Shown piece after piece: positions 1 to 64,000 of a stretch of 64,000 bases of DNA (the first letter of the stretch is position 1; every line of letters starts with the position of its first letter). Under the pieces are notes generated by a model. That model was not told where the DNA came from, did not search any database, and saw nothing but the letters and a program-made list of their open reading frames with translations. The translations under genes were made by a program, and so were the position numbers. The stretch lies in assembly GCA_965178125.1 (NCBI GenBank), contig OZ237754.1:248001-312000 (forward strand). The letters are read 5' to 3'. The DNA comes from Bilabrum cf. latius. Its lineage: Eukaryota.

Positions 1-131
1 TGCGTGTGACGCGGAGCCAAACAAAGGGCAACTGCAGTTGCGACCAAATTTCTGATTATCTATATCAACACGTTACTATGTCTTTGGTGACCGTTTGTGG
101 TAGGCAGTACTAGATTTGAATTCAACACACG

Positions 132-1163
132 ATGGCATCTATTGCAGACTCGTCGCTTGGATCAACTGCGTTGTCAGATATATACGAATCGGATTAGGAG
201 AGCTTGCACGGAATTATCACCGTCATCAAGAAGTCAGGGCAAGATGGAGGTTCATTCGAGATGGACCAGGACAGCATCCTGATTGGGCGGTAAGTTCAGT
301 ATCCTAATCGGACGTATCTCGTGTACAGCTATTTATCAATATCATGATAATAGTTGGCTGCCAGAATTTGCTATATATACCATGAATGTGCTGTTCAGGT
401 TGCCAGAACAGTCCACCACACCGCGTGGCTCTTGTGCTCTTGACTGCCTTTCGCAGGTCTGAAGACGCCAACATTCGCATTCGGGCCCCTACAATCTCCA
501 GGTCTCATGCGAGTCTTACCGTGGGGTCAAATGGCGCTGTTTGGATCAGGAACTTGTCGAAAACGAAGGCAGTGCACGTGAACGACGAGAAGTTCGGCGC
601 AGACGGCCAACGACCCCTTCGCCAGGGTGATATCTTCAGCGTAGGGGACAGGAAGTTCCGCTTTGATTATCGTGAGATATTGTCATGAGTTTGAGTGGGG
701 TAGCTGAGATCAGGTACATCAGACTACTCCTGATCATCGCGCAGCGTCACGTGACAGAACCCCATCCATGCTCTCTTTCTTGAGCTCGCAGCAGAGGACA
801 TGGAAGGAAGCGAGGCCGGCCCTACCGGTACCTTCCGCCCTCCAAAAGCCCCCAAGATGACCCGCTTCGAGGAGGGCGAGCCCACCATCGATCTCGCCGC
901 GCAGGCCGGCGGACACGACGCACTGCGGAACGCCACCGCGGCGGCAAACCGCAGGAAGAGCCTTCCCTCCGGCGAGAAGCGCATGCCCACTGTGCGTACG
1001 CCCGGCCCTGTCGCCGCGAGGGCCGCTCTCGCGAGCCAGGCTCCCATGGAGGAGGACGAGGAAGAGTCGGGGCAGGGGCAGGGGAGCGGCTAGGGAGTGT
1101 CACAGCTCCGGCCCACGCCCGCCTCCGCGAAAAGGCAGCTGGTCATGGCGTCATCATCATCAG

Positions 1164-1194
<31 letters not shown>

Positions 1195-4100
1195 AGCAGG
1201 CACCTCTGTGGAACCCGCGATGGAGGAACAGTCGGAGGTACAGCGCGATCTGCAGCGAGAAGACGTCAAGGATGAGGATGAGGATGAGGAAGGCTCCGCC
1301 CCGGCCGCCCGCCGTGAATCTTTTTCTCGCAGCAAGTCGCAGATGGTAAGGCTGAGGGAACTTTCCAAGGCCTCCCAGGTGAGTTCAATGGAATCTAGTG
1401 CACCAAAGTGCAATTCAGTGACATTGTATGGCACGTTTGCCTTGGACCCACACAGGAATCGCTTGCGCTACGGTTCTGCGTTTAAAGCCAATTCCGAATC
1501 GAATCGAAGTAACCGACTGTCTATTGGACCTGTTCGCTATCCGCAGATCGCAAGGCAGGCTGAGATGGAGGCCGCAAGCAGCACCGAAGACAAGGCCGTT
1601 GAGACGGCGCTGGCCCGCCAGGGGGTTCCAACCCCGATCCGTCGGGCCATCCACAAGAGGAGAATCAGCGCAGGCAGAGACATCGCCCCGCACATGGAGG
1701 CTGCCGCTGCTGCTGCTGCTGCTTCATCGTCGTCGTCGTCGGCCCAGGGCGCAGCGCGCACAGTGCCTGTCAAGGTCGTGGTGGACAACACCTCGGCTGC
1801 CTCTACAGGAGGCAGGTCGGGCGAGGAGGCGCCGCCCATGCGAATGCCCAGGGCGCTGCCCACCCCGGTCCGCAAGGCAATCAAAAAGAGGCGGAAGAGC
1901 TCGGGAGGAAGCACCGCACCCGCCGCCGCCAGCATGTCGCAAGAGTCAAGCGGTAAATCCGCCGCCGGCAGCAGCATCCCCACCCGAATGGCGCTGCCTA
2001 CTCCGGTCCGGCGTGCCATCCAGAAGAGGCGCCCTGCCGTGAGTCCCGCGCAGCCCCAGGCAGCCATGGAAGGGATCAGAACGGCCGGTTCTTCCTCTTC
2101 GGCTGGGCAGCCCCGCAAGGCTCTGCCCACGCCCTTGCGCAAGGCAATCAAGAGCAAGCGAAGGGGCAGCACCTCCGAAGCAGCAGCTGCTGATGGGCCA
2201 ACTGCTCGTCGCGGGCTGCCCACACCTGTGCGGCGCGCCATCTAGTCGATGCGCGTGCCCAGCGCGAAGAAGGCTCCGGCATCTGCCATGATGTTGCATG
2301 ATGAAGTAGAGGACGAGGAAGCCGAAATCGACATGGCTGAGGAGGAGGAGGAGGAGGAGGAGGAGGACGAGCGCCAGCCCATGCGACGCGCGCTACCCAC
2401 TCCAATGCGGCGAGCCATTCAAGTTCGTCGCATCAGTGGGGCAACGTAGCAGGGCAACCGGCGGGGTGCTGCTGCTGCCCAGAGCGCACGGCCAGCACGG
2501 CGCGTGTCCTTCGCGCCTCCCAAGGTGCGCGTGTTCCAGGAATACACGAGCGATGTCTCCGCGGCGCAGTCGCCTGGGTCCGCGGCCGGCTCTGCCTCGA
2601 TGATGTCTGCTGACGGCGAGGACACGGCGGCGTTCGAGGGCTTCCGGCGCATGATGGCGGCTGCGCGTGCGGGCGAGATGGATGCTCGTCGGGAGTCTGT
2701 CGCGTTCAACGCGTACAGGGACATGATGGCTGCGATCCGTGGCGATGGGGAGGAGGACGAGGTGGCTGATGCCGGGGTGGAGATGGAGGGCGATGTGTCC
2801 ATGCAGGATGCGCCGTCCATGCGCCGGGCACTGCCCACTCCGATGCGGCGTGCGATCCAGGGACGGCGGTACAGCTCTGGCTCGTCCCGCTCGCGGCGGT
2901 CGTCGGCGGGCAGGCAGCAGCAGGCTCAGGCTCAGGCTGTGGCTGAGTCGGTGCGTCGTGGCGTGCCAACTCCTCTGCGGCGGGCGATCGAGAGCCGCCG
3001 CTTCAGCGTGGGCACGTCCAAGTCTGCGGCGCAGTCGCCTGGGTCCGCGGCTGGCTCTGCCTCGATGATGTCTGCTGACGGCGAGGACACGGCGGCGTTC
3101 GAGGGCTTCCGGCACATGATGGCGGCTGCGCGTGCGGGCGAGATGGATGCTCGTCGGGAGTCTGTCGCGTTCAACGCGTACAGGGACATGATGGCTGCGA
3201 TCCGTGGCGATGGGGAGGAGGACGAGGTGGCTGATGCCGGGGTGGAGATGGAGGGCGATGTGTCCATGCAGGATGCGCCGTCCATGCGCCGGGCACTGCC
3301 CACTCCGATGCGGCGTGCGATCCAGGGACGGCGGTACAGCTCTGGCTCGTCCCGCTCGCGGCGGTCATCGGCGGGCAGGCAGCAGCAGGCTCAGGCTCAG
3401 GCTGTGGCTGAGTCGGTGCGTCGTGGCGTGCCAACTCCTCTGCGGCGGGCGATCGAGAGCCGCCGCTTCAGCGTGGGCACGTCCAAGTCTGCGGCGCAGT
3501 CGCCTGGGTCCGCGGCTGGCTCTGCCTCGATGGTGTCTGCTGACGGCGAGGACACGGCGGCGTTCGAGGGCTTCCGGCACATGATGGCGGCTGCGCGTGC
3601 GGGCGAGATGGATGCTCGTCGGGAGTCTGTCGCGTTCAACGCGTACAGGGACATGATGGCTGCGATCCGTGGCGATGGGGAGGAGGACGAGGTGGCTGAT
3701 GCCGGCGTGGAGATGGAGGGCGATGTGTCCATGCAGGATGCGCCGTCCATGCGCCGGGCACTGCCTACTCCGATGCGGCGTGCGATCCAGGGACGGCGGT
3801 ACAGCTCTGGCTCGTCCCGCTCGCGGCGGTCATCGGCGGGCAGGCAGCAGCAGGCTCAGGCTCAGGCTGTGGCTGAGTCGGTGCATCGTGGCGTGCCAAC
3901 TCCTCTACGGCGGGCGATCGAGAGCCGCCGCTTCAGCGTGGGCACGTCCAAGTCTGCGGCGCAGTCGCCTGGGTCCGCGGCTGGCTCTGCCTCGATGATG
4001 TCTGCTGACGGCGAGGACACGGCGGCGTTCGAGGGCTTCCGGCACATGATGGCGGCTGCGCGTGCGGGCGAGATGGATGCTCGTCGGGAGTCTGTCGCGT

Positions 4101-6913
4101 TCAACGCGTACAGGGACATGATGGCTGCGATCCGTGGCGATGGGGAGGAGGACGAGGTGGCTGATGCCGGGGTGGAGATGGAGGGCGATGTGTCCATGCA
4201 GGATGCGCCGTCCATGCGCCGGGCACTGCCCACTCCGATGCGGCGTGCGATCCAGGGACGGCGGTACAGCTCTGGCTCGTCCCGCTCGCGGCGGTCGTCG
4301 GCGGGCAGGCAGCAGCAGGCTCAGGCTCAGGCTGTGGCTGAGTCGGTGCGTCGTGGCGTGCCAACTCCTCTGCGGCGGGCGATCGAGAGCCGCCGCTTCA
4401 GCGTGGGCACGTCCAAGTCTGCGGCGCAGTCGCCTGGGTCCGCGGCTGGCTCTGCCTCGATGGTGTCTGCTGACGGCGAGGACACGGCGGCGTTCGAGGG
4501 CTTCCGGCACATGATGGCGGCTGCGCGTGCGGGCGAGATGGATGCTCGTCGGGAGTCTGTCGCGTTCAACGCGTACAGGGACATGATGGCTGCGATCCGT
4601 GGCGATGGGGAGGAGGACGAGGTGGCTGATGCCGGGGTGGAGATGGAGGGCGATGTGTCCATGCAGGATGCGCCGTCCATGCGCCGGGCACTGCCTACTC
4701 CGATGCGGCGTGCGATCCAGGGACGGCGGTACAGCTCTGGCTCGTCCCGCTCGCGGCGGTCATCGGTGGGCAGCGCAGCGTCATCTGCGTCGTCGGTGCG
4801 GCCTGCCACAAGTCCGGTTGCCCCGAGCGGCATGCACGTGTATTTCGACGACAGCGGCCACTTTGTGCGAGCCGAGCCAATGGGGGAGCAGGAAGAGGCG
4901 TATGTCGCCACGATCCGCAAGCCCAGCTATGTTCCTCGGCGGCGGGCAAATGGTGTCATCAGCAGCGACATGAGCGGTTACGGTGCCGAGGAGGAGAGCC
5001 TCTTTGAGGAAGGTGACGAGATGGCCGAGGAGGAGGAGGGCTTCATGGGCGCAGATGCCGAGTGGGAGGAGGAGGGTGTGGAGGACGAGGAGATGCCCCT
5101 GGCTGGGCCCTTCGAGGAGCTGGGCCCCATCGCCAGTGCGCGGCGCCGGTCATCCGTGGGCAACCGCCACCTCTTTTTCGACACGAGCGAGTCCTCCATC
5201 GGAGAGATGAGCGGGGCGCATGACGAGTCAGGGGCCTCGATGTCCCGTTCTCGTCTCAGCAGCGCCTCGGCTGGCTCTCGCGGGTTTGCAACTGCCGAGT
5301 CGAACGACGCCGACCACACGGCCCAGTCGGCTGCCTCCGCGCTGAACGAGACAGAGGAGGACGGAGAGGATGATCACGGCAACGAAGAGGAGTATGAGGG
5401 GGAGGACAGCATTGGTATCCGGGCCGCTGCGGCGATCCAAGCAGCCCTCGCTGCCGAAAAGCGAGCGGGTCTGGGCGGACCTCGCCGGGTGTCGTCGGGC
5501 GAAATGATCCAGGACGAGGCGGATGATGATGTCGAGTGCGAGGCTGAGTACGAGGAGGAGGAAGGCATGGCCGACGACCAAGATGAGGACGAGGAGGAGA
5601 TCGCCATCGACGTGATGACACGTATCACAGAGCGAACAGTAGAGACTGACGACGAGGACACCATGGGCGTGGGTGCCGCGTCGGCCGTTGGGACTCCTGC
5701 CAGGGCGCTGATGCAGTCAGCGAGGCGGAAGTCGGTGCGGACGGGAGGACAGAAGCGCCGCAGGTCCTCCGTCGCTGGTACCGCCGCCACATCTCCGGCC
5801 GGTATCCGAGATGGGGCTCCCTCGGCCAAGAAGGCACGGACGCTCTCCTCCTCCTCCGGCAGTGGCACTCACTCGGCCGGTCGGGATGGTGAGGACCAGG
5901 ACCAGGACCACTGGTCGGTAGCCGAGCTCCAGGGGTGGACCTACGCCGCCCTCCGCAAGACGTGCAAGGAGCTCGGGCTTGGGGCGGCTGGCAAGAAGGT
6001 CGACCTGGTCGGCAGGCTGCTCGAGTTCCAGGCCGATGCCATCGATGCCATGGAGGGCGGCGACGCTGTGGAGCAGCAGGAGCACGAGGTGGCGGGCGTT
6101 GAGGACACGGCGGAGCGCGGTGCAGCCAACCAGTCAGCAGGAAGCCGTGCAGCAGCCGAGGCAGCGCCGGGTTTCGAGGACGTGCCGGGTTTCGAGGACG
6201 TGCCTCGCACCGAGGCCGAGCTGAGCAAGATGAAAGCGGTAGAGCTCCGGAAGCTATACAAGCAGGTGATGGGCAAGACCACCTCGCTGCCCAAGGCCCA
6301 AATAGTAAAGGATCTGCTCGAGTACTTGCAACCCGCGGGTACAAACGCCGTGGAGGAAGGGATCGAGAGCGAAGAGGACGAGTAGGCGGAGGCAGCATCT
6401 GACGACGGCTAGGACGAAGGGACAGCGGCCGAGGCCTCCAGCGAGTACAAGCCCGTAGATGAACTCCGCAGCAGCATGTCGTTTCGGGAGGTGCAGAAGT
6501 ACGCCAAGTCGTGCGGCGTGGCTGCACGGGGCAGCAAGGCGGTCATCATCGCGAGGTACGAGAAGTTCCTGGCCCACATGGGCACCGAGGAAGAAGAAGA
6601 AGAAGAAGAGACGGGGGAGGATGAAGTAGAGGACGTGGAGGAGGAGGGGGCAGAAAGTGACGAGAAGGACGAGGAGGGAGAAGTTGCTTGGGCCCGGCTC
6701 AAGTTTACTGAGCTGGTGGATGCTGTGGCTGAGCGAGTGAACGAGCTGGAGGATGGGACTGGGGCTGTCGTCGTCTAGCAGAAGTGGAGGCTGCGGAAGA
6801 CTGACCTAGTGCAGCTACTGTCAGACGGCTTCGGTGCCACTGCCGGCATGTCTGCCGAAGATGCCAAGGCTGCGGTGGACAGTGTGTCCAAAAGTAGCAT
6901 CATCTGGGCATGA
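132..6913 (+). CDS. Ki-67-like FHA-domain protein with PP1-docking RVxF motif, 155-aa tandem repeats and C-terminal SAP/HeH-like domains; join(132..289,457..671,792..6913), ~2164 aa with TAG=Gln
   Basis: ATG at 132. Spliced FHA reads LHGIITVIKKSGQDGGSFEMDQDSILIGR/SEDANIRIRAPTISRSHA...VNDEK...LRQGDIFSVGDRKFRFDY. Track ORFs at 800, 1097, 2249, 2504 and 6476 share one frame and are separated only by TAG (in-frame TAGs at 195, 1091, 2243, 2447, 6383, 6410, 6776). Ends at TGA 6911-6913. SAP-like motifs near 5912-6030, 6221-6325 and 6476-6570. Confidence 0.85.
290..456 (+). other. Spliceosomal intron 1 (GT-AG, 167 nt) of the FHA gene
   Basis: Donor CG|GTAAGT, pyrimidine tract and TTCGCAG acceptor. 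Splicing restores the FHA 'IGR-S' motif in frame. Confidence 0.85.
672..791 (+). other. Spliceosomal intron 2 (GT-AG, 120 nt) of the FHA gene
   Basis: Donor GTGAGA directly after the FHA end (FRFDY), CTCTCTTTCTT tract and CGCAG acceptor. Removes the in-frame TGA at 686-688 and keeps the frame into ATG 800. Confidence 0.7.
2558..4767 (+). repeat. Coding tandem repeat, 465-bp (155-aa) unit, ~4.75 near-identical copies
   Basis: GCGGCGCAGTCGCCTGGGTC recurs at 2561, 3026, 3491, 3956 and 4421 (exact 465-bp period). Copies differ by only a few SNPs. Confidence 0.97.
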
Positions 6914-7417
6914 GCTGTGACAGGAGTGCGGAGGTTAGTCACCAGGGGCGCGGGCTGTGATTTGAGAAGCATGCATGTAGGTTGAACCTGATATCGAATT
7001 TCACGGAATAAGCTCTCAACATGCAAATCCTGATGCCACACAGTAAGCACAACCTAATCTCTAAAACAATCAGACATGGCAAGACCTGACAGTGCTGTGT
7101 ATGTGCGCGACCCTTGACCGGACTGACCGGGGCTGGGAAGAGCACGTGTACACTCCGCCGAGGAGGAGGGGGTCGGGAGGGTGGGCAACAAAAATTACCC
7201 AATCCCCGCCCCTCTCCTGAACACAGAGAGGGTATGCGCGTCATCGCAAAGCAATCCATTGACATTGGTCGCACCTTCCGGTTGCGACCACCAGCGGAAC
7301 CAACGAGGCGTTCCAGCGCTCTAACCCTGATATGACATATCATACGGCGATAGGATTAAAAAGAGCAATTAGTGCACCCGCCTGCGATCCGTCCGTTCAG
7401 ATCTGAAATGCTGGGGC

Positions 7418-10400
7418 TCACACATTGCGCTTTCCTGCACCACTGGAAGGCAGTTCAACTCTGCCTGCTCCATCGAAGTACAAGCCCATGAAGGACCTAC
7501 GTGGGGCTCCGGTCACAGTCAACGACACGTTGTGCTGCTTCCCGTGGTCAGGGCCAAATCCGCACGGCACAATGTCTGCGATGAATCCATTGAGCGTGTT
7601 CGCATTGCGGCCACGGGGCGCGTTGTAGCTGGGTTCCATCGGACAATCCCGGCCATCAATCGATAGCTGAATGCTGCTGTTGAAAGAGGCCGGAACCTGT
7701 CGGTCAAAGTCCGCGAACAGAAAGAGTCGGTAAACGCCGAGCCAAGGGGCCACCAGGTCGAACGCATCCCAGGGCATCGGGTAGGTCTCATTGCGCTCAG
7801 ACATGGCAGACCACACCGCGTCAGGGATCGCGATCTAGGCCGAGCGCGACCCAGTCGTAAGTGTGGGGTCGGCCGGGAGCACAGTCTTTGACAGGGGCCA
7901 CGCAGAGCTTCCATCCATCCGTGGACCGCCAGAGGCTACCCCCACCATGGCCTCGTTCTTGGTCCTGGACACTCGCCACAGTCGTGCATCGCGCCCGTCC
8001 AGAGGCAAACCAGCCAACGACTCTCCGCAGCGCTTCGTAGCGATCAACGTGCCGTTGCGAGGCCACAGCTCGGTGACATCGAAGAGTGTGGACACAGACA
8101 CGGTGCCGCAATCAAAGCCCAGCCGTGCGTCAAGAACAAGCTCACCCGGGGTTTCGGTAGAATTCGGGGCAGGGTTGAACAGGAAGATGACCCCTTCGTT
8201 GCTCTAAATTGCGAAAGAGCCGTCTACAGAAAAACGACTCGGCTCCCCACTCGGCACGACACGGAATGCGCCTGAGCGCTGGGCTTCGGACACGGTTGCG
8301 TCGGATGGAGTTGCACCGGATAGCGGCTTGGTATGCCGGAGAAGCTGGATGTTGTCGTCTGCAAACTGCAGCATCCAACGCAGATCGGTCTGCAGCCAGG
8401 CAGGCAGCAGCTCGTACTCAAGCAGGTCTCTTGCACCCTGCTGGCAGATGACCGAGTTGAGCGGCGCGTGGGCGAGCGAGCTGAGCAGCGAGTAGCGCGA
8501 CCCAAACCAGTCAAAGTCCCTGACGACATGGTCTACCCCACGGCCAGACCCGTCAAGGCCCCGGTCGCTCTGATGGAAAGCAAAGCCGGGCATGGCGCTC
8601 GGAGGGCAGAAGAGCGCATTTGCATACAGGTAGTTCTGCCTCCGTGCTCGGTTCCCAGACATGCGGTCCGTCCTGGGATCACCGAGGAAAGCAGAAGAGC
8701 CCCACGTCTGCGCCTGCTCATCGGTCATCAGCGGCTCGGCGTATGATCCTGCCACCCACATCCACGGGCCCCATTGGTGGTTGAGTTGCCGGTTGTCGAT
8801 CACGAAGTTGGGCACAGTGGACCGCAGTACGGAGAGCACCCGCCTCCACCCCGCCCACTGCTGGTACATTGACCTCGTCGGGTCGTTCGTGAACGTGTAG
8901 TCGAAACCCGCCCCCTAGGATCCGATGAGGGCAGTGAAGTTGAGAATCTGGTCGATGAACCAGGATTGGAACGAGTCGTCTCCGATGGATGCTTCCTGCC
9001 TGCCTCCCCCAGCTGGGTGCCACCAGCTCTGGTTTCTTGCAAAGGCAAGGTTGGGATAGATATAAGGCATCACGCGCGATCCATGAGCCTTGCCGTAGTC
9101 CGAAGCAGTCGATACAGTGGGATCGACAGAGTAGCCAGGGCCTGGATACCATGTGCCCTCACGCAACTGCTCGCCGTAGCCCATCCACAGAACCTCTTCC
9201 CAGCCCCAGCTGTCCGTCGCGTTCGCGAAGGAGCTAAGCCTGGAGTTGTGCGGGGCATACAGGGTTCTTTCGACATTCCAGCCCCCGTTTCGCTCAAGAA
9301 TCCTGTGGTACTCTCCCGGCTGATACTAGTACGAATGCTGCGGGCCACCGCCGGGCGCGCGGAGACTAGTGCCGTTGTCCCATTCGACCGCCGCATCGAT
9401 CTCGAAGTCGTTCTCGGTCCAGGCCACGTTGACTGCAAGGGCACCCTCGTCGTAGAACCACCCTGCTCTGGGGGTCGCTCCGATGTACCACGGAAACGGA
9501 CATGCGTCCACCTCAGATCCCATATCGTCTGACCGTCCCAGCCTCGCCGCACGCCAACCCTCGAACCGCCGTGCAGCGGACTCTCCTGCGTGCGGCCGAT
9601 GGGGGGCGATGTAGAACGCATCGGCAGCCATCCTCATGGCATCGCGCTCGGCCAAATCGATTCTCATCGGTGACTGAGCCAGGTGCTGCATGGCTGCCGG
9701 TACGATCGCGTCGGCGTGTGCGGCGCTCAGGCTTCCGTGCGTCCCGTGCGTTTCCGACTCTGACGAGTCCCTGCCGTCTCCGTCTCTCGACTCGCTTACA
9801 TCAGACCCAACGTAGTCGTACGCAAAACCAGAGAGTGGAACCAGCGCCGTGATCGCCCTGTCGCTTGCAAACAGCGGCTCGTACCCCGCCGGCGCCGCCC
9901 CGATGGCGGCAGGAAATCCCACGCTGCCCCGGTTCAGCGAGGCACGAAGCATGGGCTCATACAAGAGCGACACGGTGACAACTGCGCTGCCTGTGCTAGA
10001 ATCATTGGCGATGCGGGTTATGGCACCGGCGTTCTGCAGTCCTACGGCCAGCGAAGTGGCGGGTTGAACGCTGCCAAGGACAAAGGGAGACGCCGAGGAG
10101 GTGAGCCGGAGGAAGGCGGCCAAGTCGCCGCCGTACTGCCGTGGGACTGCTGTGGACGCGAGGTGAAGCTGGCCTGGTGGTATAATGCCACTTCTAGCTG
10201 CTGGTTCCTCTACTAGGACGCTCCCAAGCCTGGCGCGATCTAGTACCGACACGACCGAGACAAGGTCCCATGGCGCCGTGTCCGACGCGAGCGTGGCACC
10301 GGTGGCGGATGGGCTGGGCCGCTTCTGGCGCTGGGCTACTCCAGGGGCATACGACACGAAGAGCTACTTGGTAACAAAAGACCACCCATCGCGGAGTTCG

Positions 10401-11032
10401 TACGTGGCATTGACCACGAAATCTTGGAAGCGAAACAGAAGCGAAGCCGAGTTGCTCGTGTGCCGATATGGGCCTTCCACCGACAGTTCTTCCGGTCCCA
10501 TCCACGCCGAAAGTGTCTAGTTACCAATTCCTATAATGAAACCATCGGTGACGTTGGCCAGGTCCGCGGATGCTTTGACTTGGCTGCTCCTAGGCTCGCT
10601 AGTACTGGATCTCACCTCTTGAATACCACGGCTGGCAACGCTGATGATAGCCTCAAAATTAGCATTGCCTATCACTACTGTTGATAATTCATTTGATTGG
10701 ACGGCCGGTGGGGCAACGGGTGGTTCAGAACGTCTCATTTCAGAGCATCGACAATCTGCTTCCGTTGTCGACTCCCAGAATAGCTTTCGCCAGCAATTGG
10801 CCTGCTAGATGCTGGTATCACACGATGTTCGCTGAACAACAAATCCAGCACATAGGGGATCAGCTTCACAGGACGAACCACAAGCAGAAATCGGCGGCAA
10901 CTCTGAAGGTATCTTCAAAGGACTGTATGCTTGGTCTCCATTGCGATGGTCAGAACCTGTTTCGCAGTAGAATTTGGCAGTACTGAGCTAAGCTACTGCA
11001 ATGAATAATAGACACGCGGTCTGACATATCAT
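7418..11032 (-). CDS. Secreted protein: signal peptide, PAN/Apple-like Cys domain, putative glycoside-hydrolase-like region; ~1204 aa with TAG=Gln
   Basis: ATG at 11032 (MICQTACLLFIAVA*LSTAK), then FYCETGSDHRNGD...C...C...LCAGFVV...CWRK...CRCS. Six track ORFs lie in one frame joined only by TAG (8 in total). Trp/Tyr/Asp-rich segments GFDY, VIDNRQ, WGPWMW, GVIFLFNP. Ends at TGA 7418-7420. The hydrolase call is tentative. Confidence 0.7.
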
Positions 11033-11365
11033 GCTTGCACCTATGGAAGGGGGGCGGGGACACTCAAGACTCTGATCCGAGTTGATCGATTCTGTGCTTC
11101 CCATTGAGCAGCTTTCTGCTTGTATGCAAGATGATGTGGCTTCAATGTTGTAATTTGGCAGTTCTTTACGAAGAAATCACGCAAGAATGGGTTGCAACTA
11201 ACCTGCTCGACGACAGGTGAGCCCAAGCCTCTGCGCGTGGGCGGGATCCAACAGCTACTGCAGCCGCTGTTGGGATAGCCAGTCCTGCCAATACGCAATT
11301 ATATACCAGTGTCCAAAATTAGCGTAGCTATGCCAATGCTACGGTCAGCATCAAGAGGTATGACC

Positions 11366-14300
11366 TTACCCCCGAGCAGTGCGACGCCCGCCCAAACCTC
11401 GGGCCAGGCCGCCGAGGGGGTTGCTCGACTTGAATGCAGTCAGGTCGAGTTCCTTCTTGGGCTTAGCGTCAGGAGACCCGGCTCCTGATCGTATTTGAGG
11501 CTGCACGGGGGAAGCTGCCTGCTCCGATGCCCTGGCCCTCGCGGCCGCAGCAGCCAGCGGGTTGGATTGATTGAACGTACCACCCGCTAGCGCCATGGCC
11601 GTCTGCTTTCGTGGCTCGGCCACCTTGGCCTTAAAACCAGCTCCTGAAATGGCGGTGGAGCTGCTTTCACCAACAGACGCTGGTCCAGTCGTGGGAAGAC
11701 TCTGCAGCTGGACCGACCTGCTCGAGGCAGCCTTCTTCATGCGCTTCCTTAGCTGTGACCCCTCGTCCTGGTAGGGCCGAACCAGACCACAGCACGAGAG
11801 CGCGGTGCCCTCCTCGTCTAAGATCCGGGTGATGCGCATACAACGGTTGAGACTGTTCAGGAAGAACATGATTCCGATGGCAGACAGGCACACGACGTTG
11901 GCCACCAGCAGGCACGACGTCGCTGCCTCCTTGCCCCACTCCCCCACCGATGGCGAAATCAGGTACAAACCGCAGTACAGCGTCAGGAACTGCGTGCACA
12001 AGCACAGCATCTCGAGCAGATCCAAGGCAGGGTTAGTGTACGGCCACACGCGGGCGTGCAGCCCAGCCGCCACAAAGACCAGCAAGAGAGCGCAGTACGT
12101 CTGCACATCAATGCCGTAAGGCCGCAGGAACACGGAGATCACCGCGATGCCCACCTTGCGCAGAGCCACCACGCTCTCCCAGTATGCCGCCTCAGTCTTG
12201 AACCCCGCGAACAAAAAGTAGAACCTCCTGCCGAACTGTGGATCGTCCAACCGGTCCCGCATGTACCACATGAGCAGGCCAGCCCCTACGGGAACACCAA
12301 CCGAGTACAGCGCAAAGAATGGCATGCCGACAAAGTACTGAGCTGCAAAGCTGAGTCTGCTGTCGCATGTCACGTCCATGTCGTACAGAAGCACGCTGCG
12401 CTGGGGGGCCTGATCCACTGTGAGCATGCTCTCACGATCAGCGCTGATTGCTTGCGTGGTTCCACCTACATCCACGCAGGTAAACAGCCGCAGGGCGGCC
12501 TTGGAAACGGTGGAGTGGATCAAGAAGCCCACCACGATACACGAAACGAGGATCCTATCAACGGTGTGCTCCCAGGTGGACGACTTGGTGCTGATGGCAG
12601 CTGCCCTCACCTTGAGATCGGCGATCTCCACCAGGGAGAACCCGGCTGCCTGCAGCGCCGCCTCGTCCCCGCTAGCCCGGCGCGATTCTTGAAGCAGCTG
12701 CAGGCCGCTAACGCCCTCATAGCTGCCCTTCGTCTCGAATGAGGATCGACTCGGGCCAACGACGCTGTCGGGGACGCTGGCCGTCTCAGCATCCGACAGG
12801 TCGTCCGGCTGCCCCCCTCGGATGCTCTGTGCCACACTCATCGTGATGCTTGGCCTGCGGCCTATGGAGCGGTGTGACGACATGGGCAACAGCGACCCGA
12901 GGTATCTATCAGACTCTGGCTGGTCGAATCGAAACATGGCTGGCTTGCGATCGACGGCCCGAGATGAGGGTTGCCCCGTCTCGAATGAACCCCCGACCGA
13001 GGTTTCCTTCCAACTCCCGTCGCTGGCAACTCGCCTCGTGCTGGGCGGCCTGAGATGGGGCTTCGGCCTGGGGTTCAGCATGCTCTTGCTCTCGACGTGG
13101 AAGCCCGTGGCACTGCCTTCCACAGATTCGCTCGCTGCCCCGTGCACCTGACGAGGGGGCAACGCAATGGAGTCGGTGACAGAGGATGCACTCGGCGAGT
13201 CCTGTCGACTAGATGAGTACCTGGCGCGCATCCTCTCAATGCGGGTACCTTTGGGCGCTGACCTCGCCCTTGATTTCACGGGAGCTCGCATGGCCATCGA
13301 GCGGGAGGACTGCATACGCGCACCCAGACCACCGAATCGCTTCGGTTTCTTGACCTGCGGCTTCAGTTTGCGGGCCTGCGAGCGCCGCAGCATCTCAGCG
13401 ACCAGCCTGCCTCGCCCCGCCTGGTCTACCATCCCCACAACACTGCGAGGCCCGAGCGTCGAGGCACCAATGGATCGGGTGGAAGGCTGCAGCGCCAGCC
13501 CGTTCCTCTTGCTGGAGTGGCCCAGGCCCGCAGACCCCAGCTTCGGGCCAGAGGCGGTCGCTCTGGCCATGGGGTTCATCGTTGAGGTGCTGCCACCTCC
13601 TCCCTGCAGCCCACTCGCCGATTCCCGAATCAGCTTATCTCGATTCGATGATGCATTGCAGCTGCTGATCAGGTACCGCACGTACCAGAATAGCGAGATC
13701 CCGCCAATGAAGAACAGCGGGGCCAGCAGCACCATCCCGGTCTTGAGATAGAATGTCCTCTCCCCAATGATGGAGTCACGGTCAACCAGGCAATCCACCG
13801 AGATCACGTTCGGCGACACGCTCGATGCGGTATCTACAGAGGCAAACAGGGACTCGACGCTGTCAGGCCACTGCAGGTCAAACGAAGAAGCAAGCGCAAT
13901 GGTCTGCAGGTGCGACACCCCAATCTTCATGATCATCACCTCCGGCTTGCCCTCCCTCTCCTTCGTCTTGAGAGTGCGGAGGATCACGAATGCTACGATG
14001 GCCAGCATGAGTAGCACGATCAGCACCATGACCACTATAATGAACGTTCTGTCCGCGCACTCCCTGCAGCGAAAGCTGCCCGTCCTCGTGAATCCCTGCG
14101 AGCACGTCGTGCACAGCAGCCCCTCGTGGCCCTCGTCACACTGCTCCACGGCGTTCGACTAAAGCACCACACCGGGGAGCGCTACAGGAAGAAACGCCTC
14201 AGGCGGCAGGTCGATCCTCCGCAGCAAAGTTTCGGCATCCTGAGCGTCCCCTTCCTCGTTGTCGATCCCGATCTGGGCTGCTTGCAGCAACCGGAACCTT

Positions 14301-17300
14301 GCACCGCTCACCGCTGCACTAGCGTTGAACTAGTCACTGATCGTTTGCTCTTGCCCATACTCCTCGTCGGGAGTCTCGACAATTGCACCTTGCTCGTTGA
14401 GCTCAATCCCCCCACAGCTGGCCTCCTCGGGGCACTCCTGGAACACGAGGCCATGCTCAGACCAGGGCACCCGCCAGTAGCCCTGCAGCGCAGTGACGTT
14501 CTCGTGAGGCAAGCCGGCGCAGAAGGCACCGGGTGGACACTCGGCGCACGTGATGAGCTTAGAGTCGTTCCAATGCGTCTGGAGGAATTCAAACGCCTCG
14601 CATGCTTCGGTGATCTGTGGAGATATCTCTGAGAATGGCCCCGTTCCGGCAGTGTTTTCAGCCGCAATCCTGAACCAGTACGGGACTCGAGCAAATCCAG
14701 GCAAAGTTCTGAAGTACTCGACAATGCCTCTAGTCTAATCAAGGACTTGGAAAGTTGTCTGCCGTACGGGCTGCGAGCCGAGCGAGTTGAACGTCACCCC
14801 GCCGTCGTCACTCGTCTCAATGGCGAAGCTGCTGGCCTCCTCAAAGAACTCTACCTCGAAGTCATCGTCCACGTTGCTGTCGTTGAGGACCTTGTCGGAG
14901 TACAACCATCGCAGGGTGATGGAGCTGTGGGCGCCAGGTGTGCGATACCCAGCGATGTTGAAAGGAAGGTTGAACGGCCTGCTGCCGCCACCTTTGTAGG
15001 CAAACCATCGGTTCCCCTCGCTCGGGTTAGTCTGTCCGGTGCGCGTCTCAATAATGACAGGTAGTCCAACGAGTGCTCTGGAGTCAACCGCAGCTGCATC
15101 CAATAGGGCCTGCGATTTGTCTGGGACTGTGCAGGACAGTGCGGTCCTGCCCTCGAACCCGATCGAGCCACAAGGCAGCCCGCCCACAGTGATATTCTTG
15201 ACGTCGTCACGCGAGTACCCGAAATTGGATCCAAAGATGATGATAGACTCTCCATCGGCGGCGGTCTGAGGCCTCACAGTTTCGATCTTCGGATCGCCAA
15301 CCACCTCAAACACCGAATTGGGCAGAGACAGCTGTCCGCCGGAGGACACCACCACCTGCGAACCCTGCCAAAGAGACGCGTTAACACCATAGCACCGAAT
15401 CTTCGAAGATGAGACCAGAACAGTCGAGTTACACGGGCTACCTCCTACAGATACAAAGTCAACGTCAGCCTGGCTGTGCCCGAAATGCTCCCCAGAGATG
15501 TTGAAGTCTAGGTTCGGCCCGCCAGTAAATGCATAGTCCGGCGAAACTGTGAGAACTTGCGGAGTGTAGTACGAGAACAACCGAGCTGGATCGTTCTCCA
15601 GACCACCACGGGTCGTCACTGCCACATTGACTTCCTTGCCAGCCCCTGGCGGCAGTACCGCGACAATCTCGTCATCCTCGGGGGAAAATGAAAAACTTGC
15701 AGGATATCCTGCAATGCTCACACCAAGAACATCGCCAAGAGCGTTTCCAAAGCTCTGGCCTGAAATCTAGATTGGGATACCCCCGGCATTCGGTCCTTGC
15801 CGTGGCTGCACGATCCGTACCTAGGGTTTGCCCAGCAAATCAATGCCCACACCGCCCACGGTCGTGCTTATCTAATTCCCAACCTGCACCTGCATCCGAA
15901 ACGAACCTGCCGATACGTTTGCGGGCGCGAGATGCTCCAAGACACACTCGATACTGCCCGTGCGTCCAGAGCGATCCACCGACTAAACGGCGCAAGGTAC
16001 CTGTGTCACGCCGCCCCCGGGTCGCGCGGCGGCAAGGGACACGGCTGAGATGTCGCTGTCGACCAGGCCAAAGTTTCTCCCTCGCACCGTCACGCTCTTG
16101 CCAGTCTCTCCGACGAAAAGATACTCCGGCACAACCGCCTCGACAGTGGGTCCTGCATATCTCCAGATCTGTCTGGGCGCGCTCTCGACCCCCGTTCGGA
16201 GACCCACCACCACAGGCTGGTTGGTACCGACACCAGGAGGGGTCAGCACGCTGATCCGGGTGCGGCTCAGCACCCTGAACTGAGGACAGGGCCTGCCTCC
16301 AATCAAGACGTGCTGCACATCTCCCGGCTACGTACCAAAGTTCGTTCCAGCGATGGTTGCGTTCGTGCCCCCCTCCACTGCACCAATATCTGGCTCTATG
16401 GAAGTCACAGAAGGGTTGCCGTACCCCTCAAAGACTGTCGAGAGAACCAGCTGGGACCCATCCGATCGCACCACTCGCACGTCCGAATTGGGCCAGTCCG
16501 CCACACCGTTCAGCTCGCATCGAATACGGGATGATGACTCTACTACTATATTCTCGCAAGGATATTCGCCGAGGGATACGAGAGTGAGCTGCGACACGTC
16601 ATTCGCGAGATCACTTCCTTCTAGACGAACCGACACGTTGCCTACCCCCGGTAGCATGTACGGCGGTTCCACCCTTGTGATTCGCTGTGCCGCGTACGAA
16701 AATAGCACAGGGCGCGAAACTAACCCATCCCGCCGATGCACTCGAACAGGCAGAGACGAGCCTATGCCAGGAGGCACGTCGACTTCAATTGACTGAGAGC
16801 TACGGTATGCCACCCTCGGTGCCTGCTGTGATCCGATAGTCACTCGCAGCACGTCTGCAGGAACAAATCCAAAACCATCGCCTGAGAGCACGAACGAATA
16901 ATTGCCTGTGATAGAATTCACTCCGCCTGGGGCATTACTGACGATAGCTTGCACCGCAGGATCAGGCGCAATCTGCAAAAGGGCCTCTTCCCTCGAAACC
17001 TGATTGCCGATCGCGACCCGGACACGGTCGCTGTCCCATGGCCCCTGAATACCCTCGCAAACCAAGCGCGACTGGTTAATGCGCCGCACGGTAGGGCAAC
17101 GGCGTTGTCCGATCTCTACGAACTCCACATCGTCGAGCTCGTGCCCAAGCTGCTAGCCATCAACCGTTAGATTGTAGCGGATCGTGCCAGAGAGCAACTG
17201 GAACGGAAATACGCTCTCAACCGTTGGGGGTAGGTAGCTGAACAGCTCGTTTGGGACCGATGAGCGACCTCCTCGTGAGCGAATACTCACTGACAGCGCT

Positions 17301-20300
17301 CTTCCCGCACCGCGAGGTGCACTACACTCGACGGTCATGGTTCCGTCTACCTCCCCTCGAGCAATGCTGGTGTTCCCACAACTGGCTCCGCCGATCGTAA
17401 CGTTCAAAATATCCGTTGCATACCTTCCACACTGCCTGCACGATATCATCTGGCGTTGGCTGTCAACCACACCAGACCTTCCTGGGGCGATCGACGAGAC
17501 GATCGGTTGGTCAAACACGGTCATGAGCGGAAGGGACGCCGCTTGCCCGCCGACCAGTCGCACCGTGACTAAACTGGTTAATACGGCGTTCGTTCGCAAC
17601 CCCCTGCATATCAGCTAAGTCCGCGACCTCCACGCGATCGAGGAGCAGTTTGCGTCACCAATCAGCACTTCGTCAATGCTGCCAAGACCAATCCCGAAGC
17701 CCGTGCCGTTGATGACAACATCTACTTTATCATCAGCATCCGCACCTCTAAAGATGTAGTCTGGCTCGATCGACGCGATCGTTGGGTGCTCGTACGACAG
17801 TAGTCGGTTGGGCGGGCTTGCGAGGCCGTATGCGTTCGTGATCTGCACGTCAAGTCCCGCCCCAATGCCAGGGGGAACCTCACAGGTCAGGGTACCGTCA
17901 GCAATGCGACTGGTATCAACCTCCACGCACGGGACCCCACCAACGGTGACCGTGCTCAGATTCGCAGGGCTACTCCCGAACGATGACCCAGATATTATGA
18001 TGAGTGCCTCCCCCACCTAGGGTATCCCGCGGGAGGGCTGCGCGGACAGGACGAGCGGAGACCCAATCACCTGAAATTTAGACTGAGTCGACACCGACTG
18101 GCCGCCGATGGACACCGACACGCGGCCAGAGGCCCAGCCGGACGCATCGAGGTCTCGGCACCGCAGCACTGTCGTTGAAATGACATCGAGCTACTCGCAC
18201 GGCATGCCGCCTATGATGACATCTGGAGGCAAGTCTGACGCATTTCCAGAGGCAAGCGAGCTCCCAGTCACGATGACATCGAGCCTCGTGCTGTTGTCCG
18301 GAGCGGTTAGAACAATTGGAGGCGTGATCATCTGAAGCGCAGGGGGTTCGTAGCTGAACACCGGGGCTTCCCTGGAGGGTTTCCCAACGCTGTTGACTAC
18401 CTCCACGTTCAGTCGGGAACCTACGCCGGCGGGCAGAATGCACCGAAGCAGCCTGTCGCTGACAACAACGACCGAGCCACACTGCCTGCCCCCCACAGTG
18501 ACAGCCTCCACGTCGTCGGGTCGGCCACCGAAACCCAGGCCTTGCACATCTAGAGTCACGCCGCCCCGGGTAGACGACCTCGATGGGCTCACCCCAGTAA
18601 CAATTGGGGCCCGCACAGTCTCAAGCAGCGTGAACGATGCCGTGGCCTGCCCTTCGAGCTCTAGCTCGACAGTAGAGCTGCTCCACGTCGCAGCAGAAAC
18701 ATTGTTGCACCCAATCACGCTCGAGTTGACAACGACGATTTCGCCGCACGGATTCCCGCCGATCGATACTTGCGGCGGGATCAGGGCGAGGCCTTCAGCC
18801 GGTGACTCCGGCGCGGCCAGATGCTGGCCATGCAGCACGAAGTCATAAGACACCGGGCCCGTGAGCACCCTGGTTGGGCTTAAACTGGTAATTGATGGGC
18901 TATCGTAGCTAAACCGTGCTTCCCCCATGCTTGCAGTCCCAAGTGAGTTGTTCAGCTGGAGCGTAAGGTCTCGTCCTGCGCCGGGCGGCACCGTGCAGAC
19001 TACTTGTCTAGAGGAGCGATGAACCACCTGCAAACAGGCCCTGTCTCCAACATGCAAACTAGCGATGTCATGTGGGAAGGACCCGAGGCTCTCCCCAGTG
19101 ATAGTTATGTTGAAGCCACCATCCGTTGGACCACCGGAAGGACCGACCGCCTGCAGGTTTGGCCTTGCATGGCCGATGAAGACCGACTCTGAAACAGCGG
19201 TCTGGTCTCCAACTGCCACAGTCACCTTGTCAGACAGCCAGCCAGCGGTGGCAGGGACGTCAAAGCACCGCAGGAGGGTGCTGTTCACGTGAGACACATT
19301 GCGGCACGTCCGCTCTCCAACCGTGACGACCGGTGGGCCATCGACGCCAGCTCTACCGAATTCGCTTCCGTAGATTGCAAAATCGTAGGTGACGGGCCCC
19401 ATCATTGCATAGGTCGGGTCTGTGCGGGTGATGAACGGCGCTCTGTAGCCTAGAATATCATCTGTCTCGACGACAAGGCCAAGCCTCGTTTCAAGGCGCA
19501 CTGAGGCTTTCTTGCCCACCCCCGGTGGAGAATAGCACCTAACCTCAATCGGCGTTCTCACCGACAAGCCCGTGCACTCTCTCTGGTTGATCGTCACGTT
19601 GACCACGTCATTTGGGGAATCACCAAAGCCAGAGCCGATGAGCTGTACTTGTTTTTCACCGATCGGGTTGTTCAGCCTATGGTACCTGCCCTGCGGATCT
19701 GTAGGAATCAATGCGGGCAGTGCCGTGGAAAGCGTGGGAATCCCGTAGACGGTAAGGAGATTTACACTATTGAACGACTGATCGCCGGCTTGCAGCCGCA
19801 CCGTCGATGAATCCCACTCCACCCCAGTCTGCTGCAAGCCTACGCAGGTGATCTTGCTCGAGCTTTGCACAGAGATGCTGTCGCACGCAATCCCTCCGAT
19901 CTCGACCAAACCAGGCACATCCAGTGAGCTGGCCAAGCTGCTGCCAGTCAGCGACACATCCAGCGTCTGCGTCCCCGCCATCAAGTAGCTGGGGTCTATT
20001 GAGCTCACAACTGGAGCATCGTACCGAAACAGGCCTTCACCTCCAATGCGCATCGAATACACCCGCACTTCAAGTCGCACTAGCTGACCAAATCCTGGCG
20101 GGACCGTGCAGTTCAGTTGAGTTCCATCGGGATTCCTTGTAAAATTTGTGCAAGGACGGCCTCCGATTGTAATTCCGAACACATCAGAGATATTTAGGCC
20201 AAAGTTGCTGCCAATGATCTGCAAAGTGTAGCCCCCGTGGGTCGGTCCCGATCGGGGGAATACCTCAACGATTTCTGGCCCGTCTTGCACGCGAAACGTC

Positions 20301-23300
20301 GGACTCGCCCTCCTCTGACCGGCTACGATGATCACAATATCTCCAGTCGTGTAGCCTGCAGACGCAGCGATTCCTTTGCACAGGAGGGTAGATGAATCAA
20401 TATAGACCACAGACGAACAGTTCTATCCGCCCATAGATACCAAAGATGGGTAAATTCCTGCTGCATCGCTTCCAAAGCCAGAGCCCGTGATCGTATAGTC
20501 AACCACCCCGCTAAGCGGAGCTTCTGGAGGCTGCATCTCGCGAGCAACGGGAGGTTCGAAGGAGAAAAACGAGTTCACAGAGCTCGAGCGACCTACTTTA
20601 TTTGTGACCTTTACCCTCAGGTTCTATCCAGCACCGTCCCCTAGCGTGCACCGAATGCTCTGCAAAACAGACCCGCTGCTGCCTGCGACGAGCTGAGGGC
20701 CGCGACATGCAAATGATCCGATCATGACAGACTATATATCAGACGAGGCTTGACCAAAGGCAGACCCTGATATAGTGACAATGGTTCCCGCGCCAGATGG
20801 ATCAGTGCTGGCAGAGTCCGAAGGATCCACACGTTGCACGATTGGTCGCTCAATGCGCTCTAGGGCCGCAGTCAGGGTAGAAGTGATACCGCCGACTGTG
20901 ATGGAAGCCGACGACCCAGTGCCCGCGGATAGCCTAGCGCTAGTGATATTGCACCGGATTTGTGAGCTAGAGATCCACGTGAGGTCGTTGCACAGCTGAC
21001 CTCCGACCCTGGCAGTCGCACCCGAGAACCTGGGTGCATTCGGAGCCAGTCCCGTCCCTTCGAACATGATTTGGTGTGTCCCGCCGTCATGAATCAAGGC
21101 GTAGGACGGATTCAGGCGAGTCAGGACTGGGGACACATACGAGACGGTCACGATGGAGGCATTTGATACCTAGTCTCCGGCCCGTACCTTAACAGCCAGG
21201 TCCTTGCCCACACTCGGGGCAGCTGTGCATCGGAGCTGGCTTCCACTCAGAGCTACTGTGCTTGCACAGGGGACGTCGCCAATGAGCACCTAGGGCGTGC
21301 CCTCCTGGCCTCCGAAGCTCTCTGCATCGACAAGCACGAAGTCGCCGCCCGACTGCCGCAGCAGAGTCTGGGTGCCAACGATATCCACATCTGAAATGGT
21401 GGGATACTTGTAGCCGATCATCAGAGATGACTGTGGCTCCACCTCATCGTACCCAGAAGCAAGTCGGAAGGACTTCAGCGACCCCACCCCGATGGGCATC
21501 ACGACAGATAGCGTCGTGTCGCTTTCGCGTATGATGACCTGGGAACTAAGCTGAGCCGTCCCCCAGAGCGCGACTGGGACTGCACCAGTCGTACCAAAGT
21601 CAGTGCCTCGCACTACGATGGTGGATGCAGCACCCTCCGCAGGCAGTCGGATGGCGGCGGAGGCACTTGCAAAGTAGGACGACCCATCGAAATCAATGCT
21701 GCTGATGATCGGCGCGCTGACGTTGAACACGGAAGCCGTGCCCCCTGCCTGCACCCAGCTGCTCGATGCCAGGCCCAGGTTGTGCCAGCTCTCGTCCGCA
21801 GAACTGTCCACGGTCTTCAGGAGCTATCTTGAGTCGAGGCTGCCGCCCGGGCCAGAGGTCGACGTCTGCCCGCCCACAGTCACCGACACGTGGCCCAGCG
21901 CGCCCACGCCTGCAGGGGTCGAGCACTCCAGCTTGCGGTCGCTATTTCGCACGATCGATGTACAGGCGCTCCCGCCCACGCTCACAGATATGTCGCTTGC
22001 GCCCACCGCCACGGCGCTGCTCCCGCTCCACTTGGTCGAACCGAAATTCAGGCCAAGCACGGTCAGCGTCTGCCCGCCCGCCGCATTCCACCCCTTTCCC
22101 TGGGACGGGCTGTGCCCCGAGGGCAGGCTCACGGCGTGCACCTCTGGTTTGGCGTAGGCGAACGGTGACCCAGACACCGTGGCTGAGCGACTTCCGATCG
22201 AGACAGACACCGCGAGACCAGTCCCGATGCCGTCCGGAACTACACAGTCGAGCTGAGTGTCGCTGACGACTGCAGTGCTGACGCACGGCCTGCCCCCAAT
22301 CTTGGCCGTGACCAGCGCGGAGTTGCTGGAGCTGCCAAAGTGCTTGCCATTGACCCTGACCTTGTACTGGAGGGCGTCATCCAGCCTGCCGGTGGTGGCG
22401 TTGGCCCACCGCCGCTGCAGCGCCTGGGAGGTAGACCAGGACGTGGCCTCCGGGGCCTTATAGTTGAACGAACCATCTACACTATAGGTTCGAGAGCCGA
22501 CCTTGAGCACGACCGCAACGCCAGTACCGACGCCAGCCGGGATGGTGCAGGTCAGGTCAGCTTGAATCGCTTCGCTCGAAGGACCCCGTATGTTGGTCCA
22601 GCTCGGCGACCCACAAGCTCTCCCCCCAATCGTCACCGACTTGCTTGACGACGTGTCAATTAAAATTCCCGACTGGACCTGCGCCTGGTGCCTGATTGTG
22701 ACCGTCTCCCCGCCTGCCGCGTTGAAGCTCTGGGCGCTCACAAGAGAAGTCTTGCCGTCGGTGCACACCGTCTAGGCGTTCAGGATAGCGTCATCAGCGG
22801 AGGCAGGCGTTGAAATCGAAGTGGATTTAGCTGCGTTTTGCAGCAGGACTCCGCCCTTTTGCGCCGTGCAGGAGGTCCCGCATCCGCAGGATGAGCCGCA
22901 CTTGTGCAGCCCGCTCCTGACGTCCACGCTGCTGTTGTCGTACACTACGACTGCATTGCCAGACCCGCTGCTCCGGGCAAACTCGACTACACCTCCTCCC
23001 CCGGCACCAGTCTACGGCTTGCTGGATGCTCCACCGGAAAACGTGCCGGATGGGTGGTCGGATTCGTCGATGCCCCCCCTTGCCTGCAGCACGGCCGCCT
23101 TGCTGACGATGATCTTGCTGCCGCCCTTGGCTTTGAGCCGGATCATGCCGCCGGCACCACCTCCGCCCAGGCCGGGCAACGATGTGCTGGCACCGTCCAT
23201 GTTGATGGTCGTCTTCCCCAGCACTAGATCTCCGCTCTCGGCCACCAGCTCGATGGCACCACCGCCCGCACCTCCGTGAGAAGGGGTGCACATGGCCTCC

Positions 23301-24076
23301 GTAAACAGGCCTTCGTGCACTTCATCGCAAATAAAGAAGAAGCATTCTCTCCTCCGGACGCCGCCAGAACCTGCGCCCCCGCCACCACCCCCAGCTAAGC
23401 TAGAACCAGGGGAAGTCCCAAATGCATTGCCAGCACTGGCGCTGAGCGCATTTCCACCCTTGCCGTAGTGCGAGCCTCCTGCACCTCCCGGCCAAAAACC
23501 TTGCAAATCTGAATATCGTTGGCTGTTCCACGGAGCAGCCTCCGATACTGATCCAGATGGGCCGCCGGCAGCGTTCGTATCGTCGATGTCTCTAGCTTTC
23601 ACGCCTTTCAAGGAGTCCTCATCTGAATACATACCTGCAATGCCCCCGTTGTATCCACCAATGCGACCAACATGGAACGATTTATAGGATTGGCCGTGGC
23701 ACAAAATCTTTTTGTCGTCGGCCGAAACCGTCACTGTGCGGCTGCCTGGAGAAGCGTCCAGAATTCCGCCATTGATCGTCGTCCCCTTCCTGGAAATCAG
23801 ACGCAGTGGCCGTGTGCCTGATAAGCTCACAGATACACTGCCATCAATAACGATGTAATCGAACGTGAACTGTGCCACTCCGCCGACAACAGTTCCATCA
23901 GCGCAAATGTTCGAGCTGCAAAGCTTCGGGGTACTTCCGGACGTAGAGACTGTCATTGAATCTGAGGAAGAGCAACAAAAGATAGATTTTTTATCCCTCG
24001 GCAAGCATGCAGACCTGACTGAAGGGCTGGCCACGACCAGTGCGGCAGCAAGACACACCAAACGTGAAGACGTCAT
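11366..24076 (-). CDS. Giant cell-surface receptor-like protein, copy A: signal peptide, Gly-rich domain, roughly 25-30 IPT/TIG repeats, FN3-like and Cys-rich domains, multi-pass TM C-terminus; ~4236 aa with TAG=Gln
   Basis: Twelve track ORFs from 24115 to 11366 share one frame. The gaps read through with 20 TAG and no TAA or TGA. Signal peptide MTSSRLVCLAAALVVASPSVRS. Repeated IPT motifs (P...GG..I.I.G.NFG...V.IGG..C....CT.P.G.G...V.V.GQ). CAECPPGAFC Cys-rich motif. TM motifs YWESVVALRK and VWPY...LLE. Ends at TAA 11366-11368. An alternative upstream ATG lies at 24115. Confidence 0.9.
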
Positions 24077-24210
24077 GGTATTGCTGCCGTACCTGATCCT
24101 GCTTTCCAACCCCATGTTCCAACTGAAACAGCAAAATATGCACTACGTTGGTAGATTTAAACCGATCTATCTCGCATGAGGCGAAGAAACGCCGACTGCA
24201 AGGGCGTAAA

Positions 24211-27200
24211 ATGCAGATTTTAGCAACGCATGCCATGTTGCGAGAAGGAGATGCAAATGCTCATACCGATCCTCTTGAACATTGTCAACCCCTTCTATCG
24301 TCTCACGCGAATACTTTTGTATAGTTCAAACATAACCAGGTAGTTACTACGGTATTTTGACAACGGATATAGGGGTGCTTGGATTTGTCTGAGTGTGTAA
24401 CCGCTGGTTGTGAGAATTCCTTGCGGTTAACCTTGGCGCCAATGAGGGTTGATTTAGCTGGAAACAGTGTCCATCAATCTCTAGACAGATTTCGTGGATG
24501 GCGTGGTCATCTTCCAGTGCTCGCGTACCTTGATGTACGAGGCACCAAATTCAGCCTGGCGCATCTGCAGGCACTATCGCAGCACATTGTGTTGGATCTC
24601 CGCATCAGTATGACGCCTTGCGTCCAGCTGTTGCTGCAAAACACATATCATGATATGGACCCTGTGTTGGAAATTGATGCATAGGCTCTTGCAATCATTT
24701 TTGTCATGCCCCGTGTCATGGCGATCAACGGACAACTCGTGCCCAACGAAGCGCGCCAATCCGCCAAGAAGGCCTTCCTAAGCCGGGAAAACCGCACAGT
24801 CGCACGCATATCATCTGCACTGGGCCTTTATGGCGCTTCATTCGCTGGCAAGTCGCAAGCTCCCCAGCCAAGCTTTGGGGTGGATGCCGACCAGTCGTGG
24901 CTCGATGCACATGAGGCGCCGACAGCGGGTGCGCTTACAGCAAGTGGGAGTTCGAGCGCAACTTTAAAAGGGGGTAGCACAAGTAAATCGGAGACACGGT
25001 CATTGGCGGGAGGGAACTGGCTGGAAGATGCCATGCGTGTCATGTTCACGAGCCAGCTTGTCCCACTGGCACAGGGCGGACCTGGTCTATCAGCGAGCCA
25101 CAACTAGAAGGCTCAGGCTAGCCAGGCCGAAAGGGCAGCTGTCTTATCAGTCTTGGGTTCATCAACGCGCCATGGTACTAGTACCATGGATGACATCACA
25201 GATTGCAAGTCTTCCATCATGTATCTCGCGTCGCACTGCAGCGCGCTGACAGATTGCCTCGTGCGTGAGCGACAGGTTTTGCGTGGGATGCAAGCAGACA
25301 TCACCAGAAAATCCGGTGCCTGCCCATGGTTTACCCATTGGAACGAAGAGTAGCGCACGCTAGCCGAGCGCCGTACATCTTCCCCGGAATCCACTAGGGC
25401 AGGGGCATCCGTATTCCCTGGGTCCTTCTCTTGCTATCCGCTTGCTACCTCCGCGCTCTTGCACTAGGCCGCCCCATCCATGCACCAGTTCATGCCAGTG
25501 ATGATGCCCCCCACCGGCGCCTTCACTCTGCAAGCATCAGCACAGGCTACTGTCATGGGCACGCCGAAGGGGGGTTAGTTTAGCACTCGCGACCAGCGAA
25601 AGAGGATGGGTGAGGGTGTGCTGTCGTGCGCGCCGCTGCTGCAGTACCTCTGGCTGGCTAGCCATGCAACCGTGCTGGACCTGCTATGTACGCTCGAATC
25701 GTGTTCATTCGTGTATGATGATCCTGCTCCAGTAAGAGCAGCCCTCTGGCTCCTGTCAGAGCGCGCGCAAGTCACCGAGGCAGTGAGGCTGCGTCCAGCA
25801 GGCAGCTGGAAACATTCGGCTCGCGAGGCAGACGAGGACCCAAGGGCGTGCGATTCTGTCGGATTGACTATGACAGCAGCACTAGCGGTGGAAGGTACGC
25901 GTAGCAGGACCAAAGCCAACATTCCGGCCCGGGACGACCGCGAGGTGCTTCGTCGTAGGCTAGTACTGTGCTACAAGTGGATTGCTGGGCTCCCTATGCC
26001 TGCAATCTAGGGATTTTGCAGACTGCTCCGATTTATCTGCGTCGACCTGCCGTGCCAAGATACATCATTGGATGGAACAGGGCCCGCCGCTTGGTTCCTT
26101 CGCGCATGCAAGATGAAGCATCCGTCAGAGTGGCGCCCGAGCAAGGACAACGAGGCCAGCTTGGCGGATGCGATGCTGCTAGCTGCATCGAGCTGCATTC
26201 ACTTGGAGCAGGTATTCAACGATTCAATCTGGAGCTTCCCTACAGATATGTAGCGCACTAGAAATGAAGCTATTACCAATCTGCTTGTATTTGCTCAGGG
26301 TGGTAGGTCTACAATGCATGCCTGCGCTGGATTTCAAGCAGTGCGGCCAAAGCAAAGCCGTTCGGAGGGGATTGCTGGCAATGCAGGGTGCGAGGCCTTT
26401 GTCCAAGCAGCTGGCAGGATCTCATGGGGCTCAACTCGTGCAAGGGCGGATTGCTCTGCGCGGTGGTTGAGAGAGCGAGGCCTCCTCAGCATGGAGTGGG
26501 ACAGGCACTCACTCCTTGGGACCTTGATGCACTTCCTGCGTGCGGCTGGGCCTGATCAATCTCTGCTGGTACCTGTTTCGAGGCCAAATGCGTCGAGAGA
26601 CGCTGTTTCATAGGAGCCTACTCGACTTGGCCTAGACAAAAGCAGCGTGTCAAAGCGAGATGACCAAAGTAGAGGAGCTGTGTTTGCAATAAAGCATATG
26701 TGCTTGAGAGATGTGCTGCTTGCTTACCTTAATATGCGGCCAAGTCTGCACATGAATCACATCAAGCGGGCTGCTGGCGTTGTTATTGCTGGATCAAAGG
26801 TGGCATAGCCACCGAAAGCCGTTGCTAGACGGCCGCTCGCGCTTGTGCAGCCGGATGATGTTGTCTTGCTGCGTGCGGTGGAGTTGCGTCCAGTATCGAT
26901 GAAATCAATTAGAATTCACACATCGGATGTAGCAGCAGTGGGTTGCGAAGTTGAGACGTTTGGGAGATATCTTGCAGTGCGGGTGCAGTCCGTATCCGGT
27001 GGCCCTGATCACGCGGTGGCACTGGAGCACGAAGCATCCCTCGTCCGCTTCACCAAGTCCGGATTGGTTGAGTTCGAGCCGCTCCAAGAAAATCAACATC
27101 GGTGGTACAATCGGCCACCATTCTTTGGTAGCCGTCTCATTACTGCGTCATCATTGAAGCAACCCGGCGAGCCGCGAGTGCCAAGTGTACCGCTGGTTTG

Positions 27201-28758
27201 GTCCCACATATCTGTGCAGCGACCTGCAGACACTTCGGAATGCCTTGCAGTTGTATGGGAAGCAGGACAACGAATGCTACACGAAGTTGGTGGAAGACAT
27301 CAGTCGTTGTCTCCACCGCTTGTGATTGCTGCCTCTATCCATGGGGCTGGGAGTCCTGCTGCCGACGACCTTGTCGTGTTCGCAGATCCAGCTGATATCG
27401 ACAAGTACCCGCAGTTGTAGCAGTGGTTGGACTCTCTTAAATAGACCTCATCGTTTCCACGGAGGTCAGCAATACTACAACGGCACCAGGAACGCTTGCC
27501 AACTTCAAGCGATCATTCAAACGGAGGATTGCGCAGAGCCCAAGCTGGCTCTGCCAAGTCCGCTTCGCAGCCGCAAAATCACAGCAGCCGCGGCACGCAA
27601 CGACTGCCGGCAATCACAGAAGACGGTGAGGCGGACAAACAAGCGCGGCTCCTTGGCGGTTCCTAGCAAATCCCAGCAGTCGGCAGGAGCGCTAATGACG
27701 CTCGTAGAAGTAGCGGCTACCGGAGCAACTCCTCTACGAGCGGGCGACGAACGGCCATTCCACAGCCATAGCAAGCTCAGATCACTAGTACGCCTACTTT
27801 TGAGGAAATTTCGCCTGAAATGCCCGCTGCTGACATTCTGGGAGCTTTGTTCAGTGATCAAGATGGCGCGAGCAACGAGGGATCCCCTGGATGTGCCCCG
27901 ACAACAGCTTCACAGGCAAGGCGGGTGCAAGCACGCAGTTCCACGCAATATAGCGCGACAGGCAACAGCACGCATGGGCTTGGCAGACAGAATCTATAGT
28001 AGCCCCGAGGCTGGCGCAGGTTCGGGCAGCTGCCTCGAAGCTCTCCCATCCGACCCTCGCGCAGGCGACGGAACATCGACAGGGATGCGCGTGGTATCGG
28101 GAAGCAAGGACAATTGGACGTCTCGGACGATAGCGTGAAATAGCTGGACCCGTTGACCCGAGCTCGTCTGTCGAGCAAGGCTCCTCCTGTCCGTGGAAAT
28201 CTCGTTCAGCTGAGATTGGCGCCCCCACCTCCTGCCGCTGGCGCATCTGTTGACACAAATGGTGGCTACCTCCACGAAGTGATAGAGCTGCCGTGCGTGA
28301 GGGGTCATTTTCCTTCGATGGTGCCATCATTTCCGACCAAAAAACCCGTGTCATCGGCTCAAGCGTACCCACCGCACCTGCGAGCCGAGCGAGCTCTTGA
28401 TGCTATCAGTCGGGTACCCACCAGCAGAGGCAGGGGCAAGCGCCCGCAGACTGCTGGATCTGGCCGTCTGCGGCAAGACCCTGCCACGCATGGCCCTAGA
28501 CTCATGTAGCCGTAGCACTACCACTCAAAGACAGGATCAGCCGTGCGGACCTGGCAGCGAGCTGCAAGTAGTGGTGCAGAGGCCACAGCCACTCTCGAGC
28601 AGACTGTAAAACGACGACAGCGACAGTGGCGCTGGCGCCCACAGCCCCCTGACAATGTTGGCAAGTTTCCGGACAGGCCGAGCACGGCTGCATCTGTTCG
28701 CACACGTGGTGTGCTAGTAGGAGCACTTCGCTCTGGCCATCCTGGGCCTTGGGGCTGA
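24211..28758 (+). CDS. Uncharacterised ~1450-1500 aa protein with N-terminal LRR-like/LRRcap-like segment (5' end uncertain)
   Basis: One frame is open from 24361 to TGA 28756-28758, interrupted only by ~18 TAGs. LDLSEC...VDLAGN...LAYLDVRGT followed by MAINGQLVPNEARQSAKKAF. Linking to ATG 24211 needs a possible short intron 24340..24372 to skip TGA 24358. Confidence 0.6.
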
Positions 28759-28834
28759 TTGAAATTATAATAGCGTTTCGAAAGATAGCATGAACGTTCG
28801 CTTCACTGGACGCACTCGAAAGATCTACCAATCA

Positions 28835-31480
28835 TCACGGGTGGCCATCGTCAGTCTTTGAAGCAAACACCGACCCGTCCCCTTCCCCGGCTTCCACAAC
28901 GCCGATGTGCACCACCCGGTCACCCGACTGGCACACCGGGTTATCTGCCTTCCCCACGCAAACCCCGTCGCATGGCGCAACATATCGATCGACCAGAACT
29001 CCGAACAGGTCCCTGATCTCCGCGATTACCTCTCCTTTCCGCACCCAGCCGCTTACGGCCGGTTTCACGGACAGAATGCCGCCAGTGCGCGTGAAGATCC
29101 AGAAGGAGCGCGAGCACGGGATGGGCCTGCGTGTGCTCGGCCGCTATGGCAGCCTCACCATGCCAAGGTGGGACAGCAAGTTGACGACACCCTGCCTCGC
29201 CAGCTCCACAAAGGAAGCATGGAACCTCTGTGGGTTACCGATCTCAACCGTCACGGACGCGATTCCCAGGGCTGAGGCGGCCCCACGCAAGGTACCGTCT
29301 CCACCACGGCTGTGCACGATGATCTGGGGGTTCTGCAGCAGGGCCATGCGGCGTGATACAGGGTCCCGCATGTCAGCACGGACGTAGAGAGAGTTCACCC
29401 TCCCAAACGAGGCAGTGTGCAGGTCCAGAAGGTAGTTAGGGACCGGGCCACCGTCCCTTCGCGCACCAAGGATGCGCCTGCAGAAATGATGCGCGAACTG
29501 CTGCGCGGCGGTACCATCTTTCCTGCCTGGAAACACGCGGTTCAGATCAGTGCCGTCGCTGTAGCCGCGCTGGTGACGAACGTACCCGAGCGGGTTCGCC
29601 ACAGGCACAGCCACGATCGTGCCTGCCAGCTGGGTCGGCTCAAGCCTCGCAAACAACCGGTGGATCACTGCGATACCGTTGACTTCGTTCCCGTGGAGTG
29701 CGCTCGTGATCATCACCACAGGACCGTCGGATGCCCCGCGGGCCACCATCACGGGCACGGCGATAGGCTGCTGCAGCGGATCAGATCCCATCGCAACAAA
29801 CATGCCAGAAACCCTGCCCACGGGCAGCGACGCCACGTCGAGCCGCTGCACGGTTCCAACTGGCTGCAAGGGCGCCTGTCGCATGCCAGTGGTAACCGCG
29901 CTGCGAGCCGGGAAAGATCGAATCAGAGCTTCGCACTCGTCTGCGAGCTCGTGCAGTCCTTGCTTGTCGCCGAGGGAACTAGTCTTCGCGGCCCGCTCCA
30001 GCTCAGGCTTAGTTCGCGATAGACCGTCTGGATTTGTGTCTCGCAGCATGGGATCCTCGTGTGCTCCAGCCGAGGCCGATGCCGACTTGTTGGACACGGA
30101 ACTCGCAGACCGCCCGAGAGCTGCCCCCTTACTGCCCGGGGATGAGTGCTTCCCATGCTCGGAATGGCCCTCCAGCTGCTTCAGGCGCAGGATCTTCTTG
30201 TCGAATTTCTTGCCTATCTTGAACGCCGCCGTGAGGTTGAGCTCCATGAACGCGCGAAGATCTTCCAGCTAGTCTGATAGCGCGAGCAGCCGAGTCTGCA
30301 CGGCGCGGGGGCTCTTTCTGTCCTGGTCCAGTGCGTCCTCCTCGTCCTCGTCCTCGTCATTGTCATCGTCGGCATCGCCTTCAGCGTTCTAGCCATCATT
30401 ATCACCTCCCGCACCTGTGGCCGCGCCGACAGAATCCTTTCTGGCTTTCTTTTGGGGCGATTCACCGGCCGCCCCCGTCGATGGAGGTGGCATGCCTCCA
30501 GCCCCTCGCGCCCTCTTGGATCCAGCCCCTAGCCCATGCCCAGATGCTGCAGCAGGGGGGGACCCCGGAGTGTCGGAAGCAGAACGATCGGACATTGGGG
30601 TATCCGCTCCCAGAGCGGTGGCCAGGGCCGCAGCACGCTTGGCAGCAGCCGCCGAATTCCCGCCCACCGCAAGGACCTCGGTCAGGTCCACAGCCAGGGG
30701 CACGCTTGCTGTAGGCATGCTCGTGCTCCCAGGCAGCACCCTGGAACCCCCTTCCATCTAGGTGACTCCTGGCATGACGCGCCCCTTAGCGTCCAGCGGT
30801 TGCAGGGGCACAGACGAGGCCAGCACCACGCCTGTCGAGTTCGATGGCATCGACGATGCACCGGTGGATGCCGCGCCGGACGAGGATGACGAGGACTACG
30901 TCATTGTCGCCGCCGCAGGCATGTGCTGCATTGTGACACTACCGCTCCCTTCCATCTTTATTTGGGCCATTCGTCCGCCGCGAGGACGCAGTCCGGTGCC
31001 ACCGAGGGGGTCTGGGCGAGCAGGTGAGCGCAGAAATGCCGATGATTGCAACGCGATAGCACCATTCAATCCGGGGGGAGGCAGCACATGGTCGACACCG
31101 TTCTCTTCAAGAACTTCTGCGGCATCACGCGAAGCTTCTTCTAGCTTGCTCCTGTACATGCGCAGCCTGGATGTGACGTGCTTTGCAGCCTTGCGTATCT
31201 CGATCAAGCCTCGCTTCAGAAACGCTTTCCTGCTTTCTTCCACGCTCATTTCAGCAAGTCCAGGAAACTGCTTCGATGAATCAACATGCTACAAGTCTTC
31301 TGGCCCATCACTGTCCACATCATCACCACGGGCGGCGGACGACACTGGCTACGGCGGATCATCAGCAACAGTGTGCTTCTTCCCGGCAGCGTGGATGAAC
31401 TGCTTCAGCTCCTTGTAATTTATGTAGTACTTGTTCCACTGAGGCTTGGCGAGCAGCCTTAACTTCTTCCCGAACTTCAT
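28835..31480 (-). CDS. SPX domain fused to succinylglutamate desuccinylase/aspartoacylase (AstE/AspA, M14-type Zn hydrolase); 881 aa with TAG=Gln
   Basis: Starts MKFGKKLRLLAKPQWNKYYINYKELKQFI (SPX N-terminus). SPX C-terminal helix MELNLTAAFKIGKKFDKK. Then LHGNE, DLNRVFPG, LLDLHT, TVEIG and a C-terminal hybrid/barrel motif. One frame with 7 TAGs (31349, 31289, 30896, 30758, 30389, 30269, 29144). Ends at TGA 28835-28837. Confidence 0.88.
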
Positions 31481-31761
31481 TCTGGCGCAACTGTGAAGTG
31501 TTCCGCCAGTGATTGCACTTCAGATCTTCTGTCAGCGAACCTTAGGTTCGCAGAGCGAACCTTCTATATGTGCTAATAATACAGAGATACACTGTACAAC
31601 AAGAACGGCTGCGTGCGGGGAATCGGAGGTTTATCCTGACGGAGCTACGACCTGAAATAGATGTTGCACCCAACTTGAATCAACTGACTCTATCTCAGCT
31701 GAGCTAGTTGCATCAAAGAAAGGACAAAAGAGGTCTTCATCCCCGGATAGGGAGCGACGTC

Positions 31762-34700
31762 ATGTTTCCAGCCATCTCAATTGTTTCATTAGCGATGTGG
31801 GCTAGCCTTATTTACCAAGGATCCTCATGCGTCACGTCTGACCTGCGCTCTGTCGCGTGTTGTGGCAGCGCTGCTTCGTTGGAAGCCGACACGAGCGATA
31901 CCCCGACGTTATGCGGAGGCGGACGATGCATTTCCGGGACAGTTGTGGGTCAAGTTGCAGTATTCACTGTTGATTTCTTCGTAGTTGGATCTCCATCTTC
32001 GATTTCACTGGACGGAGAGCGTCCGCTTCGCATTGTTGCCCGCTACGGGATCACAGTTGACGGAGGGACGTGGCTTGCCTCGCCGAAAGCAACCACCATT
32101 CGCGTCGACTCTGTAGGCGACGATAGCAGTCAGATCGAAACAAGAGGTGATAAATGTGCGAAAAAGGTGTATGGGGTTGCCCAGAAGGCTCGACTTGGGG
32201 GTTTCGATGGGGGCCAAGCAGCGTTTTACAAAGATCAAGTCACAATGTTTCTAGGAGAAAGCGGCGACTACGATGAGGTGCACGCTGCTGGGGCACCCGC
32301 ATCGATTTCAGCCTCAAAAATGGCCCCACACTTTACGGTTGGAACGGGATCGAGGATAAACGATGAGCGCGGCTTCAAGCCGGGCGGGGCAGGCGGGTCC
32401 CACTACGGTGTTGGAGGGAGGGGCCCGGACCAGGCTACGACAGCCGGGGCGAAATACCATCAGTCTGCCGGGGGAACCTTGTACGGAGGTGGTGGCGGAG
32501 GTGGTGGGGCGGGAGGCACCGCAGTTCGCAGGGAAGTTAATCTCGTAGTGGTTAGGCTCAAGTATTGGGAGCATCGCGGCAATGACAACGAGAAGTTCTG
32601 CACTCCCTCGCATGGGGGTGGCGGGGGAGGCGCGATCGAGCTCGAGGCCCTGTCAGGAGATCTTGTCCTAGGGAACACGTCGATTGTGACGGACGGTGCC
32701 AGCACATCATTGCCCGGCCTGGGTGGTGGTGGTGCCGGCGGCATGATCCGGCTCAAGGCCAAGGGCGGCAGCAAGATCATCGTCAGCAAGGCGACCGTGC
32801 TGCAGGCAAGGGGGGGCATCGACGAATCCACGCACTCGTCGGGCAACTGGGCATCTCAGTACACAGGTCACTACGGTGCAGGTGGTGGAGGCGTGGTGGA
32901 GTTTGGGAGAGGCAGCGGGACTGGCAGTGTGTCGGTCGTGTACGACAGCAGCAGCGTGGACGTCAGGAGCGGGCTGCACAAGTGCGGCGGAACGTGCAAC
33001 TGTGGCACTTCATGCACAGCGCAGAATGGAGGCGTGCTGTACGATGGTGCCGCTAGGTCTACCTCGGTGACAGCACCGAGCAATGCTAACGGTGCCGACT
33101 ACGACGTCAGTGTGGCTTGCCTGAACGGGCGAACGGAGCTCGTCACGTCTGGTCCGTTCAACGGTGCAGGCGGGCAGTCAATTACAATTCGGCGCACTGA
33201 GCTGCTGAGGGGAACTACGTATATAGACACGTCAGCCACCACCACCGTGACGATAGGCGGCAGGTCCTGCACCTCACCGTCATGGTCCAACACCGTGGGT
33301 GAGACCAACAAGCTCTTTCGCGCTGACGTGACGTGCACCATCCCGGCTGGTGTCGGTGCAGATCTAGACGTCGAGCTCAAGATCGGAGCGAGGACACTCA
33401 AGATCGACGATGCATTTGATTATAAGGCACCGGAGGCCACGTCCTGGTCTACCTCCCAGGGGCTGCAGCGGCGGTGGGCCAACGCCACCACCGGCAAGCT
33501 GGATGACGCCCTCCAGTACAAGGTCAGGGTCATTGGCAAGCACTTCGGCAGCTCCAGCAACTCCGCGCTGGTCACGGCCAAGATTGGGGGCAGGCCGTGC
33601 GTCAGCACTGCAGTCGTCAGCGACACTCAGCTCGACTGTGTGGTCCCGGACGGCATCGGGACTGGTCTTGCGGTGTCTGTCTCGATCGGAAGTCGCTCAG
33701 CCACGGTGTCTGGGTCACAGTTCGCCTACGCCAAACCAGAGGTGCACGCCGTGAGCCTGCCCTCGGGGCACAGCCCGTCCCAGGGAAAGGGGTGGAATGC
33801 GGCGGGTGGGCAGACGCTGACCGTGCTTGGCCTGAATTTCGGTTCGACCAAGTGGAGCGGAAGCAGCGCCGTGGCGGTGGGCGCAAGCGACATATCTGTG
33901 AGCGTGGGCGGGAGCGCCTGTACATCGATCGTGCGAAATAGCGACCGCAAGCTGGAGTGCTCGACCCCTGCAGGTGTGGGCGCGCTGGGCCACTTGTCGG
34001 TGACTGTGGGCGGGCAGACGTCGACCTCTGGCCGGGGTGGCAGCCTCGACTCGAGATAGCTCCTGAAGACCGTGGACAGTTCTGCGGATGAGAGCTGGCA
34101 CAACCTGGGCCTGGCATCGAGCAGCTGGGTGCAGGCAGGCGGCACGGCTTCCGTGTTCAACATCAGCGCGCCGGAGCTAACTCAAATTGCACGGGGTGCT
34201 TCCACCGTCAAGGCTGGCACTGCAACCGCGCTTTTGCTTCCAGCGAACGGGTAGAGCGTTGATGTCGATGTGTCTGGTACTGATTTTGGCACTGCCGGTT
34301 CGAAGCCGGTCGTGCGCTTCGGATCAGTCACGCTTCCAGCATCTGCGGTGTCGAGAGACTCCGACACGCAGCTGACCATCACGATCCCAGCGGGAGCTGG
34401 TTCCCCACGACAGCTGTGCGTTTTGTCTGGGTACGCAAGCCTCGCGCCTCTTGGCTGCGCGCCGTTGGGGTTCCGCTCTCCCGTTGTGTCCCAGGTGCAG
34501 ATATCCAGGGGCGGCGATACTGTCACAACGCTGGCGCAGGCAGGTGGGGATCTTCTCACAATAACGGGAGTTCACTTCGCCTCGAGTAGTTCTGTTGGCA
34601 GAGATGGAACTACTAGCACTGCTGGCCTCTCGGTCTCCATTGGCGGGAAGCAGTGCACCGCGTTCGTGAGGACCAGCGCGACAAGGGCAACTTGCACTGC

Positions 34701-37700
34701 ACCAGCTGGTGTTGGTAGCAACCTGCCAGTGTCTGTGACCGTTGGGGATCAGAGCAGCGGGTCCTCCTCGCTTTCCGTGTCATATGACTTGCCCGTGATA
34801 TCCGCGGTGTATCCGAGGTATGTGTTCGTCCCCCGGCTGACGAGTGACCCCCGAGCCGTGGACGTGACAGTTACGGGCAGCACGCTGGGCTACACCGGCA
34901 TGGACGCGAACGAATTCAACTTGACCATAGGAGGGAAAGAATGCGGTTCGCGGCTGGAGCTTGTGAACTCGTCTGCGGTCCGGTGCAACGATGTGCGGCT
35001 CGGCAGCCTCGATAGCACTGGGGATTCACACTACAGCCTGGGTCCAACCGAGGTTGACATCGATGCTGATGATTTCATCGTGTACGGCGATCCAGAGGTC
35101 ACTGTTTCGGGGGGGTCGCCTGCCCCCACGGACACGTCCACACAGTTGACGCTGACTGGCACCACTATTGGCCTGGTGTCCACCGATGTACTCTCAGTGC
35201 GGCTTTCGCTTGCAGAGTACGGCATTGACGTGCCATGTACCGGTGTTTAGATGTCAGAAGCTGGCTTCTTATCGGGCATGCCTGTGCGGCGAGTCAGGTG
35301 TTCGATCCCAGGCGGTGCCGGGACAGGCCTCATGGTGAACGTGACCACCAGAGGCGGTCGGTCCTCCAGGCCGAACAGTCTGTTCCAATTCTTGCCGCCT
35401 AAGATAACCTCGATGAGGCCGCAGGTGGCACCACAGGCAGGTGGGGACTTCTGGCTGTATGGTAGCAACTTGGGGTCAGCTAGTCTTGGAATCCAGCCTA
35501 CCGATGTTAGACTCGGTGGTAAGCAGTGCGCGACAACCTCGCTTGCGAATTCGTCCGCGTTCTTCTGCGGCGGGGTGAGCGCAACAAATGGGGACTACAC
35601 AACCACGTTGATATCGATGCGAGTCGCAAACCAGCGGGTGGAATCGAGTATCTTCACATATGCTGGGGCTGTGAGCATAGATGGCGTTTCTCCTTCTCGA
35701 GGAGACGTTGACGGAGGGTACAACGTGACCATTACCGGTAAAGACATGGGCACCTTGGACACCATCTCAAATATCACGATTGGCGGTCGGCCGTGCAGCA
35801 ACATAATCGTAGTGGTTCCCGAGAGCGAGATCAAGTGCATCGTCCCGCCTGGAGTTGGCAGTCAAGTATCATTAATCCTTACGACTAGCCAGGGCGTGAA
35901 GGCTGGCGGACAGGGCCTATTCCGATACCTGCCGCCGGAGTTTACCGGCATCGATCCAGATGTTGTACTGACGGGATAGCTTAGCCAAACCTTCTCGATT
36001 CGTGGCAGCAACCTTGCAACCGTATTGGACCTTCCCAGCACGCTCACGGTAGGCGGACGGGCCTGCGGATCGATCGCGGTGCTGAACTCTTCCTTCCTGT
36101 CGTGCCAAGACGTGTTCATCGGCACTGCCGTCACCTTAACTAATGGCACCGAGTCCGAGGAGGAATATACATGGACTTCGACTGATTTTATTCTATCGCA
36201 CGGAACTGACAGGCTGGAGCGCAAAGGTGCCATTCGTATCATTGGCCGACCAGTCATCCGAGGAATCACTCCCCCTACTTTGTCTACAGGAGGGAACGAG
36301 CGGGTCTCCATATCAGGCGAAAATTTTGGTGCCGTGCTAGAACACATTCGGTTGGTGAGGTTTCGGTGGGGTACGACCAACCAGCGCTGGCACCCCTGCA
36401 CGGACGTGCGACTGGACAGCGAAACACAGATAAGCTGTGTAGCACCGCCTGGTGCTGGTGCTGAGGTTATCGTGCAGGTGCAGCAAGCCGGTCTGCAGAG
36501 AAGGAGCAATCGCGCCGTGTTCAGCTACTAGCCGCCTGTTGTGTCAGCAGTCTCTCCGAGTCACGTGCTCACTGGTAACGCGTCATACACGTTCCGAATC
36601 GAAGGCGAGTCGCTTGCTGTAGTTGACTACGACAACGAACGCCGTGCTCCAGATACGCTGACTATCGGTGGGCTAGCTTGCCCAGATATTGAGGTGGTCT
36701 CGCACGAGCTGATACTGTGCCGAGGACTCACTGGACTGGATGGGTGGCTATCAAACGATATTGCGGTTGAGCTGGAAGCGCAGACATTTCTGAGCTAGTC
36801 GACGAACCTGTTTCGAGCCTACACGCACCCCAGGATCCTGGCAATCGCCCCGGCTGTTGGTGACACCGCTGGACGGACCCGCGTGAGCATCACTGGTGAA
36901 GAGCTCGGGTCTGGTCTTGATGACATTCAAAATGTGTTCATTGGCGACCGCCCCTGCCTGTCTCTCACGTTCGTTAGCGACCGACGTGTGGAATGCGATG
37001 CGCCACCAGGGGCCGGAGCGATGCTGCCGTTCATCTTTAGGAACCAGCTCGGCACGGCCACCCAAGAGCCCGTGCTGTTCAGCTACGACCGACCTAGTCT
37101 GACCGCAGTGAGCCCTAACCGGGTGTTTACAGGTCCCAGCAGCTATGATTTCGTGCTGTCTGGTCGCAATTTGGCGGCTCTAGCCGACTCCGGCTTTGGA
37201 TTTGACTCCATCGACCCCTCGGTGGTAAAGGTTGGAGGGAAGGCTTGCGACGGCGGAGTGCTAGTTGCAGACTCAACCTCGTTGACTTGCAGGGGCGTCA
37301 CTGCTGCTTCTTGGCCATCGAGTGCTGTTGAAGTGGAACTGGAAGGCCAATCTGGTGTGGCATTTGGGCTCATAGACGTTGTTCCCTTTCCTTCGGTTTC
37401 TGCCGTGTCACCATCCAGCGCATCAACGGCGGGGGGTATTGTGCTGCAGATGCAAGGCCTGGGCTTTGGCGGGTAGGAAGGCGATATTGTTGCTGTAAGC
37501 GTTGGAGGGAAGGATTGTTTAGACATTCAACTCGTGTCTGGGCAGCTACTTTAGTGTACCCTTCCAGCGGGCGCAGGGAGCTAGCTGGAAGTCACGGCAA
37601 CGAATGCGATCGGCGCGCGTTCGTCACCGGTACCCTTGTTCAGCTACACCCCACCAGTGATCGACCGTATCTCGCCAAGTTACTCGCTGACTGGACCACC

Positions 37701-40700
37701 GGGGAGTCCAGCGCTCGCTGTCGACGTCTATGGCAGCTCACTGGCCTCTGGCAACGCCAGTGATTCCCTGCCAACTGTGATTGTCGGTGGATAGGCCTGC
37801 CCGCGCATTTTCGTGAGCAGCACATCCCACCTGACATGCTCGGGATTGGACACGTCAGCTTGGACGTCCCCAGTCGTATCAGTCTCTATTGGCGGCCAGG
37901 ACCTGGCTTTGCCTCAGGGGTTCGAATACGTCCAGGAACCATCGGTGCTGTCAGCAGTGCCTGCCGTGGGCTTGATGTAGGCCGGCGGTCAGCGTATCGA
38001 GGTGATCGGATCTGGTTTTGGTAAGAACATCAGCGACGTAGCCAACGTGACCATAGGCGCGCATCTTTGCGCTGATGTGGCTCTGGAGTCGGATTCTGTG
38101 CTGCATTGCACGGCGCCCGCTCAGATCGGTCAGGGTCTGGACTTGGTGATCACCAATGCCCTGGGAAGGAAGAGTGACGCCCAACCCTTGATTTCGTACG
38201 CGGGTCCCGTCATCGAACGCGTGTCACCAGAGTACGAGTTTTAGCACGCCGGATCTAGCGGGCTTGGCATCATCCATACGTTCAATACGACGCAGTTCCG
38301 CGTGTTTGGGACTGGATTCGGCTTGTAGACGAGCGATATTCGCTTCGTGTCGATAGGCGGCGTGCCTTGTTTGCGATGGGAGCTCATTACCAACTTTTAG
38401 ATATCCTGCTACGGCACGGAGAGCTCATCTTGGCAGAGCCGAGCCGTCCGGGTGGAGCTTATCTCGGGGCAGGTTGTCACTGCTGATGTCTTCCGATACT
38501 ACGGTCAACCCAGGATCACCACGGTTGATCCAGGAAGGGATACTGTGCTGGGTGGGACAGTGCAGACAGTCGCTTGCACTGGATGCGGCGAGTCGCTGGA
38601 CGACTTGGTAGAGATGAAGGTCGGAGGAAGCAGGTGCCAATCGCTGCGGCTGGATCCTGGCGTCAACTTCACAGTGGGCGAGCCGCTACGCATCGAATGC
38701 ACTACTCCTGCCGGAGTGGGGCGTCAGGTTCCTGTCTCTGTGCTCACTCGTGGCGGTTTAAGGAGCCCGCTAAATTCGCTGTTTTCTTACGATCCCCCCA
38801 CCGTGAGCAGCGTTTGGCCTATGGATGTGCTCACTGGCAGTGTGTCGTACAACTTCAGCATCAATGGAAGCGGATTTGGTAACCTGGCTGCCGATATGGA
38901 TCGCGTAGTGATTGGTGGGAACAACTGCCCAACAATTCGGAGGCTGTCCGTGAACAGCATCGTGTGCATCGGCATTTCGCCCCCTTGGTACGACAATCTG
39001 GTATTCGTGTCGGTTGGTAAGTAGGAATCTGCGAGGGTGCCTACCCTTCGAATCGCGACGCAGCCCGTCGTGCTTGTGGTAGATTCATTGGCGCCTGGCG
39101 GCATCAACTCGATCGACGGGGGCTACAGCGTGGTGCTTACGGGTGATGGGTTTGGCAGCGAGCCGAGGGACATCGTCCAGGTGACTGTGGGAGGGGTTCC
39201 TGCCCCTCATGTAGCGTGGAACAGCAGCTCATTGCTTTCAGTCACAGTTCCGCCTGGCATCGGGCTTGCTCGGCCAGTGGTGGTGGAACGCAGGGACAGG
39301 CTCCGGTCTGCACCGCTGCCATTCTCGTATGCGTAGCCTGAAGTACATAAAACTAGACCGTCGTTCCTTCTCCCAGGGGTAGGCAACGCGACGATTGCTC
39401 TTGTCGGCAGCAACCTCGCCAACTCACCCGCAGACGTGCAACGACTGGCCGTGGGCAACTACCTGTGCCACTCGATCGTGCCCGTGAACACCTCGTACTT
39501 GGAGTGCAACTTGGTGGGCGTTGACCTTTGGACTTCTTCTGCGATCGTTCTGACGGATTCGAGCGGTGCCACTCATGAATTTGAAGGGGTCTTCACCGGT
39601 CTGCCCGAGCCTAGGGTTACGAGGAGCCGACCATCAGTTGCTGCTGCTGGAGACATGGTGCAAGTCATCGGCAGCAACTTTGCGCCGGCTGTGTTCACAG
39701 ATGGAACAACCGTGACAGAAGTGTGGTTTGGCGCTACTCTGAGCCCTTCTTTCATCGTGCTTGACTCGGACACCATCGAAGCAGTTGTGCCTGACGGTGT
39801 CGGCAGCGGGATCCAGGTAGTGGTGGTGGTCGAGTCTGGCAGGCGGTCAGTCCCCCAGTCCATCTTTTCGTATTCGGCGCCGACTCTGCACTCTATTCAT
39901 CCGCTGTACATAATGTCTGGTGAAACGAACATGGCAGTACGCGTTGAAGGGGCCAATTTCGGGTTCAACGTTGCCCGACCCCCTGATGTATGGGTGGCGC
40001 AAGTAGCAGGATCCAGGGAGACGCTGGCACCGTGCACGGGTGACCTGTCGTTCGACCCTGCGGTGCAAGCCGTCAATTGCACGGTGGCTGGTACCGGCGA
40101 CCTGCTCGCAGGTACTGCTGCAATCCGCGTGCGCGTGGGTGGACAGGAGAACGGGTTTCAGACTCTGAACCGCATCGACGTGGTCGGGCGCCCGTCTGTC
40201 GATTTCATCAGTCCCTCCGTTGGCGGCAATAGGGGCGGTGACGCGATTACTTTGACTGGGTCAGGGTTTGGGCGGTCCCCGGACGACGTGGTTTCAGTGA
40301 CCATGGGGGGTGTCACCGTGAGATTGTTTCAGTGGCAGGCGCCGACGCTGGTAACAATGCAGACTCTACCAGGCGTAGGTCCCAACATAGGCATTGAGAT
40401 CACTACGCGGGGTGGACTTACAAGCAGCATCAATTCTGCGTTCTCGTATGAGCTTCCTGAAGTTTTCTCCGTGGATCCCCCGTACTCACTAACGGGATCA
40501 TTTCTTAGATCATTCCGGATTTCCGGCACCGGTTTCGGTAACGGCCGGATCGACGTTGACGAGGTGCTGGTCGGAGGCAAGCCTTGTGGTGCCATCGAGT
40601 GGCTGTCCAGCAATGCACTCATGTGCAACGACGTGGACGCGTCATCGTGGGCATCCACCAATGTAGCAGTCACCGTAGGCTCGCAGATGAGCCCAGTCAA

Positions 40701-43700
40701 CGCTTTGTTCGAGGGCCTCGGTGACCCCAGCATTCTGACCATCTCGCCCAGGGTTGAAACCGAGAAAAAGCCCATTCTGGTGCTAGGCGACAACTTTGGT
40801 CGTTCTGCAGCTGATTTGGAGGGTATCTACATCGAAGGGACTCCGTGCCTCAACTCGACTTGGAGGGGCCGCACTGCGGTGGAGTGCCTCGTTCCACCGC
40901 CTAGTGAAGAGCTCATCCGAAGTGCCTTCAACAACAGGAGCGCGTATTTTAATCTCGAGGTGGCCGTGGTGCTTACGAGCGGCCAGAGGAGCGTTCCTAA
41001 TCGCCTGTTTGGGTACGACGGGCGAGGTGACCCTCCCTTCAACGAGCCCTTCGGCGTCATTGGATACCGCGGCATAGACAGCTCTGATACCGTGCAACTT
41101 CGCTGGCTGTTCACCGACTAGGACCTGGAGGGTACCCGCAATATGGATCACTATGATCCGATCGACCGCTTCGCCATCACGACCATAGTCCCTAGTGGGG
41201 TGCTAAGTCGAACTCGCTCCGCGGATGCGACTGCAAATAGCACATTGGACGGCGGGGAAGTGTCAGCTGAGCAACCTGAAGCCGCCCTGCAGTGGAACGT
41301 CGATAAGCTATCGTTAGGCTCCACCGAGGTCGACCCAGACCGCGGGATCTACGAATACAAGTACACCATGGTGGGGTTTGAAGCGAAGCCATACTGGTTC
41401 ATTGTGCAGGCGATCAACAACGCAGGCAGCGGTAACTACTCCGAGCCCTCCAACATGGTGACTGAAAGCTGTGACAAAGACAAATTCCTGCAGACGAATC
41501 GCGATGTGGTGGAGGATGTGGTTTGCGCCGAATGTCCCGAAGGTGCCTTCTGCGCCGGCTTGTCCCACGAGAACGTCACTGCGCTGCAGGGCTACTGGCG
41601 AGTGCCCTGGTCTGAGCATGGCCTCGTGTTCCAGGAGTGCCCCGAGGAGGCCAGCTGTGGGGGGATTGAGCTCAACGAACTAGGGCTGATTGTGCAAGAC
41701 GAAGAAAGCGACGTTATCGAGATTAGGGGCAGTGACGGCGGCGTGCTTCCATCGAACCTGACTTCCGATGATGGTTTTGGTGCCACCAGGCTGCTGCAGT
41801 CCGGCGGTCAGGGGCAGATGGACAGTGGGTTCTTGCACCTTCTGTACATAACTGTGGAGGAACTCAAGCCCGTGGCGCTCCCCGGTGTGGTGCTTTAGTC
41901 GAACGCCGTGGAGCAGTGTGACGAGGGCCACGAGGGACTGCTGTGCACGACGTGCTCGCAGGGATTCACGAGGACCGGCAGCTTTCGCTGCAGGGAGTGC
42001 GCGGACAGAACGTTCATTATCGTGGTCATGGTGCTTATCGTGCTGCTCATGCTGGCAATCGTAGCATTCGTGATCCTCCGCACGCTCAAGACGAAGGAGA
42101 GGGAGGGCAAGCCGGAGGTGATGATCATGAAGATTGGGGTGTCGCACTTGCAGACCATTGCGCTTGCTTCTTCTTTTGATCTGCAGTGGCCTGAGAATGT
42201 GGTGCGATTTTTTGAATCGCTGGACACTGCATCGAGCGTGTCGCCGAACGTGATCTCGGTGGATTGCCTGGTTGACCGTGACTCCATCATTGGGGAGAGG
42301 ACATTCTATCTCAAGACCGGGATGGTGCTGCTGGCCCCGCTGTTCTTCATTGGCGGGATCTCGCTATTCTGGTACGTGCGCTACCTGATCAGGAGCTGCA
42401 CGGCTGAACGCAAGAAGGAGGACTTGATTCGGCAGACTGCAAGCGGTCGCGTCCCAGAGAAGCAGCCGGCTGCAAGCTCTACGGAAGGATCGGGCGGTGA
42501 CTCTGTGAAAGCAGCGCCAAGCAGGCCGCAACCAGACAAGGCAACCTCTCCGATGCTGCAGCCATCAAAATCTACAAGGACTGCCCTGAAGAGGCCGCTG
42601 GCCCCGGCACCTTCCATGCGGTCCGTGGGTGCAGCCACGGTGGGTCCAAGGAGTATCAGGGGTTAGCTGGACGAGACGAAGCGAGGTAGACTGGTCGCCG
42701 ATGTGCTGCGGCGCTCGCAGGCCCGCAAGCTGAAGCCTGCGGCTGCTCAGCAGCGCCGCCAGATGGTGTTGGGGCTTCGTATGCAGTCCTCCCGCTCGAT
42801 GGCCATGCGAGCACCCGTGAAATCAAGGGCGAGGTCAGCAAATCGAGGCCGGTCAAGCCGCCCGCCCCGCCTGGATGTGGGATCGGCTGTCGGTGAGAGA
42901 CGGGTCATCCCCTTGTCGCCTGCCATGTCCTCGCGCTCGTTCGGTTTCGGTCCCTTGTCCCCAGCCGCTGGTCTCATGGCAGCACAGGGCTCCAGCAGAG
43001 GCCTGCGCTATGACCGCGATGTTTCAGAGGAGTACCCATCATCAAAGACAAGCGGCAGCCGGAACGGGCTGGGGTCTGACGATCTCACTGCCGAGCCCTC
43101 GCGAGCCACTGCGTCAATCGCACAAGGTTCTCTGAATCGCGAGAGGGGCTGGTTCTATGACTCGATCGACTCTGACCCGGTGGACGGTGGGGTGCACAGC
43201 TATCCAGTCCTGTCCCCAGATGAGTTCCCCTCGAGACAGTTGGGTCCACCCGCGGTCGATCTAACTGATCTAGACCGAGGGAGCCAGCCGGACGACCTGT
43301 CGGATGCTGAGACGGCCAGCGTCCCCGATAGCGTCGTTGGCCCGAGTCGATCCTCATTTGAGACGAAGGGCAGCCATGAGGGCGGCAGCGGCCTGCAGCT
43401 GCTTCGAGAATCGCGCCGGGCTAGCGGGGACGAGGCGGCGCTGCAGGCAGCCGGGTTCTCCCTGGTGGAGATCGCCGATCTCAAGGTGAGGGCAGCTGCC
43501 ATCAGCACGAAGTCGTCCACCTGGGAGCACACCGTGGACCGGATCCTCGTTTCGTGTATCGTGGTGGGCTTCTTGATCCACTCCACCGTTTCCAAGGCCG
43601 CCCTGCGGCTGTTCACCTGCGTGGATATCGGGGGCGTCGTGGAGGACGCGAGGCTGGAAGACACCGAGGCGGGAACACAGGTGGACCAGGCGCCCCAGCG

Positions 43701-44838
43701 CAGCGTGCTTCTGTACGACATGGACGTGACATGCGACAGCAGGCTCAGCTTTGCAGCTCAGTACTTTGTCGGCATGCCATTCTTTGCGCTGTACTCGGTT
43801 GGTGTTCCCGTAGGGGCTGGCCTGCTCATGTGGTACATGCGGGACCGGTTGGACGATCCACAATTCGGCAGGAGGTTCTACTTTTTGTTCGCAGGGTTCA
43901 AGACTGAGGCGGCATACTGGGAGAGCGTGGTGGCTCTGCGCAAGGTGGGCATCGCGGTGATCTCCGTGTTCCTGCGGCCTTACGGCATTGATGTGCAGAC
44001 GTACTGCGCGCTATTGCTGGTCTTTGTGGCGGCTGGGCTGCACGCCCGCGTGTGGCCGTACACTAACCCTGCCTTGGATCTGCTCGAGATGCTGTGCTTG
44101 TGCACGCAGTTCCTGACGCTGTACTGCGGTCTGTACCTGATTTCGCCATCGGTGGGGGAGTGGGGCAAGGAGGCAGCGACGTCGTGCCTGCTGGTGGCCA
44201 ACATCGTGTGCCTGTCTGCCATCGGAATCATGTTCTTCCTGAACAGTCTCAACCGTTGCATGCGCATGGTTAGGATCCTAAACGAGGAGGGCACGAGGCT
44301 GTCGTGCTGCGGTCTTGTGGCCCCTGTTCAAGACGAGGACGGAGCCGCGCGGAAGCGGCTGAAGCGTGCCATGTCCAGCAAGGAGACGCAGCTGAGGGCC
44401 CTCCCCACCACTGCCCCAGCGGCCCTGCCCATGCCTCCCACCGCGTCTGCTCCAAGGCGAAGGCTTCGATCCACCTCGACTGAAAATGATGCCGAGGATG
44501 CTAGAGCAGAGGTAAGCCAGGAATTGAAGGTCGGGTCCGGCGAATGTGCCGCTGCTCGTTCGCCTGGTCTGGGTCCCGTGTCCGATGCCTTGGGCCCAGG
44601 CCAGCCAGTGCCAGCGGCTTCATCTACGATCCGGGAGAGAGGCTTTGATGACACGGCCACTGCGGTCACCACGAGCTCCACTGCTGGTGCTGGTACTGCT
44701 GGGGATGATCAAAGCGTAAGTGGGGTCCGAGGGGTTGCGGCAGCGTCCGTCGCCTCAAAGCATTCGTTGGAGAGCCAGTTCCGGGCTGATGCGATGAGCG
44801 TCGACGATGACGCTGCAAGCATGAGGTCCGAAGTGTGA
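31762..44838 (+). CDS. Giant cell-surface receptor-like protein, copy B (paralogue of 11366-24076): Gly-rich domain, IPT/TIG array, FN3-like, Cys-rich, multi-pass TM; ~4358 aa with TAG=Gln
   Basis: All long + strand track ORFs from 31708 to 44838 share one frame, with 19 in-frame TAG and no TAA or TGA. Signal peptide MFPAISIVSLAMWASLIYQGSS. Collinear with copy A. Ends at TGA 44836-44838. Confidence 0.9.
33421..34173 (+). repeat. Near-identical inverted repeat tract (~750 bp) matching ~21710-22462
   Basis: Nucleotide sequence almost identical on the opposite strand (YKAPEATSWSTSQ...GGTASVFN), including a shared TAG at 34057/21824. Flanks diverge abruptly. Confidence 0.93.
41872..44266 (+). 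repeat. Near-identical inverted tracts in the TM region: ~41872-42395 vs ~13661-14184, and ~43283-44266 vs ~11833-12811
   Basis: Translations are identical over long stretches (EQCDEGHEGLLC...FWYVRYLI; QPDDLSDAET...FLNSLNRCMR) and are separated by a divergent cytosolic insert. Confidence 0.9.
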
Positions 44839-45296
44839 GCATCTGCAACTAACCAGCCTGCCCATCCGTGACTCAGAGTCAGTATGAGTGGGTCCGTGTT
44901 TGTGGCAGTGCTACTAGTGGTGAATTCATCAAGACGGCTTGCCGTTGTTTGTCCCGAGGCGCTTCTGCCACCTTACGGTTGCGGAACCTTGCGGAACAAC
45001 AATGATTCACATTTGCGGTAGATACTGGCACTGATATATGTTTTGCTTCAATGTCTGTGCGTTCGATTTGACCAATCAGATTGGAGTGGCTGCCAGATTT
45101 GCAAAACTGGCAGTTGCAGTTCACACTAGCAGCTCACAGCGATCAATGCCGCGGCGTGTAGCAATAGCAATTCATTTCATTCAATTCCGTTTTCGTTTCA
45201 ATGCCCTTCTCTTCAATAATAAAAATACTCCGTTTTTTGTAACGCTTGCCTCCAGCAAACACATGATCGCACTTGGATCGTTGTCGAAGGATGTCA

Positions 45297-46862
45297 TCAC
45301 ACCGGCACTGCGGCACGAGTCGTATCCTCATCCTTCCGGGATCCATGGCCTCGCACAGCGATAGCTTGAGTCTTCATGGCAACTGAGCGATGAGTGAGGC
45401 GGGTAGACTCAGAAACAGCCGAGTGCCCGCCGTCGCTGGACACGGCGTACGGGGCGCCGGGGTGCCCTTCAGCCGCATCGGCCACCTCAGACATGTCCCA
45501 GTTGCGCTCATCTTCGTACAGACCGGCCCCAGCCTCGCTGTCCCCGGTCACGGGCCCGAAGACGTCCAGCCGGATCACGGCGCCGGTGAACAGTCCGCCA
45601 CCGATCGCGAACAGCAGCGTCAGAGCCAGCGCAGCGACCTGGAACCCGGCCTGTTCCCCGGCGGAGCGCCCCTCCCCGTCCTCGAGCCTCCCGGCCCAGA
45701 TCGTGGTGAGGTCAGTCCCGTACGAACTCTCCGTGGCGGCGGCTGCGGCGATTGCACCGGCCATGCCGCCCATGATCCCGGGCATGCCGTGCAAGTTGTG
45801 CACACCGCAGGTATCATCCAGGCCAAGCGATGCCGCCAGAAAGGGCGAGATGTACACGTAGCCCACCACTGAGAGGCATCCGGCCAGGAAGCCGATCGCG
45901 ATGGCGACGCCGGGCCCGACGAGCAAATCGGCCGCGGACCCGATGGCAACCCCGCCGGCGAGCGTGGCGTTCTGCACGTCCTCCATCGATAGCTTGCCTC
46001 CGCGCAGGACCCTGGACACCATGAACGCAGCGATGCAGCTCCCGGCGATCGACAGGATCGTGTTGACGAAGACTCGCTCCTGCGCGGCTCCAGTGGCGAG
46101 TGCGCCGTTGAACGACGGCCAGAACATCCAGAGAATCATCGTTCCGAGCATCGCGAACGAAGAAGCGGCCTTGGATGTCTGCGCCTCGTCGGTTGCATCT
46201 TCCTGCTGGGCACTAGCAGCCTATGCCGCGCTGGCCGCTCGCTGCTTGGACAGGTGCTCGGCGCTTCCAATCATGAATGAAACGGCGAGTCCAAAGTATG
46301 CACCAAACGTGTGCACAAACATGGATCCCCCCACGTCAATTGCGAGGAACTCGCCGGCCCCGAAAGCCTCGTTGAACGCATAAAAGATAAGCTCCAGGAT
46401 CATCATCACCAGAAGCTGCGTTGGGCTAGTCCGACCCAGGACCGCACCAAACGAGATCAGCACAGCACCAGCAGCAAAGTCTCCGGTAATAAGATCGTAC
46501 ACGCTGAGGTTGTGAACCGTAATCGCTTCTTGGGCGACGACGGAATGCGCGAAGTGGTTCACCAAAATACTCCACTGAATGCTCATTGCGCTCAGCAAGA
46601 AGGTCATTCCCAACGAGGTCCAAGCATACCTTGCCAGGAAACACATCAAAAAGCCAAACCCAAGGAAGATCATCGAGTTGACGTCCTGGTACATGGGGTA
46701 TGCTACAAGAGAGGCGCCGGCAGCAGCCGACCCAGCGTCTTGGTAGTCCGTGCCAATAATGTACAGCACAATCATGAGGATCTCGAACGCCAAGATGATT
46801 GTAGAGAATAGGTACGCATTGTCAGACGAAGGCAGACGCTTGACGTCTTGCGGGGCCATCAT
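45297..46862 (-). CDS. Rh-type (Rh50) ammonium transporter, Amt/Mep/Rh family; 521 aa
   Basis: YPMYQDV..MIFLGFGFLMCFL, DVGGSMFVHTFGAYFGL, GTMILWMFWPSFNGA, QNATLAGGVAIG, DTCGVHNLHGMPG. The two halves are in frame across a single TAG at 46221. Ends with tandem TGA TGA. Confidence 0.93.
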
Positions 46863-47009
46863 TCTAGTTGCAAGAGAAGTGCTGTTCGTTGAGTCTGGTT
46901 AATTCGGATGGTGGTGCGAGTCAACACGCTACCGCTAGGCGCCTCACCACCACAGAAAATCACCTTGCATATAACCCGTACGACCAGCCAATGCCTCGGC
47001 CAAGAAGCC

Positions 47010-48050
47010 TCAATCAAACATCGTCCTGAACGTGTCCACCATGGCCCAAAAATCCCTCACAATCGGCCAGCTAGAGTTGGTCAGGTGGTGCGAATGCGCG
47101 GGGGCTCGCCGAGCCGCCGTCGTCGTCAGAACGGCCTTGGCAGACCCGGGTGGGAGCGGGTTCACGCCCACCGAGCCAGAGCGATGCCTCTGAATGTCAG
47201 CCGTAGAACCCACGCGAACCTTCTGCGCGGCAAACAGCTCCCGCACCGCCGCCACATCGCGCTCAAAGGCGGACTTCCCGGCCGCCGCGCCGTGGATGGT
47301 CACCTCGGCCGTACCTCCTGCAGACGCCTTGCTGCTGCCGGGAGGAAGCGGGTCGGCCTCACTCGCCCCAGCCCCGGCGCCGCCTGCCGCCGCAGACTTG
47401 GCAGGATCCCTGGGCTTAGGCCTCTGCGCGACGGAGAAGAGCTCCCGCATGGCCCTGAGATCCTTCTCGAAGGCCGAGGACTTGCCACTCGCGGCCGGAG
47501 GAACGAGGATGATGCCCTCGTCCGAGATGGCCCTCCTGAGCTGCTGCTCTGGAGGCGCCACCATTACCTCCCTATCCGAAGCATGGCTCCCCTCCGCCCT
47601 CCTCCTCAGGATCCTCCGCCCCTCGCCTAGGAGCTCACGGAAAGCAGCCAGGTCCCGCTCGAAGGCGGTGGTTCCCCGGCGGCCACCGGAGTGCACGCGA
47701 ACGATCTCGTCGCTCTGATCCCCGCGGCCGCTCGCGGCGTCTGAGGCACCCCCAGCATCGGCCCCCGCCTTGGGGTCAGTCGCCTTGGTGAACCTCTCGG
47801 ATCGGCTCGTGCCGATGACGCTGTCGTCGAGTGCTTTGGCGACCCAGTGGCCTCGCCCTCCCTCAGGCGCGGGAGGCGGGAGGATCGCGAAGGAGCGGCT
47901 GCGAGGCCGCAGTCCCCCGCTTACAAGACCGCCAAGCAGCTCGCGGGTCACCTCGACGTCGCGCTCGAATGCGCTCAGCTTCCTGGGACGCGTGAGGGGG
48001 AGCGAGGCATGTCGCTCGGGCTCCGTTGCAGGCTCTGAAGCACCTGCCAT
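47010..48050 (-). CDS. Uncharacterised 346-aa protein with four SAFERD-x4-REL[LF] repeats
   Basis: Uninterrupted ATG..TGA ORF with GC-rich codon usage and an internal repeated motif. Confidence 0.7.
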   Translation of the reverse strand: MAGASEPATEPERHASLPLTRPRKLSAFERDVEVTRELLGGLVSGGLRPRSRSFAILPPPAPEGGRGHWVAKALDDSVIGTSRSERFTKATDPKAGADAGGASDAASGRGDQSDEIVRVHSGGRRGTTAFERDLAAFRELLGEGRRILRRRAEGSHASDREVMVAPPEQQLRRAISDEGIILVPPAASGKSSAFEKDLRAMRELFSVAQRPKPRDPAKSAAAGGAGAGASEADPLPPGSSKASAGGTAEVTIHGAAAGKSAFERDVAAVRELFAAQKVRVGSTADIQRHRSGSVGVNPLPPGSAKAVLTTTAARRAPAHSHHLTNSSWPIVRDFWAMVDTFRTMFD

Positions 48051-48566
48051 TCTGCCCTGATGTATTGGGCCTAGTATTTACAACACTTTTGGTTGACCTG
48101 TGATCGAAAACGCAGGCAACAAAGAGGCGCACCTTCAACGAATACACCGGTTGAGCCGACTCGAAACAGTCGCAGCTGTATTGATTGTGGCCTTGTCGCG
48201 CAAATTACGGAGTCTTAAATAACATATGAATCGAGAAACATATTTCACGGCACAAACCGCCAGGTAAGCTCCTTGAAGCGCACCCACAGAGAGTCTCGTG
48301 CAAGCGAGGGTGCTTGAGCGATCTTGTTGGTGCCATCCCATCTATGGAAGCTCCAAAGACCACGTGGCCGGAACAGAGATCATAACTTGGGGATATTGTC
48401 TCACGTTTATCGAACAAAGCGCTCTTGCACTCGTCAGATGAAGCTGACAACTGTGTTGACAGCCGCCTGATGGCACCCCAAACTGCAACTTGCGGAACTC
48501 ATCTCTGCCAGTGCGCGGCGCCGCTGTTCAATCCACTGGCAGTTTGACTATTTGCTCGCGAATATC

Positions 48567-49982
48567 ATGAGTGCAGAGCCACCACCGAGTCCCATGCGGG
48601 TAAAGCAGGGATCATTAGATAAATCTGCATCCCTAGAAGCTGCCGCTGCATCTAGTGTGCCCGTATCTGGGAGTGCTGGGGCTGGTGACGGTCTGCCGGC
48701 ACCGAGGTCGCTCTCTGTGCTGCGCGGACTCATAGATGAAACAGATACCAAGCTCGTGGCGTTGCTAAATGAAAGGGCCAAGCTTGTGGTCGAAGTTGGT
48801 CGCGCAAAGGCTCAGAGCAAGACGGCCATTTACGTACCCCACCGCGAGCAGGCGGTGCTACAACGAGTCATTTCGAAGAACTCTGGGCCTCTGTTGGACA
48901 GAACGATAGAAGCAATCTGGAAAGAAATCATGAGTGGAAGCTTTGCGCTTGAGTAGCCGCTTCGGGTGGGGTTTTTGGGGCCCAGAGGCTCCTTCGCGCA
49001 CGCTGCAGCTTCTCGGCAGTTCGGCGCTAGCGTGTCGTTTGAGGACGTTCGAACCGCAGAGGGCGCGTTGAACGAGGTTTGCCGGGGCCATATAGACTAC
49101 GCGGTCTTGCCAATCGAGAATTCCGTGACGGGTGGTGTGGACGACACAATGGACGCAGTGCTGCAGCACGCGAGCCGCGGTGCTCGCATCATCAACGAGC
49201 TCAGGCTGCCGACGAGGCACGCAATGCACGCCCAATGCAAGCCGAAGGAAATATCCAGGATATACGGCACTCCCGAGGCGCTTGGTCACTGCAGCAAGTG
49301 GCTCGCAGTGCAGTTTCCTTCCGTGCAGCAGGTGCCCACGGCCAGCGACGCAGAGGCTGTGGCACTTGCGGCCGCGGGGCGGGATGATCCGGAGCGGCAC
49401 GCGGGGCGCGCCACGGGAGCCAGCCCTCTGTTGCTGCCCGCGACTGCTGCCACCGGCGCTAGCGCGGGCGGGTAGGCTAAACTGGCTGCAGCGGGCGATG
49501 TGGAGGACGAGTCCACAAAAGCAGGATCTGCACCGCCATCCAGTGCACCCAGCTCGTCCACCTTCGCCGCGGTGGCCTCCCCCAAGGCAGGCGCGGAGAT
49601 GGGCCTCCCTGTGTTGTTCCCCGCCACCGACGACGAAGCAGCCCCGGTGACCCGGTTCGTGGTGGTGGCACTGCAGTCCACCGAGCCTTGCGGGCAGGAC
49701 AAGACCTCCATGGCCCTAGAGCTTGGAGATGCCCCCGGTGCGCTGGTGCATGCCCTGAGCCCCTTCGCACAGGCCGGGATCAACCTCACTCATCTTGACA
49801 AGCGCCCTCGCGACTTCAAGGCCAGCGGCGAGCCCTCCACCTACGTGTTCTTCCTGGACGCGTAGGGGCACACCAAGGACAGCGAGGCGCTCAGGGGGGC
49901 CATCGAGGCCGCCAGGAAGCACTGCCGCACCCTCGTTCTCCTGGGTTCGTACCCTATCGCGCGCAGGCTGCTGCAGCCGTGA
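48567..49982 (+). CDS. pheA: Bifunctional chorismate mutase (AroQ)-prephenate dehydratase-ACT (P-protein); 471 aa with TAG=Gln
   Basis: LRGLIDETDTKLVALLNERA...IYVPHREQAVL (CM_2); GFLGPRGSF, LPIENS and TRF (PDT); PGAL...GINLTHLDKRP...YVFFLD...LGSYP (ACT). TAGs at 48954, 49473 and 49863. Ends at TGA 49980-49982. Confidence 0.9.
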
Positions 49983-50106
49983 GAGCGCTTCACAGCTCCT
50001 CCTGTCCTCCAGTCCCGGCCATTGGAATCGCCCCGCCCAGCACAGAAGGGGTGATTTGGTGACGGTAGTGTTGTACGCCTCGGCCCAACGACTGCACCCA
50101 TTCTCA

Positions 50107-50204
50107 AGATCGGATCGAGGATCGGATCGGATCGGATCGAGGCTCAGGGGTCGAGGATAGGATAGGATAGGATAGGATAGGATAGGATAGGATAGGATCG
50201 GATC
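50107..50204. repeat. Pentanucleotide microsatellite (GATAG)8 with flanking GATCG units
   Basis: GATAG x8 at 50156-50195. GATCG units at about 50108-50139 and 50196-50204. Lies between two convergent stop codons. Confidence 0.95.
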
Positions 50205-51153
50205 ATGATGAGCCGCCGTACGAGTCGCTGCCAGTCGTCTTCGCCCCTGGCTTGGGCCAGACCATGGCCATGCCCCGGTGGGCGGTCTCCACCCCGAGGA
50301 ACAGGAACGCGTTTGCGACGAAAGCGCGCAGGACCGCTGCGGACCAGCCCCTGTACAGCATCGCGGGGCCCTCCTTCCGGACGAGACCCAAGAACCGTCG
50401 CAAAGGGCCCTCCCTCTCCCCCTCCCTGCCCCTCCCGCTTTGCTGCCCTTCCGCGCCGGCGGCGCCTTGCGTCTGCAGGAAGGATTTAGCCACGTCAAAG
50501 GGGTACACGATGGACCAGGCCGTGGATCCCGCCATGCCGCCGCAGACAAAGACCTCGAGGCTGGTGAGCTCGGACTGGGACTGCCGGCCCATGAGCGCTT
50601 GCGCTGCCCGACAGTAGGAGCGATATGACAGGAAGAAGAGCGTGTTGAATGGCAGGTCTCTCGCAAGCAGAGCCGACAGACCCACCGTTGGTGCACGCAG
50701 GCCGTACATGCCCCATACTTCACGGAGCGACTTGCGCAGCGCCGGAAGGCCTTTGAGATTGCGCTCGAACTACATTCTGCACTTAATGAGCTCTGGAAAG
50801 CATATTGATGTGGCAGAAAAGAATCCAGATGCTGTTCCAGTCAGCGCGTGCTGCCATAAGGTTAACTTGTCCTCGTCACCAGACCCGTCCTCGGTAAGCA
50901 GCCGGCAAAACACGCCATTTGCACTAAACAGAACCGTGTTCTCCACCATAGCTGAAGCTAACGCCGGCATTGCCCCTCGCCATAGTGCAAAAAGGCCTTC
51001 TGTTTTCAGCATGGACCTGGATGCTGCCACGAGAGAGTGCCCATAACGAGCGCCCTGAGTTGCAAGCCTCAGCTTCAACGTATCCAAGGGAAGGCCTCCG
51101 TACACGAGACAGACTGAGCCAAAGGCCCCTGCAATCGAATCCCTGACATCCAT
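50203..51153 (-). CDS. Mitochondrial carrier (SLC25), ornithine/carnitine carrier-like; 316 aa
   Basis: Three signature motifs: PLDTLKLRL, PELIKCRM*, PFDVAKSFLQ. Also EGLFALWRG, ENTVLF, RDLPF, LYRG, RAFVANA. Single TAG at 50770. Ends at TGA 50203-50205. Confidence 0.92.
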
Positions 51154-51371
51154 GTTTAATCCCAACGCATCCTTGGTCCAGATGCTCGAATGAAAGCTTT
51201 TCAGCGGCACTGGTGTATCGAAGTTCCGCAACTCTGCGCGGCGACATCGGCCTCAACGAGCAAATCGATAGCATTCACGCTCGTGGCACGGTCCCTGGAG
51301 ACAGGCACCTCTTGCTGCACGAGAGCTGGGTTTACGTGCTGTTTGATTTGCAAGCCGTCAGCTAAAATCCG

Positions 51372-54018
51372 ATGGGATGCGGTGCATCACAGCTTCAAGT
51401 CACTGTGAGTTCAGACGTCGGTTGCTCTCGATGCGTTCGACCCAGCTACCGCTCATGCTGTGTATCGCTGCTTGTAAATTATCCAACAAAACAAACCAGC
51501 TTACTGCTTTCTAATGTGTATGCTGGACCGCCTCCATTCGCAGCCCGCTGACTCTGGGGATCCGTCTCAGTCTGCCGCCTCTGGAGCAGGTACTGATGAG
51601 TCTAAGGCTGCGCAGTCCACCATTATTGCTGGCGGCAAGGTAGCTGGTGGAGCTACGTTGCCAGACATGGAGTAGCGAATCGCAGCTGGTTTGGAGGCGC
51701 AGCGCGTTATGACTGGCGGGCGCGAGCGTCGCCAGGAAATTCGTGCAGAATCGTATGCCAATGCCCGAAGGCAGGCCAGGTCCAGCGGGTTTGGCGGGGG
51801 CCTCGGGCACCGCTTTCCTCAAATCAAGAAGGCAGAAGATGAGCGAATCCAGATTCTGGAGGCGTTGGCTCACATCTTCCTGTTCAGCAAGCTCAACGCA
51901 GAGGAGAAGCAGATGCTGGTGGACGCCATGGAACGAGAGAAATTCCCCGCAGGGACCGATATCGTGAAGCAAGGCGATCAAGGCGATATGTTCTACATCA
52001 TCAAGTCCGGCCGGGCGAACGTCCTGGTGGACGGCAAGGAAGTGAACTAGCTGGACAAGGGCGACCATTTTGGAGAGCTCGCGCTGCTGTACGCCACGCC
52101 ACGCAATGCCACCATCCGAGCGGCGTTTCCCACGCAATGCTTCTCGCTGCCTCGTGCGGTGTACCGCACCATCGTGGTCGCCTCTTCCTCCAAGACCGCT
52201 CAGGAGAACCGGCACTTCCTATCAAGGGTGAAGCTGCTGCGCACCGCGCTCAACAAGCAGCAGGTCAGCACGCTCGCTGGCGCACTGCAGCAGTTCGAAT
52301 TCAACCGGGGGGACACGATCGTCAAACAGGGCGATCCAGGCGCGGTGTTTTATATCATCCGCAAAGGAAGCGTGGAGGTGCAGGTGCGATCGAAAGACGC
52401 AGCGGCAGGCGGTGGAGACGAAGAGAAGCAGCAGAAGAAGAAGCAATCGCTGGTGCCCCCGGCAATCGAAGGAGAGGACGAGGAGCTGGAAGCCAAGTGC
52501 GGGCCCATCGCACAGGCCCTGGAGCTGTCGGCCGGTGCGTTCTTCGGCGAGCAGTCGCTTTTGAACGACAAGCCCAGGGCCGCCACGGTGAGAGCCAAGG
52601 AACACGTCACGGTGCTGGCGCTGCTCCGCGACGAATTCGAGGAGATCTTGGGGCCCTTGCAGTCGCTCATGCGCAAGAACCACTCGAAGAGGGAGCTGCT
52701 GGGCAGACAGTTCCAGGCGGATGCTCAGGTGCACCGTGAGGCAAGCGACCTGGGAGACGAGTCGCCTCGCGCGTCTGGGGCGGACACGACATCTGCCGCT
52801 GGTACGTCAGCGAGAAACGGGGCGGCAGGTGCTGGCGGTGCGACCGGTGCCCGTGGGGAACTTGACGACATCGGCACGGCGGTGGAAGCAGACGAAGAGG
52901 AAGAAGACGATGAGGCACCCAAGGGCATGACACCGATGCAAGCTGCCCAAGCGGCGGCTCGCGGCGGCAGGGTGGGTGGGATGATGAAGGCCAAGGCCTC
53001 CTTCCGGTCGGAGAGGCCAGACATCTCGCTAGAGTCGTTGGAGAAGCTAGCGGTGCTCGGCGAGGGAGCCTTCGGGAGCGTGAAGCTGGTCCGAGTGCGG
53101 GGCACCAGCGAGGTGTACGCTCTCAAGCAGATGAGCAAAGCAAGGATCGTGAAGACAAACCAGAAGCGCAACGTGCTGAACGAAAAGGCCATCATGATGC
53201 GGCTCAAGCACCCGTTTATCCTGCGCCTGATCAAGACCTTCAAGGACAGAGACTGCCTCTACCTACTCATGGAGTTCCTGCAAGGCGGCGACTTCTTCGG
53301 GCTGCTTTCGAGGCAGCCGCACGGCAATCTGCGGCGGCGGCAGGCAAACTACTACGCTGGCATCGTCACGACTGTACTGGAGCACGTGCACAGCCGATCC
53401 ATTGTCTACAGAGATCTCAAGCCCGAGAACCTGGTGCTTGATAGGAGCGGGGTAATGAAGGTAGTTGACTTTGGATTTGCCAAGTATCTTCCTCCCGGGC
53501 AACGCACCACCACTCTGTGCGGAACGCCTGAGTACTTGGCTCCTGAGCTGGTGCAGGGCACCGGGCATGGACAAGGGGTGGACTATTGGGCCCTGGGGAT
53601 CCTCATCTACGAGATGCTGGTCTCGTACAGCCCGTTTGCAGACCACGAGAACAACGAGCAGCTCAAGATCTACAAGAACATCCTGAGAAAGAACCCCAAG
53701 TTCCCCAGCCGAGGCACGCACATCGACAAGGATTCAAGGGACCTCATCGAGCGGCTCCTGAACAAGAACCCCTCCAAGCGGCTGGGTTCGCTCAGGGGAG
53801 GCGCACGTGACATCATGAATCACCCCTGGTTCAGCACGTTTTCCTTCGACAAGCTGATGCAAGGTCAGATGAAGCCGCCGTTCAAGCCAGACGTGAAGGG
53901 GAATACGGACGTGAGCATGTTTGCCATGGACGATGACGAAGAGGACGAGGACCGCGTGCGGCACGATCGGATTGAGCCGTACAAGGATGACGGAACAGGT
54001 TGGGACGAAGCCTTCTGA
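51372..54018 (+). CDS. Cyclic-nucleotide-dependent protein kinase (PKG-like: 2 CNB domains plus AGC kinase), N-terminal MGCxxS acylation motif; join(51372..51404,51544..54018), 835 aa
   Basis: Exon 1 encodes MGCGASQLQVT. CNB cassettes FGELALLYATPRNAT and FGEQSLLNDKPRAAT. Kinase motifs GEGAFG, YALK, YRDLKPEN, DFG, TLCGTPEYLAPE and an AGC tail. TAGs at 51673 and 52048. Ends at TGA 54016-54018. Confidence 0.92.
51405..51543 (+). other. Spliceosomal intron (GT-AG, 139 nt) of the kinase gene
   Basis: GTGAGT donor, CTAAT branch-like site at 51511, TTCGCAG acceptor (same ending as intron 290-456). Phase 0 and in frame. Confidence 0.8.
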
Positions 54019-54354
54019 TCCCGGGGATGCTTGTGAATTCTTTTTCACGATTCTTGGCGCCTCTGCTTTGACTGGACTGATAAACACAGCATTGACTAAA
54101 CCCGTTCGTAAGTCTACTTCATCTTTATAAGGTTCATTGAAGTCAAGTTGTGCGTTGCCGGTGAGGATGCTTACGCACACTCGGCACCGTCTAGACATGG
54201 TGCCGTGCCACCACCGTGCCACCGCTGACAGTGGGAGGTTATAAGAAGAATCTATGCTCGAACTCGAACAGAGCACCTTACGGTTACCAGTCCACATCCG
54301 GATCCGCTGCAGTTAAGCTTCGGTAAGCCGGATTCGTTGAGGTCTCACCGTTTC

Positions 54355-57300
54355 TTACAATCCAAATCTGGCCAAAATGGTCCTCCTTACCGGCTTCATG
54401 TGCCCGTTGTAGCATCCATTGGCTTCCGTCCAAGCGTGCAAACCGCCATTGTCAATGGCTAGGCCAGCAGGCCACCCGCCCTCCGGCAACCCTTTCAGCA
54501 TGCAAGCCTATCTGCACTCCGAGAGAACGTCACTAGCCTAGGAAGCGGCTGCTGACTCGGAAGGCATCACCACCAACACCACAATCTGTGTCGAACCGTC
54601 AACCAAAGATGAAGTACCGTCGGTGAGCTGAGCTGCATGCCGTTCGCCCACGGTCTCCATGCAGCTGCGCCACTTGCCAGCTGGTACCAACGCGACAACG
54701 CAGTCAGCTATGGAACTCAATTCACTGCAGGCCGCCTGTACGTCTGCTGGAGACAAAACAAGCTATGATCTGGACGTCACGGTGGATGCAGCACCAGTAC
54801 TAGCACCAGCTTCAGCAGCACCACCAGCTCCAATCAAAGGAATTACAGCCCCAACTCTTTCCAGTACACGTAACCGCCACTCCCACACCGGTCTGGCCCT
54901 GCCCGAGCAACCGTCAGGCGGTATAGCGCCCGCAAGGTACTTTGCGGCAAACTCCCGAGTTGTTTTATCATCTTTGCGAGGGATCGCATCTGCTGGCACA
55001 ACGAGAGCTGCTTCGTCATGCACTACCACTCCAGTCAGAGGGTTGACTTGCTTCAGTTCCCACGCAGCCACATCACCCGTGGCCATCCAGCCGTTGCCGA
55101 GAAAGCATGCCTCGTCTCCTGGCTTCGGGCGCAGGTAGCCTCCACCTTCAGCCAGCAGCTGGGGCGTCTTCACCACAACCTCTCCGACCAGAAGCACAGA
55201 CCCACGTTGCGGATCCTTCGCTTCCAAAGCAACCCTTGCTGCACCGCTTGTACTTGAAAGACATGCTTCGTCTGCGCATGGCGTCAGTGCAACTTCCGCG
55301 CCCGCTGCGTCGGGCCGATGCACGGCAGGTGGGCCCGACGTCCACTCTGCAGCTGCTGACTCTGGGTCCCATGCCTCCAGCGACGCGGGCTATCCGTCTG
55401 CAAGCAGGGGCCTGAGTCGGAGTTGCGCACCGCTGTATACCTTGCCGTCTTCGCAGATGGCTCCTGCCTCCGTGGAGCCGTACGACTCGTGCAGCGCGGT
55501 GGGAGCCAACAGTCTCTGGGCAAAGGCTTGCACCTCGTGCGTGGTTGGCGCCCCGCCTGTCACCACAACCCGGAGTCTGCCCCCGGTCAGCTAGCGCACA
55601 CGTTGCAAGGCCGATTCGCTCGCAGTGTCACGGTCTCTCTCCGAGGCGGCCGTCCCGGTGAGGCTGTTCATCTCTCGAGAGAATACTGCCCGCAAGCCGC
55701 TCCAGATCCGAGGCGGGCCAGCAAAGGCAGTGGGTTTCAGGGCCTGAACCTGCTTCATCAAGCCGAGCACGCCGTTGTCGGCTAGCCCGTCGGTTTTAAC
55801 TAAGCCCTGCTTTTTGGACTTTTCGTGCTGAAGCCAGTTGCTGTGGTCGTAGTGACAGAGACCTACCCTCCCACCATTGCACACGAATTCCCACAGTCGG
55901 AAACGATCGGAAGAATGCGACAACGGGATGAAAGATGCAGTTACCAACGGGCAGGCCGTGCTGTTGGCAATAGATGCAAACTGGCGCGAAGTTACCTTGA
56001 CTCCTTTGGCCCTCCCACTGCTCCCGCTCGTGTACAGCAGGGTGAAGATGGAATCGGGACCACCTCGTGGTAGCGCGTCTGGATCATCAAGACCAGTCGT
56101 CAGACAGCGTGCACGCGCCTCATATGTGCTTTCAGCGGACGCATCTCCCTGTTCGTTGGTTGCTTGTTCGTCCAGCAGCAGCTCGCGCATTCGCCTTGCG
56201 CCTGTCCCTTGGCGTGCAGGCGAAACAGCGGCGTCTAAATGCCGGCGAACAGCAGCATCGAACCATTCGACGGAGCATCCAGCCTTTCTCAGTGCATCTG
56301 TGTGCTCTCCTGCAGGTGGCTGGTCACCTGCTGCGCCTGCACCTGAGCCCCTGATCACGAATAGGGTGGTGACCTTGCTAATCCGCCCTGCGATGCGGCC
56401 GGCAGCGAATCGATCGACTGCTGTGCCGGTCTCGCAGACGTGGATCCGCGCGTCGCAGTGCTCCATCATGTCCGCGGTCATGGCATCGCTGAAGGAAGCA
56501 TGCACGCCAACGGGTGCCATCCCGGCCAGGCAGGCGCCGAAATCACTCACAACGAACTCGACGCGGTTCGCCGCTCGGATGGCCACCGTTGCTATGCTTG
56601 TTTCTCTCGCCGTTCCAGCGCCGGAGGCAGCAGCTGGTGGCTCCACCTATCGATCATCGACATCGGCAGGCCCACGGTCTAGGGCCTCCTTGAACGCCAA
56701 TGCGGCAGCTCTAGCCAGCGCCCCGACTTGAAAATGAGTGAGCCAGTGAAAGTGTCCGACCTGCCACATGCCTCCGACAGCAGACACCTCGTTGCTCTTT
56801 GCTGCGCTGGGCAAGACTGGCAAACTTGCGCCTGCATCGGCGACTGCGCATGGTGTTTCATTGCGTGACTGGGCGGCAGCTGACGAAGCATCGCCTTCTC
56901 CTGAATCGGAATGGGAATCACGACCGCCACCGGCTTGTATAGGCGCTCCTAGAATAGACGGGTGTGGGCACAGGATAGCAGGTACGTTGTCCGAGTGGGC
57001 CAATGCTTGTACCGCAGATGCAGCTGCCCCCGGGCCACTCGCAGCTGGTCCTGGTGCCGGTGTCGGACCTGAGTGCTAGGCGGTCAGCGATTTTGCTGCC
57101 GCAGACACCGCGTCTGCCGGGTCCATGCTGCTTGCTTCGGGAACGGATGCGAGCAATTCAGCAGCATTCATCCTCCACTGGTCAGCGTCTTGCAGCAGGA
57201 GCCCAGCCACCCCATTTGTGAGGGATTGGGGAGAGGTCGGGGGGACCGGCAGCGTCATCGCAACCGCCTCCTCGCCGATCGGTATCCCTATGCACGGCCG

Positions 57301-58347
57301 GTTCTCGTACGTTAGCAGTGCACGATGGAGGATTCCAGCGGGCGAACGATACTATCCAGGCGCGGGGTGAACGGATATATGAGGAAACAACGAGGCGTCC
57401 TCTTGGACCCAGAATCCGCAAGATAATGGCTCGATGCGAAGGAGCAGGTGCAGACCCAGGCAGCCCATGTGCCTGACGGGCGCGTGCTCAGAAGATAGCA
57501 TAGCTGTGACACACGAGGATAGACTCCCAGGGCCGTGCAGAACCACTCGATGCGCCCTATCGCAGTGCAAGCGAGCATTCGCGGCAGGATCCGGCGACGC
57601 GCTCGGAATAAAATCACCGGCATCCAGGCATCGCCAGCGCAGAGTCCCAACACCGCGATCCCACGACTATATTGGTACACCAGTCAACTCGCAAATTGAA
57701 ACATTGATACTTCGACCGGTTTCAACGTCCTCGATACCATCTCCCTTGAAGTCTGAGCGATCTCCGCCACGCCTGAGAAGCAGGTACTGCAGCTGCCAAT
57801 GAAATGGAGCCCCCACCTCTGCGCATTTAGCTTTGTATAACTCCAAAGATGAATTGTAGTCGTCTTGGGCATCACTCAGTTCCTTCGGCCGCGCGAGGCT
57901 TGCTGCGTTCTCCTCCTTGACCCGTGCAATAATGCCCGGGATCACTGCTCGACACTCCGAAAGTATGGAGTCAACCTATCGGAGGCTACCAATTAATTCA
58001 TTTGCGTATTCCATCGCTGCAATTGCGGTCGCAGCCTCTGACAAAGCGATCGTACTAGCAATAGATCGCGCGGCAACAGCTTTGGCACGGCCCATGTATT
58101 CATCCAATGCGGCTGAAACTTTTTCATTTCCGATGCCAGAGCTATCTTTGAGCTTACTAGACTAGGACGCCAGTGATACTTCATACTGCTGGTCAGCTGT
58201 CCTGAATCGAGCAGCCGAGGCCTACAGCAACTCGACGGTGCGATTCAGATCGTCAACGGATCCTACAGAAACGTCGGAAGGTGCATAGCGGAAGGTGCGC
58301 CAGCTAAGAGCCTCGGCCATTCTGTCGTCCGCTCCAGAATTTGCCAT
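54355..58347 (-). CDS. AMP-dependent synthetase (long-chain acyl-CoA ligase / CAR adenylation-domain-like) with helical N-terminal extension; ~1330 aa with TAG=Gln
   Basis: LYTSGSSGRAKGV P-loop, FIPLSH, GGRLRVVVTGGAP, ESYGSTEAG, GWMATGDV, and C-terminal WTEANG...KPVRRTILARF directly followed by TAA 54355-54357. One frame with 12 TAGs. Confidence 0.82.
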
Positions 58348-58466
58348 TTTTTGAGGTCTGTTTTGAATGTGGCGAGTTCTGAGCCCAAGGCTAGTGCAGC
58401 TCCGGATCCTCCCGATGGTGGTCCCCATTCTCGTGGGAGAGGCTTCGCATTACACAGATTGAATGT

Positions 58467-61400
58467 TCAAGCAACAATACTTATACCTACGACTAGAACA
58501 GGCTCCAGCTGCGCCTTGCTCGCGCTCGACTGGCGTTGAAGTCCTGCCAGAGTGCTTCCGGCTACCGGCGCACCGTGCCCATCCTAGATGGCACCCCTTG
58601 CTTCGCCAGCGGGTGCCTGGGATCTTCTCACCGCGAAACGCACGGTAATGAGCAGGAGCGAGCAAACGATGTTACCACAGCCGACTTTCACCCTAATCCG
58701 CACCTCCGGGGTGCCGTCTCTCGCGATGGATCGAGTCATTCCGCACCACGGTATCTAGGAGCGATGGCACCCTATTACTGGCAGGGCCGCCGCACCCCCT
58801 TCTGATTGCTAGGGCGCCAGCGGTCTACCGTTACGCCCGTCTTCTTTGTCTTGCTTTCGACCGCGGGTAACATACTTTCCTACTTGCATATTGTCTCGAG
58901 CGACCCGCAGCCCGCCCGATGCTCCCCGCAGGAACACGGAAGGGGGCGGGAAGCTCCCCGGCTGGCCAAAGGGGCCCCGAGTCCCCCTTCGAGAGACTCC
59001 ACCGGCGGAAAGCAAGCAAGGTGCCAGGGTAGACATCCCACGGGCTGCACTTGGCTTCAGAATCCCCCCTGCATACCCCCCATGCGCCGTGCCCCCGGCA
59101 TCCTCAGTGCATCCTGGATCGCCTGCCGCAGAGTTGCTGCTGTCGTCTTCGCCGGCGCCGGCATCCATGCCAATGTACCCGCCTTGCAGGACAGGGCTAG
59201 GGGGCTCCAAGTTGACGAGGTTGCCTAGCGTGCCGTTGCATTGCTTGTCCATGGTCGTCGAGTCTTCCCAGGAGGACACAAACACGTCCTGCAGGTCCTG
59301 GAACCGAGCCTTGACCTGGGCAAACTCGCCCAAAGCAGCATCAGGAGCCTCCTTGCGACCGCCAACAGTGGACACTTCGGTCTCTCGTTGTCTGGGTGAG
59401 AGTAGATCGCCCGCTGATTGCGCCGTCTCCAGAACAAAGTCGCCATCTGTCTCGATGCTTCGAGCCAGATGCTCTGGCGAGTCGTCCACGGACGGACCCT
59501 GCCCTCTAGCCCACGCAGGACGCAGCCTGCTCTTCCCCTATCCTGGAGGCTGTTGTTGCTGAAACTATTGTAGCCCGTCCATGGTGCTCTCTTGCAACTT
59601 GCTGGGCCCATAATACGAAGCCTGCGCTACCCTATTTACTGGCTTGGCTTGACCCCTTCCGTCGTACTTTCGCTGCTCATCCATGGCTGTACCTACCTGG
59701 GTTACGCCCGATCGTAACCCGTTTCTGTGCTTATCTTTGCCCAATGGACTTTCAAGCAAGATTTCAGATTCCTGATCATCATCACCTATCAGCGCTTCGA
59801 GCAGACCGCTCTGGTCGCCCACTAGGAGACCGCCTGGGTCATCGAGGCCTCTGTCGATGGGGTATGCAGGTAGTTTCGGGATCGACGAAAGCGTGCTAGA
59901 CACGTCATTGCTAGATTGCTCAGGTTCTTGTTGCCTCTTGGAGTGCAGCAGTCGCAGCCGCGATGCCACGTCTGTCGCCAGTCCGGGGTCCAGACCTGTT
60001 TCAAGCATCATGACCAATGACAAGCCCGCTGTCCCAGGGTCGTAGCCAGCCCTCAGCTGCTTGCCCCCCAAGTCAGCACCGTGCGAAAAGCGCCGCCGCC
60101 GAGTGCTGCTGGTACCAGCACCTCGGGACTTGGGACGATGCTCGGACGGCGCGGCCACGGATTTGGCATCGTCTTGCCTGCCCGGCTGGCCGTCCATGAC
60201 ACTATGCGCGCCCCCCGCTTCCATTAGCCTGGAATCTAGACGCGAGTGGATGGAAGGCAGCGACCTGGGCTGTCCCACTAGCAGGCTGCTCCCGTGTGAT
60301 GCCTCAGGAAACGTCTCCACGCCGGTGTGCAGCTCGGCAAGTTCGCGGCGCCGCGCGGTTGGAATCGCGGGCGGAGCCACGGTCTCTCCTCGAATGCTGT
60401 CCACCGGCTCGCCCACATCCAGCGACAAAGAGTTGCGAGGCGCCGTCTCGCCATCGTGTCCTGCAGCGGCGCTGCGGCCAGGTGCGAGTAGGAACTCACC
60501 GCCATACTGACGCGCCGGCGGTGCTGGGGGAGCCTTGTATACAGGAGTACCGGTATGCTTGCCGGCGAAGTGGCGCCCGTCATCTTCAGTTGGATCGTCG
60601 TGGTGAGCCAGCCGAACTGGCGCGCCGGTTTTCCCGTGGTTATGGGCGTGTTCCTTGGCCTGCTCCTGGACTGCTTTTAGCAGCGCGTCCTTGCGTACTC
60701 CAATGTATATCTGGTTCATGCTTGACGCCGCAGGTTCGTATTTCAATCTGATCAGTCCACTGAATAGGTCTGGCGAGGTCCCGCTAGTAATGGCACGGCC
60801 AGCCCCACCTGCATGGCCGCCGCCCAGCTGGCCAGCAGCGGCATGCCCGTGATGGCTGTCAAGTAGCGGAACCAGAGCAATCTCCGCTCCCACCCCGACT
60901 GCGTCGAGATACACGTCGTTCACTGCAATGGTCCGCGCGACTAGCCTTTCGATCTGCCTTGCCAGCTTGTCCGCTCCTCGGTGCTTGGATCTGCCGCAGC
61001 ACTCACTCTGACTGCAGCACCACCTGCCAGAGCACGGCGCGCACGGCCCGCATAGCCACAGGAAGGCCCGGGCAACGCAACTGAGTGGTGCACAGAGCTG
61101 CCTGCAGCAGACACAGCCCCCGCACTATCCACGAGCACTACGTCCATCAGCTCGTTGCGACCGTGGGCTGCCGCTGCGCTTCCTGCGTTGCATTTGGACA
61201 GCGCTGCGGTGGCCACTAACCGGAGGCATGTATGCAGATCTGCCACGCCCCCTCATTTCAATCGAGATCGTTTCATTCGCAGGGCTAGTTTGTCGCGCTC
61301 TGAGGCTGGCTCCGCCCCGCTTCACGCTCGGGGATGATCCGTGTCGAGTCCGACGGAACCCACCCAGCCCACCGGTTGTCATCCCTGGAATCATGCCGGC

Positions 61401-62894
61401 TCGCGCACCACTGCCAGCAGCCGAGGGCAGAGATTGCGAAGCGCCGCTCAGCGGACCAGACGCTTGCAAGCCGCCCATGGCCACCCCCCCAACATGCTTC
61501 ATACTATTAATCGACTGGCCCACATCATGCCGCCGTGGCCCATCGGCGCTGGCAGGCCAGGAGAGTGCAGCCAGGGCCAGTTGCGCATCCGGCTCGCAGA
61601 TGCACAGGCAGTCGACGAGGTTGACTCCTGCCTCCCTCAGTCGCTCCTGCACTTCCTTCGGAGATGACTTTCGCTGGAGCGCACCACTGCGCAGCCCAAG
61701 AGCGGTGCTTACTCGGGCCGCGGGGCCAGCCTTTGCGGGCAGGCCCTCACTGACCCACGCGTGCTACAGCTGGATCACCAGCCCCAGGAAACTGCCGGTC
61801 ACCTCACCAAGGAGAATCGCAGGCTCGCGGTCCCCGTCTGTCTACGGTGGGGGCATCTCACCGGCGGAGCCTAGGCCCTGGGCGTTAATGTCAAACCCGG
61901 GCTGCCTTCCCTCGGCGGCAGGGGCTGCAGCAGGGGAGGCGAGAACTTGGGTCACCGGGGTCGATCCTACCCCTGTGCGCCTCTCCTTCATCGATTCGGC
62001 TTGCTGAACCAAGCGGGTGTACACGCCAAACCGATTTAAAAATGCCTGTCTTCTCTGGTATTCGATCGCCCAGACGAGGAGGCAGGCACCGATAGTACCT
62101 ACGACAAGCCACTGCCACAAGAAATCAACTACTCGCCTGCCAAGCAAGCACTCAAACAAGACAACCATGGCGCTGTCAAAGACGCAAAACACCATGGACA
62201 GCTCCGTTCCCATGGAGCCAAGGCTGATTGCGGCCAATTTGAGGACCGAATTCGTGCCTATCGCAAAATTCCTCTCTGCAGATGTCGTCAGCTGGACTGA
62301 ACGCATGTTTTGAGCTGCCGACAAGCAGCACCAGCACACGAGCTCCAGTACAGACCGTGCTCCCATTTGCATCTTCAATCTGTACGTGTGTAGCAACAAC
62401 ATGAGCAGCAGAGACACGATGAGAATAACTCGCAGCGATATTGCTATTGCAACGTCTTCGGCGGTGGGCAGCGAGGCGTCCACTGCAGTCGATACCAGAT
62501 AAAACGAGCAGACAAACAGGCCCATTACAATAGTCCAGAACACTCGAGGTGCATCTGATTGGAGCGATGCAACCCTGTAGGCGACCTCTGTAGGAAGAGG
62601 GTCCAGTCGGCTGAAACTTGCGTGAGGCCACACTGCCCAGGCTGAGGTCGAGGAGCTGGAAGCCAGCCCCCATAAAGTATTTGCTGAAGCGTTTGTTTGG
62701 TGATCTATTCCATGGAATGCATGGCACCGGCATTGCCTGCTTGCTTGCGCTGGGTTCATCGACGAAGTTCCCAACAGCGCCAGCACAAGCCATTCAAACA
62801 CCGTCTCGTGATGAACCTCCACAGCGGCCTCGCCTGGTAGCCATCTCGCAAATAAAGCCTTGAAGTATCGCGTCAGTCGCCGGTAACGACACAT
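58467..62894 (-). CDS. Uncharacterised multi-pass membrane protein (N-terminal TM bundle, Cys-rich segment, long low-complexity tail); ~1475 aa with TAG=Gln
   Basis: Track ORFs ending at 61842, 61125, 59565 and 58809 share one frame joined by 8 TAGs. Several hydrophobic helices at ~62050-62800. Ends at TGA 58467-58469. Start chosen to avoid overlap with the divergent gene. Confidence 0.65.
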
Positions 62895-63024
62895 GGCAGC
62901 GCCAATCGTGGCGAATGTATTGGCGATTCGGGGCGCAAAATGTTGCGACCAACTCGATGACTTGCCGATCGCGCGGCAATAAATGCTCGCTTCGCGCTTG
63001 CACTGCCGCACCCTCTTTCCTATA

Positions 63025-64000
63025 ATGGAACCTCTCATTGCCGGTACGATTGAAAAAGTTACCACTGGTTATGTAGTTGAAAGCGCAAAGAATGCTGCTG
63101 CGAAGGCAGCTCGAGACTGGGGTGATGCTCAGCAAGAAGGGAGCAGGTTGGAGCAAGGCATCTTGAAATCGATGCAGTCTTTGTCTAAGCACCTTAAAGT
63201 CATAGCGGAAGTCAAGGCTCACGTGAAAGGTCAAATTGAGCAGAATAGATAGCTCGCCAAGCGGTTAAATTATCTCCGAGAGGCAGAAATGGAAGCTGCA
63301 GCAGCCGCGAGCGCTGCAAACGAGCAGCTGCGCTCAGTCAACCGAAAAGCAGAGCTGATGCGCAGAAAAGCAGATGAGATGGAAAAGCATATTCTATTAC
63401 AACAGCAAGACGCTGCTCGGGCTGACCAAGATGTACGGCTCGCCGAGCAGGAGGTCCTCAGGCAGCAATCGCGCTCGCACCAGGTGCAAGAACTTTGGCG
63501 ATCTCAAGGCCGTGCTGTAGCGACTCCCAAGCAGACACCCCCGCCAGTGATTTCTCAACACGATGTGTGGACTAGCCGTGTTTGGTCCAATTCCAGCAGC
63601 ATATAGAGCCGCGTCTCGGTTGCCGATGCTCGCTCGGTTGGCTACAACCCCGAGGCTGCTACTGCAGCTGGTCTAGCCACAACCCCTCGCAAGGCAGCCC
63701 ATAGGCCGGAACCCCGGAGGCATCTCGATCAAATCGGACAGAAAAGGCCGCATACTGCCATACAAGGGCGGTACAAATCGGTGCTCGGCGCGATCACCAG
63801 CAGTCCTGGTGCAGTGAAGCTCAGCCCGCAAGCCGAGCCTGCTTTGCGTGGAAGGTAGGGGCTTGGCGTAGAACCGCCGAAGCAAACAAGCACAAACAAT
63901 ACGGGGCGCATGTACTCCAGGCAGGGAGGAGGCAGCCGTCGCACGCGGGCCCGGCGCTCCGATGCCAGCTCCAGCGTCGAGAGCGCCGCGTCGTCTCAGT
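63025..64000 (+). CDS. Coiled-coil protein, 3' partial
   Basis: ATG 63025, heptad-like A/E/Q/R/K-rich sequence. Frame stays open to the window end across TAGs at 63250, 63604 and 63856. Confidence 0.65.

What the first reader, a model, noticed from the sequence alone, without database searches (positions are those of the whole stretch)
132..64000. Non-standard nuclear genetic code: UAG is a sense codon while UAA and UGA remain stops
Seen: 13 of 14 genes contain in-frame TAGs (about 110 by hand count) and none contains an in-frame TAA or TGA. One 12.7-kb frame has 20 TAGs and one 13.1-kb frame has 19, with no other stop. The interrupted genes include conserved, motif-intact ones (mitochondrial carrier, Rh, PheA, kinase, SPX). 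Complete genes end in TGA (11) or TAA (2); in the acyl-CoA ligase the TAA follows directly after the family's C-terminal motif. Established: in nuclear codes UAA and UAG are nearly always reassigned together (ciliates, diplomonads, some ulvophytes). UAG-only reassignment is known from very few lineages, such as the fornicate Iotanema, an uncultured rhizarian and some phyllopharyngean ciliates. Inference: this GC-rich, intron-poor genome does not resemble typical AT-rich ciliate DNA, so it may be an independent origin of this code.
Basis: partly seen in the sequence, partly recalled or inferred. Interest (0 to 1): 0.96.

Follow-up and report, generated by a model that had tools for sequence, protein, structure and literature searches.

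The report
UAG read as glutamine, nuclear genome
This compact, GC-rich eukaryotic DNA uses the stop codon UAG as an ordinary glutamine codon while UAA and UGA still end genes, a rare genetic-code variant that here seems to sit in a lineage where it has not been reported.

Summary
Fourteen frames tile 93% of the window. Together they hold 19,952 codons with 108 in-frame TAG, no TAA and no TGA. Eleven of the 13 complete genes end in TGA and two in TAA.

UAG most likely means glutamine.
- The TAG in the mitochondrial carrier lies where 77 of 80 homologues have Q.
- Against a syntenic metagenome relative, 5 of 9 well-aligned TAG sites face CAG or CAA.
- Near-identical database proteins show Q at 4 of 5 sites.

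Contigs from three runs skip a canonical 139-nt intron, which restores an MGCG start, and they keep 27 TAGs unchanged. This argues against splicing or editing, although the runs are not on record as RNA.

The metagenome relative has its own in-frame TAGs, and its genes end in TGA.

The code equals NCBI table 15, which is already known from Iotanema and a few ciliates. A single kinase tree places this organism beside the stramenopile Cafeteria. My literature searches found no such code reported in stramenopiles.

The suppressor tRNA, eRF1 and 18S could not be examined, because no genome is held. Verdict: a real feature, and a new member of a known kind.

The parts
800..6913 (+). g1, SAP-domain protein with 4.8 tandem copies of a 465-nt unit; 6 in-frame TAG; ends in TGA
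7418..11104 (-). g2, 1228-aa protein with no Pfam family; 8 in-frame TAG; ends in TGA. The nearest homologues have Q at TAG sites 247 and 730.
11366..24115 (-). g3, giant IPT/TIG-repeat membrane protein (4249 codons); 20 in-frame TAG; ends in TAA, with a TGA four codons further on
24442..28758 (+). g4, 1438-codon frame with no known family; 18 in-frame TAG; ends in TGA
28835..31480 (-). g5, fusion of SPX domain with AstE/AspA catalytic domain; 7 in-frame TAG; ends in TGA
31762..44838 (+). g6, paralogue of g3 (4358 codons) in inverted orientation, with blocks about 94% identical in DNA; 19 in-frame TAG; ends in TGA
45297..46862 (-). g7, Rh/ammonium-transporter family; 1 in-frame TAG; ends in TGA. 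Covered by a run X5 contig with no differing letter.
47010..48047 (-). g8, repeat-containing frame with no family; the only frame without TAG; ends in TGA
48567..49982 (+). g9, chorismate mutase/prephenate dehydratase (PheA) of planctomycete type. TAGs at 48954-48956, 49473-49475 and 49863-49865; ends in TGA.
50203..51153 (-). g10, mitochondrial carrier. Its single TAG (50770-50772) lies at the Q of the carrier signature, where 77 of 80 homologues have Q; ends in TGA.
51372..51404 (+). g11 exon 1 of the cGMP-dependent protein kinase (reads MGCGASQLQVT)
51405..51543 (+). 139-nt GT..AG intron. It is skipped in contigs of runs X5, X6 and X7 and present in the run X1 contig.
51544..54018 (+). g11 exon 2 of the kinase (3 cNMP-binding domains plus kinase domain). 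TAGs at 51673-51675 and 52048-52050; ends in TGA.
54355..58428 (-). g12, AMP-binding enzyme with a long N-terminal extension; 12 in-frame TAG; ends in TAA
58467..63038 (-). g13, frame with no known family (start uncertain; the X5 contig reaches only to 62949); 8 in-frame TAG; ends in TGA
62983..64000 (+). g14, frame that runs off the window; 3 in-frame TAG

Best explanation
The window is nuclear DNA of a compact, GC-rich (about 59%), intron-poor eukaryote. Its translation system reads UAG as glutamine and ends proteins only at UGA (usual) or UAA, which is the code of NCBI table 15.

Shown here:
- TAG sits inside long, otherwise open, conserved frames.
- TAG persists in spliced transcript-like contigs.
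- TAG aligns mainly with Gln in orthologues and homologues.
- A related organism from a metagenome shares the trait.

Inferred, not shown:
- A tRNA-Gln with anticodon CUA, one base away from the normal CUG, decodes UAG.
- The release factor eRF1 no longer recognises UAG efficiently but still recognises UAA and UGA.
- In a GC-rich genome where TGA dominates as terminator, UAG may have become rare as a stop before it was captured.
For: 1. Frames. The 14 frames hold 19,952 codons with 108 TAG, 0 TAA and 0 TGA. They cover 93% of the window. The 13 gene ends are 11 TGA and 2 TAA.

2. Amino acid.
- Mitochondrial carrier TAG site: Q in 77 of 80 homologues.
- PheA site 131: Q in 6 of 9 homologues.
- g2 sites 247 and 730: Q in the nearest homologues.
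- Window against the syntenic locus L001: 14 TAG-involving columns, 9 of them in well-conserved context. Those 9 comprise 5 Gln codons (4 CAG, 1 CAA), 1 TAG opposite TAG, and 1 each of Ala, Lys and Asn.
- Database proteins 93-99% identical to the window's show Q at 4 of 5 visible TAG sites and S at 1.
- Local context fits Q as well: GQGQGSGxG, and RRAIx where the repeats have RRAIQ.

3. Transcript. Contigs of runs X5, X6 and X7 (two studies) skip 51405-51543 (GT..AG), while the X1 contig keeps it. The joined form starts MGCGASQ, like the MGCG starts of homologues. The contigs displayed cover 27 of the 30 TAGs in 45000-64000 with no differing letter.

4. Relative. L001 carries 15 in-frame TAG in 2,431 codons, and its three complete genes end in TGA.

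5. NCBI table 15 reproduces the reading.
Against: - No tRNA gene is present in the window or in L001, and no genome is held. The decoding tRNA and eRF1 are therefore unseen.
- The two giant paralogues gave a mixed picture. Of 32 informative TAG columns, Arg faces TAG 6 times, and Gln and Ser 4 times each.
- A profile of 54 internal TIG repeats favoured no amino acid at 24 TAG sites. The best was T at +0.3 bits; Q scored -9.0 bits.
- At several TAG sites homologues are variable: PKG sites 54 and 179, and g2 sites 196, 967 and 1090.
- The runs taken as RNA are not on record as RNA, and the tool guesses 'probably DNA' for X5. An intron-less DNA allele is therefore not formally excluded.
- 'No gene ends in TAG' is partly circular, because the frames were defined with TAG open.
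- There is no peptide evidence.
Confidence: 0.87

Rival explanations
1. The ordinary UAR=Gln code (NCBI table 6): both UAA and UAG mean glutamine, and TAA is merely rare in a GC-rich genome.
For: UAR=Gln is the most common nuclear variant (PMC11687900, introduction). Only about 20,000 codons were examined here.
Against: There is no in-frame TAA in 19,952 codons, although CAA is used 201 times and TAG 108 times. If TAA related to CAA as TAG does to CAG (108/511), about 42 would be expected. Two genes end in TAA; one of these is followed by TGA four codons later. The 14 frames tile the window with gaps of 33-519 nt, so no gene is broken at a TAA. L001 has no in-frame TAA in 2,431 codons.
Confidence: 0.03
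2. An ambiguous code: UAG is glutamine inside genes but also terminates some genes, depending on context, as in Condylostoma or karyorelict ciliates.
For: Frames were defined with TAG open, so a gene that truly ends at TAG would look as if it ended at the next TGA or TAA. The last TAG lies only 38-50 codons before the end in five frames. C is the most common base after in-frame TAG, 41 of 108.
Against: In PheA the residues after the last TAG align with homologues to the very end. None of the 13 window genes or 3 L001 genes needs TAG as terminator. The base after TAG does not differ from that after CAG (chi-square p = 0.22).
Confidence: 0.05
3. UAG is a sense codon for an amino acid other than glutamine, such as Leu, Ser, Glu, Lys or Arg, as in other UAG-only lineages.
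For: UAG=Leu and UAG=Ser lineages exist (PMC11687900, discussion passages). In the paralogue comparison Arg faced TAG more often than Gln did, 6 against 4 of 32. The TIG-repeat profile did not favour Q.
Against: Q is found at 77 of 80 homologues at the carrier site. Q codons occur at 5 of 9 conserved orthologous sites against L001. Q appears at 4 of 5 sites in near-identical proteins. No other residue recurs at conserved sites.
Confidence: 0.04
4. The TAGs are not translated as such: they are removed by splicing, edited to CAG in the mRNA, or the genes are pseudogenes or assembly errors.
For: The kind of runs X5-X7 is not on record.
Against: The frames stay open across every TAG with no TAA or TGA. 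Contigs that carry a spliced intron keep 27 TAGs letter for letter. Independent runs and a metagenome relative show the same feature. The proteins have intact domains.
Confidence: 0.01

Closest known systems
NCBI translation table 15 ('Blepharisma nuclear'; TAG=Gln, with TAA and TGA as stops)
   Same: Translating with table 15 gives the same reading as the hand-made code TAG=Q. Only TAG is changed.
   Different: The table was defined for a ciliate. That its original assignment to Blepharisma was later questioned is my recollection, not something from a call.
UAG=Gln with UAA retained as stop in the fornicate Iotanema spirale and the ciliates Protocruzia tuzeti, Hartmannula sinica and Trochilia petrani (PMC11687900; PMC5304391 seen in search listing only)
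   Same: Same codon, same amino acid, and UAA kept as a stop.
   Different: Those ciliates prefer UAA as terminator (PMC11687900, abstract). Here TGA ends 11 of 13 genes. The genome here is about 59% GC and has long multi-gene contigs. The kinase tree places it next to a stramenopile, not among alveolates. That tree contains no fornicate or ciliate row that I can name.
UAG=Leu in an uncultured rhizarian and in TARA phyllopharyngean ciliates; UAG=Ser in the green alga Scotinosphaera (PMC11687900, discussion passages)
   Same: UAG alone is reassigned, uncoupled from UAA.
   Different: The amino acid here is Gln, not Leu or Ser.
UAR=Gln codes (Tetrahymena, Oxytricha, Hexamita, Streblomastix, ulvophytes, Amoeboaphelidium; NCBI table 6)
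   Same: A stop codon is captured for glutamine, presumably through a tRNA-Gln with a changed anticodon.
   Different: TAA is not a sense codon here: 0 of 19,952 in-frame codons, and two genes end in TAA.
Cafeteria roenbergensis (bicosoecid stramenopile), the nearest named relative in the kinase tree
   Same: Sister to the window clade with SH-aLRT 100. Best named hit of the kinase, 549 bits. GC-rich genome.
   Different: Cafeteria has about 70% GC and 1.67-1.89 introns per gene, and only its mitochondrial code is described as non-standard (PMC6972860, passages). The branches between the two are long (path 1.5 changes per column), so the relationship is distant.

Membership tests
UAG=Gln nuclear code with UAA and UGA as stops (NCBI table 15 type) | In-frame UAG inside conserved protein-coding genes | tested here: met
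   108 TAG in 19,952 codons. 13 of 14 frames carry TAG, including Rh, carrier, PheA, kinase and SPX genes.
UAG=Gln nuclear code with UAA and UGA as stops (NCBI table 15 type) | UAG positions correspond to glutamine in homologues | tested here: met
   Carrier site: Q in 77 of 80. Against L001: 5 Gln codons at 9 conserved sites. Near-identical proteins: Q at 4 of 5 sites. Two internal comparisons were uninformative.
UAG=Gln nuclear code with UAA and UGA as stops (NCBI table 15 type) | UAA is not a sense codon | tested here: met
   0 in-frame TAA in the window's 14 frames and in the four L001 frames. Two genes end in TAA. This covers the window only, not the whole genome.
UAG=Gln nuclear code with UAA and UGA as stops (NCBI table 15 type) | UGA is a terminator | tested here: met
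   11 of 13 window genes and 3 of 3 L001 genes end in TGA, and there is no in-frame TGA.
UAG=Gln nuclear code with UAA and UGA as stops (NCBI table 15 type) | UAG no longer used as a terminator | tested here: inconclusive
   No gene needs TAG as its end, and PheA homology continues past its last TAG. The frame definition makes the test partly circular.
UAG=Gln nuclear code with UAA and UGA as stops (NCBI table 15 type) | UAG present in mature mRNA (not spliced out or edited) | tested here: met
   Contigs that skip the GT..AG intron keep the TAGs with no differing letter. The displayed contigs cover 27 of 30 TAGs in 45000-64000. Caveat: the runs are not on record as RNA.
UAG=Gln nuclear code with UAA and UGA as stops (NCBI table 15 type) | A tRNA-Gln with anticodon CUA | not testable with these tools
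   No tRNA in the window or L001, no Rfam match, and no whole genome held.
UAG=Gln nuclear code with UAA and UGA as stops (NCBI table 15 type) | eRF1 altered in its stop-codon recognition domain | not testable with these tools
   eRF1 is not in the window, and no genome is held.
UAR=Gln code (NCBI table 6) | In-frame UAA used as a sense codon | tested here: not met
   0 of 19,952 in-frame codons are TAA, against 201 CAA.
Context-dependent stop/sense codes (Condylostoma type) | The reassigned codon also ends genes | tested here: inconclusive
   No case among 13 window genes and 3 L001 genes. The sample is too small and the test partly circular.
Stramenopiles, near Bicosoecida (placement of the organism) | Groups with named stramenopiles in gene trees | tested here: inconclusive
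   One gene only. The kinase clade (window, P0001, L001) is sister to Cafeteria with SH-aLRT 100, using a quick search without bootstrap, and the Cafeteria row was flagged for composition. Homologues of g2 and of the carrier carry no organism names. No 18S is available.

The most novel reading that the evidence does not exclude
This would be the first nuclear stop-codon reassignment in stramenopiles. It would be an independent origin of UAG=Gln (UAA and UGA kept) in a free-living, GC-rich, compact-genome lineage distantly related to bicosoecids. It would be shared by a small clade: the window organism, near-identical strains, and a metagenome relative at about 77-81% protein identity. TAG and CAG appear to exchange freely between these relatives. 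Because TGA rather than UAA is the main terminator and the genome is GC-rich, the origin would not fit the AT-pressure scenarios drawn from ciliates.
Probability: 0.4. Interest if true: 0.85.

Novelty: new member of a known kind. Interest (0 to 1): 0.74.

Why it matters
Nuclear codes in which UAG and UAA have different meanings are known from only a handful of lineages (PMC11687900). They are the test cases for how eRF1 can tell the two codons apart.

A further, apparently independent case would add a natural experiment:
- It has sequenced DNA, transcript-like data, and at least one diverged relative that shares the trait.
- Its genome is GC-rich with TGA as the main terminator, unlike the ciliate cases.

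There is also a practical point. Any annotation of this organism under the standard code will break most genes. Database proteins from its relatives are visibly truncated at TAG sites.

Tried and rejected
- No whole genome is held for the window. A genome-wide code inference and searches for the tRNA and eRF1 were therefore impossible.
I did not send that protein anywhere else.
- No RNA holder is listed for the stretch. The kind of runs X5-X7 is the tool's guess.
- The giant paralogues g3 and g6 were compared at 36 TAG columns. The result was 3 TAG/TAG, 4 Gln, 6 Arg, 4 Ser, 3 Thr, 3 Gly, 2 each of Lys, Met and Ala, 6 singles and 1 gap. This is uninformative, because most sites lie in diverged stretches.
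- A Codetta-like score on 54 internal TIG repeats covered 24 TAG sites. No residue was favoured: T +0.3 bits, Q -9.0 bits.
- PDB alignments of the carrier did not cover the repeat that holds the TAG.
- The base after TAG does not differ from the base after CAG (p = 0.22). This gives no sign of selection for a weak termination context.
- Cluster look-ups of ten carrier homologues gave no organism names. The eight homologues of g2 are unnamed.
- ARAGORN and Rfam found no RNA gene in the window or L001.
- Six literature searches and a look into a 2024 stramenopile review found no report of a nuclear UAG reassignment in stramenopiles. Subscription journals and supplements were not searchable.
- The other joints listed (45755-50280, 48095-48403, 52100-53411, 53432-53602) have sides of only 20-41 letters. 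I set them aside as chance or paralogue matches.
Full report
**What is in the window.** The 64-kb window is 55-63% GC and contains no N. Under the standard code its long frames are broken into many pieces. When only TAA and TGA count as stops, 14 long frames appear. They cover 93% of the window and leave gaps of only 33-519 nt.

With ATG-based models the 14 frames hold 19,952 codons with 108 TAG, no TAA and no TGA. Eleven end in TGA, two end in TAA, and one runs off the window. Counted stop to stop, the same frames hold 113 TAG. Thirteen of the 14 frames carry TAG.

In the five other reading frames of the same stretches, TAA plus TGA make up 1.0-2.8% of codons. Frames of 4,249 and 4,358 codons free of them cannot be chance.

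Pfam recognises these families:
- Rh/ammonium transporter
- mitochondrial carrier
- chorismate mutase plus prephenate dehydratase (PheA)
- a cGMP-dependent protein kinase with three cNMP-binding domains
- an SPX domain fused to an AstE/AspA domain
- an AMP-binding enzyme
- a SAP-domain protein
- two giant IPT/TIG-repeat proteins

**Are the TAGs in the mRNA?** One sequencing-run search found runs that hold the stretch. None of them is on record as RNA. I laid the contigs of four runs on 45000-64000.

Run X1 covers the region in two long contigs, 45000-50107 and 50210-64000 (broken only at a flagged repeat, 50108-50209), with no differences. Runs X5, X6 and X7, from two studies, give separate contigs. 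Their limits fall close to gene limits: 45171-46867 for Rh, 48557-50107 for PheA, 54327-58353 for g12 and 58446-62949 for g13.

All three of these runs join 51404 directly to 51544. This skips 139 nt with GT..AG ends that X1 retains. The joined sequence opens the kinase with MGCGASQLQVT, which matches the MGCG-type starts of its homologues.

I take this as spliced transcript sequence. That is an inference, because the tool's own guess for X5 is 'probably DNA'. The contigs shown cover 27 of the 30 TAGs in the laid region, and no differing letter was reported anywhere. So neither splicing nor U-to-C editing removes the TAGs.

**Which amino acid?** The clearest single site is the one TAG of the mitochondrial carrier. 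It sits at the last position of the signature P-x-E-x-x-K-x-R-x-Q, where 77 of 80 homologues have Q.

In PheA, Q is present at TAG site 131 in 6 of 9 aligned proteins. At site 434 the count is Q 3, E 3, L 1, V 1 and 1 gap. Site 304 lies in a variable insert.

In g2 the nearest homologues have Q at sites 247 and 730. At four other sites they have other residues, and at two there are gaps.

A metagenome scan returned locus L001 (8,778 nt, 56% GC). It carries PheA, the carrier and the kinase in the same order and orientation as the window. Protein identities to the window are 362/469, 233/328 and 661/819.

Codon by codon, 14 columns involve a TAG in one sequence or the other. Nine of them lie in well-conserved context, with at least 11 of 16 flanking residues identical. 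At these nine, TAG faces:
- CAG four times
- CAA once
- TAG once
- GCT, AAG and AAC once each

The other five columns lie in stretches that do not align.

Database proteins 93-99% identical to the window's kinase, PheA and carrier (P0001, P0121, P0241) read Q at four of the five window TAG sites they span, and S at the fifth. Two of them begin at an internal methionine. That is what a standard-code gene caller would produce if an in-frame TAG lay upstream.

Two internal comparisons did not help:
- Between the two giant paralogues, TAG faces Arg 6 times, Gln 4 times and Ser 4 times in 32 informative columns.
- A profile of 54 TIG repeats favoured no residue at 24 TAG sites.

Both comparisons involve old, fast-evolving duplicates. 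I weigh them below the orthologue evidence, but they are results against a simple picture and I record them as such.

**UAA and UGA.** CAA is used 201 times and TAG 108 times, yet no TAA is in frame. If TAA were a Gln codon used in the same proportion, about 42 would be expected. The TAA that ends g3 is followed four codons later by TGA. The frames tile the window without same-frame breaks. L001 likewise has no in-frame TAA or TGA in 2,431 codons, has 15 in-frame TAG, and its three complete genes end in TGA.

None of the 16 gene ends needs TAG. This test is partly circular, because the frames were defined with TAG open. The PheA alignment does continue to the C-terminus past its last TAG.

NCBI table 15 gives the same translation as the hand-made code.

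**Mechanism.** Three things are shown: UAG lies in open frames, it lies in spliced sequence, and it stands where relatives have Gln. The rest is inferred from what is established for other reassignments (PMC11687900, introduction). A tRNA with anticodon CUA would read UAG but not UAA. Together with an eRF1 that has lost UAG recognition, it gives exactly this pattern.

Neither component could be examined. No tRNA or Rfam family is in the window or L001, and no genome is held.

TAG makes up 0-25% of Gln codons per gene. It is lowest in g8, the kinase and Rh, and highest in g12, g5 and g4.

**Who is it?** The kinase's best named hit is Cafeteria roenbergensis at 549 bits.

I built a quick maximum-likelihood tree of 40 rows: the window, L001, and 38 of the 40 best hits. 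I left out P0025 and P0040 as short. The tree groups window, P0001 and L001 with SH-aLRT 100, and puts Cafeteria as their sister with SH-aLRT 100.

This is one gene, with no bootstrap and long branches, and the Cafeteria row was flagged for composition. Cafeteria has about 70% GC and 1.67-1.89 introns per gene, and only its mitochondrial code is described as non-standard (PMC6972860, passages).

Homologues of g2 and of the carrier bear no organism names. The placement 'stramenopile, distantly near bicosoecids' is therefore tentative.

The stretch is held by runs filed under three different coded organism labels. The organism may therefore live alongside others in culture.

**Comparison with what is known.** I read the abstract, introduction and discussion passages of PMC11687900. 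According to it:
- UAG=Gln with UAA retained as stop is known in Iotanema spirale, Protocruzia tuzeti, Hartmannula sinica and Trochilia petrani.
- UAG=Leu is known in a rhizarian and in TARA ciliates.
- UAG=Ser is known in Scotinosphaera.

The code here is therefore a known kind. What appears new is the lineage and the setting: a GC-rich, compact genome with TGA as the main terminator. Six full-text searches and one review found no stramenopile case. Subscription journals and supplementary files could not be searched.

**Verdict.** The feature is real. UAG is a sense codon, most likely glutamine, and UAA and UGA are stops. The trait is shared with at least one diverged relative. It is a new member of a known kind, of high interest to specialists in genetic-code evolution. 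Confirmation is pending on the tRNA, eRF1, peptides and a proper phylogenetic placement.

Noticed in passing
window 11366-24115 (-) and 31762-44838 (+): Two giant paralogous IPT/TIG-repeat membrane proteins (4249 and 4358 aa) lie in inverted orientation, 7.6 kb apart. Most of their length has diverged, but blocks of 534-1045 nt are about 94% identical in DNA, which suggests gene conversion.
   Followed up: partly
window 48567-49982 (+): The PheA (chorismate mutase/prephenate dehydratase) has its best named matches among Planctomycetota and Phycisphaerae at 41-47% identity. It also carries a low-complexity insert that the bacterial proteins lack. It looks like a bacterial gene acquired by this eukaryote.
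   Followed up: partly
window 2561-4779: A 465-nt unit is repeated 4.8 times in tandem at 98% identity inside the SAP-domain gene g1. Each unit encodes a 155-aa repeat with the motif LPTPMRRAIQGRR.
   Followed up: partly
window 51405-51543: This is the only clear intron seen in the 19 kb that were laid: 139 nt, GT..AG, eleven codons into the kinase. The spliced start MGCG looks like an N-terminal acylation site; that reading is from recall and was not tested.
   Followed up: partly
window 28835-31480 (-): An N-terminal SPX domain is fused to a C-terminal succinylglutamate desuccinylase/aspartoacylase catalytic domain. The two are separated by about 450 low-complexity residues.
   Followed up: no
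window 50108-50209: A short repeat lies between PheA and the carrier gene; the frame read on after the carrier gene's stop (minus strand) gives PILSYPILSYPILS. Read laying skipped it as a repeat, and the X1 contigs break there.
   Followed up: no
window 47010-48047 (-): g8, the only frame without TAG, holds about four copies of a motif of the form SAFERD(V/L)...RELL and has no Pfam family.
   Followed up: no
window 45200-54100 (runs): The same stretch is held, with no differing letters in the runs laid, by runs filed under three different coded organism labels. Small shares of its words also occur in runs labelled protist or algae metagenome. The organism may be a co-cultured or contaminating flagellate in some data sets.
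   Followed up: no
L001 6473-8776 (+): The fourth frame of the metagenome relative (768 codons, 6 TAG, runs off the contig) stands where the window has the AMP-binding gene on the other strand. Synteny therefore ends after the kinase.
   Followed up: no

What the first reader, a model, noticed from the sequence alone, without database searches (positions are those of the whole stretch)
15872..59567. The amino acid encoded by UAG is most likely glutamine
Seen: (1) carrier signature PELIKCRM* at 50770 matches PFDVAKSFLQ in repeat 3 and the canonical Px[DE]xx[KR]x[KR]xQ. (2) The IPT motif VxVGxQ has TAG in one paralogue opposite Q in the other: AGD*VS (21170) vs VGDQSS; VGN*IS (15872) vs VGGQEN; VGK*ES (39022) vs IGNQVS. 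(3) RT*LIC (17615) and NF*ISC (38398) match SDTQLDC and ETQISC. (4) PheA linker ALE*PLRV (48954) matches proteobacterial ALEQPL. (5) GLQ*FQQQQ (59565). (6) RRAI*S (2243) vs RRAIQ. I saw no TAG in the TM helices, which argues against Leu. A few sites align with R or E, as expected at variable polar positions.
Basis: partly seen in the sequence, partly recalled or inferred. Interest (0 to 1): 0.85.

Follow-up and report, generated by a model that had tools for sequence, protein, structure and literature searches.

The report
TAG codon means glutamine here
This stretch of a GC-rich microbial eukaryote's nuclear DNA uses the usual stop codon TAG as an ordinary codon, and comparison with close relatives shows it stands for glutamine, a rare but already known kind of genetic-code change.

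Summary
The window carries eukaryotic nuclear genes (PKG, mitochondrial carrier, SPX, SAP). They are open only if TAG is read: 14 ORFs, 20,102 codons, 112 in-frame TAG, no in-frame TAA or TGA. Of 13 complete ORFs, 11 end in TGA and 2 in TAA. All 9 reader coordinates are in-frame TAGs with the quoted contexts.

Close relatives give the identity. In orthologue fragments 92-96% identical to the 4,296-aa IPT protein, 5 of 5 covered TAG sites show Gln in at least one relative; one site shows His in a second relative. An 87%-identical PheA fragment has Gln at TAG135. A 73%-identical metagenomic orthologue uses in-frame TAG itself, including at a column that is Gln in 82 of 82 homologues.

A profile score over 11 sites gives Gln +14.9 nats, next Glu -6.3. 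Paralogue and IPT-repeat comparisons are not diagnostic.

The code matches NCBI table 15. The decoding tRNA and eRF1 could not be examined, because no genome is held. I file it as a new member of a known kind.

The parts
800..6913 (+). g01, SAP-domain protein with a 465-bp tandem array; 6 in-frame TAG, including 2243-2245 (RRAI*S)
   Evidence: ORF open only with TAG read. SAP domain. Tandem repeat 2561-4779, 4.8 copies. Motif count Q7 E4 K2 H1 TAG1.
7418..11104 (-). g02, conserved protein of no Pfam family; 8 in-frame TAG. TAG247 lies at 10364-10366 and TAG730 at 8915-8917.
   Evidence: Orthologues and an 85-sequence family alignment. The TAG247 column reads Q 48 of 71. TAG730 is Q in L001, P0005 and P0006.
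11366..24256 (-). g03, 4,296-aa IPT/TIG-repeat membrane protein; 22 in-frame TAG; ends in TAA
   Evidence: TIG domain hit E 7e-145.
15767..15985 (-). Four TAG codons of g03: residue 2830 at 15767-15769, 2812 at 15821-15823, 2795 at 15872-15874 and 2758 at 15983-15985
   Evidence: The 95%-identical fragments P0164 and P0197 read Q at 2795, 2812 and 2830. At 2758, P0197 reads Q and P0164 reads H. Coordinates.
18191..18193 (-). TAG2022 of g03
   Evidence: The 92%-identical fragment P0165 reads Q. Coordinates.
24379..28758 (+). g04, lineage-specific ORF; 18 in-frame TAG, the highest density at 12.3 per 1000 codons
   Evidence: No Pfam family. Contigs about 90% identical cover it in three runs.
28835..31480 (-). 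g05, SPX domain fused to an AstE/AspA-type deacylase; 7 in-frame TAG
31513..44838 (+). g06, 4,441-aa paralogue of g03; 21 in-frame TAG, including 38398-38400 and 39022-39024
   Evidence: 50% identical to g03 overall, with four segments at 89-93% identity.
45297..46862 (-). g07, ammonium transporter family protein; 1 TAG, in a loop insertion
48552..49982 (+). g09, PheA-type chorismate mutase / prephenate dehydratase / ACT; 3 TAG, with TAG135 at 48954-48956
   Evidence: P0015 and P0189 read Q at TAG135. The TAG438 column reads E 49, D 24, Q 13 of 141.
50203..51231 (-). g10, mitochondrial carrier; TAG154 at 50770-50772, in the repeat-2 signature
51514..54018 (+). g11, cGMP-dependent protein kinase with several cNMP domains; 2 TAG
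   Evidence: The best solved relatives are chains of 846-863 residues titled cGMP-dependent protein kinase (5ezr, 4rz7, 9p74, 5dyk). That these are Plasmodium PKGs is my recall; the call gives no organism. TAG179 sits on a variable column.
54355..58428 (-). g12, AMP-binding enzyme; 12 TAG; ends in TAA
58467..63065 (-). g13, lineage-specific ORF; 8 TAG, including 59565-59567 (GLQ*FQQQQ)

Best explanation
In this organism's nuclear genes, TAG (UAG) is an ordinary sense codon for glutamine. It is a minor synonym of CAG and CAA, making up 112 of 829 such codons. TGA and TAA remain the terminators. That equals NCBI translation table 15.

Shown: TAG is in frame in conserved genes, and it exchanges with CAG/CAA in close relatives.

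Inferred, not shown: UAG is read by a tRNA-Gln with anticodon CUA, one base away from tRNA-Gln(CUG). That anticodon pairs with UAG but not with UAA. The release factor eRF1 is inferred to have lost efficient recognition of UAG.
For: (1) The ORFs are open only with TAG read. There are 14 ORFs with 20,102 codons, 112 TAG and no in-frame TAA or TGA. Of the 13 complete ORFs, 11 end in TGA and 2 in TAA.

(2) Near-identical orthologue fragments of g03 cover 5 TAG sites. P0165 (92% identical) reads Q at 2022. P0164 (95%) reads Q at 2795, 2812 and 2830 and H at 2758. P0197 (95%) reads Q at all four of these sites. So 5 of 5 sites show Q in at least one relative.

(3) PheA TAG135 is Q in P0015 and P0189, both 87% identical.

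(4) L001 is 73% identical over 593 aligned residues and has 4 in-frame TAGs of its own. Opposite them the window has CAA, CAG, CGA and ACT. The window's TAG730 lies opposite CAG in L001. The family columns under L001's four TAGs read Q 82/82, Q 74/81, Q 33/68 and E 37/71.

(5) Profile-column log-odds over 11 sites give Q +14.9 and next E -6.3. The 7 window-only sites give Q +6.8 and next R -1.1. L001's 4 sites give Q +8.1. In controls, 11 random sites of a known residue return that residue in 62-100% of 500 draws. Q wins falsely in at most 6% of draws.

(6) The share of Gln opposite TAG falls as divergence rises: 5/5 sites at 92-96% identity, 1/1 at 87%, 1/3 at 73%. At 51-57% identity it is 2 of 6 g02 sites plus 0 of 2 sites in P0166. 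This is the pattern expected of a synonymous codon that sits preferentially at variable sites.

(7) The relatives' ORF fragments stop exactly at the window's TAG2643 and TAG3174, and at the window's CAG2053. The relatives therefore carry in-frame standard-code stops in the same gene.

(8) The mechanism has a precedent. tRNA-Gln(CUA) reads UAG but not UAA, and eRF1 changes accompany such codes (PMC5304391, passages read).
Against: The paralogue comparison g03 versus g06 (35 TAG sites opposite a residue) gives R 6, S 4, Q 4, L 3, T 3, G 3. An empirical likelihood puts R slightly ahead of Q, at -0.7 versus -3.7 nats.

The IPT-repeat columns (26 sites) put T at +15.5 ahead of Q at +2.6. A control weakens this result: real Gln residues in the same alignment also return T in 407 of 500 draws and Q in only 77.

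The PheA TAG438 column is E 49, D 24, Q 13 of 141. Solved homologues show D, E, I and E there.

In L001 the window's TAG967 lies opposite Ile and TAG1090 opposite Asn.

No tRNA gene lies in the window and no genome is held. The decoding machinery is therefore unseen. No peptide data exist, and no run on record as RNA was available.
Confidence: 0.87

Rival explanations
1. TAG has two meanings: glutamine inside genes and stop at some gene ends, decided by context, as in ambiguous-code protists.
For: Whether TAG ever terminates cannot be tested here. ORFs were extended through every TAG by construction. Lineage-specific ORFs g04, g13 and g14 have TAGs near their 3' ends, followed by unconserved tails. 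Ambiguous codes exist, for example in Amoebophrya sp. Kv (PMC12005148, passages read).
Against: TAGs are spread evenly along the ORFs, with decile counts 14, 7, 21, 5, 15, 10, 10, 11, 8, 11. In every gene with a conserved C-terminal part (g02, g05, g09, g10, g11), conserved sequence follows the last TAG. All 13 complete ORFs reach a TGA or TAA at a plausible gene end.
Confidence: 0.07
2. The code is standard, and U-to-C RNA editing converts UAG to CAG in the mRNA. Glutamine is still inserted, but without any reassignment.
For: It would give the same TAG-versus-CAG pattern between relatives. No run on record as RNA could be laid to exclude it.
Against: Contigs of run X6, labelled only 'RNA?' (a guess), match the window with 0 other letters across pieces that include 8 TAG codons: 17194-17733, 28945-29842 and 29819-31365. 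If X6 is RNA, these TAGs are unedited. No nuclear editing system of this scale and specificity is known to me (recalled).
Confidence: 0.03
3. TAG encodes another polar residue (Glu, Arg, Thr, Lys or His), or a mixture of residues.
For: Arg is the commonest residue opposite TAG between the paralogues, at 6 of 35 sites. Thr tops the IPT-repeat score. Glu/Asp dominate the PheA TAG438 column. His lies opposite TAG2758 in P0164.
Against: Nine window TAG sites are covered by orthologues at least 70% identical. No Arg, Glu, Thr or Lys appears at any of them. Gln appears at 7, and the others are H/Q, I and N. Five independent replacements to Gln in proteins only about 5% diverged are not credible. The IPT control shows that real E, H, K, Q and R residues all score as T. 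Leu, Tyr, Trp and Ser are recovered correctly in that control (387, 500, 500 and 421 of 500 draws), yet none of them is what TAG returns.
Confidence: 0.03
4. The TAGs are nonsense mutations in pseudogenes, or assembly errors.
For: None beyond the bare presence of stop codons.
Against: The coding frames hold 112 TAG but 0 TAA or TGA in 20,102 codons. The domains are intact. The same stretch is held by runs of several studies. Relatives also carry in-frame TAG.
Confidence: 0.005

Closest known systems
Nuclear code with UAG = Gln and UAA/UGA = stop (NCBI table 15). Reported for the fornicate Iotanema spirale, the ciliate Protocruzia tuzeti and the phyllopharyngean ciliates Hartmannula sinica and Trochilia petrani (PMC5304391, abstract and passages; PMC11687900, passages).
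   Same: Only TAG is reassigned, and it goes to glutamine. TAA is still a terminator.
   Different: In those organisms UAA is the main terminator. It is 'primary' in I. spirale and accounts for 93.5-100% of aligned C-termini in the two ciliates. Here TGA ends 11 of 13 ORFs and TAA ends 2. The DNA is about 59% G+C. The window has large ORFs without introns and no ciliate-like features. Its lineage was not established.
UAR = Gln code (NCBI table 6). Found in many ciliates, ulvophycean green algae, hexamitin diplomonads, Streblomastix and Amoeboaphelidium (listed in PMC11687900).
   Same: A stop codon is reassigned to glutamine, presumably through a mutated tRNA-Gln anticodon.
   Different: TAA is not a sense codon here. 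There are 0 in-frame TAA in 20,102 codons, two ORFs end in TAA, and treating TAA as sense opens nothing further.
Ambiguous use of all three stop codons in Amoebophrya sp. ex Karlodinium veneficum (PMC12005148, passages read; PMC6394959, listing only)
   Same: A protist whose in-frame UAG is thought to encode Gln.
   Different: That genome is described as much more AT-rich than other Amoebophrya genomes, and it also has in-frame UAA and UGA. This window is 59% G+C and has neither in frame.
UAG = Leu (uncultured rhizarian, some ciliates), UAG = Ser (Scotinosphaera) and UAG = Glu with UAA = Lys (an oligohymenophorean ciliate); PMC11687900 passages
   Same: UAG is reassigned separately from UAA.
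   Different: The residue differs. Here orthologues and profile columns give Gln. Leu and Ser are recovered correctly by the IPT control and are not what TAG returns.
Code 15 in crAss-like and other phages (PMC9523058, abstract in the listing)
   Same: TAG = Gln.
   Different: Those are phage genomes. This window carries eukaryotic nuclear genes.

Membership tests
UAG=Gln, UAA/UGA=stop nuclear code (NCBI table 15 type) | In-frame UAG inside conserved protein-coding genes that otherwise lack in-frame stops | tested here: met
   112 TAG, 0 TAA and 0 TGA in frame in 14 ORFs of 20,102 codons. Pfam domains span the TAGs.
UAG=Gln, UAA/UGA=stop nuclear code (NCBI table 15 type) | UAG positions correspond to glutamine in orthologues and conserved columns | tested here: met
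   5 of 5 sites at 92-96% identity and 1 of 1 at 87%. Profile score Q +14.9, next E -6.3 over 11 sites, with controls. A relative's TAG falls on a column that is Q in 82 of 82 sequences.
UAG=Gln, UAA/UGA=stop nuclear code (NCBI table 15 type) | UAA retained as a terminator and not used as a sense codon | tested here: met
   2 of 13 complete ORFs end in TAA. No TAA is in frame. Reading g12's TAA through would run 206 codons into the convergent gene g11. The evidence is limited to one 64-kb window.
UAG=Gln, UAA/UGA=stop nuclear code (NCBI table 15 type) | UAG no longer used as a terminator | tested here: inconclusive
   ORFs were read through every TAG by construction. TAGs are evenly spread along the ORFs, and conserved sequence follows the last TAG in 5 conserved genes. 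Gene ends were not mapped.
UAG=Gln, UAA/UGA=stop nuclear code (NCBI table 15 type) | A cognate tRNA-Gln with anticodon CUA | not testable with these tools
   No tRNA in the window (ARAGORN; Rfam). No whole genome is held.
UAG=Gln, UAA/UGA=stop nuclear code (NCBI table 15 type) | eRF1 N-domain changes that weaken UAG recognition | not testable with these tools
   No eRF1 gene among the 14 ORFs. No genome is held.
UAR=Gln code (NCBI table 6 type) | UAA also used as a glutamine codon | tested here: not met
   0 in-frame TAA in 20,102 codons. Treating TAA as sense leaves the count of 24 ORFs of 300 aa or more unchanged and adds 195 bases to their summed length.
Ambiguous three-stop codes (Condylostoma / Amoebophrya sp. 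Kv type) | In-frame UGA and UAA as well as UAG | tested here: not met
   No TGA or TAA is in frame in ORFs of up to 4,441 codons.
UAG=Leu / Ser / Glu / Tyr variants | UAG aligned with that residue in orthologues | tested here: not met
   None of L, S, E or Y appears opposite TAG in orthologues at least 70% identical, across 9 sites. In the IPT control, L, S, Y and W are recovered in 387, 421, 500 and 500 of 500 draws, and none of them is what TAG returns.

The most novel reading that the evidence does not exclude
This may be an independent, so far undescribed origin of the UAG-to-glutamine code in a GC-rich, intron-poor, non-ciliate eukaryote lineage. The code appears to be shared by a small clade: relatives about 91% identical in DNA occur in three studies, and one relative is 73% identical in protein. 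It would be unusual in that TGA rather than TAA is the main terminator. If so, it would be a test case for how UAG can be uncoupled from UAA under GC pressure.
Probability: 0.4. Interest if true: 0.65.

Novelty: new member of a known kind. Interest (0 to 1): 0.5.

Why it matters
Practically, any annotation of this genome or its relatives with the standard code will break most long genes. The relatives' database proteins are already fragments that end at TAG positions. These genomes should be translated with table 15.

Biologically, nuclear codes in which UAG changes meaning while UAA does not are few (PMC5304391; PMC11687900). Another case would add a data point on how such codes arise and which release-factor and tRNA changes they need. 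This one is GC-rich, terminates mainly at TGA, and has relatives that share the code.

Tried and rejected
- Whole genome: none is held. No genome-wide tRNA, eRF1 or Codetta analysis was possible.
- ARAGORN and Rfam found no RNA gene in the window.
- The g03/g06 paralogue likelihood and the IPT-repeat column score do not single out Gln. The control shows the repeat test cannot separate Q, E, H, K, R and T, so I dropped it as positive evidence.
- The carrier's repeat 2 alone found no solved structure. Reading TAG as Q did not bring repeat 2 into the PDB alignments either.
- PKG TAG179 falls on a variable column and is uninformative.
- The search with g12 (12 TAG) returned 1 protein at 33% identity and was not used.
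- Read laying: none of the 40 differences shown lies in a TAG codon, and 2,032 rows were not shown. The planned count of TAG-to-CAG differences could not be made.
- No RNA holder is listed for the stretch.
- L069 (47% identical) has a TAG inside the matched span, but the frame changes there (intron-like), so it was not counted.
The lineage was therefore not pursued that way.
- The listing of cluster members gave no organism names.
- Literature searches found no paper describing this code in a GC-rich non-ciliate. The organism is unknown to me, so this does not show it is unpublished. Supplementary tables of the code papers could not be read.
- Rows dropped from the counts: 4 of 80 loci shorter than 300 aa; TAG sites with under half column occupancy (g02 39, 100, 593; PheA 308); 17 of 43 IPT TAGs outside well-filled repeat match columns.

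Full report
WHAT THE WINDOW IS

Under the standard code the window breaks into short ORFs. With TAG read as a residue it resolves into 14 long, tightly packed ORFs on both strands. Removing TAG as a stop raises the longest ORF from 3,936 to 13,326 bases. Removing TAA instead changes nothing.

The products are eukaryotic nuclear proteins:
- a SAP-domain protein;
- an SPX domain fused to an AstE/AspA-type deacylase;
- an ammonium transporter;
- a PheA-type chorismate mutase / prephenate dehydratase / ACT protein;
- a mitochondrial carrier;
- a cGMP-dependent protein kinase with several cNMP-binding domains;
- an AMP-binding enzyme;
- two paralogous IPT/TIG-repeat membrane proteins of 4,296 and 4,441 residues.

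The kinase's best solved relatives are chains titled cGMP-dependent protein kinase. That they are Plasmodium PKGs is my recall. G+C is 55-63% along the window. I did not establish the lineage.

CHECKING THE OBSERVATION

The 14 ORFs hold 20,102 codons with 112 in-frame TAG (5.6 per 1000), 513 CAG and 204 CAA. They hold no in-frame TAA or TGA. Of the 13 complete ORFs, 11 end in TGA and 2 in TAA. TAGs are spread evenly along the ORFs.

All nine coordinates in the finding are in-frame TAGs with the quoted contexts. The three paralogue pairs 'TAG opposite Q' are as stated.

Four TAGs (g03 residues 30 and 38; g06 residues 11 and 65) lie upstream of the first ATG followed by a signal-peptide-like stretch. 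The mechanical ORF starts there are TTG codons. These four may therefore lie in 5' leaders (inference).

The remark that TAG avoids membrane helices is true, at 0 of 112. It carries no weight, because only 1.0% of all residues have such flanks.

WHICH AMINO ACID: TESTS THAT DID NOT DECIDE

The two IPT paralogues are 50% identical. Opposite 35 TAGs the other copy has R 6, S 4, Q 4, L 3, T 3, G 3 and others. An empirical likelihood built from the same alignment puts Arg slightly ahead of Gln.

Four TAG-TAG pairs exist. Two of them lie in segments 93% identical between the copies, so they are not independent.

I built a profile from 54 IPT repeats. It puts 26 TAGs on variable polar columns, and a column log-odds score ranks Thr (+15.5) above Gln (+2.6). 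The control matters here. Real Gln residues in the same alignment also come out as Thr in 407 of 500 draws, and so do real Glu, His, Lys and Arg. Leu, Ser, Tyr, Trp, Gly, Pro and others are recovered correctly. This test therefore argues against Leu, Ser, Tyr and Trp and is silent among the polar residues.

The PheA ACT-domain TAG438 sits on a column of E 49, D 24, Q 13 of 141 (solved homologues). The PKG TAG179 column is variable.

WHICH AMINO ACID: TESTS THAT DECIDED

(a) Near-identical relatives. A search for shorter proteins with the 4,296-aa protein found fragments 92-96% identical to it, and a cluster look-up added one more.
- P0165 reads Q at TAG2022.
- P0164 reads Q at TAG2795, 2812 and 2830, and H at TAG2758.
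- P0197 reads Q at all four of these sites.

So 5 of 5 covered sites show Gln. These fragments begin just after the window's TAG positions, or end exactly at them (2643, 3174). One ends at a window CAG (2053). The relatives' gene is therefore also interrupted by standard-code stops.

(b) PheA. Fragments 87% identical (P0015, P0189) read ALEQPLRV at TAG135.

(c) The protein g02, which has no Pfam family. A metagenome scan gave 80 loci. L001 is 73% identical over 593 residues, and its homologous frame contains four TAGs. At DNA level:
- window CAA opposite L001 TAG;
- window TAG opposite L001 CAG;
- window CAG opposite L001 TAG;
- window TAG967 opposite ATA, and TAG1090 opposite AAC;
- L001 TAGs opposite window CGA and ACT.

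I aligned 85 family sequences (4 of the 80 loci, shorter than 300 aa, were dropped). L001's TAGs lie on columns reading Q 82/82, Q 74/81, Q 33/68 and E 37/71. The window's TAG247 lies on a column reading Q 48/71. TAG730 is Q in the three closest sequences, though the wider family has G there.

(d) A profile-column score over the 11 well-occupied sites of g02, L001 and PheA gives Gln +14.9 nats and next Glu -6.3. The window's own 7 sites give Gln +6.8 and next Arg -1.1. With 11 random sites of a known residue, the method returns that residue in 62-100% of 500 draws. It returns Gln wrongly in at most 6% of draws.

The share of Gln opposite TAG falls with divergence: 5/5, 1/1 and 1/3 sites, then 2 of 8 sites at 51-57% identity. 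That is what a minor synonymous codon enriched at variable sites should show. It also explains why the 50%-identical paralogues were uninformative.

OTHER STOPS AND RELATIVES

TAA is not a sense codon here. None is in frame, and two ORFs end in TAA. Reading g12's TAA through would run 206 codons into the convergent neighbour.

Runs from several studies hold the stretch. Three runs from three studies hold contigs about 91% identical, without gaps across g03. One example is a 2,941-letter contig with 263 differences and 0 gaps. The per-site table was cut at 40 of 2,072 rows, and none of the 40 lies in a TAG codon. The planned count of TAG-to-CAG differences was therefore not possible.

Contigs of a run guessed to be RNA match the window exactly across 8 TAG codons. 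This is a weak point against RNA editing.

MECHANISM

Shown: TAG is in frame and exchanges with CAG/CAA.

Inferred from precedent: a tRNA-Gln with anticodon CUA, one mutation away from tRNA-Gln(CUG), reads UAG but not UAA, and eRF1 has a weakened grip on UAG (PMC5304391, passages read). Neither gene is in the window, and no genome is held.

COMPARISON AND NOVELTY

The code equals NCBI table 15. It has been reported for Iotanema spirale, Protocruzia tuzeti and two phyllopharyngean ciliates (PMC5304391, abstract and passages; PMC11687900, passages).

It differs from those cases in stop usage and composition. They rely mainly on UAA, whereas here TGA ends 11 of 13 ORFs. The DNA is about 59% G+C.

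It is not the UAR=Gln code, and it is not the ambiguous code of Amoebophrya sp. Kv. That genome is described as AT-rich and has all three stops in frame (PMC12005148, passages).

Three literature searches turned up no description of such a code in a GC-rich non-ciliate.

VERDICT

It is a new member of a known kind. Interest is moderate, at 0.5.

Noticed in passing
window 11366-24256 (-) and 31513-44838 (+): Two giant paralogous IPT/TIG-repeat membrane proteins (4,296 and 4,441 aa, about 27 repeats each) lie in inverted orientation 7 kb apart. They are 50% identical overall. Four segments are 89-93% identical: g03 residues 587-856, 3352-3531, 3809-3937 and 3938-4167. This suggests gene conversion between the copies.
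   Followed up: partly
window 2561-4779: A 465-bp tandem array of 4.8 copies, 98% matching, inside the SAP-domain ORF. It encodes near-identical 155-aa units that carry the LPTP.RRAIQ.RR motif.
   Followed up: partly
window 28835-31480 (-): An N-terminal SPX domain is fused, through a long low-complexity linker, to an AstE/AspA-type succinylglutamate desuccinylase/aspartoacylase catalytic domain. I did not look for this domain combination elsewhere.
   Followed up: no
window 30334-30376: A short acidic-repeat coding stretch attracts contigs from many organisms. Summed depth is 292-935 in that bin, against roughly 7-34 in the two neighbouring bins, with many loose ends. Depth there is meaningless.
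   Followed up: no
L001 1-2004 (metagenome contig): A relative 73% identical in protein, at 55% G+C, also uses in-frame TAG: 4 in 607 codons of the g02 orthologue. That ORF ends in a standard stop (TAA or TGA). The code is therefore shared beyond the window's own organism.
   Followed up: yes
L069 336-1518 (metagenome contig): A 47%-identical homologue of g02 changes frame between two matched blocks (1022 to 1177). This looks like an intron, whereas the window's copy is uninterrupted.
   Followed up: partly
window 47010-48050 (-): An ORF of 346 aa without any TAG and without a Pfam family. It carries four copies of a SAFE[RK]D...RELF-like motif. An overlapping opposite-strand ORF (46908-47744) is probably spurious.
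   Followed up: no
window 48552-49982 (+): The PheA-type protein has an insertion of about 55 residues (around residues 280-335, containing TAG308) between the dehydratase core and the ACT domain. The insertion is absent from all 150 homologues aligned. The 87%-identical relative's fragments end inside it.
   Followed up: partly
window 58467-63065 (-) and 62983-63999 (+): The mechanical ORFs g13 and g14 overlap head to head by about 80 bases. The true starts are probably internal ATGs. Both are lineage-specific, low-complexity proteins.
   Followed up: no
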